A stretch of 48,711 nucleotides of DNA. Origin: a virus. Its lineage: Duplodnaviria; Caudoviricetes. Of this stretch, positions 1-48,711 are shown in pieces (position 1 is the first letter of the stretch; every line of letters begins with the position of its first letter). The stretch is taken from positions 1 through 48,711 of the IMG/VR virus record IMGVR_UViG_3300047562_001063, one strand, 5' to 3'. The translations under genes were made by a program, and so were the position numbers. The notes under the pieces are model-generated. The model made no database searches. It was not told the origin of the DNA and worked only from the letters and a program-made list of their open reading frames with translations.

Positions 1-100
1 CTATTGCCCCTTCACAATTAATCAAGAGACACGCCAGCCATCATGGGCAGGTGTGATGAGGGGTTCTATGTATTAAGTCTTAGTACAGACTTAGTTTCTT

Positions 101-136
101 AGAACCCCGAGGCGAAAGTTTCGGGGTTTTTCTTTT
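101..136 (+). terminator. Rho-independent terminator
   Basis: AACCCCGA...TCGGGGTT hairpin followed by TTTTCTTTT. Confidence 0.75.
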
Positions 137-146
137 AAAAAAGTGC

Positions 147-175
147 TTGCAAAGACCGAATCAGTGTGTTATATT
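147..175 (+). promoter_or_regulatory. sigma70-type early promoter
   Basis: TTGCAA-17nt-TATATT upstream of GAGGAG RBS of ORF 204. Confidence 0.6.
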
Positions 176-203
176 CTTTTTGTAACTGATGAGGAGAAGC
201 TGA

Positions 204-422
204 ATGCTGAAGATCGAATTCGATACGACTGACTTCGAACTGGCTCACGGTCGCAAGCCCCGCGGTATGGGCGGTTGGGCTTTTAGCGAAAAGCGGAACC
301 CAAAGTCCATGGAAGATGTAATCTGGATCCGCGGCACGTATACCGAAGCGAAGAAGCGTCTTGTAGACAAGCTGAAGAGCGAAGGTGTAAAAGGTTTTTT
401 TGTTGTGCATGTTTGCACGTAA
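204..422 (+). CDS. hypothetical early protein
   Basis: 72-aa ORF with strong GAGGAG RBS and promoter. Confidence 0.75.
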   Translation: MLKIEFDTTDFELAHGRKPRGMGGWAFSEKRNPKSMEDVIWIRGTYTEAKKRLVDKLKSEGVKGFFVVHVCT

Positions 423-530
423 CTACTGCTGATTGACATTGTTAAGTTCCTATGAGTACCTTTGCTCTTCTCAAAGGCGCACTGAGTAGCGAGATATACA
501 GTGAGGGTCTGTGACTCAGCACAGCCTCGC

Positions 531-653
531 ATTGTCACTTCAGATATGCACCGGGCATTGTAGCTACTGCCTAGTGTGGTCACAGTCGCGCTGGTTTATC
601 TGGCGTTCAAGATGAACTGTTCGATTCAGTTGGTGCATATCTGAAGTGACAAT
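531..653 (+). ncRNA. tRNA-like structured RNA with 22-bp closing stem
   Basis: Perfect inverted repeat 531-552/632-653; T-arm AACTG-TTCGATT-CAGTT at 615-631; internal hairpins. Confidence 0.6.
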
Positions 654-657
654 ATAT

Positions 658-734
658 TGGATAGTAGCTCAGTCGGTAGTAGCGGATGACTGTTAATCAT
701 CAGGTCGTAGGTTCGATCCCTACCTGTCCAGCCA
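658..734 (+). tRNA. tRNA-Asn(GTT)
   Basis: Cloverleaf, GATGA-CTGTTAA-TCATC, CCA end. Confidence 0.95.
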
Positions 735-736
735 AT

Positions 737-811
737 GCGCCAGTAGCTCAGTGGTAGAGTAGCGGTCTCTTAAACCGAATGTCGTGAGTTCAATTCTCAC
801 CTGGCACACCA
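737..811 (+). tRNA. tRNA-Lys(CTT)
   Basis: Cloverleaf, CTCTTAA loop, CCA. Confidence 0.9.
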
Positions 812-814
812 ATT

Positions 815-888
815 GACCTATTGGTGAATGGATATCATTCCTCTCTGTCTAAGAGGTGTAGCGAGTTTGAGTCTCGCATAGGTCGCCA
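815..888 (+). tRNA. tRNA-Asp(GTC)
   Basis: CCTCT-CTGTCTA-AGAGG; G73; atypical T-loop TTTGAGT. Confidence 0.85.
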
Positions 889-894
889 GTATAA

Positions 895-971
895 CGGAGT
901 GTAGCGCAGTCTGGTAGCGCAATTGCTTTGGGAGCAATGGGTCGTGGGTTCGAATCCTACCACTCCGACCA
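895..971 (+). tRNA. tRNA-Pro(TGG)
   Basis: CGGAGTG acceptor, TTTGGGA loop, CCA. Confidence 0.95.
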
Positions 972-977
972 ATTCAA

Positions 978-1051
978 ATCAGTGTAGTGTAACGGTAGCA
1001 CAACGGTCTCCAAAACCGTTTGTCAGGGTTCAAATCCTTGCACTGGTGCCA
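978..1051 (+). tRNA. tRNA-Trp(CCA)
   Basis: ACGGT-CTCCAAA-ACCGT, CCA. Confidence 0.95.
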
Positions 1052-1054
1052 GTC

Positions 1055-1167
1055 AGAAAGAGCGGTAGGTAGGTTTGCGAAACTACCGAGAACATTCCTG
1101 TGGACGCACACAGGCATTAAGTATCCTCGCCATAGACTTCGGTCAACATAGAGGAACGCTTCTTTCT
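1055..1167 (+). ncRNA. candidate multi-stem structured RNA
   Basis: Closing stem AGAAAGAGCG/CGCTTCTTTCT enclosing hairpins CGGTAG/CTACCG, CCTGTG/CACAGG and CCTC..GAC-TTCG-GTC..GAGG. Confidence 0.45.
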
Positions 1168-1169
1168 AC

Positions 1170-1198
1170 TTGACTTTGATTGTTGCCTCGTCTATAAT
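1170..1198 (+). promoter_or_regulatory. sigma70-type early promoter
   Basis: TTGACT-17nt-TATAAT. Confidence 0.75.
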
Positions 1199-1222
1199 AT
1201 AACAACAATCAACGAGGTAACT

Positions 1223-1438
1223 ATGGCAAAGATGACGATTAAGAAAGTGATGGAATTACAAGATCATTTCATCAAAGCTGGTATTATGAAAGACCCTAAG
1301 TCTTATACCGCAGATGAATTGAAGTATCTTAATCCTGCTATTCCATCTGACTTCATTGATGATTATGTTGATGTTCGTGATGGTAAGAAGAAAGAAAGCG
1401 AATGGCAGCGTATTCCGCTGAAGATCGAAGATTTGTAA
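1223..1438 (+). CDS. hypothetical protein
   Basis: 71-aa ORF, GAGGT RBS, own promoter. Confidence 0.8.
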   Translation: MAKMTIKKVMELQDHFIKAGIMKDPKSYTADELKYLNPAIPSDFIDDYVDVRDGKKKESEWQRIPLKIEDL

Positions 1439-1444
1439 TACAAT

Positions 1445-1519
1445 GGGCTTGTAGTATAATGGGTATTATCTCCCGCTTGCACCGGGAGGAATAGGGTTCG
1501 ATTCCCTACAGGTCCACCA
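1445..1519 (+). tRNA. tRNA-Ala(TGC)
   Basis: G3:U70, TCCCG-CTTGCAC-CGGGA, CCA. Confidence 0.92.
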
Positions 1520-1524
1520 ATAAC

Positions 1525-1598
1525 GCCGCATTAGTACAATGGTAGTACAGGGGCTTTGTAATCCTCTGATGGGAGTTCGATTCTCTCATGCGGCACCA
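1525..1598 (+). tRNA. tRNA-Thr(TGT)
   Basis: GCCGCAT acceptor, TTTGTAA loop, CCA. Confidence 0.88.
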
Positions 1599-1604
1599 TA
1601 CAAC

Positions 1605-1687
1605 GGGTAGGTAAAGCTAGTGGTTCTAGCAGTGGGTCTGTAAAACCCATCCTTAAGGGAGTGGATCGTAACCGCACCTGCCCACCA
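1605..1687 (+). tRNA. tRNA with GTA (Tyr) anticodon, 8/4 allo-tRNA-like fold
   Basis: 8-bp acceptor GGGTAGGT/ACCTGCCC, 5-bp D-stem GCTAG/CTAGC, 6-bp anticodon stem, 4-bp T-stem, T-loop ATCGTAA, CCA. Confidence 0.75.
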
Positions 1688-1690
1688 AGT

Positions 1691-1782
1691 AACCGCCGTA
1701 GGCCGTGGCGGTATATAAGTCCGAGACTATATGTCTGTCGGGGTTGACCGTCCCTTCAGTGGGACCAGCGAAACGGTTCACA
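1691..1782 (+). ncRNA. structured ncRNA, homolog of 7320-7422 element
   Basis: AACCGC..GGCCGTGGCGGTATATAAGTC..CAGCGAAACGGTT motif shared with the 7320 element; internal hairpins. Confidence 0.55.
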
Positions 1783-1788
1783 ATTCAC

Positions 1789-1862
1789 TGGCTTGTAGCT
1801 CAATGGTAGAGTAGGCGCTTGATAGGCGTTTGACGAGGGTTCGATTCCCTACTGGCCAACCA
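1789..1862 (+). tRNA. tRNA-Ile(GAT)
   Basis: GGCGC-TTGATAG-GCGTT, CCA. Confidence 0.88.
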
Positions 1863-1865
1863 ATT

Positions 1866-1963
1866 GCGAGGATGGCGAAACTGGTAAAAGCATCCGGCAG
1901 GAGGGTAGCCGTAAAGCGTGAACTCACGCAGGCACCATGAAGGTTCGAATCCTTCTCCTCGCA
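1866..1963 (+). ncRNA. tRNA-Leu-like RNA lacking a normal anticodon arm
   Basis: Leu-type acceptor GCGAGGA/TCCTCGC-A73, Leu-type D-arm, perfect T-arm; anticodon arm reduced to TCC-GGCA-GGA; ~35-nt variable arm. Confidence 0.65.
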
Positions 1964-1972
1964 CCTGTTTAT

Positions 1973-2046
1973 TGGGAGATCATCTAAAGGTAGGATAGCG
2001 GTCTTTGAAACCGCCGATCTTGGTTCGATTCCAAGTCTCCCAGCCA
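1973..2046 (+). tRNA. tRNA-Gln(TTG)
   Basis: GCGGT-CTTTGAA-ACCGC, G73, CCA. Confidence 0.93.
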
Positions 2047-2098
2047 ATTCGTGCTTGCATAGCATATAGTCCATAGATGAAGCCGCACTACAATAGAC

Positions 2099-2182
2099 GG
2101 ACTGGTTACCGTAGTGGCGAACGGCGCGGACTTTTAATCCGCTATGCAAACACCGTGGGTTCGAGTCCCACCCAGTCCTCCA
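2099..2182 (+). tRNA. tRNA-Lys(TTT) with extended variable loop
   Basis: GCGGA-CTTTTAA-TCCGC; 12-nt variable region; U73. Confidence 0.85.
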
Positions 2183-2187
2183 ATTAT

Positions 2188-2262
2188 GGCGCATTAGTTT
2201 AGTGGTTAGAATGCTGGGCTTTCAATCCGGAGAGAAGGGTTCAATTCCCTTATGCGCTGCCA
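2188..2262 (+). tRNA. tRNA-Glu(TTC)
   Basis: CTGGG-CTTTCAA-TCCGG, CCA. Confidence 0.9.
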
Positions 2263-2267
2263 AATAT

Positions 2268-2345
2268 TGCGGGATAGAGCAGTCAGGTCAGCTTGCTAGG
2301 TTCATATCCTAGAGGTCGCAGGTTCGAATCCTGCTCCCGCTTCCA
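2268..2345 (+). tRNA. tRNA-fMet(CAT), initiator-like
   Basis: 1:72 mismatch (T/T), GAGCAG..GGTCAGCT D-arm, TTCATAT loop. Confidence 0.85.
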
Positions 2346-2346
2346 T

Positions 2347-2421
2347 GCTGCATTAGTCTAGTGGCTAAGACGCAGGTCTGTGAAACCTGTTACGGTGGTT
2401 CGATTCCTCCATGCAGTACCA
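2347..2421 (+). tRNA. tRNA-His(GTG), alphaproteobacterial type (no G-1, A73)
   Basis: CAGGT-CTGTGAA-ACCTG; preceded by T, discriminator A. Confidence 0.9.
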
Positions 2422-2427
2422 TTATGT

Positions 2428-2501
2428 TGCTCATTCGTCTAGCGGTAGGACAGCGGACTCTGACTCCGTTAACTGTGGTTCGAATCCATGATGAGCAGCC
2501 A
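2428..2501 (+). tRNA. tRNA-Gln(CTG)
   Basis: GCGGA-CTCTGAC-TCCGT, CCA. Confidence 0.92.
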
Positions 2502-2502
2502 A

Positions 2503-2766
2503 TCAAGCGGCGCGTCGAACACTTTCATCTTTTTCGTGTCTTACAGAATCCCTGAGAGTATTAGCTATTACTTTTGGTGATAGAGTTTTGCTTCTTGGTA
2601 TAGATAGTTGTATTCTGGATTCAGGATGTATAAATTTCTCATGATCGCCACGACCACTATTATCTGCTGGCGTCCAACCTATATTCATGACACGTTTTCT
2701 TAAATCTTTTCTGGTAAGATTTAAAGTGCCTTCTTGAAGCTGTACAAATTCCATGAATGTGAGCAT
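2503..2766 (-). CDS. HicA-like mRNA interferase with capsid-targeting-like leader
   Basis: GW....GRGDHEKFIHP...LSIP......LSPKVIANTL matches the HicA dsRBD pattern; N-terminus MLTFMEFVQLQE; late promoter upstream. Confidence 0.7.
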   Translation of the reverse strand: MLTFMEFVQLQEGTLNLTRKDLRKRVMNIGWTPADNSGRGDHEKFIHPESRIQLSIPRSKTLSPKVIANTLRDSVRHEKDESVRRAA

Positions 2767-2787
2767 CTTGATTTCCTTTCTGATAGA

Positions 2788-2795
2788 TATTTATA
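2788..2795 (-). promoter_or_regulatory. T4-type late promoter TATAAATA
   Basis: TATTTATA on + strand, ~22 nt upstream of ORF 2766(-). Confidence 0.7.
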
Positions 2796-2799
2796 AATT

Positions 2800-2874
2800 G
2801 GGGTAATGGCAGAATGGCTTATGCAGCGGACTGCAAATCCGCAAATACAGGTTCAATTCCTGTTTACCCCTCCA
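2800..2874 (+). tRNA. tRNA-Cys(GCA)
   Basis: GCGGA-CTGCAAA-TCCGC, U73, CCA. Confidence 0.95.
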
Positions 2875-2888
2875 AACATTTGAAAGCA

Positions 2889-2896
2889 TATAAATA
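2889..2896 (+). promoter_or_regulatory. T4-type late promoter TATAAATA
   Basis: Exact T4 late consensus upstream of AAAGGAG RBS of ORF 2916. Confidence 0.75.
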
Positions 2897-2915
2897 ATTC
2901 AAAGGAGTTTATCTT

Positions 2916-3461
2916 ATGCTTTCATTCTCGCAATTCATGACAGAACATGTACTTTCAATTGGACTTAATCCAGAACACGAGAAGTACAGAGAACAGTATC
3001 GAAACGACATTCATAATATTCTCAGAAACTCATATTCAGGCATCGGTGGATATTCTGGTATACCATCTGGTACTGAAGATGAATCCAAGTCGATACACAA
3101 TGATATCTCAAACTCTGCAATGAAAGTTGTCGTGAGAAAAGGCAAAGTTTCAGCGGTAACACTTTACAAGAAACAACTCGGTCGAAAGACAATTGCAGTT
3201 GGCACAGATGGCACCAAACGTGGCAAACTCGATTTCATGAAGACAGCGGCTGAAGATAACAAGATGAAAAGATCGTGGGCTGAAGTTTCTGGTGCACCTG
3301 AAGCAATCATGCGAAAGATTGGAACTCCTGTCGTTCCATCTAGCGAAGCAGAGAAGCTTCTTGGAAAGAAAGTTCGTATCGTAGACAAAGAGCGATACAG
3401 AAGAAAGATCGGCAAACAGTCCCACGAGAAAGTCATAATGGGTCATCCTCAGAAACCTTGA
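2916..3461 (+). CDS. hypothetical protein with MLSFSQFMTE leader (putative internal head protein)
   Basis: 181-aa ORF, RBS, late promoter, leader motif. Confidence 0.8.
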   Translation: MLSFSQFMTEHVLSIGLNPEHEKYREQYRNDIHNILRNSYSGIGGYSGIPSGTEDESKSIHNDISNSAMKVVVRKGKVSAVTLYKKQLGRKTIAVGTDGTKRGKLDFMKTAAEDNKMKRSWAEVSGAPEAIMRKIGTPVVPSSEAEKLLGKKVRIVDKERYRRKIGKQSHEKVIMGHPQKP

Positions 3462-3486
3462 CATTCTTTCGTTTTCATGTTATAAT
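3458..3486 (+). promoter_or_regulatory. sigma70-type promoter
   Basis: TTGACA-17nt-TATAAT. Confidence 0.8.
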
Positions 3487-3495
3487 TTTGTTATA

Positions 3496-3744
3496 ATGAG
3501 TAAGGAAATGATTATCAGTATCGTTGAGTGTTCTTCTGGTCTAGAGAATGAAATTCTAATCAAGTCAGATACTACTGTAGAAGAACTTGATGAAGCAATT
3601 CAGAATATTCTACTAGACAACATCACAGATCAATCAGAAATCAGAATTTTCTATCCTTCAAAATTTAGTGACATCGTTAATGATGTTGCAGTCAAATATG
3701 GTATCAATGCATCTGTAGCCCCCTCCGCTACGAACGGAGAGTAA
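3496..3744 (+). CDS. hypothetical acidic protein
   Basis: 82-aa ORF after promoter; 3' end overlaps tRNA-Arg-like element. Confidence 0.6.
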   Translation: MSKEMIISIVECSSGLENEILIKSDTTVEELDEAIQNILLDNITDQSEIRIFYPSKFSDIVNDVAVKYGINASVAPSATNGE

Positions 3745-3802
3745 GGTAACTGGACGTGGACAGAAATGTCTGATGCAGGTTCGAATCCTGTCAGATGCTC
3801 CA
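3709..3802 (+). tRNA. atypical tRNA-Arg(ACG) lacking D-arm
   Basis: GCATCTG/CAGATGC-T-CCA acceptor; CTCCG-CTACGAA-CGGAG; canonical T-arm; only 7 nt in place of D-arm; ~35-nt variable region. Confidence 0.7.
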
Positions 3803-3832
3803 TACTAAATACTACCAAAGGAGAAACTTCAT

Positions 3833-4555
3833 ATGAAAACATTCAAACAGTTTATGCTTGAAGCATACAATGTGGATTATGGTACTCAGGGTGGTTCTAA
3901 TAAGGGTGGTAAAGCCACCGATGAACAGGGTAATCAGTTCTATGTCAAGCATTACAAAGATGGTGAACATGCCAAAGTCGAAGCACTAACAAGTGCTATT
4001 TACAAGCACATGGGAATCAATACACTTGATCCTAAGCATGAAGTCATTGACGGCAAGCCATCTGTTGTTACAAAGTGGCAAGAAGGTCTGAAGCCAATGG
4101 GTCATAGAGACTTTGATAAGCTTTCGCCTGAACAGGCAGAGCATGTTGGTAAGATGTATCATGCTGCTGTGCTTACAAAGAACTGGGACATCACTGGTAC
4201 AGGTCTTGATTATGGTGAAGGTAATATGCAAATTCACCCAAAGACTGGCAAGATTTACAATGTTGATCCTGGTGGATCATTTCATTACAGAGCGCAAGGT
4301 GGTCCAAAAGACTACAGTCCAGACATCTCAGAAAAAGAAACATTCAGAGATGGTAACAAGGAATCAGGTAGAGTATTTAACAAAGTATTTGACGCCCATC
4401 CTGATGCAGAACAAAAGGGGCTTGATGCTGTACGTAACATGGACGATGAACATGTTCATGGCTTATTCAAGAACTCTGGCTTACAGAATTGGCAGAGCTT
4501 GCATAAGACGTTCATGCAGAGAAAGAACAATTTAATTAAATCTTATGGAGGTTGA
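3833..4555 (+). CDS. HipA/PI3-PI4-kinase-like protein with MKTFKQFMLE leader
   Basis: FYVKHY...EALTSAIY..MGI, NWD...GN...IYNVDPGGSF kinase-fold motifs; ACTAAATA late promoter at 3804-3811. Confidence 0.65.
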   Translation: MKTFKQFMLEAYNVDYGTQGGSNKGGKATDEQGNQFYVKHYKDGEHAKVEALTSAIYKHMGINTLDPKHEVIDGKPSVVTKWQEGLKPMGHRDFDKLSPEQAEHVGKMYHAAVLTKNWDITGTGLDYGEGNMQIHPKTGKIYNVDPGGSFHYRAQGGPKDYSPDISEKETFRDGNKESGRVFNKVFDAHPDAEQKGLDAVRNMDDEHVHGLFKNSGLQNWQSLHKTFMQRKNNLIKSYGG

Positions 4556-4564
4556 TCTTATATA

Positions 4565-4909
4565 ATGTGGATTTGTTTTAATGATGGTTTTGTGAGTGCA
4601 GTTGAAGACTGGAATGACAAGAGTATGCTTCGTGTTCGTGCTAGAAAGCGTGAGCATCTAGAATTTCTGAATGTACCGATTCAACAAGATCAGGGTACTG
4701 ATTATAAGTTTCGTTGTTTCATTAGCAAAGAATCCTTTGCCGATATTGTCAAGCAAAGGATTCTAAACATCAACTATGGTAACTTCAAGAGTAGTGTGAA
4801 GGATCGCAATCTACATGATCTATATGCTGACTTCTGGGAACTACACTATGATTACCAGATTGCTAATTATGGTTATCGACGCCTTGTTCCAAATGGCAAT
4901 TCTAATTGA
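4565..4909 (+). CDS. conserved phage hypothetical protein
   Basis: MW....GFVSAV...LRVRAR...DY.FR...INY.NFK pattern. Confidence 0.7.
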   Translation: MWICFNDGFVSAVEDWNDKSMLRVRARKREHLEFLNVPIQQDQGTDYKFRCFISKESFADIVKQRILNINYGNFKSSVKDRNLHDLYADFWELHYDYQIANYGYRRLVPNGNSN

Positions 4910-5928
4910 TTTGGATTGAGAACAGGATGAGCGTCCCATAAGTGAATATGATCTACGCCTAATCTTGGACCATATTTACCTCTGTTTGCTCTTACGATTG
5001 TTGGATGAGGCATGATTTGAAATGTAGTCTGTCTTGGTATGAGAAACTCTTTCTCATTATCAAAATTTGATCTTGTGCCGATAAACTCACCTGGATGACC
5101 TGCTGGTAGATGTATTTTCAAGATATGTCTATCACCAGGGTCATCATTAAAAAGATCCTCTTTCACTCTACCTCTTTTTATTTTAGAAGCAAATTCTAAT
5201 CCTGTACCAGGCTCAATAGATGATGAAGTGTAACCTGGATGATAAAGTCTATTATAAGAGTTCTTTGCTGCTTCCAAACCAGGATTGTATTTGACTCCTG
5301 CAAACACAGTAAGCTTTGTTGGCAACTGTCTAGATTGCAATGCTTTGTCTAGAATTTTTAGATTGTGACCACCAATTCTATCATCTTCATAATCACTTCC
5401 TGTGCCTAAAAAATGCTCCCAAAGAGTTCTGTTCAAATAGTTACTGTCTTCTGTATATCTAAATATTTCAGGATGAAGACTTTTTTTTGTTTGTCCATAT
5501 TCTTTCAGTAAGTTTTCTTCTTGATCATAGTAGTGATAACTGTGTGATCGTGAAGGATCTACGCTTGGTGAAATGTGCTGATTTTCAAGTTTGAATCGTT
5601 CGTTGATTTGATTTTTTGCGAGATATAGATCAGGCAATTCTGCAATTTCTCTTGCCATACCAAACTGATATGCATGACCCACACCTGGTTCTGCGTTATA
5701 CGCATCTTTGTTGAAATTATATGTCGGACTCCAGTCTTGAAGTCCATAATTTTCATTTACTTTTTTTTTCTGTGAAGAAGGTCTTGATTGCGACTTCTTT
5801 TTGATTTCGGCCATTTCTTCAGGAGTTGGCTTAACATCAAGAGAGTGCATACCATGTTGAATGAGAACTGGTGTACCGCGCGGGTCGGTGTTGATTGGCT
5901 TTCGTCTGAACTGCTTTAGTGTGATCAT
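4873..5928 (-). CDS. VIP2/Alt-like ADP-ribosyltransferase with leader
   Basis: YT....LN..L, TVFAGV, YTSSSI, ILKIHLP.G, NEKEFLIPR; N-terminus MITLKQF; AATAAATA late promoter at 5956-5963(-). Confidence 0.75.
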   Translation of the reverse strand: MITLKQFRRKPINTDPRGTPVLIQHGMHSLDVKPTPEEMAEIKKKSQSRPSSQKKKVNENYGLQDWSPTYNFNKDAYNAEPGVGHAYQFGMAREIAELPDLYLAKNQINERFKLENQHISPSVDPSRSHSYHYYDQEENLLKEYGQTKKSLHPEIFRYTEDSNYLNRTLWEHFLGTGSDYEDDRIGGHNLKILDKALQSRQLPTKLTVFAGVKYNPGLEAAKNSYNRLYHPGYTSSSIEPGTGLEFASKIKRGRVKEDLFNDDPGDRHILKIHLPAGHPGEFIGTRSNFDNEKEFLIPRQTTFQIMPHPTIVRANRGKYGPRLGVDHIHLWDAHPVLNPNQLELPFGTRRR

Positions 5929-6091
5929 GTTTCTATCCTGAAATGACTATAAAAGTATTTATTATCTCTCAAATCCTGATACGCTAAATAGAACTATTGT
6001 TAACATTGGAAAGAGAAAGGAGTATAGTACAGCTTAATGTCATTTCAACCAGAGCCAAGAAAGCAGGCTCTCCATTCATAAGGAAAATGTT

Positions 6092-6463
6092 ATGAAAAAA
6101 GTATTTACAGCTTTTATGCTGATTTTGTTTACTACCTTTGCACTGTCAATTACGGCAGAGGCAGCAAAGAAGACCACGATGAAAGCATCGTGGTATGACT
6201 GTGTAAAACCTGGCGAATGCAGCAAAAGCAAGATTACTGCTAATGGAGAAAAGTTTAATCCAAATGCATTGACAGCAGCACACAAGACACTACCATTTGG
6301 TACAAAACTGAGAGTAACGTACAAAGGAAGATCAGTCATTGTTAGGATTAATGACAGAGGTCCCTTTATAAAGGGCAGACATCTTGATCTATCAAGAGCC
6401 GCGGCAAGAAAGATTGGTTGTGGTGGTGTTTGTGTCGTTCAAGTTCAAATTCTAGGAAAGTAA
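6092..6463 (+). CDS. rlpA: RlpA-like lytic transglycosylase (DPBB) with signal peptide
   Basis: [40 protein letters not shown]. Confidence 0.92.
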
Positions 6464-6597
6464 AATTGTCTTGACATCTCACGTATGAATACGTAATATG
6501 TGAGTTAGAGGTTTGTGAGTGGACTGTACTTGACTGGAAACTCTCGTATAACACAATAGTGGAGGCCGTAACCACTTTAAGAAATCGGAGCGAATTT

Positions 6598-6685
6598 GGA
6601 TAGGTGGCAGAGTGGTCTATCGCATCGGTCTTGAAAACCGAAGAACTTAACGGTTCCGTGGGTTCGAATCCTACCCTATCCGCCA
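6598..6685 (+). tRNA. tRNA-Ser(TGA)
   Basis: TCGGT-CTTGAAA-ACCGA, long variable arm, G73. Confidence 0.95.
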
Positions 6686-6700
6686 AACAAGAGGAAGCAA

Positions 6701-6850
6701 ATGAGTAATAAAGATTGTGGTTGTGGAAGAAGTCCGACTGGTAAGTGTATCGGTTGGCATGGATTGACAAATGAACAATACTCCGCTAAACTTGCAGAAT
6801 ACGAAAAGAAGAACTTGACGGAATCAGCTCCTCAGTTGCTTCGTGATTGA
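6701..6850 (+). CDS. small CDGSH-like Fe-S/zinc protein (49 aa)
   Basis: MSNKDCGCGRSPTGKCIGWH; GAGG RBS; not in ORF track. Confidence 0.65.
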   Translation: MSNKDCGCGRSPTGKCIGWHGLTNEQYSAKLAEYEKKNLTESAPQLLRD

Positions 6851-6856
6851 ATAAAC

Positions 6857-6932
6857 GCTGCCTTGGTATAGCTGGTGCGTACATGCGCCTGAAGAGCGTG
6901 GGGACTCTGTTCGATTCAGAGAGGCAGCACCA
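6857..6932 (+). tRNA. tRNA-Phe(GAA)
   Basis: TGCGC-CTGAAGA-GCGTG, CCA. Confidence 0.9.
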
Positions 6933-6937
6933 TTAAT

Positions 6938-7013
6938 GCGTCTTGGGAGGTGTTGGCAATCTCATCGGTCTCATAAGCCGAACAACCCAGTTCGAAACTT
7001 GGAAGACGCACCA
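6938..7013 (+). tRNA. tRNA-Met/Ile2(CAT)
   Basis: TCGGT-CTCATAA-GCCGA, paired 1:72, CCA. Confidence 0.85.
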
Positions 7014-7016
7014 ATT

Positions 7017-7090
7017 GCGGGTATGATGTAATGGTAGCTTATCTCGTTGCCAACGAGAATGCGCGAGTTCGATTCTCGCTACCCGCTCCA
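7017..7090 (+). tRNA. tRNA-Gly(GCC)
   Basis: GCGGGTA acceptor, TTGCCAA loop, U73. Confidence 0.93.
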
Positions 7091-7139
7091 AATTCATAAA
7101 TACTCATTGACCAATCAAGGTCTAAATGAGGTAATACAA

Positions 7140-7313
7140 ATGCTAAACACAATCGTAGTTTTAGTTTTGATTGCAGCCGTGCTTTGGGTTCTATGGACAA
7201 TGTGGCAGAACGGCTGGGATATGAAGAAAGGTGGAGCAGCTATCGTAGCAGCACTTGCAGCATGGTGGCTCTGGATTTCTGATTCTATCACATCATTAAT
7301 GTCTGGTATGTAA
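7140..7313 (+). CDS. small two-TM membrane protein
   Basis: GAGGT RBS before ATG 7140; two hydrophobic helices. Confidence 0.7.
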   Translation: MLNTIVVLVLIAAVLWVLWTMWQNGWDMKKGGAAIVAALAAWWLWISDSITSLMSGM

Positions 7314-7319
7314 TTTAGA

Positions 7320-7422
7320 AACCGCTCTTGGCCCGTAGCGGTATAGAAGTCTTTTAGAGGGGTAAGTCGTTCAGATGCTGGTTCCAAACCAGTAGGCTGC
7401 ATGACAAGCTAACGGGCCTCCA
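7320..7422 (+). ncRNA. CCA-ending tRNA-like small RNA (T4 rnaC/rnaD-like candidate)
   Basis: GGCCCGT/ACGGGCC-T-CCA acceptor-like stem; motif shared with 1691 element. Confidence 0.6.
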
Positions 7423-7439
7423 TTTTTATAGGAGTTAAT

Positions 7440-7937
7440 ATGCCAGGACCATTATGGGAAGGCACAAGAGACTTGCATCATGCTTGTGAAGAACATCCAG
7501 TAGGTGCTGCTATGGCATCTGGAAAACCACCAATGCAATGGTATGCAGACTGGCTTTCTGCTTTGTACACAATTCACTGGACTGTAGATCAGCACATTCC
7601 AGAAATCATTCGCAGATCGGAACAAGTTCAAAAAGACTTAACAGATACAAACTGTCCTGTTAATATAATCCGCACAGCTAACGATTATGTAAATAGACTG
7701 AATACGGAAAAAGATATGGTTGGCTCAGCTTATGTATTGACAGGTGCCCATTTGATGGGCGGTGAAGTAATGCGTAGAAGACTTGTTGGCTATCCTACCA
7801 GTCATCTTGAATGGTCAGATAGAAAAGCAGCGATAGTAGAATTAACAAAGTTTAGAGAGCGCGAAGATGTGATTGCGGAAGCTAGAAACTGTTTTCAAGC
7901 CCTTCTAAACATCATGGACGAAATCAAAGCCGCTTAG
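7440..7937 (+). CDS. heme oxygenase-like protein
   Basis: L.E.TR.LH...E.HP proximal helix; AYVL.G..LMGG distal motif; EA...F. Confidence 0.7.
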   Translation: MPGPLWEGTRDLHHACEEHPVGAAMASGKPPMQWYADWLSALYTIHWTVDQHIPEIIRRSEQVQKDLTDTNCPVNIIRTANDYVNRLNTEKDMVGSAYVLTGAHLMGGEVMRRRLVGYPTSHLEWSDRKAAIVELTKFREREDVIAEARNCFQALLNIMDEIKAA

Positions 7938-8002
7938 TTCACTGGTAGAACACCTCGTTTACACCGAGGGTGTAGGGAGTTCGATTCTCTCAGCGGCTAC
8001 CA
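7928..8002 (+). tRNA. tRNA-Val(TAC)
   Basis: CCTCG-TTTACAC-CGAGG; overlaps the heme oxygenase stop codon. Confidence 0.9.
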
Positions 8003-8007
8003 TTAAT

Positions 8008-8089
8008 GCGGATATGGTGAAATGGCAGACACGCTAGTCTTAGGAACTAGTGCTTAGGCGTGGGGGTTCAAGTCTCTCTACCCGCACCA
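8008..8089 (+). tRNA. tRNA-Leu(TAG)
   Basis: CTAGT-CTTAGGA-ACTAG, variable arm, A73. Confidence 0.93.
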
Positions 8090-8095
8090 ATCACT

Positions 8096-8169
8096 GCCTC
8101 TATAGTATAGTGGTAGAACAATCCTTTGGTAGGGGATTGGCTCCAGTTCGATTCTGGATAGAGGCACCA
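8096..8169 (+). tRNA. tRNA-Thr(GGT)
   Basis: ATCCT-TTGGTAG-GGGAT, CCA. Confidence 0.9.
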
Positions 8170-8185
8170 TTATAGGAACTTAACA

Positions 8186-8527
8186 ATGCGTATTCTAGTA
8201 TGCGGCGGCCGTGACTTCAATAACAGAGCCCTCCTTAATAAGGCACTCCAGCCTTATGCTTCAAAAGACAATATCATCATTCAAGGTTCTGCTAGAGGAG
8301 CAGACGATCTGGCCAAAATCTGGGCAGTTGACAATGGTATTGAGTTCAAGAATTATCCTGCTGATTGGAATAAATATGGCAAACGAGCAGGATACATTCG
8401 CAATGTACAAATGTTGAATGAAGGTAAACCAGATTTAGTGATAGCTTTTCCAGGTGGTAAAGGCACTCAAATGATGATTAACCTAGCGGAGTCAGCTGGT
8501 ATCCCAGTTGTGAAAATAAATGATTAG
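8186..8527 (+). CDS. SLOG/YspA-like (DUF2493) protein
   Basis: MRILVCGGRDF, G.ARGAD, AGYIRN.QML, AFPGGKGT. Confidence 0.88.
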   Translation: MRILVCGGRDFNNRALLNKALQPYASKDNIIIQGSARGADDLAKIWAVDNGIEFKNYPADWNKYGKRAGYIRNVQMLNEGKPDLVIAFPGGKGTQMMINLAESAGIPVVKIND

Positions 8528-9017
8528 AAAGAATATGGATTTAGACGAAGTTCGTGCATTCATTCAAGCACAATCTAAGGAAACAAAAGTATATCTAGGT
8601 GGCGACTCAGAACGCTTTCAGTTGAATGGCGTTTGGATGGCTGACTACATCAACGTTGTCGTTGTTCATAAGAACGGCAAGAACGGCTGTCGTGTGTTTG
8701 GTTCCGTTATGCGTGAGCGTGACTATGATCAGCAGAAGGACAAGCCACGTATGCGTCTGATGAATGAAGTGATGAAAACGGCGCAATTGTATCTTGATCT
8801 GGAAGAAGCTATCGGTGAACGTGACTTTGAAATTCATCTGGACATCAATCCTGACTTGAAACACGGCTCATCTTGTGTTATAAATGAAGCTGTTGGTTAC
8901 ATTCGTGGTATGTGTAATGTGGTACCGCTAGTGAAGCCAAATGCTTGGGCAGCATCTTACTGTGCTGACAGATACAAGGATGCAATTCAACATATTCCAC
9001 AAGTAAAGGTAGGATAA
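8520..9017 (+). CDS. RNase H-like YkuK family protein
   Basis: VYLGGDS, RLMNEV, EIHLDIN, KPNAWAAS.CAD. Confidence 0.8.
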   Translation: MIRKNMDLDEVRAFIQAQSKETKVYLGGDSERFQLNGVWMADYINVVVVHKNGKNGCRVFGSVMRERDYDQQKDKPRMRLMNEVMKTAQLYLDLEEAIGERDFEIHLDINPDLKHGSSCVINEAVGYIRGMCNVVPLVKPNAWAASYCADRYKDAIQHIPQVKVG

Positions 9018-9021
9018 AATT

Positions 9022-9471
9022 ATGACTAAGTTTTTTGTTATGTTGGTAGTGATGGCTGCTGCAATCTTTATGCTTGTTACTGGTGCTAAGGCTGGTGTTG
9101 AGCCGCTTGGTGAGCATCAAGTGATCATTCGGATTGACAAGTCCGATCAGAAGATGTATGTAGAAACACCTACTGACTATTTTGAGTGGGACGTTTCTAC
9201 CGGTCGTAAGGGATATCGTACTCCGACTGGTGTGTTTCAGCCTTATCTTGTAAAGAAGATGCACTATTCATCCAAATATAATAATGCGCCGATGCCTCAT
9301 TCTATCTTCTTTCATGGTGGTTATGCAATTCATGCGACAACAGAAATAAATAAGCTTGGTCAACCCGCATCACATGGATGTATTCGTCTTAGTCCTCAGA
9401 ATGCTCGTTGGTTGTATCGCATTGTAAACGAGTACGGCAAGTATAATACATATATAGAGATTACAGAATAA
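9022..9471 (+). CDS. L,D-transpeptidase (YkuD) with signal peptide
   Basis: VSTG...TPTG.F, AIHAT, SHGCIRL. Confidence 0.92.
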   Translation: MTKFFVMLVVMAAAIFMLVTGAKAGVEPLGEHQVIIRIDKSDQKMYVETPTDYFEWDVSTGRKGYRTPTGVFQPYLVKKMHYSSKYNNAPMPHSIFFHGGYAIHATTEINKLGQPASHGCIRLSPQNARWLYRIVNEYGKYNTYIEITE

Positions 9472-9475
9472 TATA

Positions 9476-9565
9476 GGAAAGATGGCCGAGTGGTCGAAGG
9501 CACCTCACTGCTAACGAGGCGTACTCTAACCAGTACCGTGGGTTCGAATCCCACTCTTTCCGCCA
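9476..9565 (+). tRNA. tRNA-Ser(GCT)
   Basis: CTGCTAA loop, long variable arm, G73. Confidence 0.93.
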
Positions 9566-9599
9566 GCTAAATAGTGGTATAATGCCACAGGAGAATAAC

Positions 9600-10043
9600 A
9601 TGGAAGAACTTATAGAGAAGATGAAAGTTGTTTTAGCATCAACTTTCGCTGCGAAGCTTAAAGCACAAAGCTATCACTGGAATGTCATAGGTTCTGATTT
9701 TCCACAGTTGCATGATTTTTTTGCGACCATCTATGAAGATTATGAAGGTGCTGTTGACCCTTTGGCTGAACACATTCGTCAACTTGATGCATTTGCTCCA
9801 GCCACACTAGCGCGAATGAAAGAACTTTCAGTTATCATGGAAGATGAGAAGATACCTACAGCAGAGAAGATGCTGAGTAACTTACTCACATGTAACGAAA
9901 ATCTACATAGAGTTGTCGTTGAAGCATATGAAATGGCTGAGACACAAAAACAATTTGGTCTATCCAATTATTTACAGGATCGCATAACAGCACATGAAAA
10001 GTTGAACTGGATGATCAAAGCGACCCTTGGCAAGAAGTCTTAA
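9600..10043 (+). CDS. dps: Dps ferritin-like DNA-protecting protein
   Basis: HWNV.G..F..LH..F...Y......D.LAE.IR; HEK..WM; CAGGAG RBS before ATG 9600. Confidence 0.92.
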   Translation: MEELIEKMKVVLASTFAAKLKAQSYHWNVIGSDFPQLHDFFATIYEDYEGAVDPLAEHIRQLDAFAPATLARMKELSVIMEDEKIPTAEKMLSNLLTCNENLHRVVVEAYEMAETQKQFGLSNYLQDRITAHEKLNWMIKATLGKKS

Positions 10044-10064
10044 TTATACATAAATACAAATACT

Positions 10065-10091
10065 AGGGCACTCGAAAGGGTGCCCTTTTTT
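10065..10091 (+). terminator. Rho-independent terminator
   Basis: AGGGCACTC-GAAA-GGGTGCCCT followed by a T run. Confidence 0.8.
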
Positions 10092-10106
10092 GTAAGTGAG
10101 AACATA

Positions 10107-10307
10107 ATGAATATACTAGACTTATTAAAAGCAAAAAATGAGATGTCTGAAAGAAGACTGTCTATCTGTAAAGAGTGTGAACATTTGAATCAAAAACTAG
10201 TACAATGTAAGAAATGCGGCTGTTTCATGCACGCCAAAGTCAAATTTCATTCTTCTTCTTGTCCAATAGGTAAATGGGGTGCTGAAGAAGAGGAGATAAA
10301 TACTTGA
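10107..10307 (+). CDS. small Cys-rich protein
   Basis: RR..IC..CE....QC..CGCF...K......CP.GKW. Confidence 0.8.
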   Translation: MNILDLLKAKNEMSERRLSICKECEHLNQKLVQCKKCGCFMHAKVKFHSSSCPIGKWGAEEEEINT

Positions 10308-11489
10308 ATGGCACTAAGTATAAATCAACTCATACCAAAAATGACTGACCAGAAGTTTCGAGCCAACATCAAGGCGATTGGTGTTGTTGGCTACGATATT
10401 GTCAGTTCTAGTTCAATAATTCTTTATGGTTCAACAAAGTCACGTTCAGATAAGAGACAGATACTTATTGAACTTGCTGAAAATCTAAAGTCTTACGGCG
10501 CGCAATACATACAAGACAAAACAACAGGATATGTCGCTGTTGGTGGTACAAAAGTCATGCTTAAACCAGATCGCGCCGGTGGTGGTATAAGCTTGAAATC
10601 TAACTTCTTTGGTTCAAACATAACCAAGATAGTTGATAAAAATATACCATTTGGATCTTACTATAATTCTGTTGTCACAGCAATAAACACAACAAACAAA
10701 CTAAGTGATATGCAAAAAGAAGTATTGCTTGTGCTTGCTGAAGAAGCTGTAAATCCCTCACAAGAAACAAAAGCAAAAGTGAAGAATACTCTCAAATACG
10801 TAGGACAAACACTACCAATATCGTCTATCAATAATGACTTTTCAGAAGTTCTTGGACCATTAGCCGTTATAAACAGAGGTCTTTTACCTATTGATGCAAG
10901 TTCTGCTACAGTAAGAGTTGCAGGCACTTCAGATGAAGCATTAGTTGATTATAAGATCACTGATGCAAGTTCTGAATACAAGATATCAACCCAGTCTGGC
11001 ACAATCACAAATATAGAAAAACCAGACGATCTAATTAATGCGATAGAAAAAGATGGTATGACGGATCAAAACTTCTATTTCAGAAAATGGAGTAGAACGC
11101 CGCAGTATAAAGTTCTAAAGATCATTCAACGAGCATCTATGAATCAAGGACCAATTGAAGCTGCAATGTGGCTCAGAGATAATGGATATGATTCTTATTT
11201 TTCATGGTTGAAAAACGCTGAATACTCAGAAGAAGTCAGACAGAGGTGTGAAGAAACACTAGTAAGATTATCGGCAGAAGCTTTGAATTTCACAGATATA
11301 TTTGCCGATGCAATCAAGACTAAGGTCTATTATGTACGATTTAGATTGTCTCTGACAGGCGATATGGAATGGAAGCTTGTTGAGAATGCAGAAGATAGAA
11401 GAGAAAAGAGAAAAGTGTTAAGCAGAGTTGTCTTGTCTACTAGCAACTCTGTAAAAAGAGCAAGACAGAAAATAGGATTTCGTGTGTGA
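10308..11489 (+). CDS. hypothetical protein, possible PD-(D/E)xK nuclease-like fold
   Basis: 393-aa ORF; FSEVLGP...LVDY...YKISTQ resembles E..PD..(D/E)xK with Q in place of K. Confidence 0.6.
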   Translation: MALSINQLIPKMTDQKFRANIKAIGVVGYDIVSSSSIILYGSTKSRSDKRQILIELAENLKSYGAQYIQDKTTGYVAVGGTKVMLKPDRAGGGISLKSNFFGSNITKIVDKNIPFGSYYNSVVTAINTTNKLSDMQKEVLLVLAEEAVNPSQETKAKVKNTLKYVGQTLPISSINNDFSEVLGPLAVINRGLLPIDASSATVRVAGTSDEALVDYKITDASSEYKISTQSGTITNIEKPDDLINAIEKDGMTDQNFYFRKWSRTPQYKVLKIIQRASMNQGPIEAAMWLRDNGYDSYFSWLKNAEYSEEVRQRCEETLVRLSAEALNFTDIFADAIKTKVYYVRFRLSLTGDMEWKLVENAEDRREKRKVLSRVVLSTSNSVKRARQKIGFRV

Positions 11490-11998
11490 TGTCAGAAAGA
11501 AAGATAAAAATAGAGAACATCGAAGACGAGGTAATCAATGGCGGATTGGCAGGAACAAGAAGGGCCTTATCCATTCTACAGTCTCATATTGATAGTGCTA
11601 CTAATCACTCTGATGGTTTCATATCTAAAGTGAGTAATGAAGACAGAAAAAGACTGACTGAAATTACATCACAAGCGAACACACTTTTCAAGACTATATC
11701 ATCAAGAACATTGAACATGATCTCTACAAACCAGACATATAGAAATCATATCAGAGATTGGAAAAGATCACATGGAGTGACACAGAATACCAAGAGTTCT
11801 GTTGCAGGACTCATATCACATGTAGAAAGCATGATGAACAAGTCGATCATATCATCAAAAAGAAGCGATACGAGACGCAAGAGAGAAATTGAAAAGAAGA
11901 TCGTCATGACGTTCTATAAGTCAAACAAAGACGATATCAAAAAGATATTTGATTTGCAAAATCTGTTCATTCAAGCCAAGAAGATCATAGATAAATGA
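11486..11998 (+). CDS. hypothetical protein
   Basis: 170-aa ORF coupled to neighbours; N-terminus IENIEDEVINGG.AG resembles a longer T4-like conserved family. Confidence 0.7.
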   Translation: MMSERKIKIENIEDEVINGGLAGTRRALSILQSHIDSATNHSDGFISKVSNEDRKRLTEITSQANTLFKTISSRTLNMISTNQTYRNHIRDWKRSHGVTQNTKSSVAGLISHVESMMNKSIISSKRSDTRRKREIEKKIVMTFYKSNKDDIKKIFDLQNLFIQAKKIIDK

Positions 11999-12450
11999 AA
12001 TATACCAAAGAGCAAATTGAAGTACCTAAGATTGGTATGACATTCAGTAGAAATCTAATGCCTCAGATAGATAGTCATAAGATAGATGATTATCTCAAAT
12101 ATCTTTCTGATAAGAACATCAATCATGTGAAGCAGAAACTACCAACAAAAGAATTGAAGTCCACACAGATGGAATTTGATAAAGACAAGGTAGCAGAGAT
12201 GATAAACAACAGAGCATCAGTAAAACCTATCATCGTATCAAATGATGGGTACATTCTTGATGGACATCATCGTTGGTTGGCAGACTATAACAAAGACAAG
12301 AATGCTGAAACATCTGCTATTGTTGTCAATCTACCAATATTGGAACTCATGAGAGTGTCAAAGTACTATAATGGTGCTGAATCCAGACCTATAATGGAAA
12401 GCATCAAGAGAGTAGTTAAAAGAGCAGCTAGAGAAAGACAATATAAATGA
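11995..12450 (+). CDS. ParB/Srx-like protein
   Basis: LKSTQ.E, PIIVSNDGYILDGHHRW. Confidence 0.8.
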   Translation: MKYTKEQIEVPKIGMTFSRNLMPQIDSHKIDDYLKYLSDKNINHVKQKLPTKELKSTQMEFDKDKVAEMINNRASVKPIIVSNDGYILDGHHRWLADYNKDKNAETSAIVVNLPILELMRVSKYYNGAESRPIMESIKRVVKRAARERQYK

Positions 12451-12584
12451 CTTTTTATCGTGAAATAGCAAATGTCATTTGGCTAAAGCTGAAAGGTCTA
12501 AAAGTACCTGAAAGCTATGATGATGCCGAGTGTAAGAGAATAGTGGATAGATACTGGCACAAAGCTATGGAATCAGAACAGTAA
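12447..12584 (+). CDS. small hypothetical protein (45 aa)
   Basis: ATGA-coupled ORF MTFYREIANVIWLKL... Confidence 0.5.
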   Translation: MTFYREIANVIWLKLKGLKVPESYDDAECKRIVDRYWHKAMESEQ

Positions 12585-12629
12585 AATACTAAATACCCTA
12601 TAAGAATTGTATATTCCTATAGAGGGAAA

Positions 12630-15446
12630 ATGAAAAATTTAAGGTCGATATATGAACAGGTCAGACAGTCTGGCCGTCAAAAAACTCTTCTAGATGAAGA
12701 AGTTACAAGAAAAGAACTGGCACCCATGCTGGATTCTTTTGTTTCTTTTGCTTCAGACAAACTAGGTCTAAAATCCCTTCCAAACATCAGATACAAAGAT
12801 GAAAGCGACGATTACAACTCGTTTGCTGCATATAGTCCTGCCACAAATGAACTCTCTATCTGCACAATGAACAGACATCCAATGGACATATTCCGTTCGG
12901 TCGCTCATGAACTTGTGCATCACAAACAGAATGAAGATGGCCGTATAGGAAAAGACATAGCCAAAGAGGGTGAGACTGGTTCAGATATCGAAAACGAAGC
13001 AAATGCAGAAGCTGGTAAAATCATGCGCTGGTTTGCTAGAGCCAATCCATCTATGTTCAGTAAGAGCTATGTAATAGAAGATCACGCTGCCAATCATGCA
13101 TCTGGTGGTGAAATCAGAGGTATGGGATATGTGACAGGCGATTCTTCACCAACAGTGACTTCAAAGTATTTGATTCAAAATATTGCTGATACCGAGAAAA
13201 TGAAGTCTAACCACACTTCCAATTTGTGGCAAGGTGAACTTCGTGATTGGATGGATGATGAAGAGGAAGAAGAATACAAGAACAAACAGCTTGCTGAAGG
13301 CGTCAATGACCCTGCAAAATTGAAAGCTGTATTTCTCGCAGGTGGACCAGGTTCAGGTAAAGACTTTGTAATGAAAAGATCACTAACAGGTCATGGTCTA
13401 AGAGAAATTAATTCCGATAAAGCACTAGAACACTTGATGAGAAAAGGCGGTCTTGATTTTGAGATGCCTGAATCTGAAAAGGTTGAAAGAGAAAAGCTTT
13501 TAGGTAGAGCCAGAGAGATCAGAAAAGCAACTGAACGATCTACACTTGCTGGTCGTCAAGGTCATATCATCAATGGTACAGCAGAAAGCGTAGATCATAT
13601 ACAATCAATCAAAGACAGACTTGAAGGTCTTGGTTACGAAACAATGATGGTTTTTGTAGACACATCAAATGAAGTTTCAAAACTGAGAAATAGAGCTAGA
13701 GGTAAAAAGGGTGAGAGAAAAGTTCCTGATGGCACAGACAAGAATGGTGTACCAGATGGTTCAAAAGATATTCGTCAATGGAAGTGGAGTGCTGCTCAAG
13801 AGAACAAAGAAACTTTTAGAAAGCTTTTTGGTGATGACAAATTCACAACGATTGACAATACGGCAGACTACAATAAAGCAACGCCAGAAGAAAGAGAAAA
13901 ACTTGACGGTCATTTTGATCGTGTAAGAAATATGGTATCTCAATTTGCTCAAGGTCCAGTAAAGACTCCTGAAGGTCAGCAGTGGATAAGGAGTGAAACA
14001 CAGAAAAGAGGTATCACAAAGTTTGTACCACCAAAGACATTATTGAGTCCACAAGCAGACAGATCAGTCGAATCACCAAAAGCATATCTGAGACCACCAG
14101 CAGAACAAATGATGCAAGCAAGACGCTATGGTCTATCCTACTATGGAAACAATCAGTTTGGCAGAAACATCGGTGGTAAAAGAGAAATTTTCACACAAAA
14201 TAATGGCAAGTTTCAACGTAATGCTGTTAATGAAGATTTGCGTAAATGGTTTAGCAAAAAACATCCAGAAGGTGATTGGAAAAGAATCAATAGTGAAGGT
14301 GAAGCAATTGGTCCTTGTGCAAGAGAACCTGGTGAACCAAAACCAAAGTGCATGTCAAAGAAAAAGAGATCGCAGTTATCTAAAAAAGAAAGAGCTGCGG
14401 CTGTTAGAGCTAAAAGAAAACATGATCCTGATGCAGATAGAAAAGGTGCTCCTATCAATGTTTCTAATTTTGGTAAGGGCAAATTAACTAAGGAACAAAC
14501 AATGAGTTATCTAGAAGAAAAAAATGTACCTACAAATCCATCATTATGGTCTAAAGCGAAGTCATTAGCAAAGTCAAAGTTTGATGTATATCCATCTGCA
14601 TATGCTAATGGTTGGGCATCAAAATGGTACAAATCAAAAGGTGGCGGTTGGAAGTCAGTAAATGAAAGCTTTGAAGATTATATCAAAATTCCTTCTAATA
14701 GAGAAATTGGATCAAACTCACTAGCAATGATCTATAAGACAATGACACCTGGTCAAGAACCAGGAACAGAGGCGCCTGATGCAAGAAAGAGAAAGAAGCT
14801 GGCTCAAGAAGACGCTGGTCTACCAAAAGGTGCATGGGACTTAGCATCTATGAATGATGGTCTTGGTGCTACCTTCTCGCTGAGAGCATCACCTGCGCTT
14901 GTTACTGGGTTCTCTCAGATTGGTAGCACATTGGCTGAAGCTGCACCTTCAATTCGTAAGTGGGCACTTAACGAAAATACACAAAGAAAGTTTTTTGAAA
15001 AATATGGTGAAGAAGCACTAACCAAGCTACTAGAAGCATGTGAAAGACTTCAAGAAGCAGGATGTGGTTGTGAACATTCTGGAACAAAATCTATTAAAAA
15101 ACTTAGAGAGTCGTTTGATAAAGGTATCATGGATATGAAACCTATTGGTATTGGCATGTACAGACCTCATATGGAAGTTGATGAAGATTGGCAGAAAGTG
15201 AACCGTAGAGACAAGACAGACGGTCTAAGTCAAGCTGCTGTTGATGCATATCGTCGTGAAAATCCTGGTTCTAAGTTACAGACTGCTGTAACTGAAAAGA
15301 AACCAACAGGTAAAAGAAAAAAGCGCAGATTGTCATTCTGTCGCCGTATGAGAGGCATGAAGAAGCGTTTGACTTCTGCTGAGACAGCCAGAGATCCAGA
15401 TTCAGATATCAACAAAGCACTCCGTAGATGGAATTGCGAAGAATAG
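12630..15446 (+). CDS. multi-domain polyprotein: zincin HEXXH + Zeta-toxin-like P-loop kinase + basic domains
   Basis: AHELVHHKQ..ENEANA.AG; LAGGPGSGKD; YPSAYANGW..KWYK..GGGW; RR.SFC.RM.GM..ALRRWNC; ACTAAATA at 12588. Confidence 0.8.
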   Translation: MKNLRSIYEQVRQSGRQKTLLDEEVTRKELAPMLDSFVSFASDKLGLKSLPNIRYKDESDDYNSFAAYSPATNELSICTMNRHPMDIFRSVAHELVHHKQNEDGRIGKDIAKEGETGSDIENEANAEAGKIMRWFARANPSMFSKSYVIEDHAANHASGGEIRGMGYVTGDSSPTVTSKYLIQNIADTEKMKSNHTSNLWQGELRDWMDDEEEEEYKNKQLAEGVNDPAKLKAVFLAGGPGSGKDFVMKRSLTGHGLREINSDKALEHLMRKGGLDFEMPESEKVEREKLLGRAREIRKATERSTLAGRQGHIINGTAESVDHIQSIKDRLEGLGYETMMVFVDTSNEVSKLRNRARGKKGERKVPDGTDKNGVPDGSKDIRQWKWSAAQENKETFRKLFGDDKFTTIDNTADYNKATPEEREKLDGHFDRVRNMVSQFAQGPVKTPEGQQWIRSETQKRGITKFVPPKTLLSPQADRSVESPKAYLRPPAEQMMQARRYGLSYYGNNQFGRNIGGKREIFTQNNGKFQRNAVNEDLRKWFSKKHPEGDWKRINSEGEAIGPCAREPGEPKPKCMSKKKRSQLSKKERAAAVRAKRKHDPDADRKGAPINVSNFGKGKLTKEQTMSYLEEKNVPTNPSLWSKAKSLAKSKFDVYPSAYANGWASKWYKSKGGGWKSVNESFEDYIKIPSNREIGSNSLAMIYKTMTPGQEPGTEAPDARKRKKLAQEDAGLPKGAWDLASMNDGLGATFSLRASPALVTGFSQIGSTLAEAAPSIRKWALNENTQRKFFEKYGEEALTKLLEACERLQEAGCGCEHSGTKSIKKLRESFDKGIMDMKPIGIGMYRPHMEVDEDWQKVNRRDKTDGLSQAAVDAYRRENPGSKLQTAVTEKKPTGKRKKRRLSFCRRMRGMKKRLTSAETARDPDSDINKALRRWNCEE

Positions 15447-15486
15447 AATTCAATAAATATAGATAAACCAAAAAGGAATAACAACA

Positions 15487-16287
15487 ATGCTTAACAAGAA
15501 AGATCCGTTGATCGAATCAGTACAGAAGATCATGCTTGAAAATGAGATTCGTCGCACAGTTACCAAGAACTTAAACGAAGAACTTGGTATTCAGTCTATC
15601 AATAACCTACCTCATGAGCTTCATGAAAAGTACACTGCTATTCTTGAGCAGAACATTACCGCTGCTCTTCTTGGCGAAAAAGTTGAGATGACAAAGAAGC
15701 AATTTGCTAATCTTGATGGTAAACCAGAATTTACAGGTAGAGATTTAGAACTTGCTCGTGCTGGTCATCACAAGAAGCTTGCCGCTGCTGGTAAGTTAGA
15801 AGAGGTAAAAACTGATCCTTTTGCAGAAAAAGATGCTGGACATGATGTTGTCACTCCAGTAGAACCAACTGTAAATCGTGAAGGTAAAGGAAATAATCTT
15901 GCTCCAGGCATGGCTAGAGCCGAAAATATTGCAAAGCAGGGTAATTCAGTTGTAACAAGAACTGGTAAAAACTCTTCTTCAGTTTCACCAAGCACAATGA
16001 AAGAAGACTATGATCCAGAAGAAGCTGATAAAAGAAAACGTGCTAAAAAAGCTTCTAAAGAAACACATTCAACTGTTGAAAGATGGATGTATAATAAACT
16101 TGCTGATCAGTTTGGAAAGAAAGCCGTAACTGGTATGGATGAAGAGATTACCGGCAAGACCGATATCGGTGATGCAATCAGAGACTTTCGTGCGTCTAGG
16201 AGCAAGCAACTAGCAGGTAGAAGTCCAGAAGGACGGCGCCAGGCCGCTATTGCTGCTGTTCTTCAAGCTCGTAGAGAGAAGAAGTAA
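15487..16287 (+). CDS. hypothetical late protein (putative head-internal)
   Basis: 266-aa ORF, AATAAATA at 15452, many L/M-x-E sites. Confidence 0.75.
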   Translation: MLNKKDPLIESVQKIMLENEIRRTVTKNLNEELGIQSINNLPHELHEKYTAILEQNITAALLGEKVEMTKKQFANLDGKPEFTGRDLELARAGHHKKLAAAGKLEEVKTDPFAEKDAGHDVVTPVEPTVNREGKGNNLAPGMARAENIAKQGNSVVTRTGKNSSSVSPSTMKEDYDPEEADKRKRAKKASKETHSTVERWMYNKLADQFGKKAVTGMDEEITGKTDIGDAIRDFRASRSKQLAGRSPEGRRQAAIAAVLQARREKK

Positions 16288-16292
16288 TACAC

Positions 16293-16814
16293 ATGAACAG
16301 AAAGCAACTTGCCGAAATGATCAAAGAAATTCGTAGGCAGAAGCTTGACGAACTCATTGGCAAACCAGGATCATTTGATCCTGCTCATCGTAAAGGCACT
16401 CATGGTGAAGATCCTCAAAGTCCAAACCAATTTTATCATGTAAAAGAGCAAGTCTTGAATGAACTTCAAGCTAGAGCAAGAAGAACACATGGATTGATAG
16501 CATCAAAACTACCTAATCGTCGTGCTGGTATTCATGGTCGTGATAGCCTTCCTCTTTCTGGTGGTGATGTTCTAGATCGTTACAGACTTAGCAGTTCTGT
16601 TGTTGAAGAAGAATCAAAAGAAAAAAACAAGATGATACTCAGCAAAAGAAAACCTTCTGGTCAACAAAGAATGAGAGGACGTTATGATGAAGAGACTATG
16701 CCTGTAGGTAAGACAGATACAGGAAAATCTTCTGATGTTATTGATGTGTCTCCAAAAGATAAGAATTCTGTCAAAAAAGAAATAAATATTACAAAAGAAA
16801 ATAAGGAGAAGTAA
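16293..16814 (+). CDS. hypothetical basic protein
   Basis: 173-aa ORF in operon. Confidence 0.7.
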   Translation: MNRKQLAEMIKEIRRQKLDELIGKPGSFDPAHRKGTHGEDPQSPNQFYHVKEQVLNELQARARRTHGLIASKLPNRRAGIHGRDSLPLSGGDVLDRYRLSSSVVEEESKEKNKMILSKRKPSGQQRMRGRYDEETMPVGKTDTGKSSDVIDVSPKDKNSVKKEINITKENKEK

Positions 16815-16817
16815 CCA

Positions 16818-17405
16818 ATGCTTTGGGGAAATAAAGACTATGCAACAGGCAATAACAAGCCTGTGTATGCAAACACTACTTACTTAATATCAAACTCAAC
16901 TATCAACGGTAGCAAAGCAAATACCTCAAAGTACTATGGTGCTGTATGGGGCGTTTCTGCAACAGAAGCTGCAAACACTCTCGTTGATGGTAAGAAAGTT
17001 GCTCACGCAGGATGGGTATCACAGAAAATTGGTACAGGTCCAATTCAGTCTATCGCTATCACAAACGGTGGATCAGGTTACAATGCCAATGGTTTCTTGA
17101 CTGTTTCTGGCGGCGGCGATGGTACAGTAAATGTGCGTTATACAATTGCTAACTCACAGAATACTTTAGAGTCATATTCAGCAAATGCTGAATGGAATAC
17201 AATTTCATCACTTGTTATCGTAAATCCAGGTGCTGGTTTCAATGTTGCTCCAACTGTTATTGCCGGCGGCGCAAATATTTCTTCTGCCACATTTGCTGTA
17301 ACACTTGGCGGCCGCGCAGGTCGTGTAAACTATGAAACTCTCGTTTCAATGGGTTCAATGACAGAAGATAACACCGCTGACGATAAGTACTTCCCAGGCA
17401 CCTAA
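16818..17405 (+). CDS. putative virion structural protein
   Basis: M.WG.KD...HAGWV...GRV.YETLV.M pattern of T4-like structural proteins; GGSGY beta-repeats. Confidence 0.65.
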   Translation: MLWGNKDYATGNNKPVYANTTYLISNSTINGSKANTSKYYGAVWGVSATEAANTLVDGKKVAHAGWVSQKIGTGPIQSIAITNGGSGYNANGFLTVSGGGDGTVNVRYTIANSQNTLESYSANAEWNTISSLVIVNPGAGFNVAPTVIAGGANISSATFAVTLGGRAGRVNYETLVSMGSMTEDNTADDKYFPGT

Positions 17406-17422
17406 TATAAAGGCATAATGAC

Positions 17423-18106
17423 ATGTTAAGATTTCGAAGAATACTAAATGAAGAAATGATGCCTTATGCTCAAACTGAGAAAGGTTTTGTAGGTGTTGAT
17501 AATGGTCCTGTCAGAGACAACATCAATATTCATTTGACAGCTATTACTGCTAGACCATATGCAACACCTTATCATGCTCTAGAAATGGTACGTAAAGTTC
17601 TTGCACCATTTCATATCGGTCTTCCTGCAACCAATTTTCTTGCTGGAGATTCAGGACATGAAGTCTTCGAAATCAATCAGTTTGGTGAAAGAGTAGGTAT
17701 GAGAAATAATGGTGATGTTGTCACAAAGACAGGATCACCATATTTCATCTACTTTGAATACTCAATGAACGACAGAGGTGGTTTTGATATCTTCTGTGAG
17801 ATAGTCAATCAAGAAGAACTTGATGAAATCATGAGTGACATTCAAAATGAAATGGAAAATGGTGATGATGATTACTATGATGAAGAGCAAGATGCTTCAG
17901 ATTCATATGAGTCATATAAGTCAAATAATCATATAAAAGAAGCTAAAGATTTCAAGAGTGATTATGATCGCAATTGGAAATATGTCAAGATGCATAGTGC
18001 TGCCGCTAAAAAAGCAGTCGAGTACATAGACGATAAAAAGTTTGACAAAGCAAAGCTCAAAGTCAAGATGATGAAGAGGATTCAATCCAAGATAAAAGAT
18101 GATTGA
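17423..18106 (+). CDS. hypothetical protein with MLRFRRILNEE leader
   Basis: 227-aa ORF. Confidence 0.75.
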   Translation: MLRFRRILNEEMMPYAQTEKGFVGVDNGPVRDNINIHLTAITARPYATPYHALEMVRKVLAPFHIGLPATNFLAGDSGHEVFEINQFGERVGMRNNGDVVTKTGSPYFIYFEYSMNDRGGFDIFCEIVNQEELDEIMSDIQNEMENGDDDYYDEEQDASDSYESYKSNNHIKEAKDFKSDYDRNWKYVKMHSAAAKKAVEYIDDKKFDKAKLKVKMMKRIQSKIKDD

Positions 18107-18485
18107 AAATTTAAATGATGACAACTTTATGCTATATGCGATGAAGTCCTATGATAAACCAAATTGCATTATGAGTGAATTCGAAGAAGACTTCAAAAGA
18201 CTAAAGTATGTTAAAAGACTTATAAAAAGATACAAGATTACTGGTGAGTTGAAAGAGAGATTGATATTAAATCATATCATCGTGCTTACTAATGTATTTG
18301 GTGTTGAACCTACTGTAAGGATGTTGTTTTACAAGATAGACGATAAGGATTATCACATACTGAAGACATTTCTTTTGTTTCTGAACTTTATGCCTCAGCA
18401 TATCAATGGAATTAAAGGAAAGTACATGAATTCATCAGATATCGGAGTTGATATCATAGTAGGTAAAAGGTTACAGGAATTATAA
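18099..18485 (+). CDS. conserved T4-like hypothetical protein
   Basis: LN.DNF..YA...YD.P.C...EF.ED.KR..Y.KRL...L..RLILNH.I.L.NVFG. Confidence 0.85.
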   Translation: MIENLNDDNFMLYAMKSYDKPNCIMSEFEEDFKRLKYVKRLIKRYKITGELKERLILNHIIVLTNVFGVEPTVRMLFYKIDDKDYHILKTFLLFLNFMPQHINGIKGKYMNSSDIGVDIIVGKRLQEL

Positions 18486-18553
18486 TAAAGGTATTCATTT
18501 CATGGTGGACATAGCCATGATAGTGTAGTGTCAAGAGGTAGTCAAGAGAAAAG

Positions 18554-20056
18554 ATGAGTTTACATACGCAAAAAGATCACTATGCCGCTATAGAAGATGT
18601 GCATGTCAATCTAGAAAACAGAAATCATGCATTTGATGAGTATGGTTATGGACCATTGAATCCAAAAGAACCGAGCGATGATTTCTGGAAACAAAAAGCG
18701 AAAGTCTTCAAGACAACTATAGAAGAAGCAAAGAAGTCTCGCTGCGGAAATTGTGCAGCATTCAATCAATCGAAAGAAATAATGAAGCGCATAGCTGATG
18801 GTCTAGGTCCAGTCGGTAATGTTGTTGCTGAGAAAGCTGATCTTGGATTTTGTGAAACGTTCAAGTTCAAGTGTGCCGCTGAAAGAACATGTGATGCTTG
18901 GCTTGTTAATGGTCCAATTAATGAAGGTCTAATGGATTATCTTCCTTCTGCCGATTCAGTTTATGCTTTTGGAAGAAATGCGGCCGATACTGCAACATTT
19001 GGTGGAGCAAAGTATGCAAGCGCCGCGGCTCAATATGCAGCTAAGAACACTGCAAGTGCATTAGGATACGGTAAAGGCACAACATTCAAAAAAGAACTTG
19101 ATCAAGAAAAAGAAAAGCTTGCAAGAGATGATATCAAGAATCCTCAGGCAGCGGCAGCAGGTGATATTGCAGGATATGCAGCAATGGCTGTTGCACCTGA
19201 AATTCCTGTTATAGGTAGAACAATAGGTTCTGCAATAGGTGCAGGTGAGAAAGCAGCAAAAGTTCCATACTATCTAGGACTGGCTAAGAAAGCAGTTGGT
19301 CTTGAAGAAGAAGTTGATGTTAGAGGTAAGACATTATATAGAGGTAACAAATCCGAAAGTAGCAATAATCCACTTGGAACATATCTAACGACAGATAAAG
19401 ATTTTGCTTCCGGTTATGGTAATGTTTCATCACATAAAATTCCTGAAGATTCAAAAATTCTTGATATGGATAATGATGATAATGCAAAAGTCTGGCATCC
19501 CTTTCATGGTACGAAGCACTTTAATCCAAAAAATCTTCCTAGTGAAAAGATAGGACTCTTCGGTATCTTGGGTGCTCACAAAGGTGATTATGATGGTGAT
19601 GCAGAATTGTATCAGTCACATAGAGACAGAATTACTAATGCTGGATATGATGGTGTTTCTCTTTCACATGGAATGGGCAAAGGTCACACTAGAGTATTCA
19701 TGTTCAATAAGAAAAACATTAAAGAAGATATGACTGCTGGTTCAGGTCAAATTGCAGGTCTTGGTGTTGGTCCTCAAGGTGAACCAGGAAGACCTGCACA
19801 GATGATGCCAATGGTAAAAAGAGCAAAGAGAGGAACATTTGGTAAATGGGATACTTTTGAGGTATCATCAGACAGATTTCATAAGATCAAAGAAGAGAAA
19901 CGCAAAGGTAGTCACTGGCGCAAGTATCTAGACGGCGATGATTATTATCATGACATTCGTGAGTATGCCAATCATCCAAAGACAAAGAACAAACCAATTA
20001 TTTTACAAGACGAACGAACAGGTGCAATGACATTTGCTCGTTATGGAAAACAATAA
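18554..20056 (+). CDS. multi-domain polyprotein: Cys-rich domain + Ala-rich helical domain + ART-like domain
   Basis: CGNC..F...GFC..FKFKC...RTCDAW; TLYRG..GTYLTTD...A..YG..AGYDGV; domains separated by INE/LEE/IKE. Confidence 0.75.
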   Translation: MSLHTQKDHYAAIEDVHVNLENRNHAFDEYGYGPLNPKEPSDDFWKQKAKVFKTTIEEAKKSRCGNCAAFNQSKEIMKRIADGLGPVGNVVAEKADLGFCETFKFKCAAERTCDAWLVNGPINEGLMDYLPSADSVYAFGRNAADTATFGGAKYASAAAQYAAKNTASALGYGKGTTFKKELDQEKEKLARDDIKNPQAAAAGDIAGYAAMAVAPEIPVIGRTIGSAIGAGEKAAKVPYYLGLAKKAVGLEEEVDVRGKTLYRGNKSESSNNPLGTYLTTDKDFASGYGNVSSHKIPEDSKILDMDNDDNAKVWHPFHGTKHFNPKNLPSEKIGLFGILGAHKGDYDGDAELYQSHRDRITNAGYDGVSLSHGMGKGHTRVFMFNKKNIKEDMTAGSGQIAGLGVGPQGEPGRPAQMMPMVKRAKRGTFGKWDTFEVSSDRFHKIKEEKRKGSHWRKYLDGDDYYHDIREYANHPKTKNKPIILQDERTGAMTFARYGKQ

Positions 20057-20066
20057 GGATAATGAC

Positions 20067-20588
20067 ATGACAAATTGGCCATTACAACGCGAATGTGATT
20101 CCTTCTATGGAAATCCTCGCGGCAAGAATATAACCAAACCATCAGCAAAGTGGGAAGCAGCATATCTTGTATCTTTCACACCACCATTTCGTATCACATA
20201 TGCAGGCAAACCTGTATCAAGATTCAAAGTCAACAAGAACTGTCTTGAAGGTTTTCAGGAAGCATTCAACAATCTACTCAAAGCTGCAAATGGTAAGCAG
20301 TCTACACTAGATCATTGGGGTGTATCCATTTTTGGCGGTTGCTATAACTATCGACTGATGCGTGGTGGTAACAGACTGTCTATGCACTCATGGGGTTGTG
20401 CAATTGATCTTGATGCTCCTAACAATTTTCTTGGTGATAGAACACCTCGTTTTGCACAGTTTCCAGAAGTGCTTGATGCTTGGTCCAAGACTGGTGCAAT
20501 ATGGGGTGGTGATTGGAACGGCAACGGTAATACACTAGATGAACGCCGCTGTGATGGTATGCACTGGCAGTTTGCGAGACTAAGATAA
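20067..20588 (+). CDS. endolysin, M15 family peptidase
   Basis: YNYR.MRG...SMHSWGCAIDL, WGGDW, DGMHWQ. Confidence 0.88.
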   Translation: MTNWPLQRECDSFYGNPRGKNITKPSAKWEAAYLVSFTPPFRITYAGKPVSRFKVNKNCLEGFQEAFNNLLKAANGKQSTLDHWGVSIFGGCYNYRLMRGGNRLSMHSWGCAIDLDAPNNFLGDRTPRFAQFPEVLDAWSKTGAIWGGDWNGNGNTLDERRCDGMHWQFARLR

Positions 20589-20878
20589 TGGAAAGCTGGA
20601 TCAAACAATACTGGAGACCAGCAATCGCATGGCAGTATTTTACTGTCTGTGTGTTTGACTTCATTATTTTTCCAGCAGCATATATGTATTTTGCACAACA
20701 GCAATGGGATCCTATCACATTGAAAGAGGGTGGTTTCTATCATCTTGCAATGGCAGCAATCATTGGTGTTGCTGCTTGGACAAGAGGTAAAGAAAAGATC
20801 ACTCGCATTCTTGAAGGCGGAATAGAAACGATAGAAGAGAAGACAAAGACAACTCAAACACCAACGAGAAACAAATGA
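20588..20878 (+). CDS. 3TM holin-like protein
   Basis: WRPAIAW.Y...FDF..FP, YHLAM.AI.GV.AWTRG.EK; adjacent to endolysin. Confidence 0.75.
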   Translation: MESWIKQYWRPAIAWQYFTVCVFDFIIFPAAYMYFAQQQWDPITLKEGGFYHLAMAAIIGVAAWTRGKEKITRILEGGIETIEEKTKTTQTPTRNK

Positions 20879-21654
20879 AAACATTTAAACAGTTTATATT
20901 AGAACAAGATCAAGTTCAGCAAAGAAGAGCAGATATTCAAAAGAAACTTGAAGCTGGTTTCGAAAGGGTAAATAAAGACCTTAATCAAATAAATGTTCGT
21001 ACTATGCGTGCCTCTGATGGAACAAGTAAAATTACACCAAGCGATAAGGTAGACTACACAGGATCGCGATATGATCTTGGCAACGGCCAATCTATTGATC
21101 CATCAAGCATCTCTAATAAACCAAATGCAAAGCGTGAGTTAGGTCTTCGCAAAGATTATCGTTCACCACCCGCAGGATATCCAACATCTGTTAAAGATAG
21201 ACTTGCAGCAGCAGAAGCAGGTGATGAGCCACCTACACCTGGTTCAGGTCCTTATAAGATAAATTATTCAGATCCATTGAAAACACGACCTGCCGTTCCT
21301 ATAACAGCAGTCGATAAAGTTGTACCAAAGCCAAAACTAAGGCCCACACAAGAACCTGCTGTTCCTCCACCTAAACCAAAATTGAGACCTTTAGATAATA
21401 CTAAACAAGCAGTTTCTATTCCAGAACCTAAATCAATGGACTTGAATTTTACATCTAAAGGCAAGAAGCAAGCTGTAGAGCCGAAGGTTCCTATTCCAAA
21501 AGCGCGTGAACAGGATGTAATTACTATAAAAGATAAACATAAGATTTGGAACATAGCTGGCGGAGATCCTAAGAGAGTAAAAGAAATATTGAAGCTTAAT
21601 CCTGGTCTTAATCCAAATAAGATGCCAATTGGTTACAAGTTAAAATTAAAATGA
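20875..21654 (+). CDS. leader-bearing Pro-rich protein with C-terminal LysM
   Basis: MKTFKQFILEQ; PKPKLRP repeats; IWNIA...ILKLNPGLNPNKMPIGYKLKL. Confidence 0.75.
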   Translation: MKTFKQFILEQDQVQQRRADIQKKLEAGFERVNKDLNQINVRTMRASDGTSKITPSDKVDYTGSRYDLGNGQSIDPSSISNKPNAKRELGLRKDYRSPPAGYPTSVKDRLAAAEAGDEPPTPGSGPYKINYSDPLKTRPAVPITAVDKVVPKPKLRPTQEPAVPPPKPKLRPLDNTKQAVSIPEPKSMDLNFTSKGKKQAVEPKVPIPKAREQDVITIKDKHKIWNIAGGDPKRVKEILKLNPGLNPNKMPIGYKLKLK

Positions 21655-22610
21655 AAACGTTCAAACAGTTTATTAAAGAAACGGCTAATGAACAAACCAA
21701 AAAAACATTGGCAACTTTAGGCTATGATGAAAAAGCAAATAAAGTGACTGATATACCTCTATACTCAGGAGTAAAGAGAAATAAAGTTCCTGTAGGTTCT
21801 TTGGCAAGTAAAAAAGAACCGACTAAAAAAGAATATAGTTGGTTGGAAAAACATAAAAAGGATGCGGAACAAACTTATAATTATCGTCAAAAAGAACCGA
21901 AACAAGATAATGCTTTACCAACTGATCCTTGGTCTCTTAACAACCCAACTCATTCTTCTTCGCCTAAAGAAAAACTTACCGATTATGCCGCAAGAAAAAA
22001 AGAAGAATTGGACAGAAGATTTATATCCAAGGGAACAAAAAATTGGAATGCTTTGGCAGCATATGGATACGACACGTTAAAAGATAAGAAAACTGGTGTT
22101 CCTGCGATAGATATAGAAAATGATCCTGCTAAATCAGGTTCTTATTTGCCTGGAGAAAAACGCATAAAAGTTGAAATTAAATCTAAACCAACAACAAGAC
22201 ATGAGTTCGGTCATGTGGGTTCTGTAAAACTTAATAGAGGAAAGTATGATCCAGACACAGAAGAAATGAGACAGAGGGATTTGGACACAAGAAGCAAAGA
22301 AAATAAAAACGATAGATTTGATCCTGAAAACACACAAGTTTCAGATGCCAAATCTTGGTGGAAATCATTAAAAAAAGGAAAAAATCCTAATCCTTTAAAA
22401 AACAAACTAAGTTCGCCTCTTGGTGATAGAGACAAAATTTCAATTGAAAAAACAAATGATAGATTAATATCTATGGCTAAAAAAGAATTGAGTAAAAAAT
22501 ATTTTAGAGGTGGAAGAGAAACCCATAGTGATAGTGATTTGATTTCTTCTGCTTTAGGAAGCACAATACCTACGGCAAATAAACATTTAAGTTCTGATAA
22601 CAAAAAATAA
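21651..22610 (+). CDS. leader-bearing protein with HEXXH motif
   Basis: MKTFKQFIKE; RHEFGHV...EE; AT-richer than neighbours by eye. Confidence 0.7.
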   Translation: MKTFKQFIKETANEQTKKTLATLGYDEKANKVTDIPLYSGVKRNKVPVGSLASKKEPTKKEYSWLEKHKKDAEQTYNYRQKEPKQDNALPTDPWSLNNPTHSSSPKEKLTDYAARKKEELDRRFISKGTKNWNALAAYGYDTLKDKKTGVPAIDIENDPAKSGSYLPGEKRIKVEIKSKPTTRHEFGHVGSVKLNRGKYDPDTEEMRQRDLDTRSKENKNDRFDPENTQVSDAKSWWKSLKKGKNPNPLKNKLSSPLGDRDKISIEKTNDRLISMAKKELSKKYFRGGRETHSDSDLISSALGSTIPTANKHLSSDNKK

Positions 22611-22620
22611 GAGGTAAACC

Positions 22621-22731
22621 GTGTTAGCATTGTTATCACCGCTATTTGGTATTTTAGGAAGTCTATTACCTTCCGTTGTGAAAATATTTGAGCGTAAGCA
22701 GGAGATTAAGTATGATGCCTGTAGGTTATAA
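22621..22731 (+). pseudogene. truncated duplicate of the 5' end of holin-like gene 23215
   Basis: GTG-LALLSPLFGILGSLLPSVVKIFERKQEIKY then shifts into unrelated sequence and stops; 33-nt identity 22683-22715 = 23277-23309. Confidence 0.8.
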
Positions 22732-22744
22732 GTTAAAAATTAAA

Positions 22745-23212
22745 ATGAAAACATTCAAGCAGTATATAAAAGAAGCATTAGACAAGCCATATGAGTATGA
22801 TGAACTAGGTTCTTTTGAACTCAGTTCAGGGGAAATGGAACATCATTATGGTTTCAAAGATCATAAAGGTATACCAACTCATGTGTATATCACACATCAT
22901 GCAGGAAATTCTGGTAAAGGCAAAGCATCTGTAGATTTTACTGATGAACATGGTGATATTTTGGCGACAGGTAGAGGAACTATCAGACATATCTCTACAG
23001 TCAAAAGAATTATGCAAGATCATGCTAAAAAGCATCCTCATTTGAAAATGTATACTTTTACGGGTGAAAAAGATTCTGATAAGCCTGGATCTGGTGGTAG
23101 AAATAGACTGTATACTCGTTTAGCAAAACAAGCTGGTGGATATTCTGATGACATCAACGCATATTCCAATAGGCATTACATTCCAATAAATAGAGACAAG
23201 AACGGAGACTGA
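22745..23212 (+). CDS. leader-bearing hypothetical protein
   Basis: True start likely ATG 22745 (MKTFKQYIKEA). Confidence 0.75.
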   Translation: MKTFKQYIKEALDKPYEYDELGSFELSSGEMEHHYGFKDHKGIPTHVYITHHAGNSGKGKASVDFTDEHGDILATGRGTIRHISTVKRIMQDHAKKHPHLKMYTFTGEKDSDKPGSGGRNRLYTRLAKQAGGYSDDINAYSNRHYIPINRDKNGD

Positions 23213-23214
23213 TC

Positions 23215-23724
23215 ATGTTAGCACTACTATCACCACTCTTTGGTATTTTGGGTAGTTTACTACCCTCTGTTGTGAGAATATTTGAGCGTAAGCAGGAGAT
23301 TAAGTATGAGATTGAACTTACAAAGATCAAGTTGGATGCGGCTGAACGACAAGCCGATCTCACTTATAACATTGAAATGGTTAAGACTGATAGTCAACTT
23401 CGACAATCTGCTCTTGATCATGATAAGTCTATTGATGGTGGATGGTTTATTAACGCACTACGCGCTTCTATCCGCCCTGTTATAACATATACTTTCTTTT
23501 TGTTATTCTGTGCAGTAAAGATTGCAGCAGCATATGTAATGTTGAAGACAGGTCAGTCTGTGCCTGAAATGTTGAAAGCTGTATGGGATGTTGAAACAAT
23601 GGCATTATTCTCTACGATCATTGCTTTCTGGTTTGGTTCTAGAGTTATGGAAAAACAGCAAATGTCATCGCAGCCACAGATCACAGTATCTGTTACTCCA
23701 ACACAAACAACAAAGAAGAAATAA
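23215..23724 (+). CDS. 3TM holin-like membrane protein
   Basis: LRASIRPVITY.FF...IIAFWFGSR. Confidence 0.7.
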   Translation: MLALLSPLFGILGSLLPSVVRIFERKQEIKYEIELTKIKLDAAERQADLTYNIEMVKTDSQLRQSALDHDKSIDGGWFINALRASIRPVITYTFFLLFCAVKIAAAYVMLKTGQSVPEMLKAVWDVETMALFSTIIAFWFGSRVMEKQQMSSQPQITVSVTPTQTTKKK

Positions 23725-23746
23725 ATAAGCAAAAGGGTCAATCGTC

Positions 23747-24220
23747 GTGGCTATAGAACAAGATAATCGAATTGAGATAGAACTACTCAAAAAAGACATT
23801 ACAACAATGGCGGCATTGTTGGAAAAATTCGACACGACGATTGACAAGATGCAAGAGATCGCATCTAGTCTTTCTAAAATGGTATCTTTGCAAGAGCAGA
23901 GACTTGAAACTCAAGAAAAGATAACCAGAGAAGTGCAGGAATTACTAGAAATGCGTAGACAAGAACATAACAATAACATAAAGGATGTGTACAATCGCAT
24001 CAATACGGTAAACAAAGAACTGACAGATAAGATTGAAGACACCGAGAAAACAATTCTACAGGAGATACAGAAACTAAGAACCGAGTTGAGCAAAGACAAA
24101 GAAGGTATTGGTGATAGGCTTGGTAAGATTGAAATGTGGAAGTATGGACTTGGTGTTGTTATAGTTGTTCTTGCATGGATTGCTGGTCAGACAGACATAC
24201 TCTCTAAAATCATAAAGTAA
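23747..24220 (+). CDS. coiled-coil protein with C-terminal TM helix
   Basis: Heptad-rich, ends RL..IE.WKY + hydrophobic helix. Confidence 0.75.
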   Translation: MAIEQDNRIEIELLKKDITTMAALLEKFDTTIDKMQEIASSLSKMVSLQEQRLETQEKITREVQELLEMRRQEHNNNIKDVYNRINTVNKELTDKIEDTEKTILQEIQKLRTELSKDKEGIGDRLGKIEMWKYGLGVVIVVLAWIAGQTDILSKIIK

Positions 24221-24248
24221 TTGACTTTTCAGAATCATCTGTTATAAT
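24221..24248 (+). promoter_or_regulatory. sigma70-type promoter
   Basis: TTGACT-16nt-TATAAT upstream of primase. Confidence 0.6.
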
Positions 24249-24277
24249 GCCACCTAGATTTACAAATAGGCGGCATT

Positions 24278-25282
24278 ATGTCTTTATACATCGATAAAAA
24301 GTTCGTTTCTCTAGTCTCTCCCAAGCTAGAACGCTTCAAGCAGAAATCTGAATACTTGTGGAACTTTAGGTGTCCTGTATGTGGTGATTCCCATAAGAAC
24401 AAGATCAAGGCGCGAGGATATTTCTATCGTCGCAAGTCTGATCTTTTTTATACTTGTCACAATTGTGGAACAGGTCTATCTCTTGGTAATTTCCTCAAGC
24501 TTATAGATAACTCACTGTATCGTGAGTATCAAATGGAACGCTACAAGAATGAGTCATCTGGTAATGTAGCAAAGCCTGACTTTTCGCAAGCTATGGTCAA
24601 GCCAGTATTCAAGAAGCGTATTGATCTTCCTACAATCAATTCACTACCAGAAGATCATGCAGCAAAGCAGTATCTGCTGAAGCGCAAGATTCCACATGAT
24701 AGGCTCGATGATATATACTATGCATCTAACTTCAAGAGTTATGTCATGGAAACTATTCCTGACTATGAGAAGACATTATATGATGAACCACGCATTGTTT
24801 TTCCATTCTATGATGAAGAGAAGAACTTGCTTGGATTTCAAGGTCGTGCGTTGGGTGATAGTAAAGTCAAATACATCACAATCAAGCTGAGTGATGATAA
24901 CAGAAAAGTATTTGGTCTTGATCGTGTAGATTTGTCCAAACGTATCTATGTTGTAGAAGGTCCAATTGATAGTCTGTTTCTTCAGAACTCTCTTGCGACT
25001 ATGGACGCATCACTATATAATATTACTCTTTTGCTCGGTAATCATGACTATGTGTTCATTCACGACAATGAACCACGCAATGCTTCTATTGTAAAGCAGA
25101 TGGTGAAGACAATTAGTCACAATAAAAATATTTTTATTTGGCCTCAAGATATAGCAGCAAAAGACATTAACGACTATATCTTGACGGGAACGACACCTAG
25201 TGAAATCCAGAGTATTATAGATACTAACACGTTTGAAGGTTTAAGAGCAAAGTTGGAGTTTGAAAGATGGCGAAAGGTGTGA
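24278..25282 (+). CDS. DNA primase (T4 gp61-like)
   Basis: NFRCPVCGDS...CHNCG zinc finger; TOPRIM VVEGPIDSLF, DNEPRN, KDIND. Confidence 0.95.
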   Translation: MSLYIDKKFVSLVSPKLERFKQKSEYLWNFRCPVCGDSHKNKIKARGYFYRRKSDLFYTCHNCGTGLSLGNFLKLIDNSLYREYQMERYKNESSGNVAKPDFSQAMVKPVFKKRIDLPTINSLPEDHAAKQYLLKRKIPHDRLDDIYYASNFKSYVMETIPDYEKTLYDEPRIVFPFYDEEKNLLGFQGRALGDSKVKYITIKLSDDNRKVFGLDRVDLSKRIYVVEGPIDSLFLQNSLATMDASLYNITLLLGNHDYVFIHDNEPRNASIVKQMVKTISHNKNIFIWPQDIAAKDINDYILTGTTPSEIQSIIDTNTFEGLRAKLEFERWRKV

Positions 25283-25530
25283 GACATTTTCGTAAGCGCC
25301 CTGTGACTATAGAAGCAATGCAACTAACAGATGCAACGTCTGTACTGGACATTGAAGAGTGGATAAACAGTCCTGCAGTCGGCTATCAAACAAATCCACC
25401 CACATTCTGGATTGACACATTAGAAGGTCGTATGGAAGCTAGACAAGGTGATTGGATCATTAAGGGTGTGAACGGCGAGTTCTACCCATGCAAAGACGAA
25501 ATCTTTATCAAGACATATCAGGAAGTATAA
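25267..25530 (+). CDS. PGDYG-like protein
   Basis: FRKRPV.IEA.Q...I.TLEG.M....GDWIIKGV.GEFYPCK..IF..TY. Confidence 0.85.
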   Translation: MAKGVRHFRKRPVTIEAMQLTDATSVLDIEEWINSPAVGYQTNPPTFWIDTLEGRMEARQGDWIIKGVNGEFYPCKDEIFIKTYQEV

Positions 25531-25531
25531 T

Positions 25532-26221
25532 ATGAGCATTGTGAAGTTAGTTGGAATTACAAATCCGCAAATCCGTATCCCTGTTGAAGATGCTGAACCT
25601 GGCACTTTCATGCTGCTTAGTCCAGAAAGTTTTATTGCTTACTGTGCAAGAGTTAGTAATCCTTCAAATCAAAACAATACTGAAACAGCCGAAAAGCTGC
25701 TCAAGTATCTTGTGAAGAACAAGCACTGGTCACCGTTTGAGATGGTGCATATCGTTATGGAAATCAATACCACGCGCGACATTGCACGGCAGATCCTTCG
25801 CCATCGCTCGTTCTCGTTTCAAGAGTTCAGCCAGCGTTATGCTGAAATTCAACAATTCTCTGAGCAAAGAGAAGCAAGATTGCAGGATACTAAGAATCGA
25901 CAAAATAGTATTGAGACTAATGATCCAGAATTACAAGATAAGTGGAATTTTAAGCAAGAGCATGTTGCTCTTCTTGCCTATGATAGTTATCGTTGGGCAA
26001 TCGAAAATGGTATCGCAAAAGAAGTGGCTCGTTCTGTTCTTCCTGAAGGTCTCACTATGTCACGCATGTATATGTCAGGTTCACTTCGGTCATGGATTCA
26101 CTATTGCGAACTACGCATGGGTAACGGTACCCAGAAAGAACACCGTGAAATCGCTACACAATGTTGGAATATCATCACTGAGCAATTCCCTTCGCTCAAA
26201 AACGTACTAGACAATCAATAA
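25532..26221 (+). CDS. thyX: FAD-dependent thymidylate synthase
   Basis: HWSPFE, RHRSFSFQEFSQRY, EVARSVLP, TQKEHR. Confidence 0.96.
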   Translation: MSIVKLVGITNPQIRIPVEDAEPGTFMLLSPESFIAYCARVSNPSNQNNTETAEKLLKYLVKNKHWSPFEMVHIVMEINTTRDIARQILRHRSFSFQEFSQRYAEIQQFSEQREARLQDTKNRQNSIETNDPELQDKWNFKQEHVALLAYDSYRWAIENGIAKEVARSVLPEGLTMSRMYMSGSLRSWIHYCELRMGNGTQKEHREIATQCWNIITEQFPSLKNVLDNQ

Positions 26222-26241
26222 AAAAATTTAGGAGTATTCGT

Positions 26242-28176
26242 ATGTCAGGCAGTAATATGTTACCGTCACTCTATCAGGAGTTCATTCACAAGTCACGCTA
26301 TGCAAGATGGCTGTGGGATGAGAACCGTAGAGAGAACTGGGATGAAACAGTCGCTAGGTATTTCAACTTCTTTGATGAGCATATCAAGGAAGTTACTGGT
26401 TACACAGTTACACCAGAAGAACGTAAGCAGCTAGAAGAGGCTGTATTAAATCTTGAAATCATGCCATCAATGCGTTGCTTGATGACTGCTGGTGAAGCAC
26501 TCAAGCGCGAGAACGTTGCTGGCTATAACTGTTCGTATGTTGCTATTGATAACCCTCGTTCGTTTGATGAAATTCTTTACATTCTTATGAATGGTACTGG
26601 TGTTGGATTTTCTGTTGAGTCTAAGTATGTGGATCAACTGCCTGTGATCGCAGAAGAACTTTATCCTACTGATACTGTTATTCATGTGGCAGATTCAAAG
26701 CTTGGTTGGGCAAAGGCTCTCAAGGAACTTATTCATCTTCTTTATGCTGGTCAGATCCCTAACTGGGATGTGTCCAAGGTTCGTCCTGCTGGTGCACCGC
26801 TCAAGACATTTGGTGGTCGTGCATCTGGTCCGCAGCCGCTGACTGATCTTTTCAAGTTCACTGTTGCAACATTCAAGAAGGCTGCTGGTCGCAAGCTAAC
26901 TACACTGGAGGCACATGATATCGTTTGTAAGATCGCTGAGATTGTGGTTGTCGGTGGTGTCAGGAGGTCTGCGCTTATTTCTCTATCTGACCTTAGTGAT
27001 GATAGAATGCGCGTTGCTAAGTCTGGTGACTGGTGGAAAGAGAATGTCCAACGCGCTCTCGCTAACAACTCTTTCGTTGCTAAGGAAAAGCCTGATGTTG
27101 GCCTCTTCATGCGTGAGTGGCTTTCCCTCTATGAGTCGCGCTCTGGCGAACGCGGCATTTTCTCTAGAACTGCGTCTAAGAAGCAAGCAGAGAAGTTTGG
27201 ACGCCGTGATCCTGAACACGATTTCGGCACCAATCCATGTTCGGAAATTATTCTACGTTCCAGAGAATTCTGTAATCTCACAGAGGTTGTCGTTAGAGGA
27301 AATGACACCCCAGAAACTCTCAAGCGCAAAGTCAAACTCGCAACTATACTTGGTACATTCCAATCCACACTTACCAACTTCAAATACTTGAGCAAGAAGT
27401 GGCAAGAGAACTGTGCTGAAGAGCGTTTGCTTGGTGTGTCACTGACTGGCATCATGGACAATGAGTATACGAATGGTCATGCGGTAAAGGCTACAGGACT
27501 ATTTAATCTTGCTGATATGTTGGAAGGTCTTCGTGAAGAAGCTGTTAAGACTAACAAGCTATGGGCTGCTAAACTTAATATTCCTGTCTCCGCTGCTATT
27601 ACTTGCGTCAAACCTTCTGGCACTGTATCTGCCCTTGTAGACTCTGCAAGTGGTATTCACGCAAGACACGCTCCTTACTACATTCGCACAGTGAGAGCAG
27701 ATAAGAAGGATCCTCTTGCAAAGATGATGAAAGATATGGGCTTCCCATGTGAAGATGATGTAATGAAGCCAGATCACACTTATGTTTTCTCATTCCCAAT
27801 GAAGTCGCCAGATCATGCAGTATTTCGTAAGGATCTTTCTGCCATTGATCAACTTGAAATCTGGCTCACATATCAGAGGGCGTGGTGTGAACACAAACCA
27901 TCAATCACCGTAAGCGTTCGTGAAGAAGAATGGCCAACTGTCGGTGCTTGGGTATATGAACATTTTGACGAACTCTCTGGTGTTTCATTTTTGCCATTCA
28001 GTGACCATAGCTATCAACAAGCTCCGTATCAAGATTGCTCTAAGGAAGAGTATGAAGCACTTCTTGCGAAGATGCCAAAAGATATCAACTGGATGGATCT
28101 CGCTAAATACGAGAAAACTGACACGACTGAAGGTGTGCAGATGCTCAGTTGTACAGCAGGCGGCTGTGAAATCTAA
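26242..28176 (+). CDS. nrdJ: class II (B12-dependent) ribonucleotide reductase
   Basis: NC, VGGVRRSA, TNPCSEI, CNL, TCVKPSGT, C-terminal CTAGGCEI; no beta subunit adjacent. Confidence 0.92.
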   Translation: MSGSNMLPSLYQEFIHKSRYARWLWDENRRENWDETVARYFNFFDEHIKEVTGYTVTPEERKQLEEAVLNLEIMPSMRCLMTAGEALKRENVAGYNCSYVAIDNPRSFDEILYILMNGTGVGFSVESKYVDQLPVIAEELYPTDTVIHVADSKLGWAKALKELIHLLYAGQIPNWDVSKVRPAGAPLKTFGGRASGPQPLTDLFKFTVATFKKAAGRKLTTLEAHDIVCKIAEIVVVGGVRRSALISLSDLSDDRMRVAKSGDWWKENVQRALANNSFVAKEKPDVGLFMREWLSLYESRSGERGIFSRTASKKQAEKFGRRDPEHDFGTNPCSEIILRSREFCNLTEVVVRGNDTPETLKRKVKLATILGTFQSTLTNFKYLSKKWQENCAEERLLGVSLTGIMDNEYTNGHAVKATGLFNLADMLEGLREEAVKTNKLWAAKLNIPVSAAITCVKPSGTVSALVDSASGIHARHAPYYIRTVRADKKDPLAKMMKDMGFPCEDDVMKPDHTYVFSFPMKSPDHAVFRKDLSAIDQLEIWLTYQRAWCEHKPSITVSVREEEWPTVGAWVYEHFDELSGVSFLPFSDHSYQQAPYQDCSKEEYEALLAKMPKDINWMDLAKYEKTDTTEGVQMLSCTAGGCEI

Positions 28177-28187
28177 AGGAAAAACGA

Positions 28188-28349
28188 ATGACAAAAGAAG
28201 TAGATAAGATAAAATGCAACTACTGTGAGTCATCATACAAAGTGCTTTACGATTATGAAGAAACACAGGGACAGCCACGTTTCTGTTCATTCTGTGGTGA
28301 AGAGTGTTTTGATGAAGACGAAGTAGATTTAGGAGATGATGATGAATAG
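28188..28349 (+). CDS. small zinc-ribbon protein (53 aa)
   Basis: C..C...FC.FCG with acidic tail; AAGGA RBS. Confidence 0.7.
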   Translation: MTKEVDKIKCNYCESSYKVLYDYEETQGQPRFCSFCGEECFDEDEVDLGDDDE

Positions 28350-28374
28350 GTAACATACATACTTCGTAAGGAGT

Positions 28375-28785
28375 ATGTTCATGTGGCTGTACAACGACAA
28401 AGAAATTGGTGATGATGAGATTGAAGGTTATGCTTCATTCGTGTACATGATCACCAATCTTGAAACTGGTAAGAGGTATCTTGGTAAAAAAATCTTCAAG
28501 TCGATTCAACGAAAGAAAGTCAAAGGAAAAACACGAAAGAAAAAAGTCACAAAAGATAGTGACTGGAAATCCTACTACGGATCTAACAAACTACTACAAG
28601 AAGATGTTAAGAGACTGGGACAAGATCGATTCAAACGAGAAATCCTAAAACTCTGTAAGACACGCGGCACAGCTTCTTATTGGGAAGCAAAGTATCAGAT
28701 GCAGCATGAAGTGCTGGAAAATCCTGATCTTTGGTATAATGATTGGATCATGGTAAAAGTCCACCGCTCTCATATCAAGGACTAA
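28375..28785 (+). CDS. GIY-YIG endonuclease (T4 EndoII/DenA-like)
   Basis: FVYMITN...KRYLGKK, SDWKSYYGS, F.REIL, E...Q, YN..I. Confidence 0.88.
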   Translation: MFMWLYNDKEIGDDEIEGYASFVYMITNLETGKRYLGKKIFKSIQRKKVKGKTRKKKVTKDSDWKSYYGSNKLLQEDVKRLGQDRFKREILKLCKTRGTASYWEAKYQMQHEVLENPDLWYNDWIMVKVHRSHIKD

Positions 28786-28868
28786 CTGCGACATTCTGTC
28801 ATGTTGTGCAGCGCAACAAGAAACACTATATACTAGTGTATCACAACATGACTGAAAGGAGTCCTACC

Positions 28869-29051
28869 ATGATTGCATGGGGAAGAGCATTTATCGCGGC
28901 TATGAACGGGTTTGGTAACGCAAAAGAGACTGGATTAACAAGAATGTTCCGTACTGAGTATGGAAAAGAGTACTACTGGATGAAGAAAAACGGGTATGAA
29001 ATCAATGACAGTTTTGTGAAAACGTTCTTGAAAGAGAAAAAGCAGTCTTAA
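28869..29051 (+). CDS. hypothetical protein
   Basis: AAGGAG RBS before ATG 28869. Confidence 0.65.
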   Translation: MIAWGRAFIAAMNGFGNAKETGLTRMFRTEYGKEYYWMKKNGYEINDSFVKTFLKEKKQS

Positions 29052-29113
29052 ACAATACTAGAAGTTGTATTCTATGGTAAATGGTAGAAATTCATTTTTC
29101 TGCCATTTTTTGT

Positions 29114-29142
29114 TTGACAATATTTTCCGTATCAATTATATT
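29114..29142 (+). promoter_or_regulatory. sigma70-type early promoter
   Basis: TTGACA-17nt-TATATT. Confidence 0.75.
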
Positions 29143-29166
29143 CTCTTTGTAACAACGGAGATGCAT

Positions 29167-29355
29167 ATGTTTAACAAGATCGTTCTCTTCATCAATTCTA
29201 AGCTTGCTACTGCAACTCTCTATTCTTTTTTTGAAAACGAACGTCTTGCACACGCACAAGCTGTAATCGCTCTTAAGTTGCAAACTGCACTTCGTAAGCA
29301 CTTCAACATTGAATTCGATTACGAAAATAACGAATTCTACATCGAAAAGCGTTGA
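29167..29355 (+). CDS. hypothetical early protein
   Basis: GGAG RBS, after promoter. Confidence 0.65.
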   Translation: MFNKIVLFINSKLATATLYSFFENERLAHAQAVIALKLQTALRKHFNIEFDYENNEFYIEKR

Positions 29356-29380
29356 CATTCGTTTCTATATCGACTATAGT
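29352..29380 (+). promoter_or_regulatory. sigma70-type early promoter
   Basis: TTGACA-17nt-TATAGT. Confidence 0.75.
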
Positions 29381-29407
29381 CTTCTCATAACAACGAACGA
29401 GGTTCTC

Positions 29408-29677
29408 ATGTCTTACGTGATTTATAACGTCGAAACGACTCGTCTTGCTGGAGGATCTTTCAACTACAAGGTTTATCCGACTGAGCGTGGAGCTAAGATT
29501 GCTCTTGCCCGTCTTGATAACAAGTCTGACTTTGCTATCGCTGAAATCAATCACTTCTACGCAAATATTGAGAAGAAAGAGACGAAGCGCAATATGATGA
29601 GTGGAAAAGAATTCACTCAGGGAGTGAACACTCCTCTGTGCTGTGATCCGTCTTCTGAAACTTACTGGAGCATGTGA
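29408..29677 (+). CDS. conserved phage hypothetical protein
   Basis: GAGG RBS; C-terminal N.MSGKEF....NTP.CCDPSSETYWSM. Confidence 0.8.
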   Translation: MSYVIYNVETTRLAGGSFNYKVYPTERGAKIALARLDNKSDFAIAEINHFYANIEKKETKRNMMSGKEFTQGVNTPLCCDPSSETYWSM

Positions 29678-29679
29678 GA

Positions 29680-29793
29680 ATGAAAAAGAGAAACTTTGTT
29701 GCTAAAGCTTTGTGGTCGCCAAAGTTTCGCAAACAGATTATAAAGTCTAAGAAGGTTTATTCTCGCAAGGAGAAATTCAAACGATGGACGTAA
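29680..29793 (+). CDS. small basic ArfA-like peptide (37 aa)
   Basis: MKKRNFVAKALWSPKFRKQIIKSKKVYSRKEKF; not in ORF track. Confidence 0.55.
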   Translation: MKKRNFVAKALWSPKFRKQIIKSKKVYSRKEKFKRWT

Positions 29794-29966
29794 AGACATA
29801 CATGTACTATGATGAGATTCCAATACCGGTCAAGAACTACGTTCTGACGGTTTCGGGCGCTCAAAGCATCTATGAGCTTGATATATTTGACATCAACGTT
29901 TTTCTCAGAGAGATGTGTGAGTATTGTGACCGCAAAGAAGAATATTCAGAAGGATGGGTGGACTAA
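29784..29966 (+). CDS. hypothetical protein
   Basis: AAGGAG RBS, coupled ORF. Confidence 0.6.
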   Translation: MDVKTYMYYDEIPIPVKNYVLTVSGAQSIYELDIFDINVFLREMCEYCDRKEEYSEGWVD

Positions 29967-30277
29967 TGGCTTGGTTTGAATTTTCTCAGAATAACTCTGG
30001 CGGGCACTTTGATATAGACCGTTCTAACGGTATCGGTCCGCGTGTGTGGATCGAAGCTGCCGATGCTGACGCCGCAAACGAACGGGCTTTGGATATCGGT
30101 CTTTACTTCAACGGTGTTGAAGCTGGTTTCGACTGTGACTGTTGTGGTGATCGTTGGTACGAAGTTTGGGACAGTGATGGTGTAGCCGAACCTGAGATTG
30201 ATGATGACTATGATTTCAACTGGCATAATGCTGTCTATCTGCACCCTCTTGAAGGTCCTTTCAAGGTTGTGATTTAA
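29966..30277 (+). CDS. conserved phage hypothetical protein
   Basis: F.QNNSGG.F, IEA.....A...A...G.YFNG...G.DC.CCGDRW. Confidence 0.8.
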   Translation: MAWFEFSQNNSGGHFDIDRSNGIGPRVWIEAADADAANERALDIGLYFNGVEAGFDCDCCGDRWYEVWDSDGVAEPEIDDDYDFNWHNAVYLHPLEGPFKVVI

Positions 30278-30278
30278 C

Positions 30279-30641
30279 ATGGCACTCATCTACACCAAGA
30301 CTTCTTCTGGACGCAAGAAGCCGTCTAAGAAGACGCTGCGGTTGCGTGAAGAGCGCAAGGCTTATTTCAAGTCTATTCTAAAGGATTCTGTCAAGGAACG
30401 CCCAATCAATATGCCTGAGCCATTGCCGCGCAAAGAGTTGTCTCCTTGCTCTGATGCTGTCGGCAATGGCTTCAAGCGGTCCGTTGATGACTACAAGTGG
30501 AAGAAAGATCGCACCGAGTCTGTTGCTACCATCAAAGAGATTGAAAAGAAGAAGACGCGGTTGGCGCCTATCTATTCTAAGGGCCCTGTTCAATATGTGA
30601 CAGAAGAGACTGATATCCAAACACTAGGAAGGAAAGTGTAA
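30279..30641 (+). CDS. hypothetical basic protein
   Basis: C-terminal AP.YSKGP.QYV......LGRK. Confidence 0.8.
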   Translation: MALIYTKTSSGRKKPSKKTLRLREERKAYFKSILKDSVKERPINMPEPLPRKELSPCSDAVGNGFKRSVDDYKWKKDRTESVATIKEIEKKKTRLAPIYSKGPVQYVTEETDIQTLGRKV

Positions 30642-31036
30642 TGGAAAGTAAATGGTATGAAGACATTGTAGAGAAGACCGACTATGAAACGAAACTGGCC
30701 GTCACTGCTTGGGTGTTCCGCAATATTGTGGATCATGCGATGCAGGGCGGTTCTTATCGTTATCTGATCTACGATAGACTAGGCTTCAATATAGATGCAT
30801 ATGTTCCGCTGTATGATGCTGGTGGCATGGAAATCTCGAATGAGTTTGACATGAGCCAGAAATCTGCGATACTATATATCGTACAGAATAAGAAGATTGA
30901 GGAACTAAAAGAACCACTGAATCTGTGTGATGAGTCGGGTTGCTTTGTTGAAGTCTCTTGTGGATTTCCAACAGACGAAGGCGGCTATCGTCGGACTTGT
31001 TATAATCATTCAAAGTTTGCTAAGGAAAAAGAATGA
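30641..31036 (+). CDS. hypothetical protein
   Basis: GGSYRYLIYDRLGF motif; coupled ORF. Confidence 0.75.
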   Translation: MESKWYEDIVEKTDYETKLAVTAWVFRNIVDHAMQGGSYRYLIYDRLGFNIDAYVPLYDAGGMEISNEFDMSQKSAILYIVQNKKIEELKEPLNLCDESGCFVEVSCGFPTDEGGYRRTCYNHSKFAKEKE

Positions 31037-31175
31037 AAAAATTTACTGTTCGTTATAGCATCGGTGCATATGTGTATGAATCCGTCATACATACATCAAG
31101 CTCTAATGGTGCTTTGCTTTGGGTTGAAGCCATCGGCGGCTACAATCCGACTGTTGTGAAAGAGGAAGAAGTAGA

Positions 31176-31841
31176 GTGAAGTTCGGCATTTTTTCAGACT
31201 TGCATATGGAATTTGGCGGTTGGGATTTCATTCCCGACTCCAATATATTCTATCTAAACGCTGGCGACACTCATCCCGATTTGCAAGTTCGTGATCGCTT
31301 TCATACTGAGACTTTTAATGATAAAGTTTTTTCAGTGAAAGGTAATCATGACTATTATGGCAACTCTTTTAGAGATGCTGATCTTGATTTTCCTGATATT
31401 ATTGAAGTGAACGGATTGAAGATTGCTGGTGCTACTCTTTGGACAAATATTTCACCTGTTCGTTGGTGGGACTTTAAAGAGTATATGATGGATCATAGAT
31501 GCATCAAAGGTATGAACTATGATCGCTATATCAATGCACACAAGGTTCATAAACATTTCTTATTTAATTCCGATGCTGATATCTGGGTCACTCATCACTT
31601 GCCATCTTATCGGTCGGTGCATGAGAATTATCGCACTTCAAACGGTAACGATTTTTTCGCTACAGAGTTTGAATATGAGATTCTTAAAATGAACAAGCCT
31701 CCAAAGCTTATCGTTCATGGACATACGCATCAACGAATGGACTACATGATTGGTGATACTCGCGTAATATGTCATCCTCGTGGCTATCCAAATGAGAATG
31801 ACTGGTATAATAATTACAAACCCCTAATTGTGGAACTATAA
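31176..31841 (+). CDS. calcineurin-like metallophosphoesterase
   Basis: SDLH, AGD, GNHDYY, THH.P, HGHTH. Confidence 0.9.
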   Translation: MKFGIFSDLHMEFGGWDFIPDSNIFYLNAGDTHPDLQVRDRFHTETFNDKVFSVKGNHDYYGNSFRDADLDFPDIIEVNGLKIAGATLWTNISPVRWWDFKEYMMDHRCIKGMNYDRYINAHKVHKHFLFNSDADIWVTHHLPSYRSVHENYRTSNGNDFFATEFEYEILKMNKPPKLIVHGHTHQRMDYMIGDTRVICHPRGYPNENDWYNNYKPLIVEL

Positions 31842-32090
31842 ATGGAAATCGTAATCTATTCTAAACCGAATTGCCCTTGGTGCGTCAAGGCCAAGGAGCT
31901 AATGAACAAGCTGCATCTTTCCTATACGGAAAAAGTACTGAATGTTGATTACACTCGGGATGAGTTGAAGCAACTTGTTCCAGAAAATCTGCCCTTGACA
32001 GTACCGCAGATTTTCGTGTATAATAAGCGCATTGGTAGCTACGAGGACTTTGTGGACTACTGTGATAATCATGGACTTACAGGAGCATAG
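31842..32090 (+). CDS. glutaredoxin
   Basis: IYSK..CPWC..AK, TVPQIF, IG.Y. Confidence 0.92.
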   Translation: MEIVIYSKPNCPWCVKAKELMNKLHLSYTEKVLNVDYTRDELKQLVPENLPLTVPQIFVYNKRIGSYEDFVDYCDNHGLTGA

Positions 32091-32091
32091 A

Positions 32092-32364
32092 ATGATCAAG
32101 TTGAAGCGTACTAGAGAGATTGAGATTGATATCGAAGAAGCACAGAATCTTGTAGCACAGGTGTTGCAGGAAGACTTTGATTTCATCTCAAAGGAAATCA
32201 ATGAGTTGCAGTATTTGACAAGGACTATGACTTCTGTTGAAATACAAGACTGGAACAACAGCATGGAAGTGCGTGATGCAATGAAGACACTCATGCGCTA
32301 CTACATGACACGAAACGACTATAACGAGTTTATGGAACTTCAGAGGGTTTATGGTAATGTTTGA
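32092..32364 (+). CDS. hypothetical protein
   Basis: AGGAG RBS before ATG 32092. Confidence 0.65.
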   Translation: MIKLKRTREIEIDIEEAQNLVAQVLQEDFDFISKEINELQYLTRTMTSVEIQDWNNSMEVRDAMKTLMRYYMTRNDYNEFMELQRVYGNV

Positions 32365-32626
32365 TCGAAATACAATGTATGCTGATCTGACCAAGTATGT
32401 ATGTAATGTTGCGTTTGAAAAGATAGATGGTACAATGCGTCAGATGCGCTGTACTTTGATTCCAACATATATACTAAATGAACAGAAAGAAACTCATGTT
32501 CCTCGAAAGCAGAGTGACGAAGTTCTTGCTGTTTGGGACCTAGATAAGAATGCTTGGCGTTCATTTCGTATTGACAGTGTACTGAACTACAGCATAATGG
32601 AGAATACTGATGCCGCATCCACATAA
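32351..32626 (+). CDS. WYL-like SH3/Sm-fold protein
   Basis: F.K.DG..R.M.CTL...VWDL.K.AWRSFR.D.V. Confidence 0.8.
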   Translation: MVMFDRNTMYADLTKYVCNVAFEKIDGTMRQMRCTLIPTYILNEQKETHVPRKQSDEVLAVWDLDKNAWRSFRIDSVLNYSIMENTDAAST

Positions 32627-32702
32627 GAATAGACCGCGAAAGGGTCGTCGTAAGATTGGTTCTAAGAAGCGTAAGAAGGCGGCCAGAAACAGGAAGCACT
32701 AA
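32610..32702 (+). CDS. very basic 30-aa peptide
   Basis: MPHPHKNRPRKGRRKIGSKKRKKAARNRKH; GGAG RBS; coupled to next ORF. Confidence 0.55.
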   Translation: MPHPHKNRPRKGRRKIGSKKRKKAARNRKH

Positions 32703-32950
32703 TGAGCAAAAGCAGGGCTGAACGTAGACACCATCACGAACGCATGTTGAACAAAGTCAAGAAGTTTAGTTTATATCAGAACTACTTCTGGAATGAAGAA
32801 GAGAAACTTCAACATCAACGAAAGTTGGCAGAAAACAGAAAGCCCTGCTCTTGTGAAATGTGCTGCAATCCCAGACGTTCTGGCTGGTATAAAGGCGAAG
32901 GCAAATTGACAATGCAAGAAAGACGAATGAATGAGTATGAGATTGAATAA
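32702..32950 (+). CDS. hypothetical protein
   Basis: PCSC.MCCNPR...LT.QE.R motif. Confidence 0.75.
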   Translation: MSKSRAERRHHHERMLNKVKKFSLYQNYFWNEEEKLQHQRKLAENRKPCSCEMCCNPRRSGWYKGEGKLTMQERRMNEYEIE

Positions 32951-33282
32951 TGTCCGCGGATAATGGTGTGTATATTCTGGAAACAAAAGGTCCAGAATAT
33001 CGAGTTGCGTATGGTCAAAACATAGACGAAATCTATGGTAACTTTTCAGATGATTCGCTACAGTGGCAAGGTGACCCTCAATCAATGATTGAGTTCTTTG
33101 GTCAAGCTACTGTTTTTACTGATGAATTTGAAGCTATTGACAATGCAGAGCAAATTGCGCTACAATACGCATATCTTGAAGACGGTGTTTGTGTGATCCG
33201 AGACTTCAAGGACTGGGACTTTAACTCGTTAAAGGAAAAATATGTCCAAGAAACCGAAAGCAATTCGCGGGAAGTTCGCTGA
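32950..33282 (+). CDS. hypothetical protein
   Basis: MSADNG.YIL...EYRVA motif. Confidence 0.75.
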   Translation: MSADNGVYILETKGPEYRVAYGQNIDEIYGNFSDDSLQWQGDPQSMIEFFGQATVFTDEFEAIDNAEQIALQYAYLEDGVCVIRDFKDWDFNSLKEKYVQETESNSREVR

Positions 33283-34369
33283 TGAGAAGTATATGGGTCC
33301 TGAACCTGACCTTCGCGGCGATGTATCAAATGCTCAGATCATTTCTGCATACAATTGGTATAACTACTTTTATGACTCCGCTCAGGCCAAAGAGTGGATC
33401 ATTGAATATCTGAAAGAATTTCACAAGACAGAAAAGGATCTAATCAAAAATGCAAACAGAATTGATGATAGTCGCTGCCGTACTAGTGGTTGGAATTGTC
33501 GTATACTGTTACTCGGTGGTGACCTCCCGGATAGCATCAAAGAACGAAACGAAGAGCGAATCCGTGCCCTCGCAATGGCAGCCGACACAGGTAGCACCGA
33601 AGCCGAAGAAGAAGTCAGCGCCAAGAAAGAAGAAGTCAAGCAAGTAATCTCTATTCAAGAGCGTGTAGCCAATCGCGCTAATGATCTGATTGCAAGCATT
33701 GAAGAACAGATTGATGCGTTCTATCGTGACGGCACTCAGTTCAAGGTGTCTGATTGGCTTGCACAACAGAATGTAAAGCCTGCTGTTGCCCAGCGCATTG
33801 CAGACTATTACAAGCCGCTTTATTCTGAACTCTTTGACGCTCTCTCTGGTAAAGTGCCTGAGTTGCGCGAAGCATATTCTAGCTACACTAAACCGAAACT
33901 GAAGGCTTATGTTGAATTTATCAAGTCTATCGTGTCTGCCGCCGAAACACGAGCGGTCGTAGTGAAGACTGAACGTAAGCCTCGCAAGAAGAAGATCAAG
34001 CCGGCATCTGTTCAGGTCGCAAAGCTTAAGTATAAGGAAAAAGATGAAACGTACTCTCTACAGTCGGTTAGAGCCACTGATATACCGGGATGCTCTCAGC
34101 TTTGGGTGTTCAACACCAAGTACAGAACTCTTGCTGTTTACAATGCTATGGGTCCTGCTGGACTTGGTATCAAGGGTTGCACAGTAATTGGCTATGATGA
34201 AAAGACATCTATCGTCAAGAAACTTCGTAAGCCTGAAATTCAGTTGAAGAAACTTCTTGAAGGTGGCAAGGTCGTTCTTCGTAAATTCATGGATGAAATC
34301 AAGTGTAAATCTAAAGAAGCTAGTGGTCGCATAAATAATGAGACAATTCTTCTAAGGATTATTAAATGA
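33242..34369 (+). CDS. conserved T4-like hypothetical protein
   Basis: 375 aa; NWYNY, LWVFNTKYR.L, K.LRKP, GRIN...ILL. Confidence 0.85.
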   Translation: MSKKPKAIRGKFADEKYMGPEPDLRGDVSNAQIISAYNWYNYFYDSAQAKEWIIEYLKEFHKTEKDLIKNANRIDDSRCRTSGWNCRILLLGGDLPDSIKERNEERIRALAMAADTGSTEAEEEVSAKKEEVKQVISIQERVANRANDLIASIEEQIDAFYRDGTQFKVSDWLAQQNVKPAVAQRIADYYKPLYSELFDALSGKVPELREAYSSYTKPKLKAYVEFIKSIVSAAETRAVVVKTERKPRKKKIKPASVQVAKLKYKEKDETYSLQSVRATDIPGCSQLWVFNTKYRTLAVYNAMGPAGLGIKGCTVIGYDEKTSIVKKLRKPEIQLKKLLEGGKVVLRKFMDEIKCKSKEASGRINNETILLRIIK

Positions 34370-34767
34370 CAGACAATGTATTTCAGTTTCCTAAAGACAA
34401 GATCGTTCGTGAAGTTCCTCCAAACATAGATGAAATTGAAAAGCACCGAGAACGTGGCAGACAAAATTATGCTGAAGACATTGTTGGTGATATTGCAGAA
34501 AATCTGATCTTGCTTTTGGACTCATACGGTGTCGATCAAGACGGCAAACACTTTGAAAAGGATTTCATCTTTGCTATCGATTCAATCCGATCTTCAATAT
34601 ACAGAGCAATGAATGTCGATCACAATCTGCATGAATTTATAGACAAGCATGTTTCTGTTATCAAAAAAGATGAGAACTCAAATATCATACTTGATGAGAC
34701 ATCAGAAATCCAAGACATACTTTTAGAAGAGTTGTCTGAAAAGAAAGATGATGACATCGCAGGCTAA
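34366..34767 (+). CDS. hypothetical protein
   Basis: MTDNV.QFP N-terminus, coupled ORF. Confidence 0.75.
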   Translation: MTDNVFQFPKDKIVREVPPNIDEIEKHRERGRQNYAEDIVGDIAENLILLLDSYGVDQDGKHFEKDFIFAIDSIRSSIYRAMNVDHNLHEFIDKHVSVIKKDENSNIILDETSEIQDILLEELSEKKDDDIAG

Positions 34768-34801
34768 TAGCTATATAATGGTATAGTGAAAAGGAAAAGT
34801 T

Positions 34802-35656
34802 ATGGCTATTTTGATTGATCTAAATCAGGTGTTGATTTCAAATCTCATGCAACAAATCAACTCCAATCCAAAAATGAAGCTTGACGAAAATCTAATTCGT
34901 CATATGGTTCTCAACAGTCTAAGATCATATATCACTCAGTTTAAAGAGAAGTATGGTGAAGTCATTATTGCTTGTGACAATAAGCGATTCTGGCGCCGCG
35001 ATGTTTTTCCACTTTATAAAGCAAATCGAAAGAAAGCTCGTGAAGAATCTGGTTTCGATTGGACTTTGATCTTTGAAACACTCAACAAAATCCGTGAAGA
35101 ATTGAAACAGCATTTTCCTTATAAAGTGATTGATGTGGATGGTGCCGAAGCGGATGATGTGATTGGTGTACTTGCTGCAAGGATTGCACCTCACGAAGAA
35201 GTTCTCATTCTATCTTCCGACAAAGACTTTGTTCAGCTTCAGAAGTATTCCAATGTGAAGCAGTATAGTCCAATTCTTAAACGTTATGTTGAAACGGACG
35301 ATCCAAAGAAGTACATCAAGGAACACATTATTCGTGGTGATCGCGGTGATGGAATTCCAAACTTTTTATCTGCTGATAATGTCTTTGCTCTTGGTGAAAG
35401 ACAGAAAGTCATAAATACAAAGAAGCTTAATGAATGGCTTAACAAGTCTCCCGAAGAGTTTTGCACCACCGAAATCATGCTGCGAAACTACAAGAGAAAT
35501 CAGATGCTGGTTGATCTTGACTATATTCCTGAGACGATCAAAAGCCAGATTGTGGACTGTTATGATAACGTCAAAGTGGCAAGCAGGTCTAATCTGGTCA
35601 ACTATTTCGCAGAAAAAGGTCTGAAGAACCTATTTGATGTTATACAGGAGTTTTAA
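34802..35656 (+). CDS. rnh: T4-type RNase H (5'-3' exonuclease)
   Basis: ILID, WRR...P.YKANR, EADDVI, SSDKDF.QL, GD.GDGIPN. Confidence 0.93.
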   Translation: MAILIDLNQVLISNLMQQINSNPKMKLDENLIRHMVLNSLRSYITQFKEKYGEVIIACDNKRFWRRDVFPLYKANRKKAREESGFDWTLIFETLNKIREELKQHFPYKVIDVDGAEADDVIGVLAARIAPHEEVLILSSDKDFVQLQKYSNVKQYSPILKRYVETDDPKKYIKEHIIRGDRGDGIPNFLSADNVFALGERQKVINTKKLNEWLNKSPEEFCTTEIMLRNYKRNQMLVDLDYIPETIKSQIVDCYDNVKVASRSNLVNYFAEKGLKNLFDVIQEF

Positions 35657-36090
35657 TGAGCAAGAAAAATATTTATGAGGTGTTTGATGATTTCGTCAAT
35701 GCACCCAATCGTGAAGCCAAGATAGATATTCTACGAAAGAATAGCGGCTATGCACTAGATGCAGTTCTTCGAGGTGCATTTCATCCACATATCAAATATG
35801 TCTTTAACGATATCCCCGAATATAGAAAGTCGGATGCTCCACCAGGATTGAGCTATACATCAATTCATCAAGAGCTAAGTCGAGTGTATCTGTTTGAAGA
35901 GGACAATCCAAAAGTCGCAAGCAATTTGACGTTAGACAGAAAGAGATATTTATTGGTGCAGATGTTGGAAGCACTAGAAGCAAGAGAAGCTGAAATTCTC
36001 TCTGGTATGCTGATGAAGAAGTTGCCAGTCAAAGGACTAACATACAAGCTAGTACAAGAAGCTTTTCCTGGAATGTTACCTGATATTTGA
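35656..36090 (+). CDS. conserved T4-like hypothetical protein
   Basis: 144 aa following rnh; QMLE.L...EAEIL..M..K......LT..LV.EAFP. Confidence 0.8.
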   Translation: MSKKNIYEVFDDFVNAPNREAKIDILRKNSGYALDAVLRGAFHPHIKYVFNDIPEYRKSDAPPGLSYTSIHQELSRVYLFEEDNPKVASNLTLDRKRYLLVQMLEALEAREAEILSGMLMKKLPVKGLTYKLVQEAFPGMLPDI

Positions 36091-36118
36091 TTGATCTTTA
36101 TTATGCTGTTTCACAAGG

Positions 36119-36526
36119 ATGGAAATGGCAAAAAGAAAGCGCAGAACAAAGCTAGAAAAAGTTATGAGCGAAGACTGTGAATTAACATACGAAACAACGG
36201 TTGAGGACTGCCAAGAATGGTTCAAAGTCCTCAATCGTGAACTCTTTGAAAACTCTCTCCCAAAAATCAATGAAATCGACATTCGCTGGCGCCGCGGCGC
36301 ATATGCATGGTATGACTATGATGAGAATCTTCCCTCTAAAGGGATCACAAAGCTACTCATGAACAAACGATACAAATCCAAAAAGTTTTTTATTGAAGTG
36401 CTTGCACACGAAATGGTGCATCATTATCAATACATCAATAACGAAGAGATGGGTCACGGCTCTTCGTTTCTTAAATGGTGTGACAAGTTTAACAAGAAAG
36501 GTTTGAACCTAGTAAGGTCTTATTAG
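36119..36526 (+). CDS. SprT-like metalloprotease
   Basis: F..LN.ELF...L, LAHEMVH, HG..F. Confidence 0.85.
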   Translation: MEMAKRKRRTKLEKVMSEDCELTYETTVEDCQEWFKVLNRELFENSLPKINEIDIRWRRGAYAWYDYDENLPSKGITKLLMNKRYKSKKFFIEVLAHEMVHHYQYINNEEMGHGSSFLKWCDKFNKKGLNLVRSY

Positions 36527-36735
36527 CATGAAGTACAAAAAGAACCACTATGGAAATCATGAAGATTATGACGATGAAGAATATTCTGATCTTAGAAAGG
36601 GTCAGAAAAGACGCCCGATCCGCAACTGGAAAAAGGCGTGGGTTGAGCATGAAACTGAAGCTGATTCCGTAGACGATTTTTATACCAGACGCTAAGTCTT
36701 TGATTTAAATCGACCATCTTTTTTGAAGATTTCTC

Positions 36736-36764
36736 TTGCAAATGATTTCCGTTTGCAGTATATT
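36736..36764 (+). promoter_or_regulatory. sigma70-type early promoter
   Basis: TTGCAA-17nt-TATATT. Confidence 0.65.
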
Positions 36765-36796
36765 CTTCTCATCAACGACACAGAGGAGATTGACGA

Positions 36797-37456
36797 ATGG
36801 CTATCACTCACATGGTTTCTGAGAAGTACGAGATGGTTGACGGCAAGTACACCAAGGTTGCTGAAGCATACGCCGAGACGATTGCTCATGGTTGTGTTCT
36901 TGAGACTGGTACACGCTCTGTTCGTATCATGTCCGATGTCTGGGGTTCTGAGAAGTACGCCGTCTATTGGGATGCTGAACAGTCTAAGCCCGTAGACGTT
37001 TGGCTCGACACTTGCGACTACAACTGGATGTGGGGTGACAAGGTTTCCGCGACTGTGGACGCCACTCCTGAAGTCAAGGAAGCTTATCGTCACTATCGCG
37101 TGAGCAAGCAGTTTGATCGTATGCTTGGAGATGCGAAGCACAATGCAAAGCAGATTGAGAAGGGTTGCATTGCAAAGGTCACTCGCGGTAAGACTGCAAA
37201 GGGTACTCAGGGTAAGGTCATCGCAGTCATCAAGGCTAGCTACGGCATGGGCTATCGTGCTTCTGTTGAAAACAAGCTTGGTATTGCAACTTCTGATGTC
37301 ACGTACAAGAAGGCTCTTCCCAACGGTAAAGTGGTTGATGCTCATCGGGACGTTGTGTGGGTCTGGGCTCGCAACTGTGAGCGTGTAGACGTTGCTGATG
37401 TCAACGAACATATGATTTGGCTTGAAGCTGAAAAGTATTTTCCTCGGGCTGCTTGA
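36797..37456 (+). CDS. hypothetical early protein (KOW-like C-terminal region)
   Basis: GAGGAG RBS; VDATPEV...KG....V.RG....G..GKV. Confidence 0.8.
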   Translation: MAITHMVSEKYEMVDGKYTKVAEAYAETIAHGCVLETGTRSVRIMSDVWGSEKYAVYWDAEQSKPVDVWLDTCDYNWMWGDKVSATVDATPEVKEAYRHYRVSKQFDRMLGDAKHNAKQIEKGCIAKVTRGKTAKGTQGKVIAVIKASYGMGYRASVENKLGIATSDVTYKKALPNGKVVDAHRDVVWVWARNCERVDVADVNEHMIWLEAEKYFPRAA

Positions 37457-37481
37457 CAGCAGCCCTCTCTTCCTGTATAAC
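37453..37481 (+). promoter_or_regulatory. sigma70-type early promoter
   Basis: TTGACA-17nt-TATAAC. Confidence 0.7.
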
Positions 37482-37665
37482 ATTCTCATAGTCAACACGG
37501 AGACACATACATGAAGTATCCAGTTTTCTTTCTTACACATGAAGACTTGCTCATCGGATACTTTCCTTACATGAGCATATCTATTCGCTGGAAAGACGCC
37601 GAAGACGGCATCACTTGGATAAAGCCCACAATTTCTCTTATCCGTTACGCAAAGGGAGTTTGATC

Positions 37666-37902
37666 ATGATTACTCGTTCTTACAAGTCTAGCACTAGCTT
37701 CGACAAGTCTCTTGAACTTCTCATCACCGAAACTGATGATGGTCGCAAGACAGATTCCGTGTACAGCGGTTTCCGCTCTCTCAAAGAAGCAAAAGACTTC
37801 GTTGCATGGTGGGAAGGTGTTTGGGGCTGGGGCTACATGGGTTTTGCCAGTGTCTCTTCCGATTTGACCGTTCACACTTCTCGTTATAACTCTTGTGACT
37901 AA
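37666..37902 (+). CDS. hypothetical protein
   Basis: GGGAG RBS before ATG 37666. Confidence 0.65.
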   Translation: MITRSYKSSTSFDKSLELLITETDDGRKTDSVYSGFRSLKEAKDFVAWWEGVWGWGYMGFASVSSDLTVHTSRYNSCD

Positions 37903-37912
37903 GGAGATATAT

Positions 37913-38071
37913 ATGACTGTTGACAAGATCAGGGTTTTTGATTATCTTGATGCTCTGCGCGAATCTGGTATCACCAACATGTTTGGTGCTGCACCGTATA
38001 TTCAACGTGTGTTTTGTGTTCCGCGCAAGAAAGCCGTATCTCTTTTGGTCGAATGGATGGAGAGCAAGTAA
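37913..38071 (+). CDS. conserved small phage protein (52 aa)
   Basis: YLD.LRESG.TNMFGA.PYI; TAAGGAG RBS; not in ORF track. Confidence 0.75.
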   Translation: MTVDKIRVFDYLDALRESGITNMFGAAPYIQRVFCVPRKKAVSLLVEWMESK

Positions 38072-38072
38072 A

Positions 38073-38291
38073 ATGTCTCGTGTTAAAGACTGGATTATGG
38101 AAATGGAGTCGCATGTCTGGGATGCTATGGAACTTGGTATGCCTCGTGCAAATGTATATCCTTATGTCTGCACCCAGATGCATGGTGCTTCTGAACGTGA
38201 AGTAGATCATATCATTGATCAGATACAGAACCACTATTACGGCTACACTTTTAACGAGAATGGAGAGATGAAATATGTCACGAACGAGTAA
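38073..38291 (+). CDS. hypothetical protein
   Basis: MSRVKDW...; GGAG RBS. Confidence 0.65.
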   Translation: MSRVKDWIMEMESHVWDAMELGMPRANVYPYVCTQMHGASEREVDHIIDQIQNHYYGYTFNENGEMKYVTNE

Positions 38292-38724
38292 GCACGGTAA
38301 GCGTCCAGAATACGTAGCACTTGAACTCTTTGAGCGTCAGGGTACTGTTACATCCGCTGAGGTGGATCAGCATGTTGGTACAACTGGATATATTTCAAAG
38401 TATGTGTGCTTTTTGAAGCGTGACGGACACCAGTTTGAAGCTAATAAGGATGGTCGGAGGATCGTGTCCTATGTTTACAAGGGAATGACTAAGACTGGTA
38501 GCAAGAAAGCTGCCACCGCTGCTCCTAAAGCGTCCAAGCCTAAGCCTGAGAAGAAGCCAAAAGCTGAAAGTGTAGTTGCTAAGAAGTCTAAGGTATCTGT
38601 CGAAGAGAAGCTTCTACAGGAATTGGACATGATGCCTCTTCAGAAAGATTTTAGTTCCAGTTCTTTTTCTATTGACTCCGAGTGGGATTCGGTAGATAAT
38701 ATTGACGTTAAAGCTCTACTCTAA
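38275..38724 (+). CDS. hypothetical protein, possible winged-HTH plus Lys-rich linker
   Basis: GGAG RBS; VT..EV...Y...LKR.G pattern. Confidence 0.65.
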   Translation: MSRTSKHGKRPEYVALELFERQGTVTSAEVDQHVGTTGYISKYVCFLKRDGHQFEANKDGRRIVSYVYKGMTKTGSKKAATAAPKASKPKPEKKPKAESVVAKKSKVSVEEKLLQELDMMPLQKDFSSSSFSIDSEWDSVDNIDVKALL

Positions 38725-38737
38725 GAGGAAAATATAA

Positions 38738-38953
38738 ATGAACAAGCGATGGTTATTTGCAGGGCTTGCGGCCCTGCCTTTTATCGGTGCTGCTCAAGCA
38801 GCACCCAACCGCAACTCTGCTACTTGGCGAGTGCCGCCTGGTATCAACAAGATCCGTGTTCGCTCATGGAATCCAAACGGTAAGGCCAATCTTGATCGTA
38901 CACTGAACGTCAAGCCTGGTGAGTTTTTCCGTATTGATGCAATCGAGGACTAA
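38738..38953 (+). CDS. small exported protein
   Basis: Signal peptide ending AAQA; GAGG RBS. Confidence 0.65.
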   Translation: MNKRWLFAGLAALPFIGAAQAAPNRNSATWRVPPGINKIRVRSWNPNGKANLDRTLNVKPGEFFRIDAIED

Positions 38954-39128
38954 TCATGAATGCATTTCCTTGGGCATTAGGAACATTTGCTATTATCGGT
39001 CTTGTGGTGGCAATGATTATCACTGGGTTCGGTTGGGGCAAAGAAAGCTTGCGTGGACAATACCATCAGTGTATAATGTTAGAAGCGCCACAGCAAAACT
39101 GCATTGACAAGTTTTTAGGAAAACGCAA

Positions 39129-39665
39129 GTGAACATCTTCGCAATCGACTCTGATCCGTATCAAGCAGCCGAATGGATGGTAGACAAGCATGTGGTCAAG
39201 ATGATCCTTGAGTCCGCACAGCTTTTGTGTACCGCCCATCGGCTGCTTGATGGCGTTCAGTATGTTGACAAGACTAAGACAGGCCGTAATGTCAAGCGGT
39301 GGCGTCTTGCCGATCCGCAAGATGACATGATATTATATTCTGCAACACATATCAATCATCCGTCAGCCGTGTGGTGCCGTGAGACAAGCGGTAACTACGA
39401 ATGGCTGTATCGGCATTTCCAAGCCTTGTGCTTAGAATACACCCATCGGTATGGCAAGTACCACAAGTGTCAAGGCATGTTGTGGGATCATCTTAGCATG
39501 ACGCCGCGCAACATCAAGCAAGCTCCGTTGCAGCCATTTGCTGTTGCGATGGACAAGCAATATATAGTATCAACAGATCCGATTGTGAACTATCGGAACT
39601 ACTACAAGATTGGCAAAGCGAGGATGCACAAATGGACGAAACGCGAAGCACCGGAGTGGATATAA
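39129..39665 (+). CDS. pyrimidine-dimer DNA glycosylase/EndoV-like family protein
   Basis: MNIF....P..AA....DKHVVKM.LE.AQLL.TAH, H.NHP..VW, EY..RYGK.H, YR.YY. Confidence 0.8.
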   Translation: MNIFAIDSDPYQAAEWMVDKHVVKMILESAQLLCTAHRLLDGVQYVDKTKTGRNVKRWRLADPQDDMILYSATHINHPSAVWCRETSGNYEWLYRHFQALCLEYTHRYGKYHKCQGMLWDHLSMTPRNIKQAPLQPFAVAMDKQYIVSTDPIVNYRNYYKIGKARMHKWTKREAPEWI

Positions 39666-39997
39666 TGAACCACGATGAACTGCAAGAACTGATCAGACGC
39701 CTGAAAGAGGGACCATTCGGTACCGATATCAGCAAGACAGATACATATCTGAATACTCTTATGAACAATGCAGCTAAGGAACTGGAAGATCAACTGGATC
39801 TGATAGCAAAGCAACAGAAGATCATTCGGCGCATCTATGTTGAACACTTCCCTGATACATACTTTGTGTGTGGCGAAAGTGGCAACAAGGATCAGAACGG
39901 ACTGCCTGATCGCATTGAAGTCTGCCCTGCATACGGTGTAGACTGGTCGCAGATTTATGAGCGAACTGATCGGACTATTGGTGGCATGGGTTCGTGA
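39665..39997 (+). CDS. hypothetical protein
   Basis: YF.CG..G..D.NGLP..I.VCPAYG.DW. Confidence 0.7.
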   Translation: MNHDELQELIRRLKEGPFGTDISKTDTYLNTLMNNAAKELEDQLDLIAKQQKIIRRIYVEHFPDTYFVCGESGNKDQNGLPDRIEVCPAYGVDWSQIYERTDRTIGGMGS

Positions 39998-40335
39998 GTG
40001 AGTTAGATCGCGCGGCCGAAGCAGCAATAGATAAGCATGAGAGGCTTCTTCATCTGAAAACGATGGAGTTGCTTCTCGGTTCTATGATCGCGCGACAAGG
40101 CGTAAAAGAAACACGCAAGCTTTTGTTACAATATACGAGGCATTTGAGGGAGTTTCATACATGAAGTTTGAGATTGTCGAAATAGATCGTGACTACAACT
40201 CCGTGTCTGATGTGAAGTGGATGGAGTTTGACAGTCGTGAAGAAGCTGAGAAGTGGTGCAAAAATGAGACATGGACGGGGCATTACTATTTCGTATCCAG
40301 TCTCGACCTAAACAAGAAGAATACTAAATACTAAC

Positions 40336-40593
40336 ATGATTTATTCATTTATAGATACCGAAACCGAAGAAGAGTTCGAACTAGAAATGACCTATGATCA
40401 ACTCAAGGCATTTCTAGAATCCAATCCAAGATTTAATCAGACATTTCGCATGAACATTGTCGATCCAGTAGGAATCGGTGTTACAAAACCACCTTCGGAT
40501 TTCCAAAAATACGTTTTGGGTAAAGTTGCAGCGGCACCAGGCGCTCAAACATCTGCTATTGATCGTAGATGGAGTCGCAAGAGAGAGTGGTAA
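40336..40593 (+). CDS. hypothetical protein (FmdB-like, Cys-less)
   Basis: Y.F....T.EEFE..M......FL..NP; upstream of phoH. Confidence 0.7.
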   Translation: MIYSFIDTETEEEFELEMTYDQLKAFLESNPRFNQTFRMNIVDPVGIGVTKPPSDFQKYVLGKVAAAPGAQTSAIDRRWSRKREW

Positions 40594-40670
40594 AATATAA
40601 GAATACACGAGTTTCAAAAGAGGGTGGTCACGTAGGTGATGCGCCCTCTTTTGCTTTTAAAGGAGTAAAC

Positions 40671-41387
40671 ATGTCCAAGAAGCCTAAGAATAGAAATGCA
40701 AACAAAGAACAAGAAGCACAAAAGAAGGCAGCACATTTTGAACTTAGACACATAAAACCGCTAACACCAAATCAGGAGAAAGTCTTTACATCGTATCAAC
40801 AAGGTTATCATCTGATGCTTCATGGTTTTGCTGGAACAGGCAAAACATTCTGCGCTCTATACTTGGCATTAAATCAAATATTGAATACTCAATCGATCTA
40901 CAATAAAATAGTTGTAATACGATCTGTAGTTCCTTCAAGAGATATGGGATTTTTACCAGGTTCCATGAAGGAAAAGATTCAAGTTTACGAAGAACCATAC
41001 CGTGAAATTTGTGATAGTCTATTTGGTCGTGGTGATGGTTATGACATACTCAAGATGAAAGGTATTGTACAATTTACCACCACTTCTTATCTACGTGGTC
41101 TGACCTTCAACAATGCAATTGTTATACTGGATGAAAGTCAGAACTTGTCATTCCAAGAATGTGACACAGTTCTGACAAGAATGGGTGATGAGTCCAGATT
41201 GATTGTGTGTGGTGATTTTAGACAGACAGACTTGAACAAGCCGCATGAAAAAGAGGGTATCACTCAATTAATGAGGATTACCAATCGCATAAATACTTTT
41301 CAGCATATTGAGTTTGAGAAAGAGGATATCGTCCGCTCAGGCTTGGTCAGATCATATATCATCCAGAAACACGAACTAGGACTATAA
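40671..41387 (+). CDS. phoH: PhoH-like ATPase
   Basis: G.AGTGKT, GFLPG, LRGLTF, ILDESQN, TRMG, GD..Q.D, DIVRS; AAGGAG RBS before ATG 40671. Confidence 0.95.
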   Translation: MSKKPKNRNANKEQEAQKKAAHFELRHIKPLTPNQEKVFTSYQQGYHLMLHGFAGTGKTFCALYLALNQILNTQSIYNKIVVIRSVVPSRDMGFLPGSMKEKIQVYEEPYREICDSLFGRGDGYDILKMKGIVQFTTTSYLRGLTFNNAIVILDESQNLSFQECDTVLTRMGDESRLIVCGDFRQTDLNKPHEKEGITQLMRITNRINTFQHIEFEKEDIVRSGLVRSYIIQKHELGL

Positions 41388-41389
41388 CA

Positions 41390-42724
41390 ATGACAAACAA
41401 AGTTCTCATAGAGAGAGTATCGCAATATCTAGACAAAATGGGCAAGTATTATCTCAATGAGGACTTGCTAATGGAAGAAGACATGCCAGATCAGAGTGAA
41501 GAACAGAGAGCAGAATGGATGCCTCCTGTTCTTCATGATTTCATGTTTCATCTAAGTGGACCAAGTGATCCACATGGTAATAAAAAGAAAATCTTAATGG
41601 AAGAAGTTCTTGATGAAGCAACGTTGATTGATATGTCGAAGGGCATTCGTCCAATGGCGCATAAGAACATGAACTTACCAAAGACAAGTGCTATCATCAA
41701 TAAGACTGAAGAAGAACGTGGTGGTAGAGAAGAAAATCTGCACAAGAAACTTGCCGCAGGATTCAAGAAAGCCAATTCTGAGATGGGCACAGAAGACAGG
41801 AAGACAAGAAGAGCAAAGCTATCTGAAGCTAAAAAAGTTTTTCAACAGTTCGCTCAGGCCCGTGGATTTAAAAGCAAGACAGCACCAAAACTTCTAGGTG
41901 GAAACATGAAGACAGAAAAGTCTTCTGGTGAAGGTGTTCTTACAACAGGACTTAATCTTGCACCACACGCTACAGCAGGTCTTCATGGCTTTGATACATG
42001 TCCTAAGTCTTCAAAAGATTGTAGAACAAATTGCTTGGGAACTGAAGCTGGCGGTAATCGTCAATATCCTGATGCAGCTTTGGCAGCCAAGACTTTGAGA
42101 ACACACTTTGTAGCGCATCATCCAGAACATGCTGCAAGAATTATGGATGCTGAAATCGAAGCACATAAGAAATCTGCAAAAAAGAAGGGTATGATTCCTG
42201 GTGTTCGTCTTAATGTTACATCAGATATTTCCTGGGAACATCATGCACCACAAATGTTTGAGCGTCACAAGGATGTCCAGTTTTATGACTATACCAAGAT
42301 GCCAAACAGAGTTATGAGACAGTATGAGCCAAAAGTAGAAGGTAGTCACTTCAACAAGGCAGGACATCCTGCCAACTATCATCTGACACTTTCGCACACA
42401 GGAACAGGTCATGCTGAGTCAAATGACGCTGATGTTATAAAAGTGCTTGAAAAGGGCGGTGTTGTAGCTTCTGTTTTCCAGCGCGGCAAGAAGAACAAGA
42501 AGCCAACTGCATATGAAGATGTAAAGACTGGTAAGAGATATCCAGTTGCCAACGGTGATGACGATGACAATACATTTGACCGTCATACTACACTTGGTAG
42601 AACAGAAGGATCATCTGGTCACGGTGTAGTTTCTGGTCTTCAGCTAAAAGGCGTCAAGAACGAAGATGCTGGCGTGTTTGCTAACAAAGTGGATGATGAT
42701 GGTATCGTCCGCATAAACAAGTAA
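41390..42724 (+). CDS. gp88-like (radical-SAM-related) protein with acidic N-terminal extension
   Basis: TCP..S..C...CL, VRLNVTSDI.WE, QFYDYTK, NYHLTLS, NGD..D, GL..KG. Confidence 0.7.
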   Translation: MTNKVLIERVSQYLDKMGKYYLNEDLLMEEDMPDQSEEQRAEWMPPVLHDFMFHLSGPSDPHGNKKKILMEEVLDEATLIDMSKGIRPMAHKNMNLPKTSAIINKTEEERGGREENLHKKLAAGFKKANSEMGTEDRKTRRAKLSEAKKVFQQFAQARGFKSKTAPKLLGGNMKTEKSSGEGVLTTGLNLAPHATAGLHGFDTCPKSSKDCRTNCLGTEAGGNRQYPDAALAAKTLRTHFVAHHPEHAARIMDAEIEAHKKSAKKKGMIPGVRLNVTSDISWEHHAPQMFERHKDVQFYDYTKMPNRVMRQYEPKVEGSHFNKAGHPANYHLTLSHTGTGHAESNDADVIKVLEKGGVVASVFQRGKKNKKPTAYEDVKTGKRYPVANGDDDDNTFDRHTTLGRTEGSSGHGVVSGLQLKGVKNEDAGVFANKVDDDGIVRINK

Positions 42725-42728
42725 TATT

Positions 42729-43160
42729 ATGCCAAGATTAGTTGTCATTACGGGCGGATTTGATCCTGTCCACTCAGGACACATTGAATATATCAATGAA
42801 GCAAAAAAGCTTGGCGACTATCTGTTTGTTGGTCTAAACTCAGATGAATGGCTTACTCGCAAAAAGGGTAAGTCATTCTTGCCTTGGACTGAAAGATATG
42901 TTATACTGTCAAACTTAAGGAGTGTAGATGATGTATTTGCTTTCGATGATTCTGATAACACTGCTATTGACGCTATCCGCCGTATTCGTGAAGAGAATCC
43001 AGACCAGACAATCATCTTTGCAAACGGCGGCGATAGAACGAAAGAGAACATACCAGAGATGGAATGTGGAATAGATGATGTTGAGTTTGTCTTTGGTGTT
43101 GGTGGTCAAGACAAGAAGAATAGTTCTAGCTGGATACTGAATAACTGGAGAAGCAAATGA
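42729..43160 (+). CDS. cytidylyltransferase-like (HXGH) protein
   Basis: GGFDP.HSGH, GLNSD.WL.RKKG, FANGGDR, K.NSSS. Confidence 0.9.
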   Translation: MPRLVVITGGFDPVHSGHIEYINEAKKLGDYLFVGLNSDEWLTRKKGKSFLPWTERYVILSNLRSVDDVFAFDDSDNTAIDAIRRIREENPDQTIIFANGGDRTKENIPEMECGIDDVEFVFGVGGQDKKNSSSWILNNWRSK

Positions 43161-43588
43161 AAACGTTTAAGCAACATCTCAACGAAGCGAAGATCAAGAT
43201 TGAAGCAAAGAAGTCGGGCAATGTAGATGACTTCTTCAAGGATTTAGATGCTTCAACACAATCCCATCCCTTTGATGATCGTCAACGATTACATGGTATG
43301 GTAGGTATTCATGCATCACCATTTGAAGGTGGCGTTCACTTGCATGATATCGTAAATTATGGTGAAGCGAAGCAAGGTAATGGCACTAGCGCACTTGAAC
43401 ATCTAAAGTCTCTTGCAGACACTCACGGTGTTGAGATTAGTGGCACAGCAAAGGCGTACTCAAATCATCCAAAGCACATCACAAAGACAAAACAATTGGT
43501 TGGTTGGTACAAGAAGCACGGCTTCAAAATTGGTCATGGAAGTGCTGAAGACGGATATGAAGTTTCATACAAAGGCACAAAGAAATGA
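43157..43588 (+). CDS. GNAT-like protein with MKTFKQHLNE leader
   Basis: KQGNGT.AL..L...AD..G..I...A, L..WY..HGF. Confidence 0.7.
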   Translation: MKTFKQHLNEAKIKIEAKKSGNVDDFFKDLDASTQSHPFDDRQRLHGMVGIHASPFEGGVHLHDIVNYGEAKQGNGTSALEHLKSLADTHGVEISGTAKAYSNHPKHITKTKQLVGWYKKHGFKIGHGSAEDGYEVSYKGTKK

Positions 43589-44394
43589 AGACGTTTAAGA
43601 AATTTGTCATCGATAAGACAGAAAAAGAACCTGTGTATCACAAGGTTTACATCGGTAAAGATTTTGATGTAAATACTGACAAGAAGCCAACTTATCACAA
43701 GGTCTTTATTGGTAAAATCGATAAAGCTGGTAAGCTTGATGAAGCATATGATTTCAGTAAAGTCTCAACAAAGTCTGATCTTCTTTCATCAGAAGGCAGA
43801 CTTGAAAGTTCACAGAGAAACACCGCACTAAGACAACACTATGATTTTAGCGGTGACTACAATCATAGAAGAGCAATACGATATTATACGACAAGTGCAT
43901 ATCGTAGAATAAACGGTCCAATGTATAAGGGTGAAGAGATTACTGATCCTGATGCGGCAGATGCGGTACCACATTTGAAGGCAGCTTTAACAAAACATAA
44001 AGCACCAGAAGATATTCCTGTACATTCAGGTATCAAGTATGATCCTAGAAAGCTACCTGTTGATGATGATAATGTCATGCGCGTAACGAACCCTGCATTC
44101 ACAAGCGCATCTTTGCATTCACAAATTGCAAAGGGATTTGTAAGCACAGACATTGATGAAAAAGAAAAACATGTGATACACTTCACTGTACCTAAAGGTT
44201 CTCATGGTGCATATGTAGATCATCATTCAGACAATGAAGGTGAAAGAGAGTTTGTACTGCATCCAAATGCGAAGCTTGAGATTCATCCAACTCCTGAAGT
44301 TGAAGATTTTGATACATGGAACGGAATGGGAAAACTGTATCACTGGAGAGCAAGACTTGTGCATGACGGTGTTCAAGAGGTCGGAGAAAAATGA
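43585..44394 (+). CDS. VIP2/Alt-like ADP-ribosyltransferase with leader
   Basis: AI.YYT...Y..IN, PVHSGI, FTSASL, HVI.F.VPKG, EGEREFVL. Confidence 0.75.
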   Translation: MKTFKKFVIDKTEKEPVYHKVYIGKDFDVNTDKKPTYHKVFIGKIDKAGKLDEAYDFSKVSTKSDLLSSEGRLESSQRNTALRQHYDFSGDYNHRRAIRYYTTSAYRRINGPMYKGEEITDPDAADAVPHLKAALTKHKAPEDIPVHSGIKYDPRKLPVDDDNVMRVTNPAFTSASLHSQIAKGFVSTDIDEKEKHVIHFTVPKGSHGAYVDHHSDNEGEREFVLHPNAKLEIHPTPEVEDFDTWNGMGKLYHWRARLVHDGVQEVGEK

Positions 44395-44588
44395 AACATT
44401 TCATTAAATATCTTGATGATAAAAATGCTGAGAAAGAAAAAGACATAGAGATGAAGATGAATGCTGCTATCACAGAAAACGATAAGACTGTGTATGCAGC
44501 ACATGATTATTATGGTAGCCCAAAGAAGATGGTATTCAAAAGAAAATCTCCCAGTTCTTCAGGTGGTAATGGAAATGGTGGTGAATAA
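44391..44588 (+). CDS. small hypothetical protein
   Basis: MKHFIKYLDD leader-like start; coupled. Confidence 0.6.
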   Translation: MKHFIKYLDDKNAEKEKDIEMKMNAAITENDKTVYAAHDYYGSPKKMVFKRKSPSSSGGNGNGGE

Positions 44589-44809
44589 TGTATCTTGATT
44601 ATTGGATGATCGCGGCAGTCATATTGTCATTTGGTGCATGTCACTGGATCAGTAGAGTACAAGGCATTCAAGAGGGTGCAGTGACTACTCTTCGTATGTT
44701 ACATGAAGAAAAGATCATCAACGTATCTGATGAAGGTAAAGTCAGTCGCTACTCCACATGGAATCAAAAACCAAAAAGAAAAAGAAGAAACAAAAATGTT
44801 GACCTTTAA
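44588..44809 (+). CDS. small membrane protein
   Basis: N-terminal TM helix. Confidence 0.6.
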   Translation: MYLDYWMIAAVILSFGACHWISRVQGIQEGAVTTLRMLHEEKIINVSDEGKVSRYSTWNQKPKRKRRNKNVDL

Positions 44810-45653
44810 ATCATATCTGAACGAACAAAAAGAAAAGAAGAAAGATGTAGAGACAAACTACAATAAAGTCTTCATTGGTAAGATTGGTAAATTCGATGAA
44901 GATGATGATGCAAAGTCGATCTATCACAAAGTCTTTATTGGTAAGGTCAAGAAGATAGACGAAGCATTTAGACAGGGTGCTGCTAGACATGAAGGTCCAC
45001 GTTTTGATGAAACACAAAGTCTTCATCAAAAGCTGTCAAGACGATATAAGTTTGGTAGAAAACTAGTAAAATCGAAAGGTTTTGAACCTGATCTTAATGA
45101 TCCTGATGGCGATAAAAAAACTGCCATAAGAAAATATTCTGGTATAATGTATAAGAAAATAAACAAATCACTCTACACAGGAGATTCAAGTGAACTGACA
45201 CCACAACACCAGTCTGTAATCGATAACTTGAAGTCTGCTCTCGTAAAGCATAAAACAGGTGAAGATATGACTGTCAGTTCTGGCATCAAAGTTTCTCCTG
45301 ACACTTTCAGAAAAAAAGGTGATGAAGGTCCAATAAAAATGACAATGCCCGCTTTCACAAGTACGTCTTTAGCTGTGCATGTTGCGAGAGATTTTGCTAA
45401 ACCTATCTGGAAAGAAGGTGACGGCGAAGAACACATGATTCATATAGATGTTCCTAAAGGTTCTCATGGTGCATATGTAGCACATCATAGTGCAATACCT
45501 GAAGAGCATGAATTCATCTTACATCCCGGCGCAAGACTTCATGTTGATCCTCTCCCTTCACACATCAGTGAACGTACAAATTCTGATGGTGATAAAATTA
45601 GAACACATCACTGGAATGCTCGTTTAGTTCATGATGGCGTAAAAGACGTTTGA
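44796..45653 (+). CDS. VIP2/Alt-like ADP-ribosyltransferase with leader (paralog of 43585)
   Basis: MLTFKSYLNEQ; AIRKYS..Y..IN, TVSSGI, FTSTSL, VPKGSHGAYV, EEHEFIL. Confidence 0.75.
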   Translation: MLTFKSYLNEQKEKKKDVETNYNKVFIGKIGKFDEDDDAKSIYHKVFIGKVKKIDEAFRQGAARHEGPRFDETQSLHQKLSRRYKFGRKLVKSKGFEPDLNDPDGDKKTAIRKYSGIMYKKINKSLYTGDSSELTPQHQSVIDNLKSALVKHKTGEDMTVSSGIKVSPDTFRKKGDEGPIKMTMPAFTSTSLAVHVARDFAKPIWKEGDGEEHMIHIDVPKGSHGAYVAHHSAIPEEHEFILHPGARLHVDPLPSHISERTNSDGDKIRTHHWNARLVHDGVKDV

Positions 45654-45701
45654 CAAGATTTTTCCATAGACTATGATATTGGTGTAATAAGGAATTGAGA
45701 T

Positions 45702-46331
45702 ATGAAACGTTATGTGATTGGTGATGTGCATGGTTGCTATGATGAACTGTGCTTGCTCTTAGATAAGATATATGATCATGCTGATGATGATCTTTGTAAG
45801 ATGATCTTTGTTGGTGACTATGTTGATCGCGGCCCAAAATCCAAAGAAGTTGTTGATCAAGTCATGCGAATGAAGAAGAATGGTCATGTGACTCTTATGG
45901 GCAATCATGAAGATATGTTACTTGATGGTGATTTCACTTATGCTGAGGCCACACTTCGCAGTTTCAACAGCCCACTCATGGAACTGCCCGATTATGTAAC
46001 AGATTGGATGCGAACTCTGCCGAAGTATTATGAAGATGATACAATCATCGTTGCACATGCTGGTGCAAACCCTGCATTTCCAATGAGTGAACAAAGGGAT
46101 CAAATACTATTGTGGATGCGATATGAAGAATATCATCATGCACAGATGGGTAAGCATTTCTATCATGGGCATACACCAAGACTAGGTAAGATTGAGCAAA
46201 TAGCAGATCGCACAAATGTAGATACTGCTTGCGTATACGGCGGCCATCTAACAGCCGCTATTGTAGGAGATGATGGCAAGCCTGAAGGTTTCATTCAGGT
46301 GCCAGCACGAAACAGTGCGTATAACTTTTAG
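45702..46331 (+). CDS. Ser/Thr protein phosphatase (PPP/ApaH-like)
   Basis: GDVHG, GDYVDRGP, GNHE, HAG, HGHTP, DTAC. Confidence 0.92.
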   Translation: MKRYVIGDVHGCYDELCLLLDKIYDHADDDLCKMIFVGDYVDRGPKSKEVVDQVMRMKKNGHVTLMGNHEDMLLDGDFTYAEATLRSFNSPLMELPDYVTDWMRTLPKYYEDDTIIVAHAGANPAFPMSEQRDQILLWMRYEEYHHAQMGKHFYHGHTPRLGKIEQIADRTNVDTACVYGGHLTAAIVGDDGKPEGFIQVPARNSAYNF

Positions 46332-46345
46332 GAGTTATATATACT

Positions 46346-46675
46346 GTAGTTATCGGTGAAGGAAAACGAAAAACGTTTTGGACGCGGGTGCGATTCCCGC
46401 CGTCTCCACCACAGACACACTGGTTGGGTTTCTAGCTTTGCTAGGCAGAGAGGGTACTGGCTATCCTGTGAAAATCCGCCAGTACAGGGGATTTTCCAGT
46501 GTGTCTTTGATGGGGACGAATTAGGCTCGACAAGCGTATAATAGTGGACTGGAGATAACCGTAGGCGACTACGACAAGCGCAAAACTCTAAATGCAAACG
46601 ATAACTTTGCACCTCGTCTAGCCCTAGCGGCTTGACATGCGCTCGGAGGGGGCGTGGAAACAGAACCCCTCCACC
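46346..46675 (+). ncRNA. ssrA: two-piece (circularly permuted) tmRNA
   Basis: Acceptor piece ends CGTCTCC-ACCA (46411); coding piece starts GGGGACG (46512) with G3:U70; tag GCA AAC GAT AAC...GCG GCT TGA (46594-46635) = ANDNFAPRLALAA; outer ends approximate. Confidence 0.9.
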
Positions 46676-46703
46676 TTAACACACATGACACAGGAGAAAA
46701 ATC

Positions 46704-46958
46704 ATGTCAAAGAACCCTTACGAAATCCGTCTTGAACTTCTTCAAATTGCGCGAGATTTTATCATTGAGCAAAATATGAACGAACGCATCCGTCTTGAAA
46801 ATGATTGGAGCCTTGAAAGAGAAAAGGCTTCTATTGCTCTTTCAAACGGTGACAAGAACGCAATTCTTCCGCCTTTCCCTTCAGTACCAAACATGGATGC
46901 AGAAGCTATCATCAAGTTGGCAGAAAAGCTTAACGGATTCGTATCCAAGAACGAATAA
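46704..46958 (+). CDS. conserved phage hypothetical protein
   Basis: KNPYEIRLELL..A.D...P....II..AE.L..FVS; AGGAG RBS. Confidence 0.85.
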   Translation: MSKNPYEIRLELLQIARDFIIEQNMNERIRLENDWSLEREKASIALSNGDKNAILPPFPSVPNMDAEAIIKLAEKLNGFVSKNE

Positions 46959-46991
46959 ATAAAACTGACACTAAAAAATAGCGAGGTCAGT

Positions 46992-47450
46992 ATGAAGTCA
47001 ATTAAGCCGTTCTATATCTGGTGGGTCACAAATCTGTTTGTTGCGTCTGGCGTTTTCTGGGCATGGCATAATGGCATCATTGCTAAAATTTGGCATGATG
47101 ATGTGACAATGATTACATCTCTCCTCGCTATTCTCTACATTGTAACCACATTGATGATAGGTTACATTTCATATCTGAAAGACTTTACTAACAAGATGGT
47201 TGATGCTTGTTGGTTTCTTTCCGAACAGATGCTTGCTCTAGGTATGTTGGGCACTGTAATCGGCTTCATCTATCTTCTCACTTCAGGTATTACATCTGCT
47301 TCTGTTACTGATCCAGCAAGTCTAGCTGCGCTTCTAGCGAATATGTCTGTTGGTTTAGGCATTGCACTTTACACCAATGCAACAGGCATTCTGTCCAGTT
47401 TGATAACAAAGGCGCTGCTATATGCGGTAACATACGATCATGAAGAATAG
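46992..47450 (+). CDS. MotA/TolQ/ExbB-like membrane protein
   Basis: LGMLGTVIGFI and GLGIALYT.ATG proton-channel helices. Confidence 0.8.
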   Translation: MKSIKPFYIWWVTNLFVASGVFWAWHNGIIAKIWHDDVTMITSLLAILYIVTTLMIGYISYLKDFTNKMVDACWFLSEQMLALGMLGTVIGFIYLLTSGITSASVTDPASLAALLANMSVGLGIALYTNATGILSSLITKALLYAVTYDHEE

Positions 47451-48087
47451 AAAGTTTGATTTTCGTACAGCATACATTGATATTCTGATTGCCCTTCTCA
47501 TGGGCACTGTTGTCATCTTCATGTTGACAACTCTACTCATTGCACCTATTGTACAGCAGAACGAAGGCATTAGAAAAAATGCAGACTATGTGATCACAAT
47601 GGAATGGCCAGTAGATATAGACTGCGATGTTGATCTATGGGTTCGTGATCCACAAAACAATGTCGTATCATATCGTTTTATGGAAGCAGGGCTGATGTAC
47701 TTTGAACGCGACGATATGGGAAAGCGTAGAAGTGTATATCAGCTTGACAATAAAGAAATCGTAATAGATCCAGACAACAAAGAATATGTCACATTTAGAG
47801 GAACATTTTCTGGTGAGTATATTGTGAATGTTCACGTTTACTCTTGTATTGAAACTGAAGGCACAGGATCAAAAGGCATGGGGCAAGGTTCTATGATAGA
47901 TGTGCCTGTAACGATTGAAATTGTTAGAATCAATCCAAAATATATGGTTGTCAAAACAATAGAAATGAAAATGGACAGTGTGTGGCAAGAAAAAACAGCA
48001 ACAAGATTTGTGATGGACGATAAGAAAAACATTATCAGATACAAGGAAGGTTTTGTATCAGTTAGGGTTGGAATAAAAGCACCATGA
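47440..48087 (+). CDS. single-TM protein with periplasmic beta domain (ExbD/MotB-like partner)
   Basis: TAYIDIL TM with Asp; M.WP....DVDLWV.DP, D.G, E...RG...GEY.VNVH.Y. Confidence 0.65.
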   Translation: MKNRKFDFRTAYIDILIALLMGTVVIFMLTTLLIAPIVQQNEGIRKNADYVITMEWPVDIDCDVDLWVRDPQNNVVSYRFMEAGLMYFERDDMGKRRSVYQLDNKEIVIDPDNKEYVTFRGTFSGEYIVNVHVYSCIETEGTGSKGMGQGSMIDVPVTIEIVRINPKYMVVKTIEMKMDSVWQEKTATRFVMDDKKNIIRYKEGFVSVRVGIKAP

Positions 48088-48671
48088 CACAGACTGTTCT
48101 TCTTCTCATAGCATTGTTCACAGCACTAGTCATCGCGGCAGCGTTTTACTGGAACAGCAGAACGATAAGAGTTTTTGTCATCGCTTTGATTGTGTTTCTA
48201 GCCAACGCTGTTTATTTTTCGCTTGATGGTGTAAAAGGATGGCCAGCAGAAGAGAAGAGAGAAGTAAAAGGCATTCTTGCTTCTGTTGTCATAGTCAATC
48301 CATCTGATTCTGATCCTGGTGCAATTTATATCAGTCTGTATCCCACAACACCTAAGAAGTGGTATGAGTATGTTTATCCAAGAGTTGCACCAAAGACATA
48401 CTATGTGAAATACTCTAATGATAGAGCAGCATCCTTTGATAAAGCAAAACAAGCTATTGAAGAGGGACGCGAAGTTCGCATAAATGGTATACCACCAGAA
48501 AATGGTGGAGAAGGAGAGGGCGGTAATGATGAGGGGGAAGAATCGTCTGGTGTATTAGGGCAACTCCTTGAGAGATTGTTGCCTAAAGCTGGCGATACAT
48601 ACAAGCCAACCATTCCTGATATTGAGATATCTGAACAAATAGTTCCACCAGAGAAAGGAACAAATCAATGA
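48084..48671 (+). CDS. membrane protein
   Basis: Two N-terminal TM helices, GWP motif; coupled to previous ORF. Confidence 0.75.
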   Translation: MTQTVLLLIALFTALVIAAAFYWNSRTIRVFVIALIVFLANAVYFSLDGVKGWPAEEKREVKGILASVVIVNPSDSDPGAIYISLYPTTPKKWYEYVYPRVAPKTYYVKYSNDRAASFDKAKQAIEEGREVRINGIPPENGGEGEGGNDEGEESSGVLGQLLERLLPKAGDTYKPTIPDIEISEQIVPPEKGTNQ

Positions 48672-48711
48672 AGAAACTTTTAGCAGTGAGTGTTTTAGCA
48701 CTTGCATTAGT
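48668..48711 (+). CDS. exported protein (5' fragment)
   Basis: AAAGGA RBS, MKKLLAVSVLALAL signal peptide; runs off window. Confidence 0.55.
   Translation, partial: MKKLLAVSVLALAL

Follow-up and report, generated by a model that had tools for sequence, protein, structure and literature searches.

A T4-type leader peptide on diverse genes of an uncultured T4-like phage, a candidate tag for loading mixed cargo into the head

Leader-led genes in the window

The window, i.e. the whole 48,711-nucleotide stretch of DNA analysed here, comes from an uncultured T4-like phage whose head genes lie outside this 48.7-kb fragment. Twelve of its genes, named below by the position at which they start, begin with a short leader peptide (Table 1). 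A sequence-only reading had listed eleven of these N-termini, all of which were found in place (11/11); the twelfth, 44391 (MKHFIKYLDD), was absent from that list. Nine starts follow a general T4-type pattern, defined as an aromatic residue, two residues, an aromatic residue or His, an aliphatic residue, then Glu or Asp, and three are variants. The pattern also matched one internal ATG (47154). When residues 1-15 of each of the 83 ORFs in the window were shuffled, 0.18 matches were expected, and at least 9 had a probability of 3e-13. A pattern derived from the hits, and hence circular by construction, matched 9 window starts versus 0 in 40 order-4 Markov sequences. The frequency of the leader is far above chance. 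Genes for replication and metabolism, in both the window and its relative G002, lack it.

Table 1. Leader-led genes and associated features of the window
Positions	Strand	Product	Leader and aliphatic-x-Glu sites	Context
2503..2766	-	HicA-like	Leader variant; L-Q-E at 10-12	TATAAATA 29 nt upstream; between tRNA genes
2916..3461	+	181-aa member of a large family of phage proteins; no more than a GNAT-like lead	Leader	TATAAATA 27 nt upstream
3833..4555	+	Atypical kinase; predicted CtkA / actin-fragmin / PI3K-like fold	Leader	ACTAAATA 29 nt upstream
4565..4909	+	Protein X, 114 aa	Leaderless	Immediately after kinase
4873..5928	-	ART-like	7-residue leader head, long propeptide; first [ILV]xE at 57-59	AATAAATA 35 nt upstream
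12630..15446	+	938-aa polyprotein; HEXXH, AAA_33/zeta-kinase and DUF6321 modules	Degenerate leader
17423..18106	+	Acidic body; homologues leader-led	Leader variant MLRFRRILNE
18554..20056	+	500-aa polyprotein	No N-terminal leader
20875..21654	+	Basic Pro/Lys-rich protein	Leader
21651..22610	+	Basic protein, HEXXH motif	Leader
22745..23212	+	155-aa protein; DUF6934 lead (12% of one Atlas cluster)	Leader
41390..42724	+	GP88-family protein	Several N-terminal [ILV]xE sites
43157..43588	+	Probable GNAT	Leader
43585..44394	+	ART-like	Leader with Asp10, repeated propeptide motif; L-D-E at 51-53
44391..44588	+	65-aa protein	Leader variant with Asp10
44796..45653	+	ART-like paralogue of 43585 (39%)	Leader, repeated propeptide motif; I-D-E at 54-56

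Position 4 is Phe in 11/12 leaders (Leu in 5928), and position 7 is Phe, Tyr or His in 10/12, with Phe in 2766 and a miss in 17423, which has Ile. The motif [ILM]xE is found at residues 8-10 in 8/12 leaders and is displaced by two residues in 2766. Residue 10 is Asp in 43585 and 44391 and is not Glu in 5928; in 43585 and 5928 a later aliphatic-x-Glu follows within the propeptide. The proteins had been described as having unrelated bodies. This mostly holds, except that the three ART-like proteins are homologous, so that the 12 genes represent about 10 kinds. Several genes had also been credited with their own late promoter: an element resembling NNTAAATA lies 27-35 nt upstream of 4/12 (2766, 2916, 3833 and 5928), whereas none was found within 80 nt of the other 8.

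Scored with the window leaders, 30 T4 genes were topped by IPII, IPIII and IPI (21.8, 21.8 and 19.9, respectively), the next gene reaching 9.2. IPI has the same leader head followed by a later I-T-E, an arrangement resembling that of 43585 and 5928. In T4, residues 4 and 7 of the leader serve targeting and residues 8 and 10 processing (reviewed in PMC9026906), and the window leaders agree with the T4 leader at all four. Across IMG/VR, the exact motif was located at the first ATG of the frame in 112/120 ORFs. The bodies behind it (118) sort into 74 groups, and 59/72 sampled bodies, many of them truncated, had no Pfam match.

Identity of the leader-led proteins

The kinase label given to 3833 was upheld by its predicted fold (pLDDT 93.6), which best matches CtkA (E 1e-5) and actin-fragmin kinase (5e-5); profile searches of solved structures returned no match. 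The Gly-rich loop, the Lys, the Glu and the catalytic-loop Asp/Asn are invariant in 60 sequences of the family. Among 120 homologues, 66 retain the leader under the strict definition and 76 under the loose one. Their residues 4, 7, 8 and 10 are fixed and residues 2, 3, 5, 6 and 9 variable, which is the pattern expected from T4 genetics (PMC9026906). Two of the six longer forms are MuF fusions, the domain also occurs on polyvalent carriers, and it is found within a particle-associated protein of phage fHe-Yen8-01. Of nine distant loci, six have protein X after the kinase and three have it without the kinase; it may be a partner or antidote of the kinase.

The three ART-like proteins all match PF03496 above the cut-off, with Ser-x-Ser and Glu-x-Glu aligned, and to this extent the earlier ART labels stand; none of the three has the Arg of R-S-E. 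This first-catalytic-strand Arg has a role in NAD binding. It was found in 0/14 aligned leader-led ART members and 0/22 assignable motif-selected members, and is present in the MuF-fused and polyvalent ART controls. By their alignment, 5928, 43585 and 44796 all fall in one Arg-less ART subfamily. Protein-seeded scans for further ARTs returned known loci or nothing.

The HicA label of 2766 was confirmed by PF07927 (27.8 bits for a cut-off of 27, E 2.7e-6); no antitoxin ORF lies alongside, its flanks being tRNA genes. For 43157 the GNAT label is weakly supported at the family level, where 2/10 members match (best E 8e-4), the protein itself having no match and solved-structure profile searches of the family giving weak unrelated matches only. 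The HEXXH motif of 21651 is present, with no family match. A LysM assignment for 20875 was rejected, the best LysM-type match having an E of 0.1 over the last 50 residues. No Pfam family was matched by the body of 17423. In the family of 2916, Glu10 is conserved in at least 90% of members and could be structural. PADLOC matched 0/17 proteins, and none of 24 proteins passed the NCBIfam cut-offs. The description of the set as a toxin-like or anti-defence arsenal was overstated: recognisable enzymes with plausible motifs are limited to the HicA, the kinase and probably the GNAT, the bodies of 17423, 20875, 21651, 22745 and 44391 are without assigned function, and 2916 offers a GNAT-like lead only.

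Polyproteins and exchange of cargo between relatives

In the 12630 polyprotein several modules follow an [ILV]xE. These modules exist elsewhere as leader-led stand-alone proteins and match cyanophage virion proteins. Two modules of the 18554 polyprotein are missing in the relative, with [ILV]xE at their bounds; an inner module (19313-19729) is ART-PolyVal-like at an E of 6.6e-4, below the cut-off. Across the whole protein, [ILV]xE density does not tell cargo apart from replication proteins, and junction positions alone do so. The GP88-family protein 41390, whose homologue in G005 is leader-led, is a probable further cargo protein.

In the blocks that they share, the relative G002 and the window are 85-94% identical; G002 carries genes for gp21 (PF03420, E 3.6e-38), a gp22-like protein and gp23. 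Between the two phages the slots are fixed and the cargo is exchanged. The slot of 43157 is occupied in the relative by a leader-led SAM lyase, 20875 has only its first ~83 aa in common with its counterpart, and 44391 is kept. The homologue of 22745 lies inside the head-gene region of the relative.

Published virion proteomes

The leader was also compared with two cyanophage virion proteomes. Strict-leader proteins were detected in 3/3 cases for S-CREM2 and 2/3 for S-SCSM1, i.e. 5/6 when pooled (p=0.0015), with leader thresholds set after the S-CREM2 results were known, with the S-SCSM1 virion set taken from GenBank notes (48 proteins marked versus 45 in the paper), and with S-CREM1 (14 virion proteins) and S-SCSM2R (23) left out of the test. 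The strict leader is borne by just 3/28 and 2/19 of the non-structural virion proteins of the two phages. The loose pattern was rejected as a predictor: it showed no enrichment in S-SCSM1 (2/9 in the virion, p=0.65), and pooling both phages gave 7/18 (p=0.064). Kinases, a SAM hydrolase and NMNAT-like enzymes have been reported in cyanophage particles, and the S-CREM2 authors caution that such enzymes may co-purify.

A packaging tag and its alternatives

The proposal that the leader is a packaging tag draws good, though indirect, support from the match to the T4 leader, the gp21 of the relative, the slot swaps and the enrichment in virions. In T4, IPI, IPII and IPIII are internal proteins that carry a capsid targeting sequence, and gp21 processes them (Mullaney and Black 1996; via PMC9026906, PMC3012670, PMC8442874 and PMC12373910), and their injection with the DNA has been demonstrated (PMC9026906, PMC12373910). 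By analogy, the leader proteins of this phage are likely packed into the virion and clipped, and possibly injected. We regard as probable a model in which the T4-type tag is an exchangeable address for prohead loading, clipping at Glu and partial delivery of a mixed cargo. By binding the prohead core as it assembles, the leader would have the proteins enclosed in the head; a gp21-type protease would then clip them after Glu, and part of the cargo would enter the host along with the DNA. Bodies are exchanged behind the leader between close relatives, and the polyproteins, whose modules are joined at [ILVM]xE, would be cut into separate proteins. Besides a kinase and a HicA-like RNase, the cargo would include probable GNATs, proteins with an ART fold whose activity is uncertain, and basic proteins that belong to no known family. 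On entry, some of it likely targets the host or the host's defences (one slot in the relative holds a SAM lyase), and other members would likely be DNA-binding or core filler.

The packaged proteins might instead be mainly prohead-core filler or DNA counter-ions, largely degraded or retained in the head, and not host-directed effectors. The predicted mature parts have a pI above 8 in 8/12 cases, many IMG/VR leader-led bodies are short, basic and family-less, the ARTs lack the motif Arg, and the Glu motif of the leader abounds in those core proteins of the relative that resemble gp22 and gp68. Yet the kinase combines a confidently predicted fold with catalytic-type residues invariant over 60 homologues, and its domain is shared with MuF and polyvalent carriers. 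Moreover, SAM lyase, lysozyme, glucosaminidase, GNAT and nucleotidyltransferase are found behind the leader in IMG/VR, and the T4 Ip1-3 proteins are injected restriction inhibitors (PMC12373910). We judge this account unlikely.

Considerably less probable is that the leader is mainly a DNA or RNA cassette, a translation start or recombination handle spread by gene shuffling with no packaging role here. The ~30 nt preceding 21651 recur before 22745, which implies that leader DNA served as a duplication or recombination junction, and S-SCSM1 ORF30, which has the best leader of that phage, is not marked as a virion protein. Against a cassette stand the residue-specific conservation among kinase homologues, the leaderless replication and metabolism genes, the strict-leader enrichment in virions and the fusion P0131, where an internal leader copy is retained ahead of the kinase. 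Least probable of all is an amphipathic helix addressing the membrane, the tail or a phage chaperone, with an incidental Glu motif: in 3833 a helix separate from the domain is predicted for residues 4-8, and wall hydrolases occur among the IMG/VR bodies, but the leaders are near-identical to those of T4 IPI and IPIII, [ILVM]xE stands at 21/21 internal fusion junctions in the 2916 family, and no annotated tail or baseplate protein of S-CREM2 or S-SCSM1 bears the strict leader. In the window, several leader-led genes lie in the holin/endolysin region, a location that would suit such a target.

Comparison with known systems

The packaging-tag model is modelled on the T4 internal proteins. Both systems combine a ten-residue leader, aromatic at 4 and 7 and ending in aliphatic-x-Glu at 8-10, with variants whose propeptide is longer; in both, the bodies are non-homologous and genes adjoin a tRNA cluster. 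A gp21/gp22/gp23 head system of the T4 kind is encoded by the close relative. The two systems differ in number (about 12 genes in 49 kb versus 3 in T4, with at least 10 types across T-even phages), in bodies (here reaching 35 kDa and having enzyme folds, in T4 small restriction inhibitors) and in the polyproteins joined here at the cut motif, the present system being predicted from sequence. The lineage is also distant, its major capsid protein being 67% to the nearest cultured phage and its tmRNA of alphaproteobacterial type. Taken at the sequence level, the window carries an expanded, enzyme-carrying variant of the T4 capsid-targeting system.

T4 Alt and the head-packaged Alt/VIP2 ADP-ribosyltransferases share with the window ARTs the PF03496 fold, Ser-x-Ser and Glu-x-Glu, a propeptide ending in [ILV]xE and packaging, which is predicted here (PMC9503650, PMC5694885). 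In contrast, the R-S-E Arg is replaced in all three window ARTs and in 22/22 assignable motif-selected relatives, and they are carried by an IP-type leader instead of MuF. Toxins fused to MuF, like polyvalent proteins, have the same kinase, ART-PolyVal and Nudix domains and form mixed virion-carried enzyme sets (PMC9503650), but use a folded head-protein anchor where this phage would use a ten-residue tag, predicted to be cleavable, and protease-motif joints. The heads of the giant phages SPN3US and phiKZ likewise contain many internal ejection proteins, whose propeptides the prohead protease cuts after Glu (PMC5694885). These phages belong to a different group, the cut motif is A/S/G-x-E, and no common short leader emerged from the passages of PMC5694885 consulted.

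Implications

More tentatively, and with the odds somewhat against it, distant T4-like phages may use the ten-residue tag and protease-motif joints to load polymorphic pre-made enzymes (kinases, acetyltransferases, SAM lyase, RNase, wall hydrolases) for injection, including undescribed Arg-less ARTs with an altered NAD chemistry or a decoy role against NAD/ADP-ribose-based defences. If such a general delivery system holds true, the tag would allow the injected proteome of thousands of uncultured phages to be predicted, along with new anti-defence proteins. The question of what a phage injects would become a sequence search, with a short list of proteins that are candidates for anti-defence or host takeover ahead of any phage gene expression. 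The tag could also account for the enzymes reported in cyanophage particles.

Leader-bearing genes in the window

All 11 N-termini proposed by the sequence-only reading to share a leader, a peptide of about 10 residues like the capsid-targeting sequence of T4, are present in the window, and 44391 is an additional twelfth. The general leader pattern matched 9 gene starts and 1 internal ATG, whereas 0.18 matches were expected by chance from shuffled N-termini of the 83 window ORFs (P = 3e-13). The motif [ILM]xE ends at residue 10 in 8 of the 12 genes and at residue 12 in 2766; Asp10 is found in 2, and 5928 has the 7-residue head only. Several genes had been credited with their own late promoter: an octamer resembling such a promoter lies 27-35 nt upstream of 4 of the 12 and, within 80 nt, of none of the other 8, whose promoters would be further upstream. 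The bodies behind the leader were called unrelated, yet they amount to about ten kinds, because the three ARTs (5928, 43585 and 44796) are homologous. A diverged copy of the DNA that spans the end of 20875 and the leader of 21651 stands before 22745, a likely scar left when a cassette was inserted through recombination at this leader.

Comparison with the T4 internal proteins

The tag of T4 IPIII is MKTYQEFIAE (PMC8442874). According to a review (PMC9026906), residues 4 and 7 of the T4 tag act in targeting and residues 8 and 10 in processing, Asp10 blocks cleavage but not packaging, and propeptides are 10-19 residues long. A leader score built solely from the window leaders was applied to 30 T4 genes, resulting in scores of 21.8 for IPII, 21.8 for IPIII and 19.9 for IPI; the next gene reached 9.2. 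T4 IPI pairs this head with an I-T-E placed further along, the arrangement also seen in 43585 and 5928. Of the 83 homologues of the kinase 3833 having Glu10, 74 have Phe4, 75 have Phe/Tyr7 and 65 have Ile/Leu/Val/Met8, adjacent positions being variable. Over all 120 kinase homologues, the strict leader pattern was found in 66 and the loose one in 76.

Phage, close relative and cargo exchange

The window, an entire viral contig of 48.7 kb, contains 23 tRNA genes and encodes a T4-like primase (at most 47% identical to those of cultured T4-like phages), ThyX, class II RNR, RNase H and PhoH. Its permuted tmRNA is of alphaproteobacterial type (RF01849, RF04321), a hint of an alphaproteobacterial host. 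Four IMG/VR contigs (G001-G004) overlap one another, align with the window in long blocks at mostly 81-94% nucleotide identity, and look like one close relative. Among them, G002 carries head genes absent from the window, namely an S77 prohead protease (E = 3.6e-38), a gp22-like scaffold and a gp23 with 67% identity to its nearest cultured match. Slots where the relative holds different cargo are listed in the table.

In IMG/VR, the exact leader pattern was found at 123 loci or more, with about 770 stretches estimated. Among the matches listed, no earlier ATG of the frame precedes it in 112 of 120 distinct ORFs, and the bodies that exceed 25 residues, 118 in number, fall into 74 groups. Of 72 representative bodies from these matches, 13 had a Pfam match (lysozyme, glucosaminidase, DPBB, GNAT, two ART types, SAM lyase, cytidylyltransferase, zeta-type kinase, HTH and three DUFs) and 59, many of them incomplete, had none.

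Coordinates of features in the window and in compared loci
Feature	Location	Remarks
Longer tRNA-like element	1866-1963	Rfam match 37.5 bits; absent from ARAGORN list
Gene X	4565-4909 (+)	114 aa, leaderless, directly after 3833
Presumed heme-oxygenase-like gene	7440-7937	tRNA region; label by eye
Presumed Dps/ferritin-like gene	9582-10043	tRNA region; label by eye
Two charged, [ILV]xE-rich proteins	15487-16814	behind late-promoter-like site; may be core or polyprotein cargo
Repeat, first copy	21621-21680	end of 20875 and leader of 21651
Repeat, second copy	22712-22774	before 22745
Cargo slot	20875-23212	relative: leader-led HEAT-repeat protein, and protein with only ~83 residues common to 20875
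Cargo slot	41390-43588	three window genes; relative: single leader-led SAM lyase (PF23780, E = 1e-8)
ART propeptide repeat motif	43585-43750; 44796-44965	also in L048, L127, L134, L135
Permuted tmRNA	46316-46675 (+)	
Two leader-led genes, G002	L138:2636-4191	directly 5' of large terminase gene; one homologous to 22745
Leader-variant protein, G002	L138:10013-10936	directly after portal gene; C-terminal half ART-like by eye, no Pfam support; N-terminus resembles that of S-CREM2 virion kinase
S-CREM2 ORF12	L153:7704-10313	virion protein annotated Cas9-like; leader-like motif ~17 residues in, missed by start-anchored patterns

Cargo domains

The kinase-like label of 3833 was borne out by a confidently predicted fold (pLDDT 93.6) with invariant catalytic-type residues, matching CtkA, actin-fragmin kinase and PI3K-family structures; the first ten residues (pLDDT 53) are predicted to include a short helix. 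Of 6 longer proteins with this domain, 2 have it fused to MuF and 3 to ART, and phage fHe-Yen8-01 has it in a particle-associated protein of 2146 aa. Head packaging has been proposed for MuF-fused and polyvalent enzymes (PMC9503650). Three distant loci combine kinase, X and ART in a cassette, and 3 more have kinase and X; X is conserved and stands without the kinase in 3 unrelated phage contigs.

The three ART labels hold in that PF03496 was passed by all three and Ser-x-Ser and Glu-x-Glu are kept, but the Arg of the R-S-E motif, the NAD-binding residue, is absent. It was found in none of 14 aligned leader-led ART members. Among 25 distinct motif-selected IMG/VR matches (two possibly one gene), the residue at this position was assigned in 22, one of them with uncertainty, and was Ser in 13, Thr in 6, His in 3 and Arg in none. 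Because the search motif selects this subfamily, the absence of Arg speaks for a subfamily trait, not for a connection with the leader; the Arg is kept in MuF-fused and polyvalent control ARTs. Between leader and domain, ART-like cargos have a long propeptide in which a short motif that varies by subgroup is repeated twice.

A sequence profile agrees with the HicA-like label of 2766, and 43157 is probably a GNAT. LysM was unsupported for 20875, 2916 and 22745 gave Atlas leads only, and 17423, 21651 and 44391 received no assignment.

Polyproteins and motif-bounded modules

Leader-led stand-alone proteins elsewhere correspond to 3 modules of 12630 and 1 of 18554. Compared with the relative, the differing stretches, 2 modules of 18554 and 1 insert in the 12630 orthologue, lie precisely between [ILV]xE-type motifs; block differences are also seen in 15487 and 16293, with a less clean alignment. 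In the 2916 family, sampled by its best 150 of 459 matches, all 21 internal fusions, not independent because 8 have one partner domain in common, begin at [ILVM]xE (background 0.15-0.20). Taking the leader columns out of the profile left this result unchanged. Glu10 could be structural in this family. In the fusion protein P0131, the kinase is still preceded by a copy of the leader.

Leader proteins in cyanophage virions

The published virion table of S-CREM2 covers 52 of 219 ORFs (PMC10665884). All 3 strict-leader proteins are in it (SAM hydrolase, kinase and cytidylyltransferase; p = 0.013), as are 5 of 9 with the loose pattern and 7 of 8 scoring at least 12, a threshold picked post hoc (p = 2e-4). 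For S-SCSM1 we used the GenBank virion marks (48 of 282 CDS; the paper gives 45, PMC9602691). Two of its 3 strict-leader proteins, including NMNAT, are marked (p = 0.076; 0.015 among non-structural genes); ORF30, the best leader there, has no virion mark in GenBank, and the loose pattern showed no enrichment (2/9). Pooled over both phages, 5 of 6 strict (p = 0.0015) and 7 of 18 loose matches (p = 0.064) are virion proteins. Three virion proteins of these two phages resemble modules of 12630. In the view of the S-CREM2 authors, enzymes of this sort may co-purify, and the main text of PMC10665884 mentions no leader, propeptide or capsid targeting. The enrichment is evidence for packaging in phages related to the window phage, not for packaging in the window phage itself.

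Proposed mechanism and significance

To the observed shared leader, cargo exchange, motif-bounded modules, protease in the relative and enrichment in related virions, analogy with T4 would add that the leader binds the prohead core, that cleavage follows Glu and that the cargo exits the head with the DNA; more tentatively, it might then act on targets or defences of the host. In T4, the injected proteins Ip1-3 inhibit type IV restriction enzymes, and T-even phages are reported to have 10 or more Ip types (PMC12373910, PMC3012670). Tag, portability and polymorphic bodies are already known from T-even phages; Glu-ended propeptides are known from giant phages (PMC5694885). Among open-licence papers, we found no description of enzyme cargo carrying the tag outside T-even phages, of polyproteins jointed at the motif, or of Arg-less ARTs.

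For a minority of the genes, the toxin or anti-defence arsenal initially proposed is a plausible reading. Packaging of the leader-led proteins is likely, and injection of at least part of them, by analogy, somewhat favoured. The tag was suggested as a possible route for T4-like phages to load varied proteins (PMC9026906). Here, a tagged set of varied bodies, partly enzymes, would quite likely be packaged and partly delivered.
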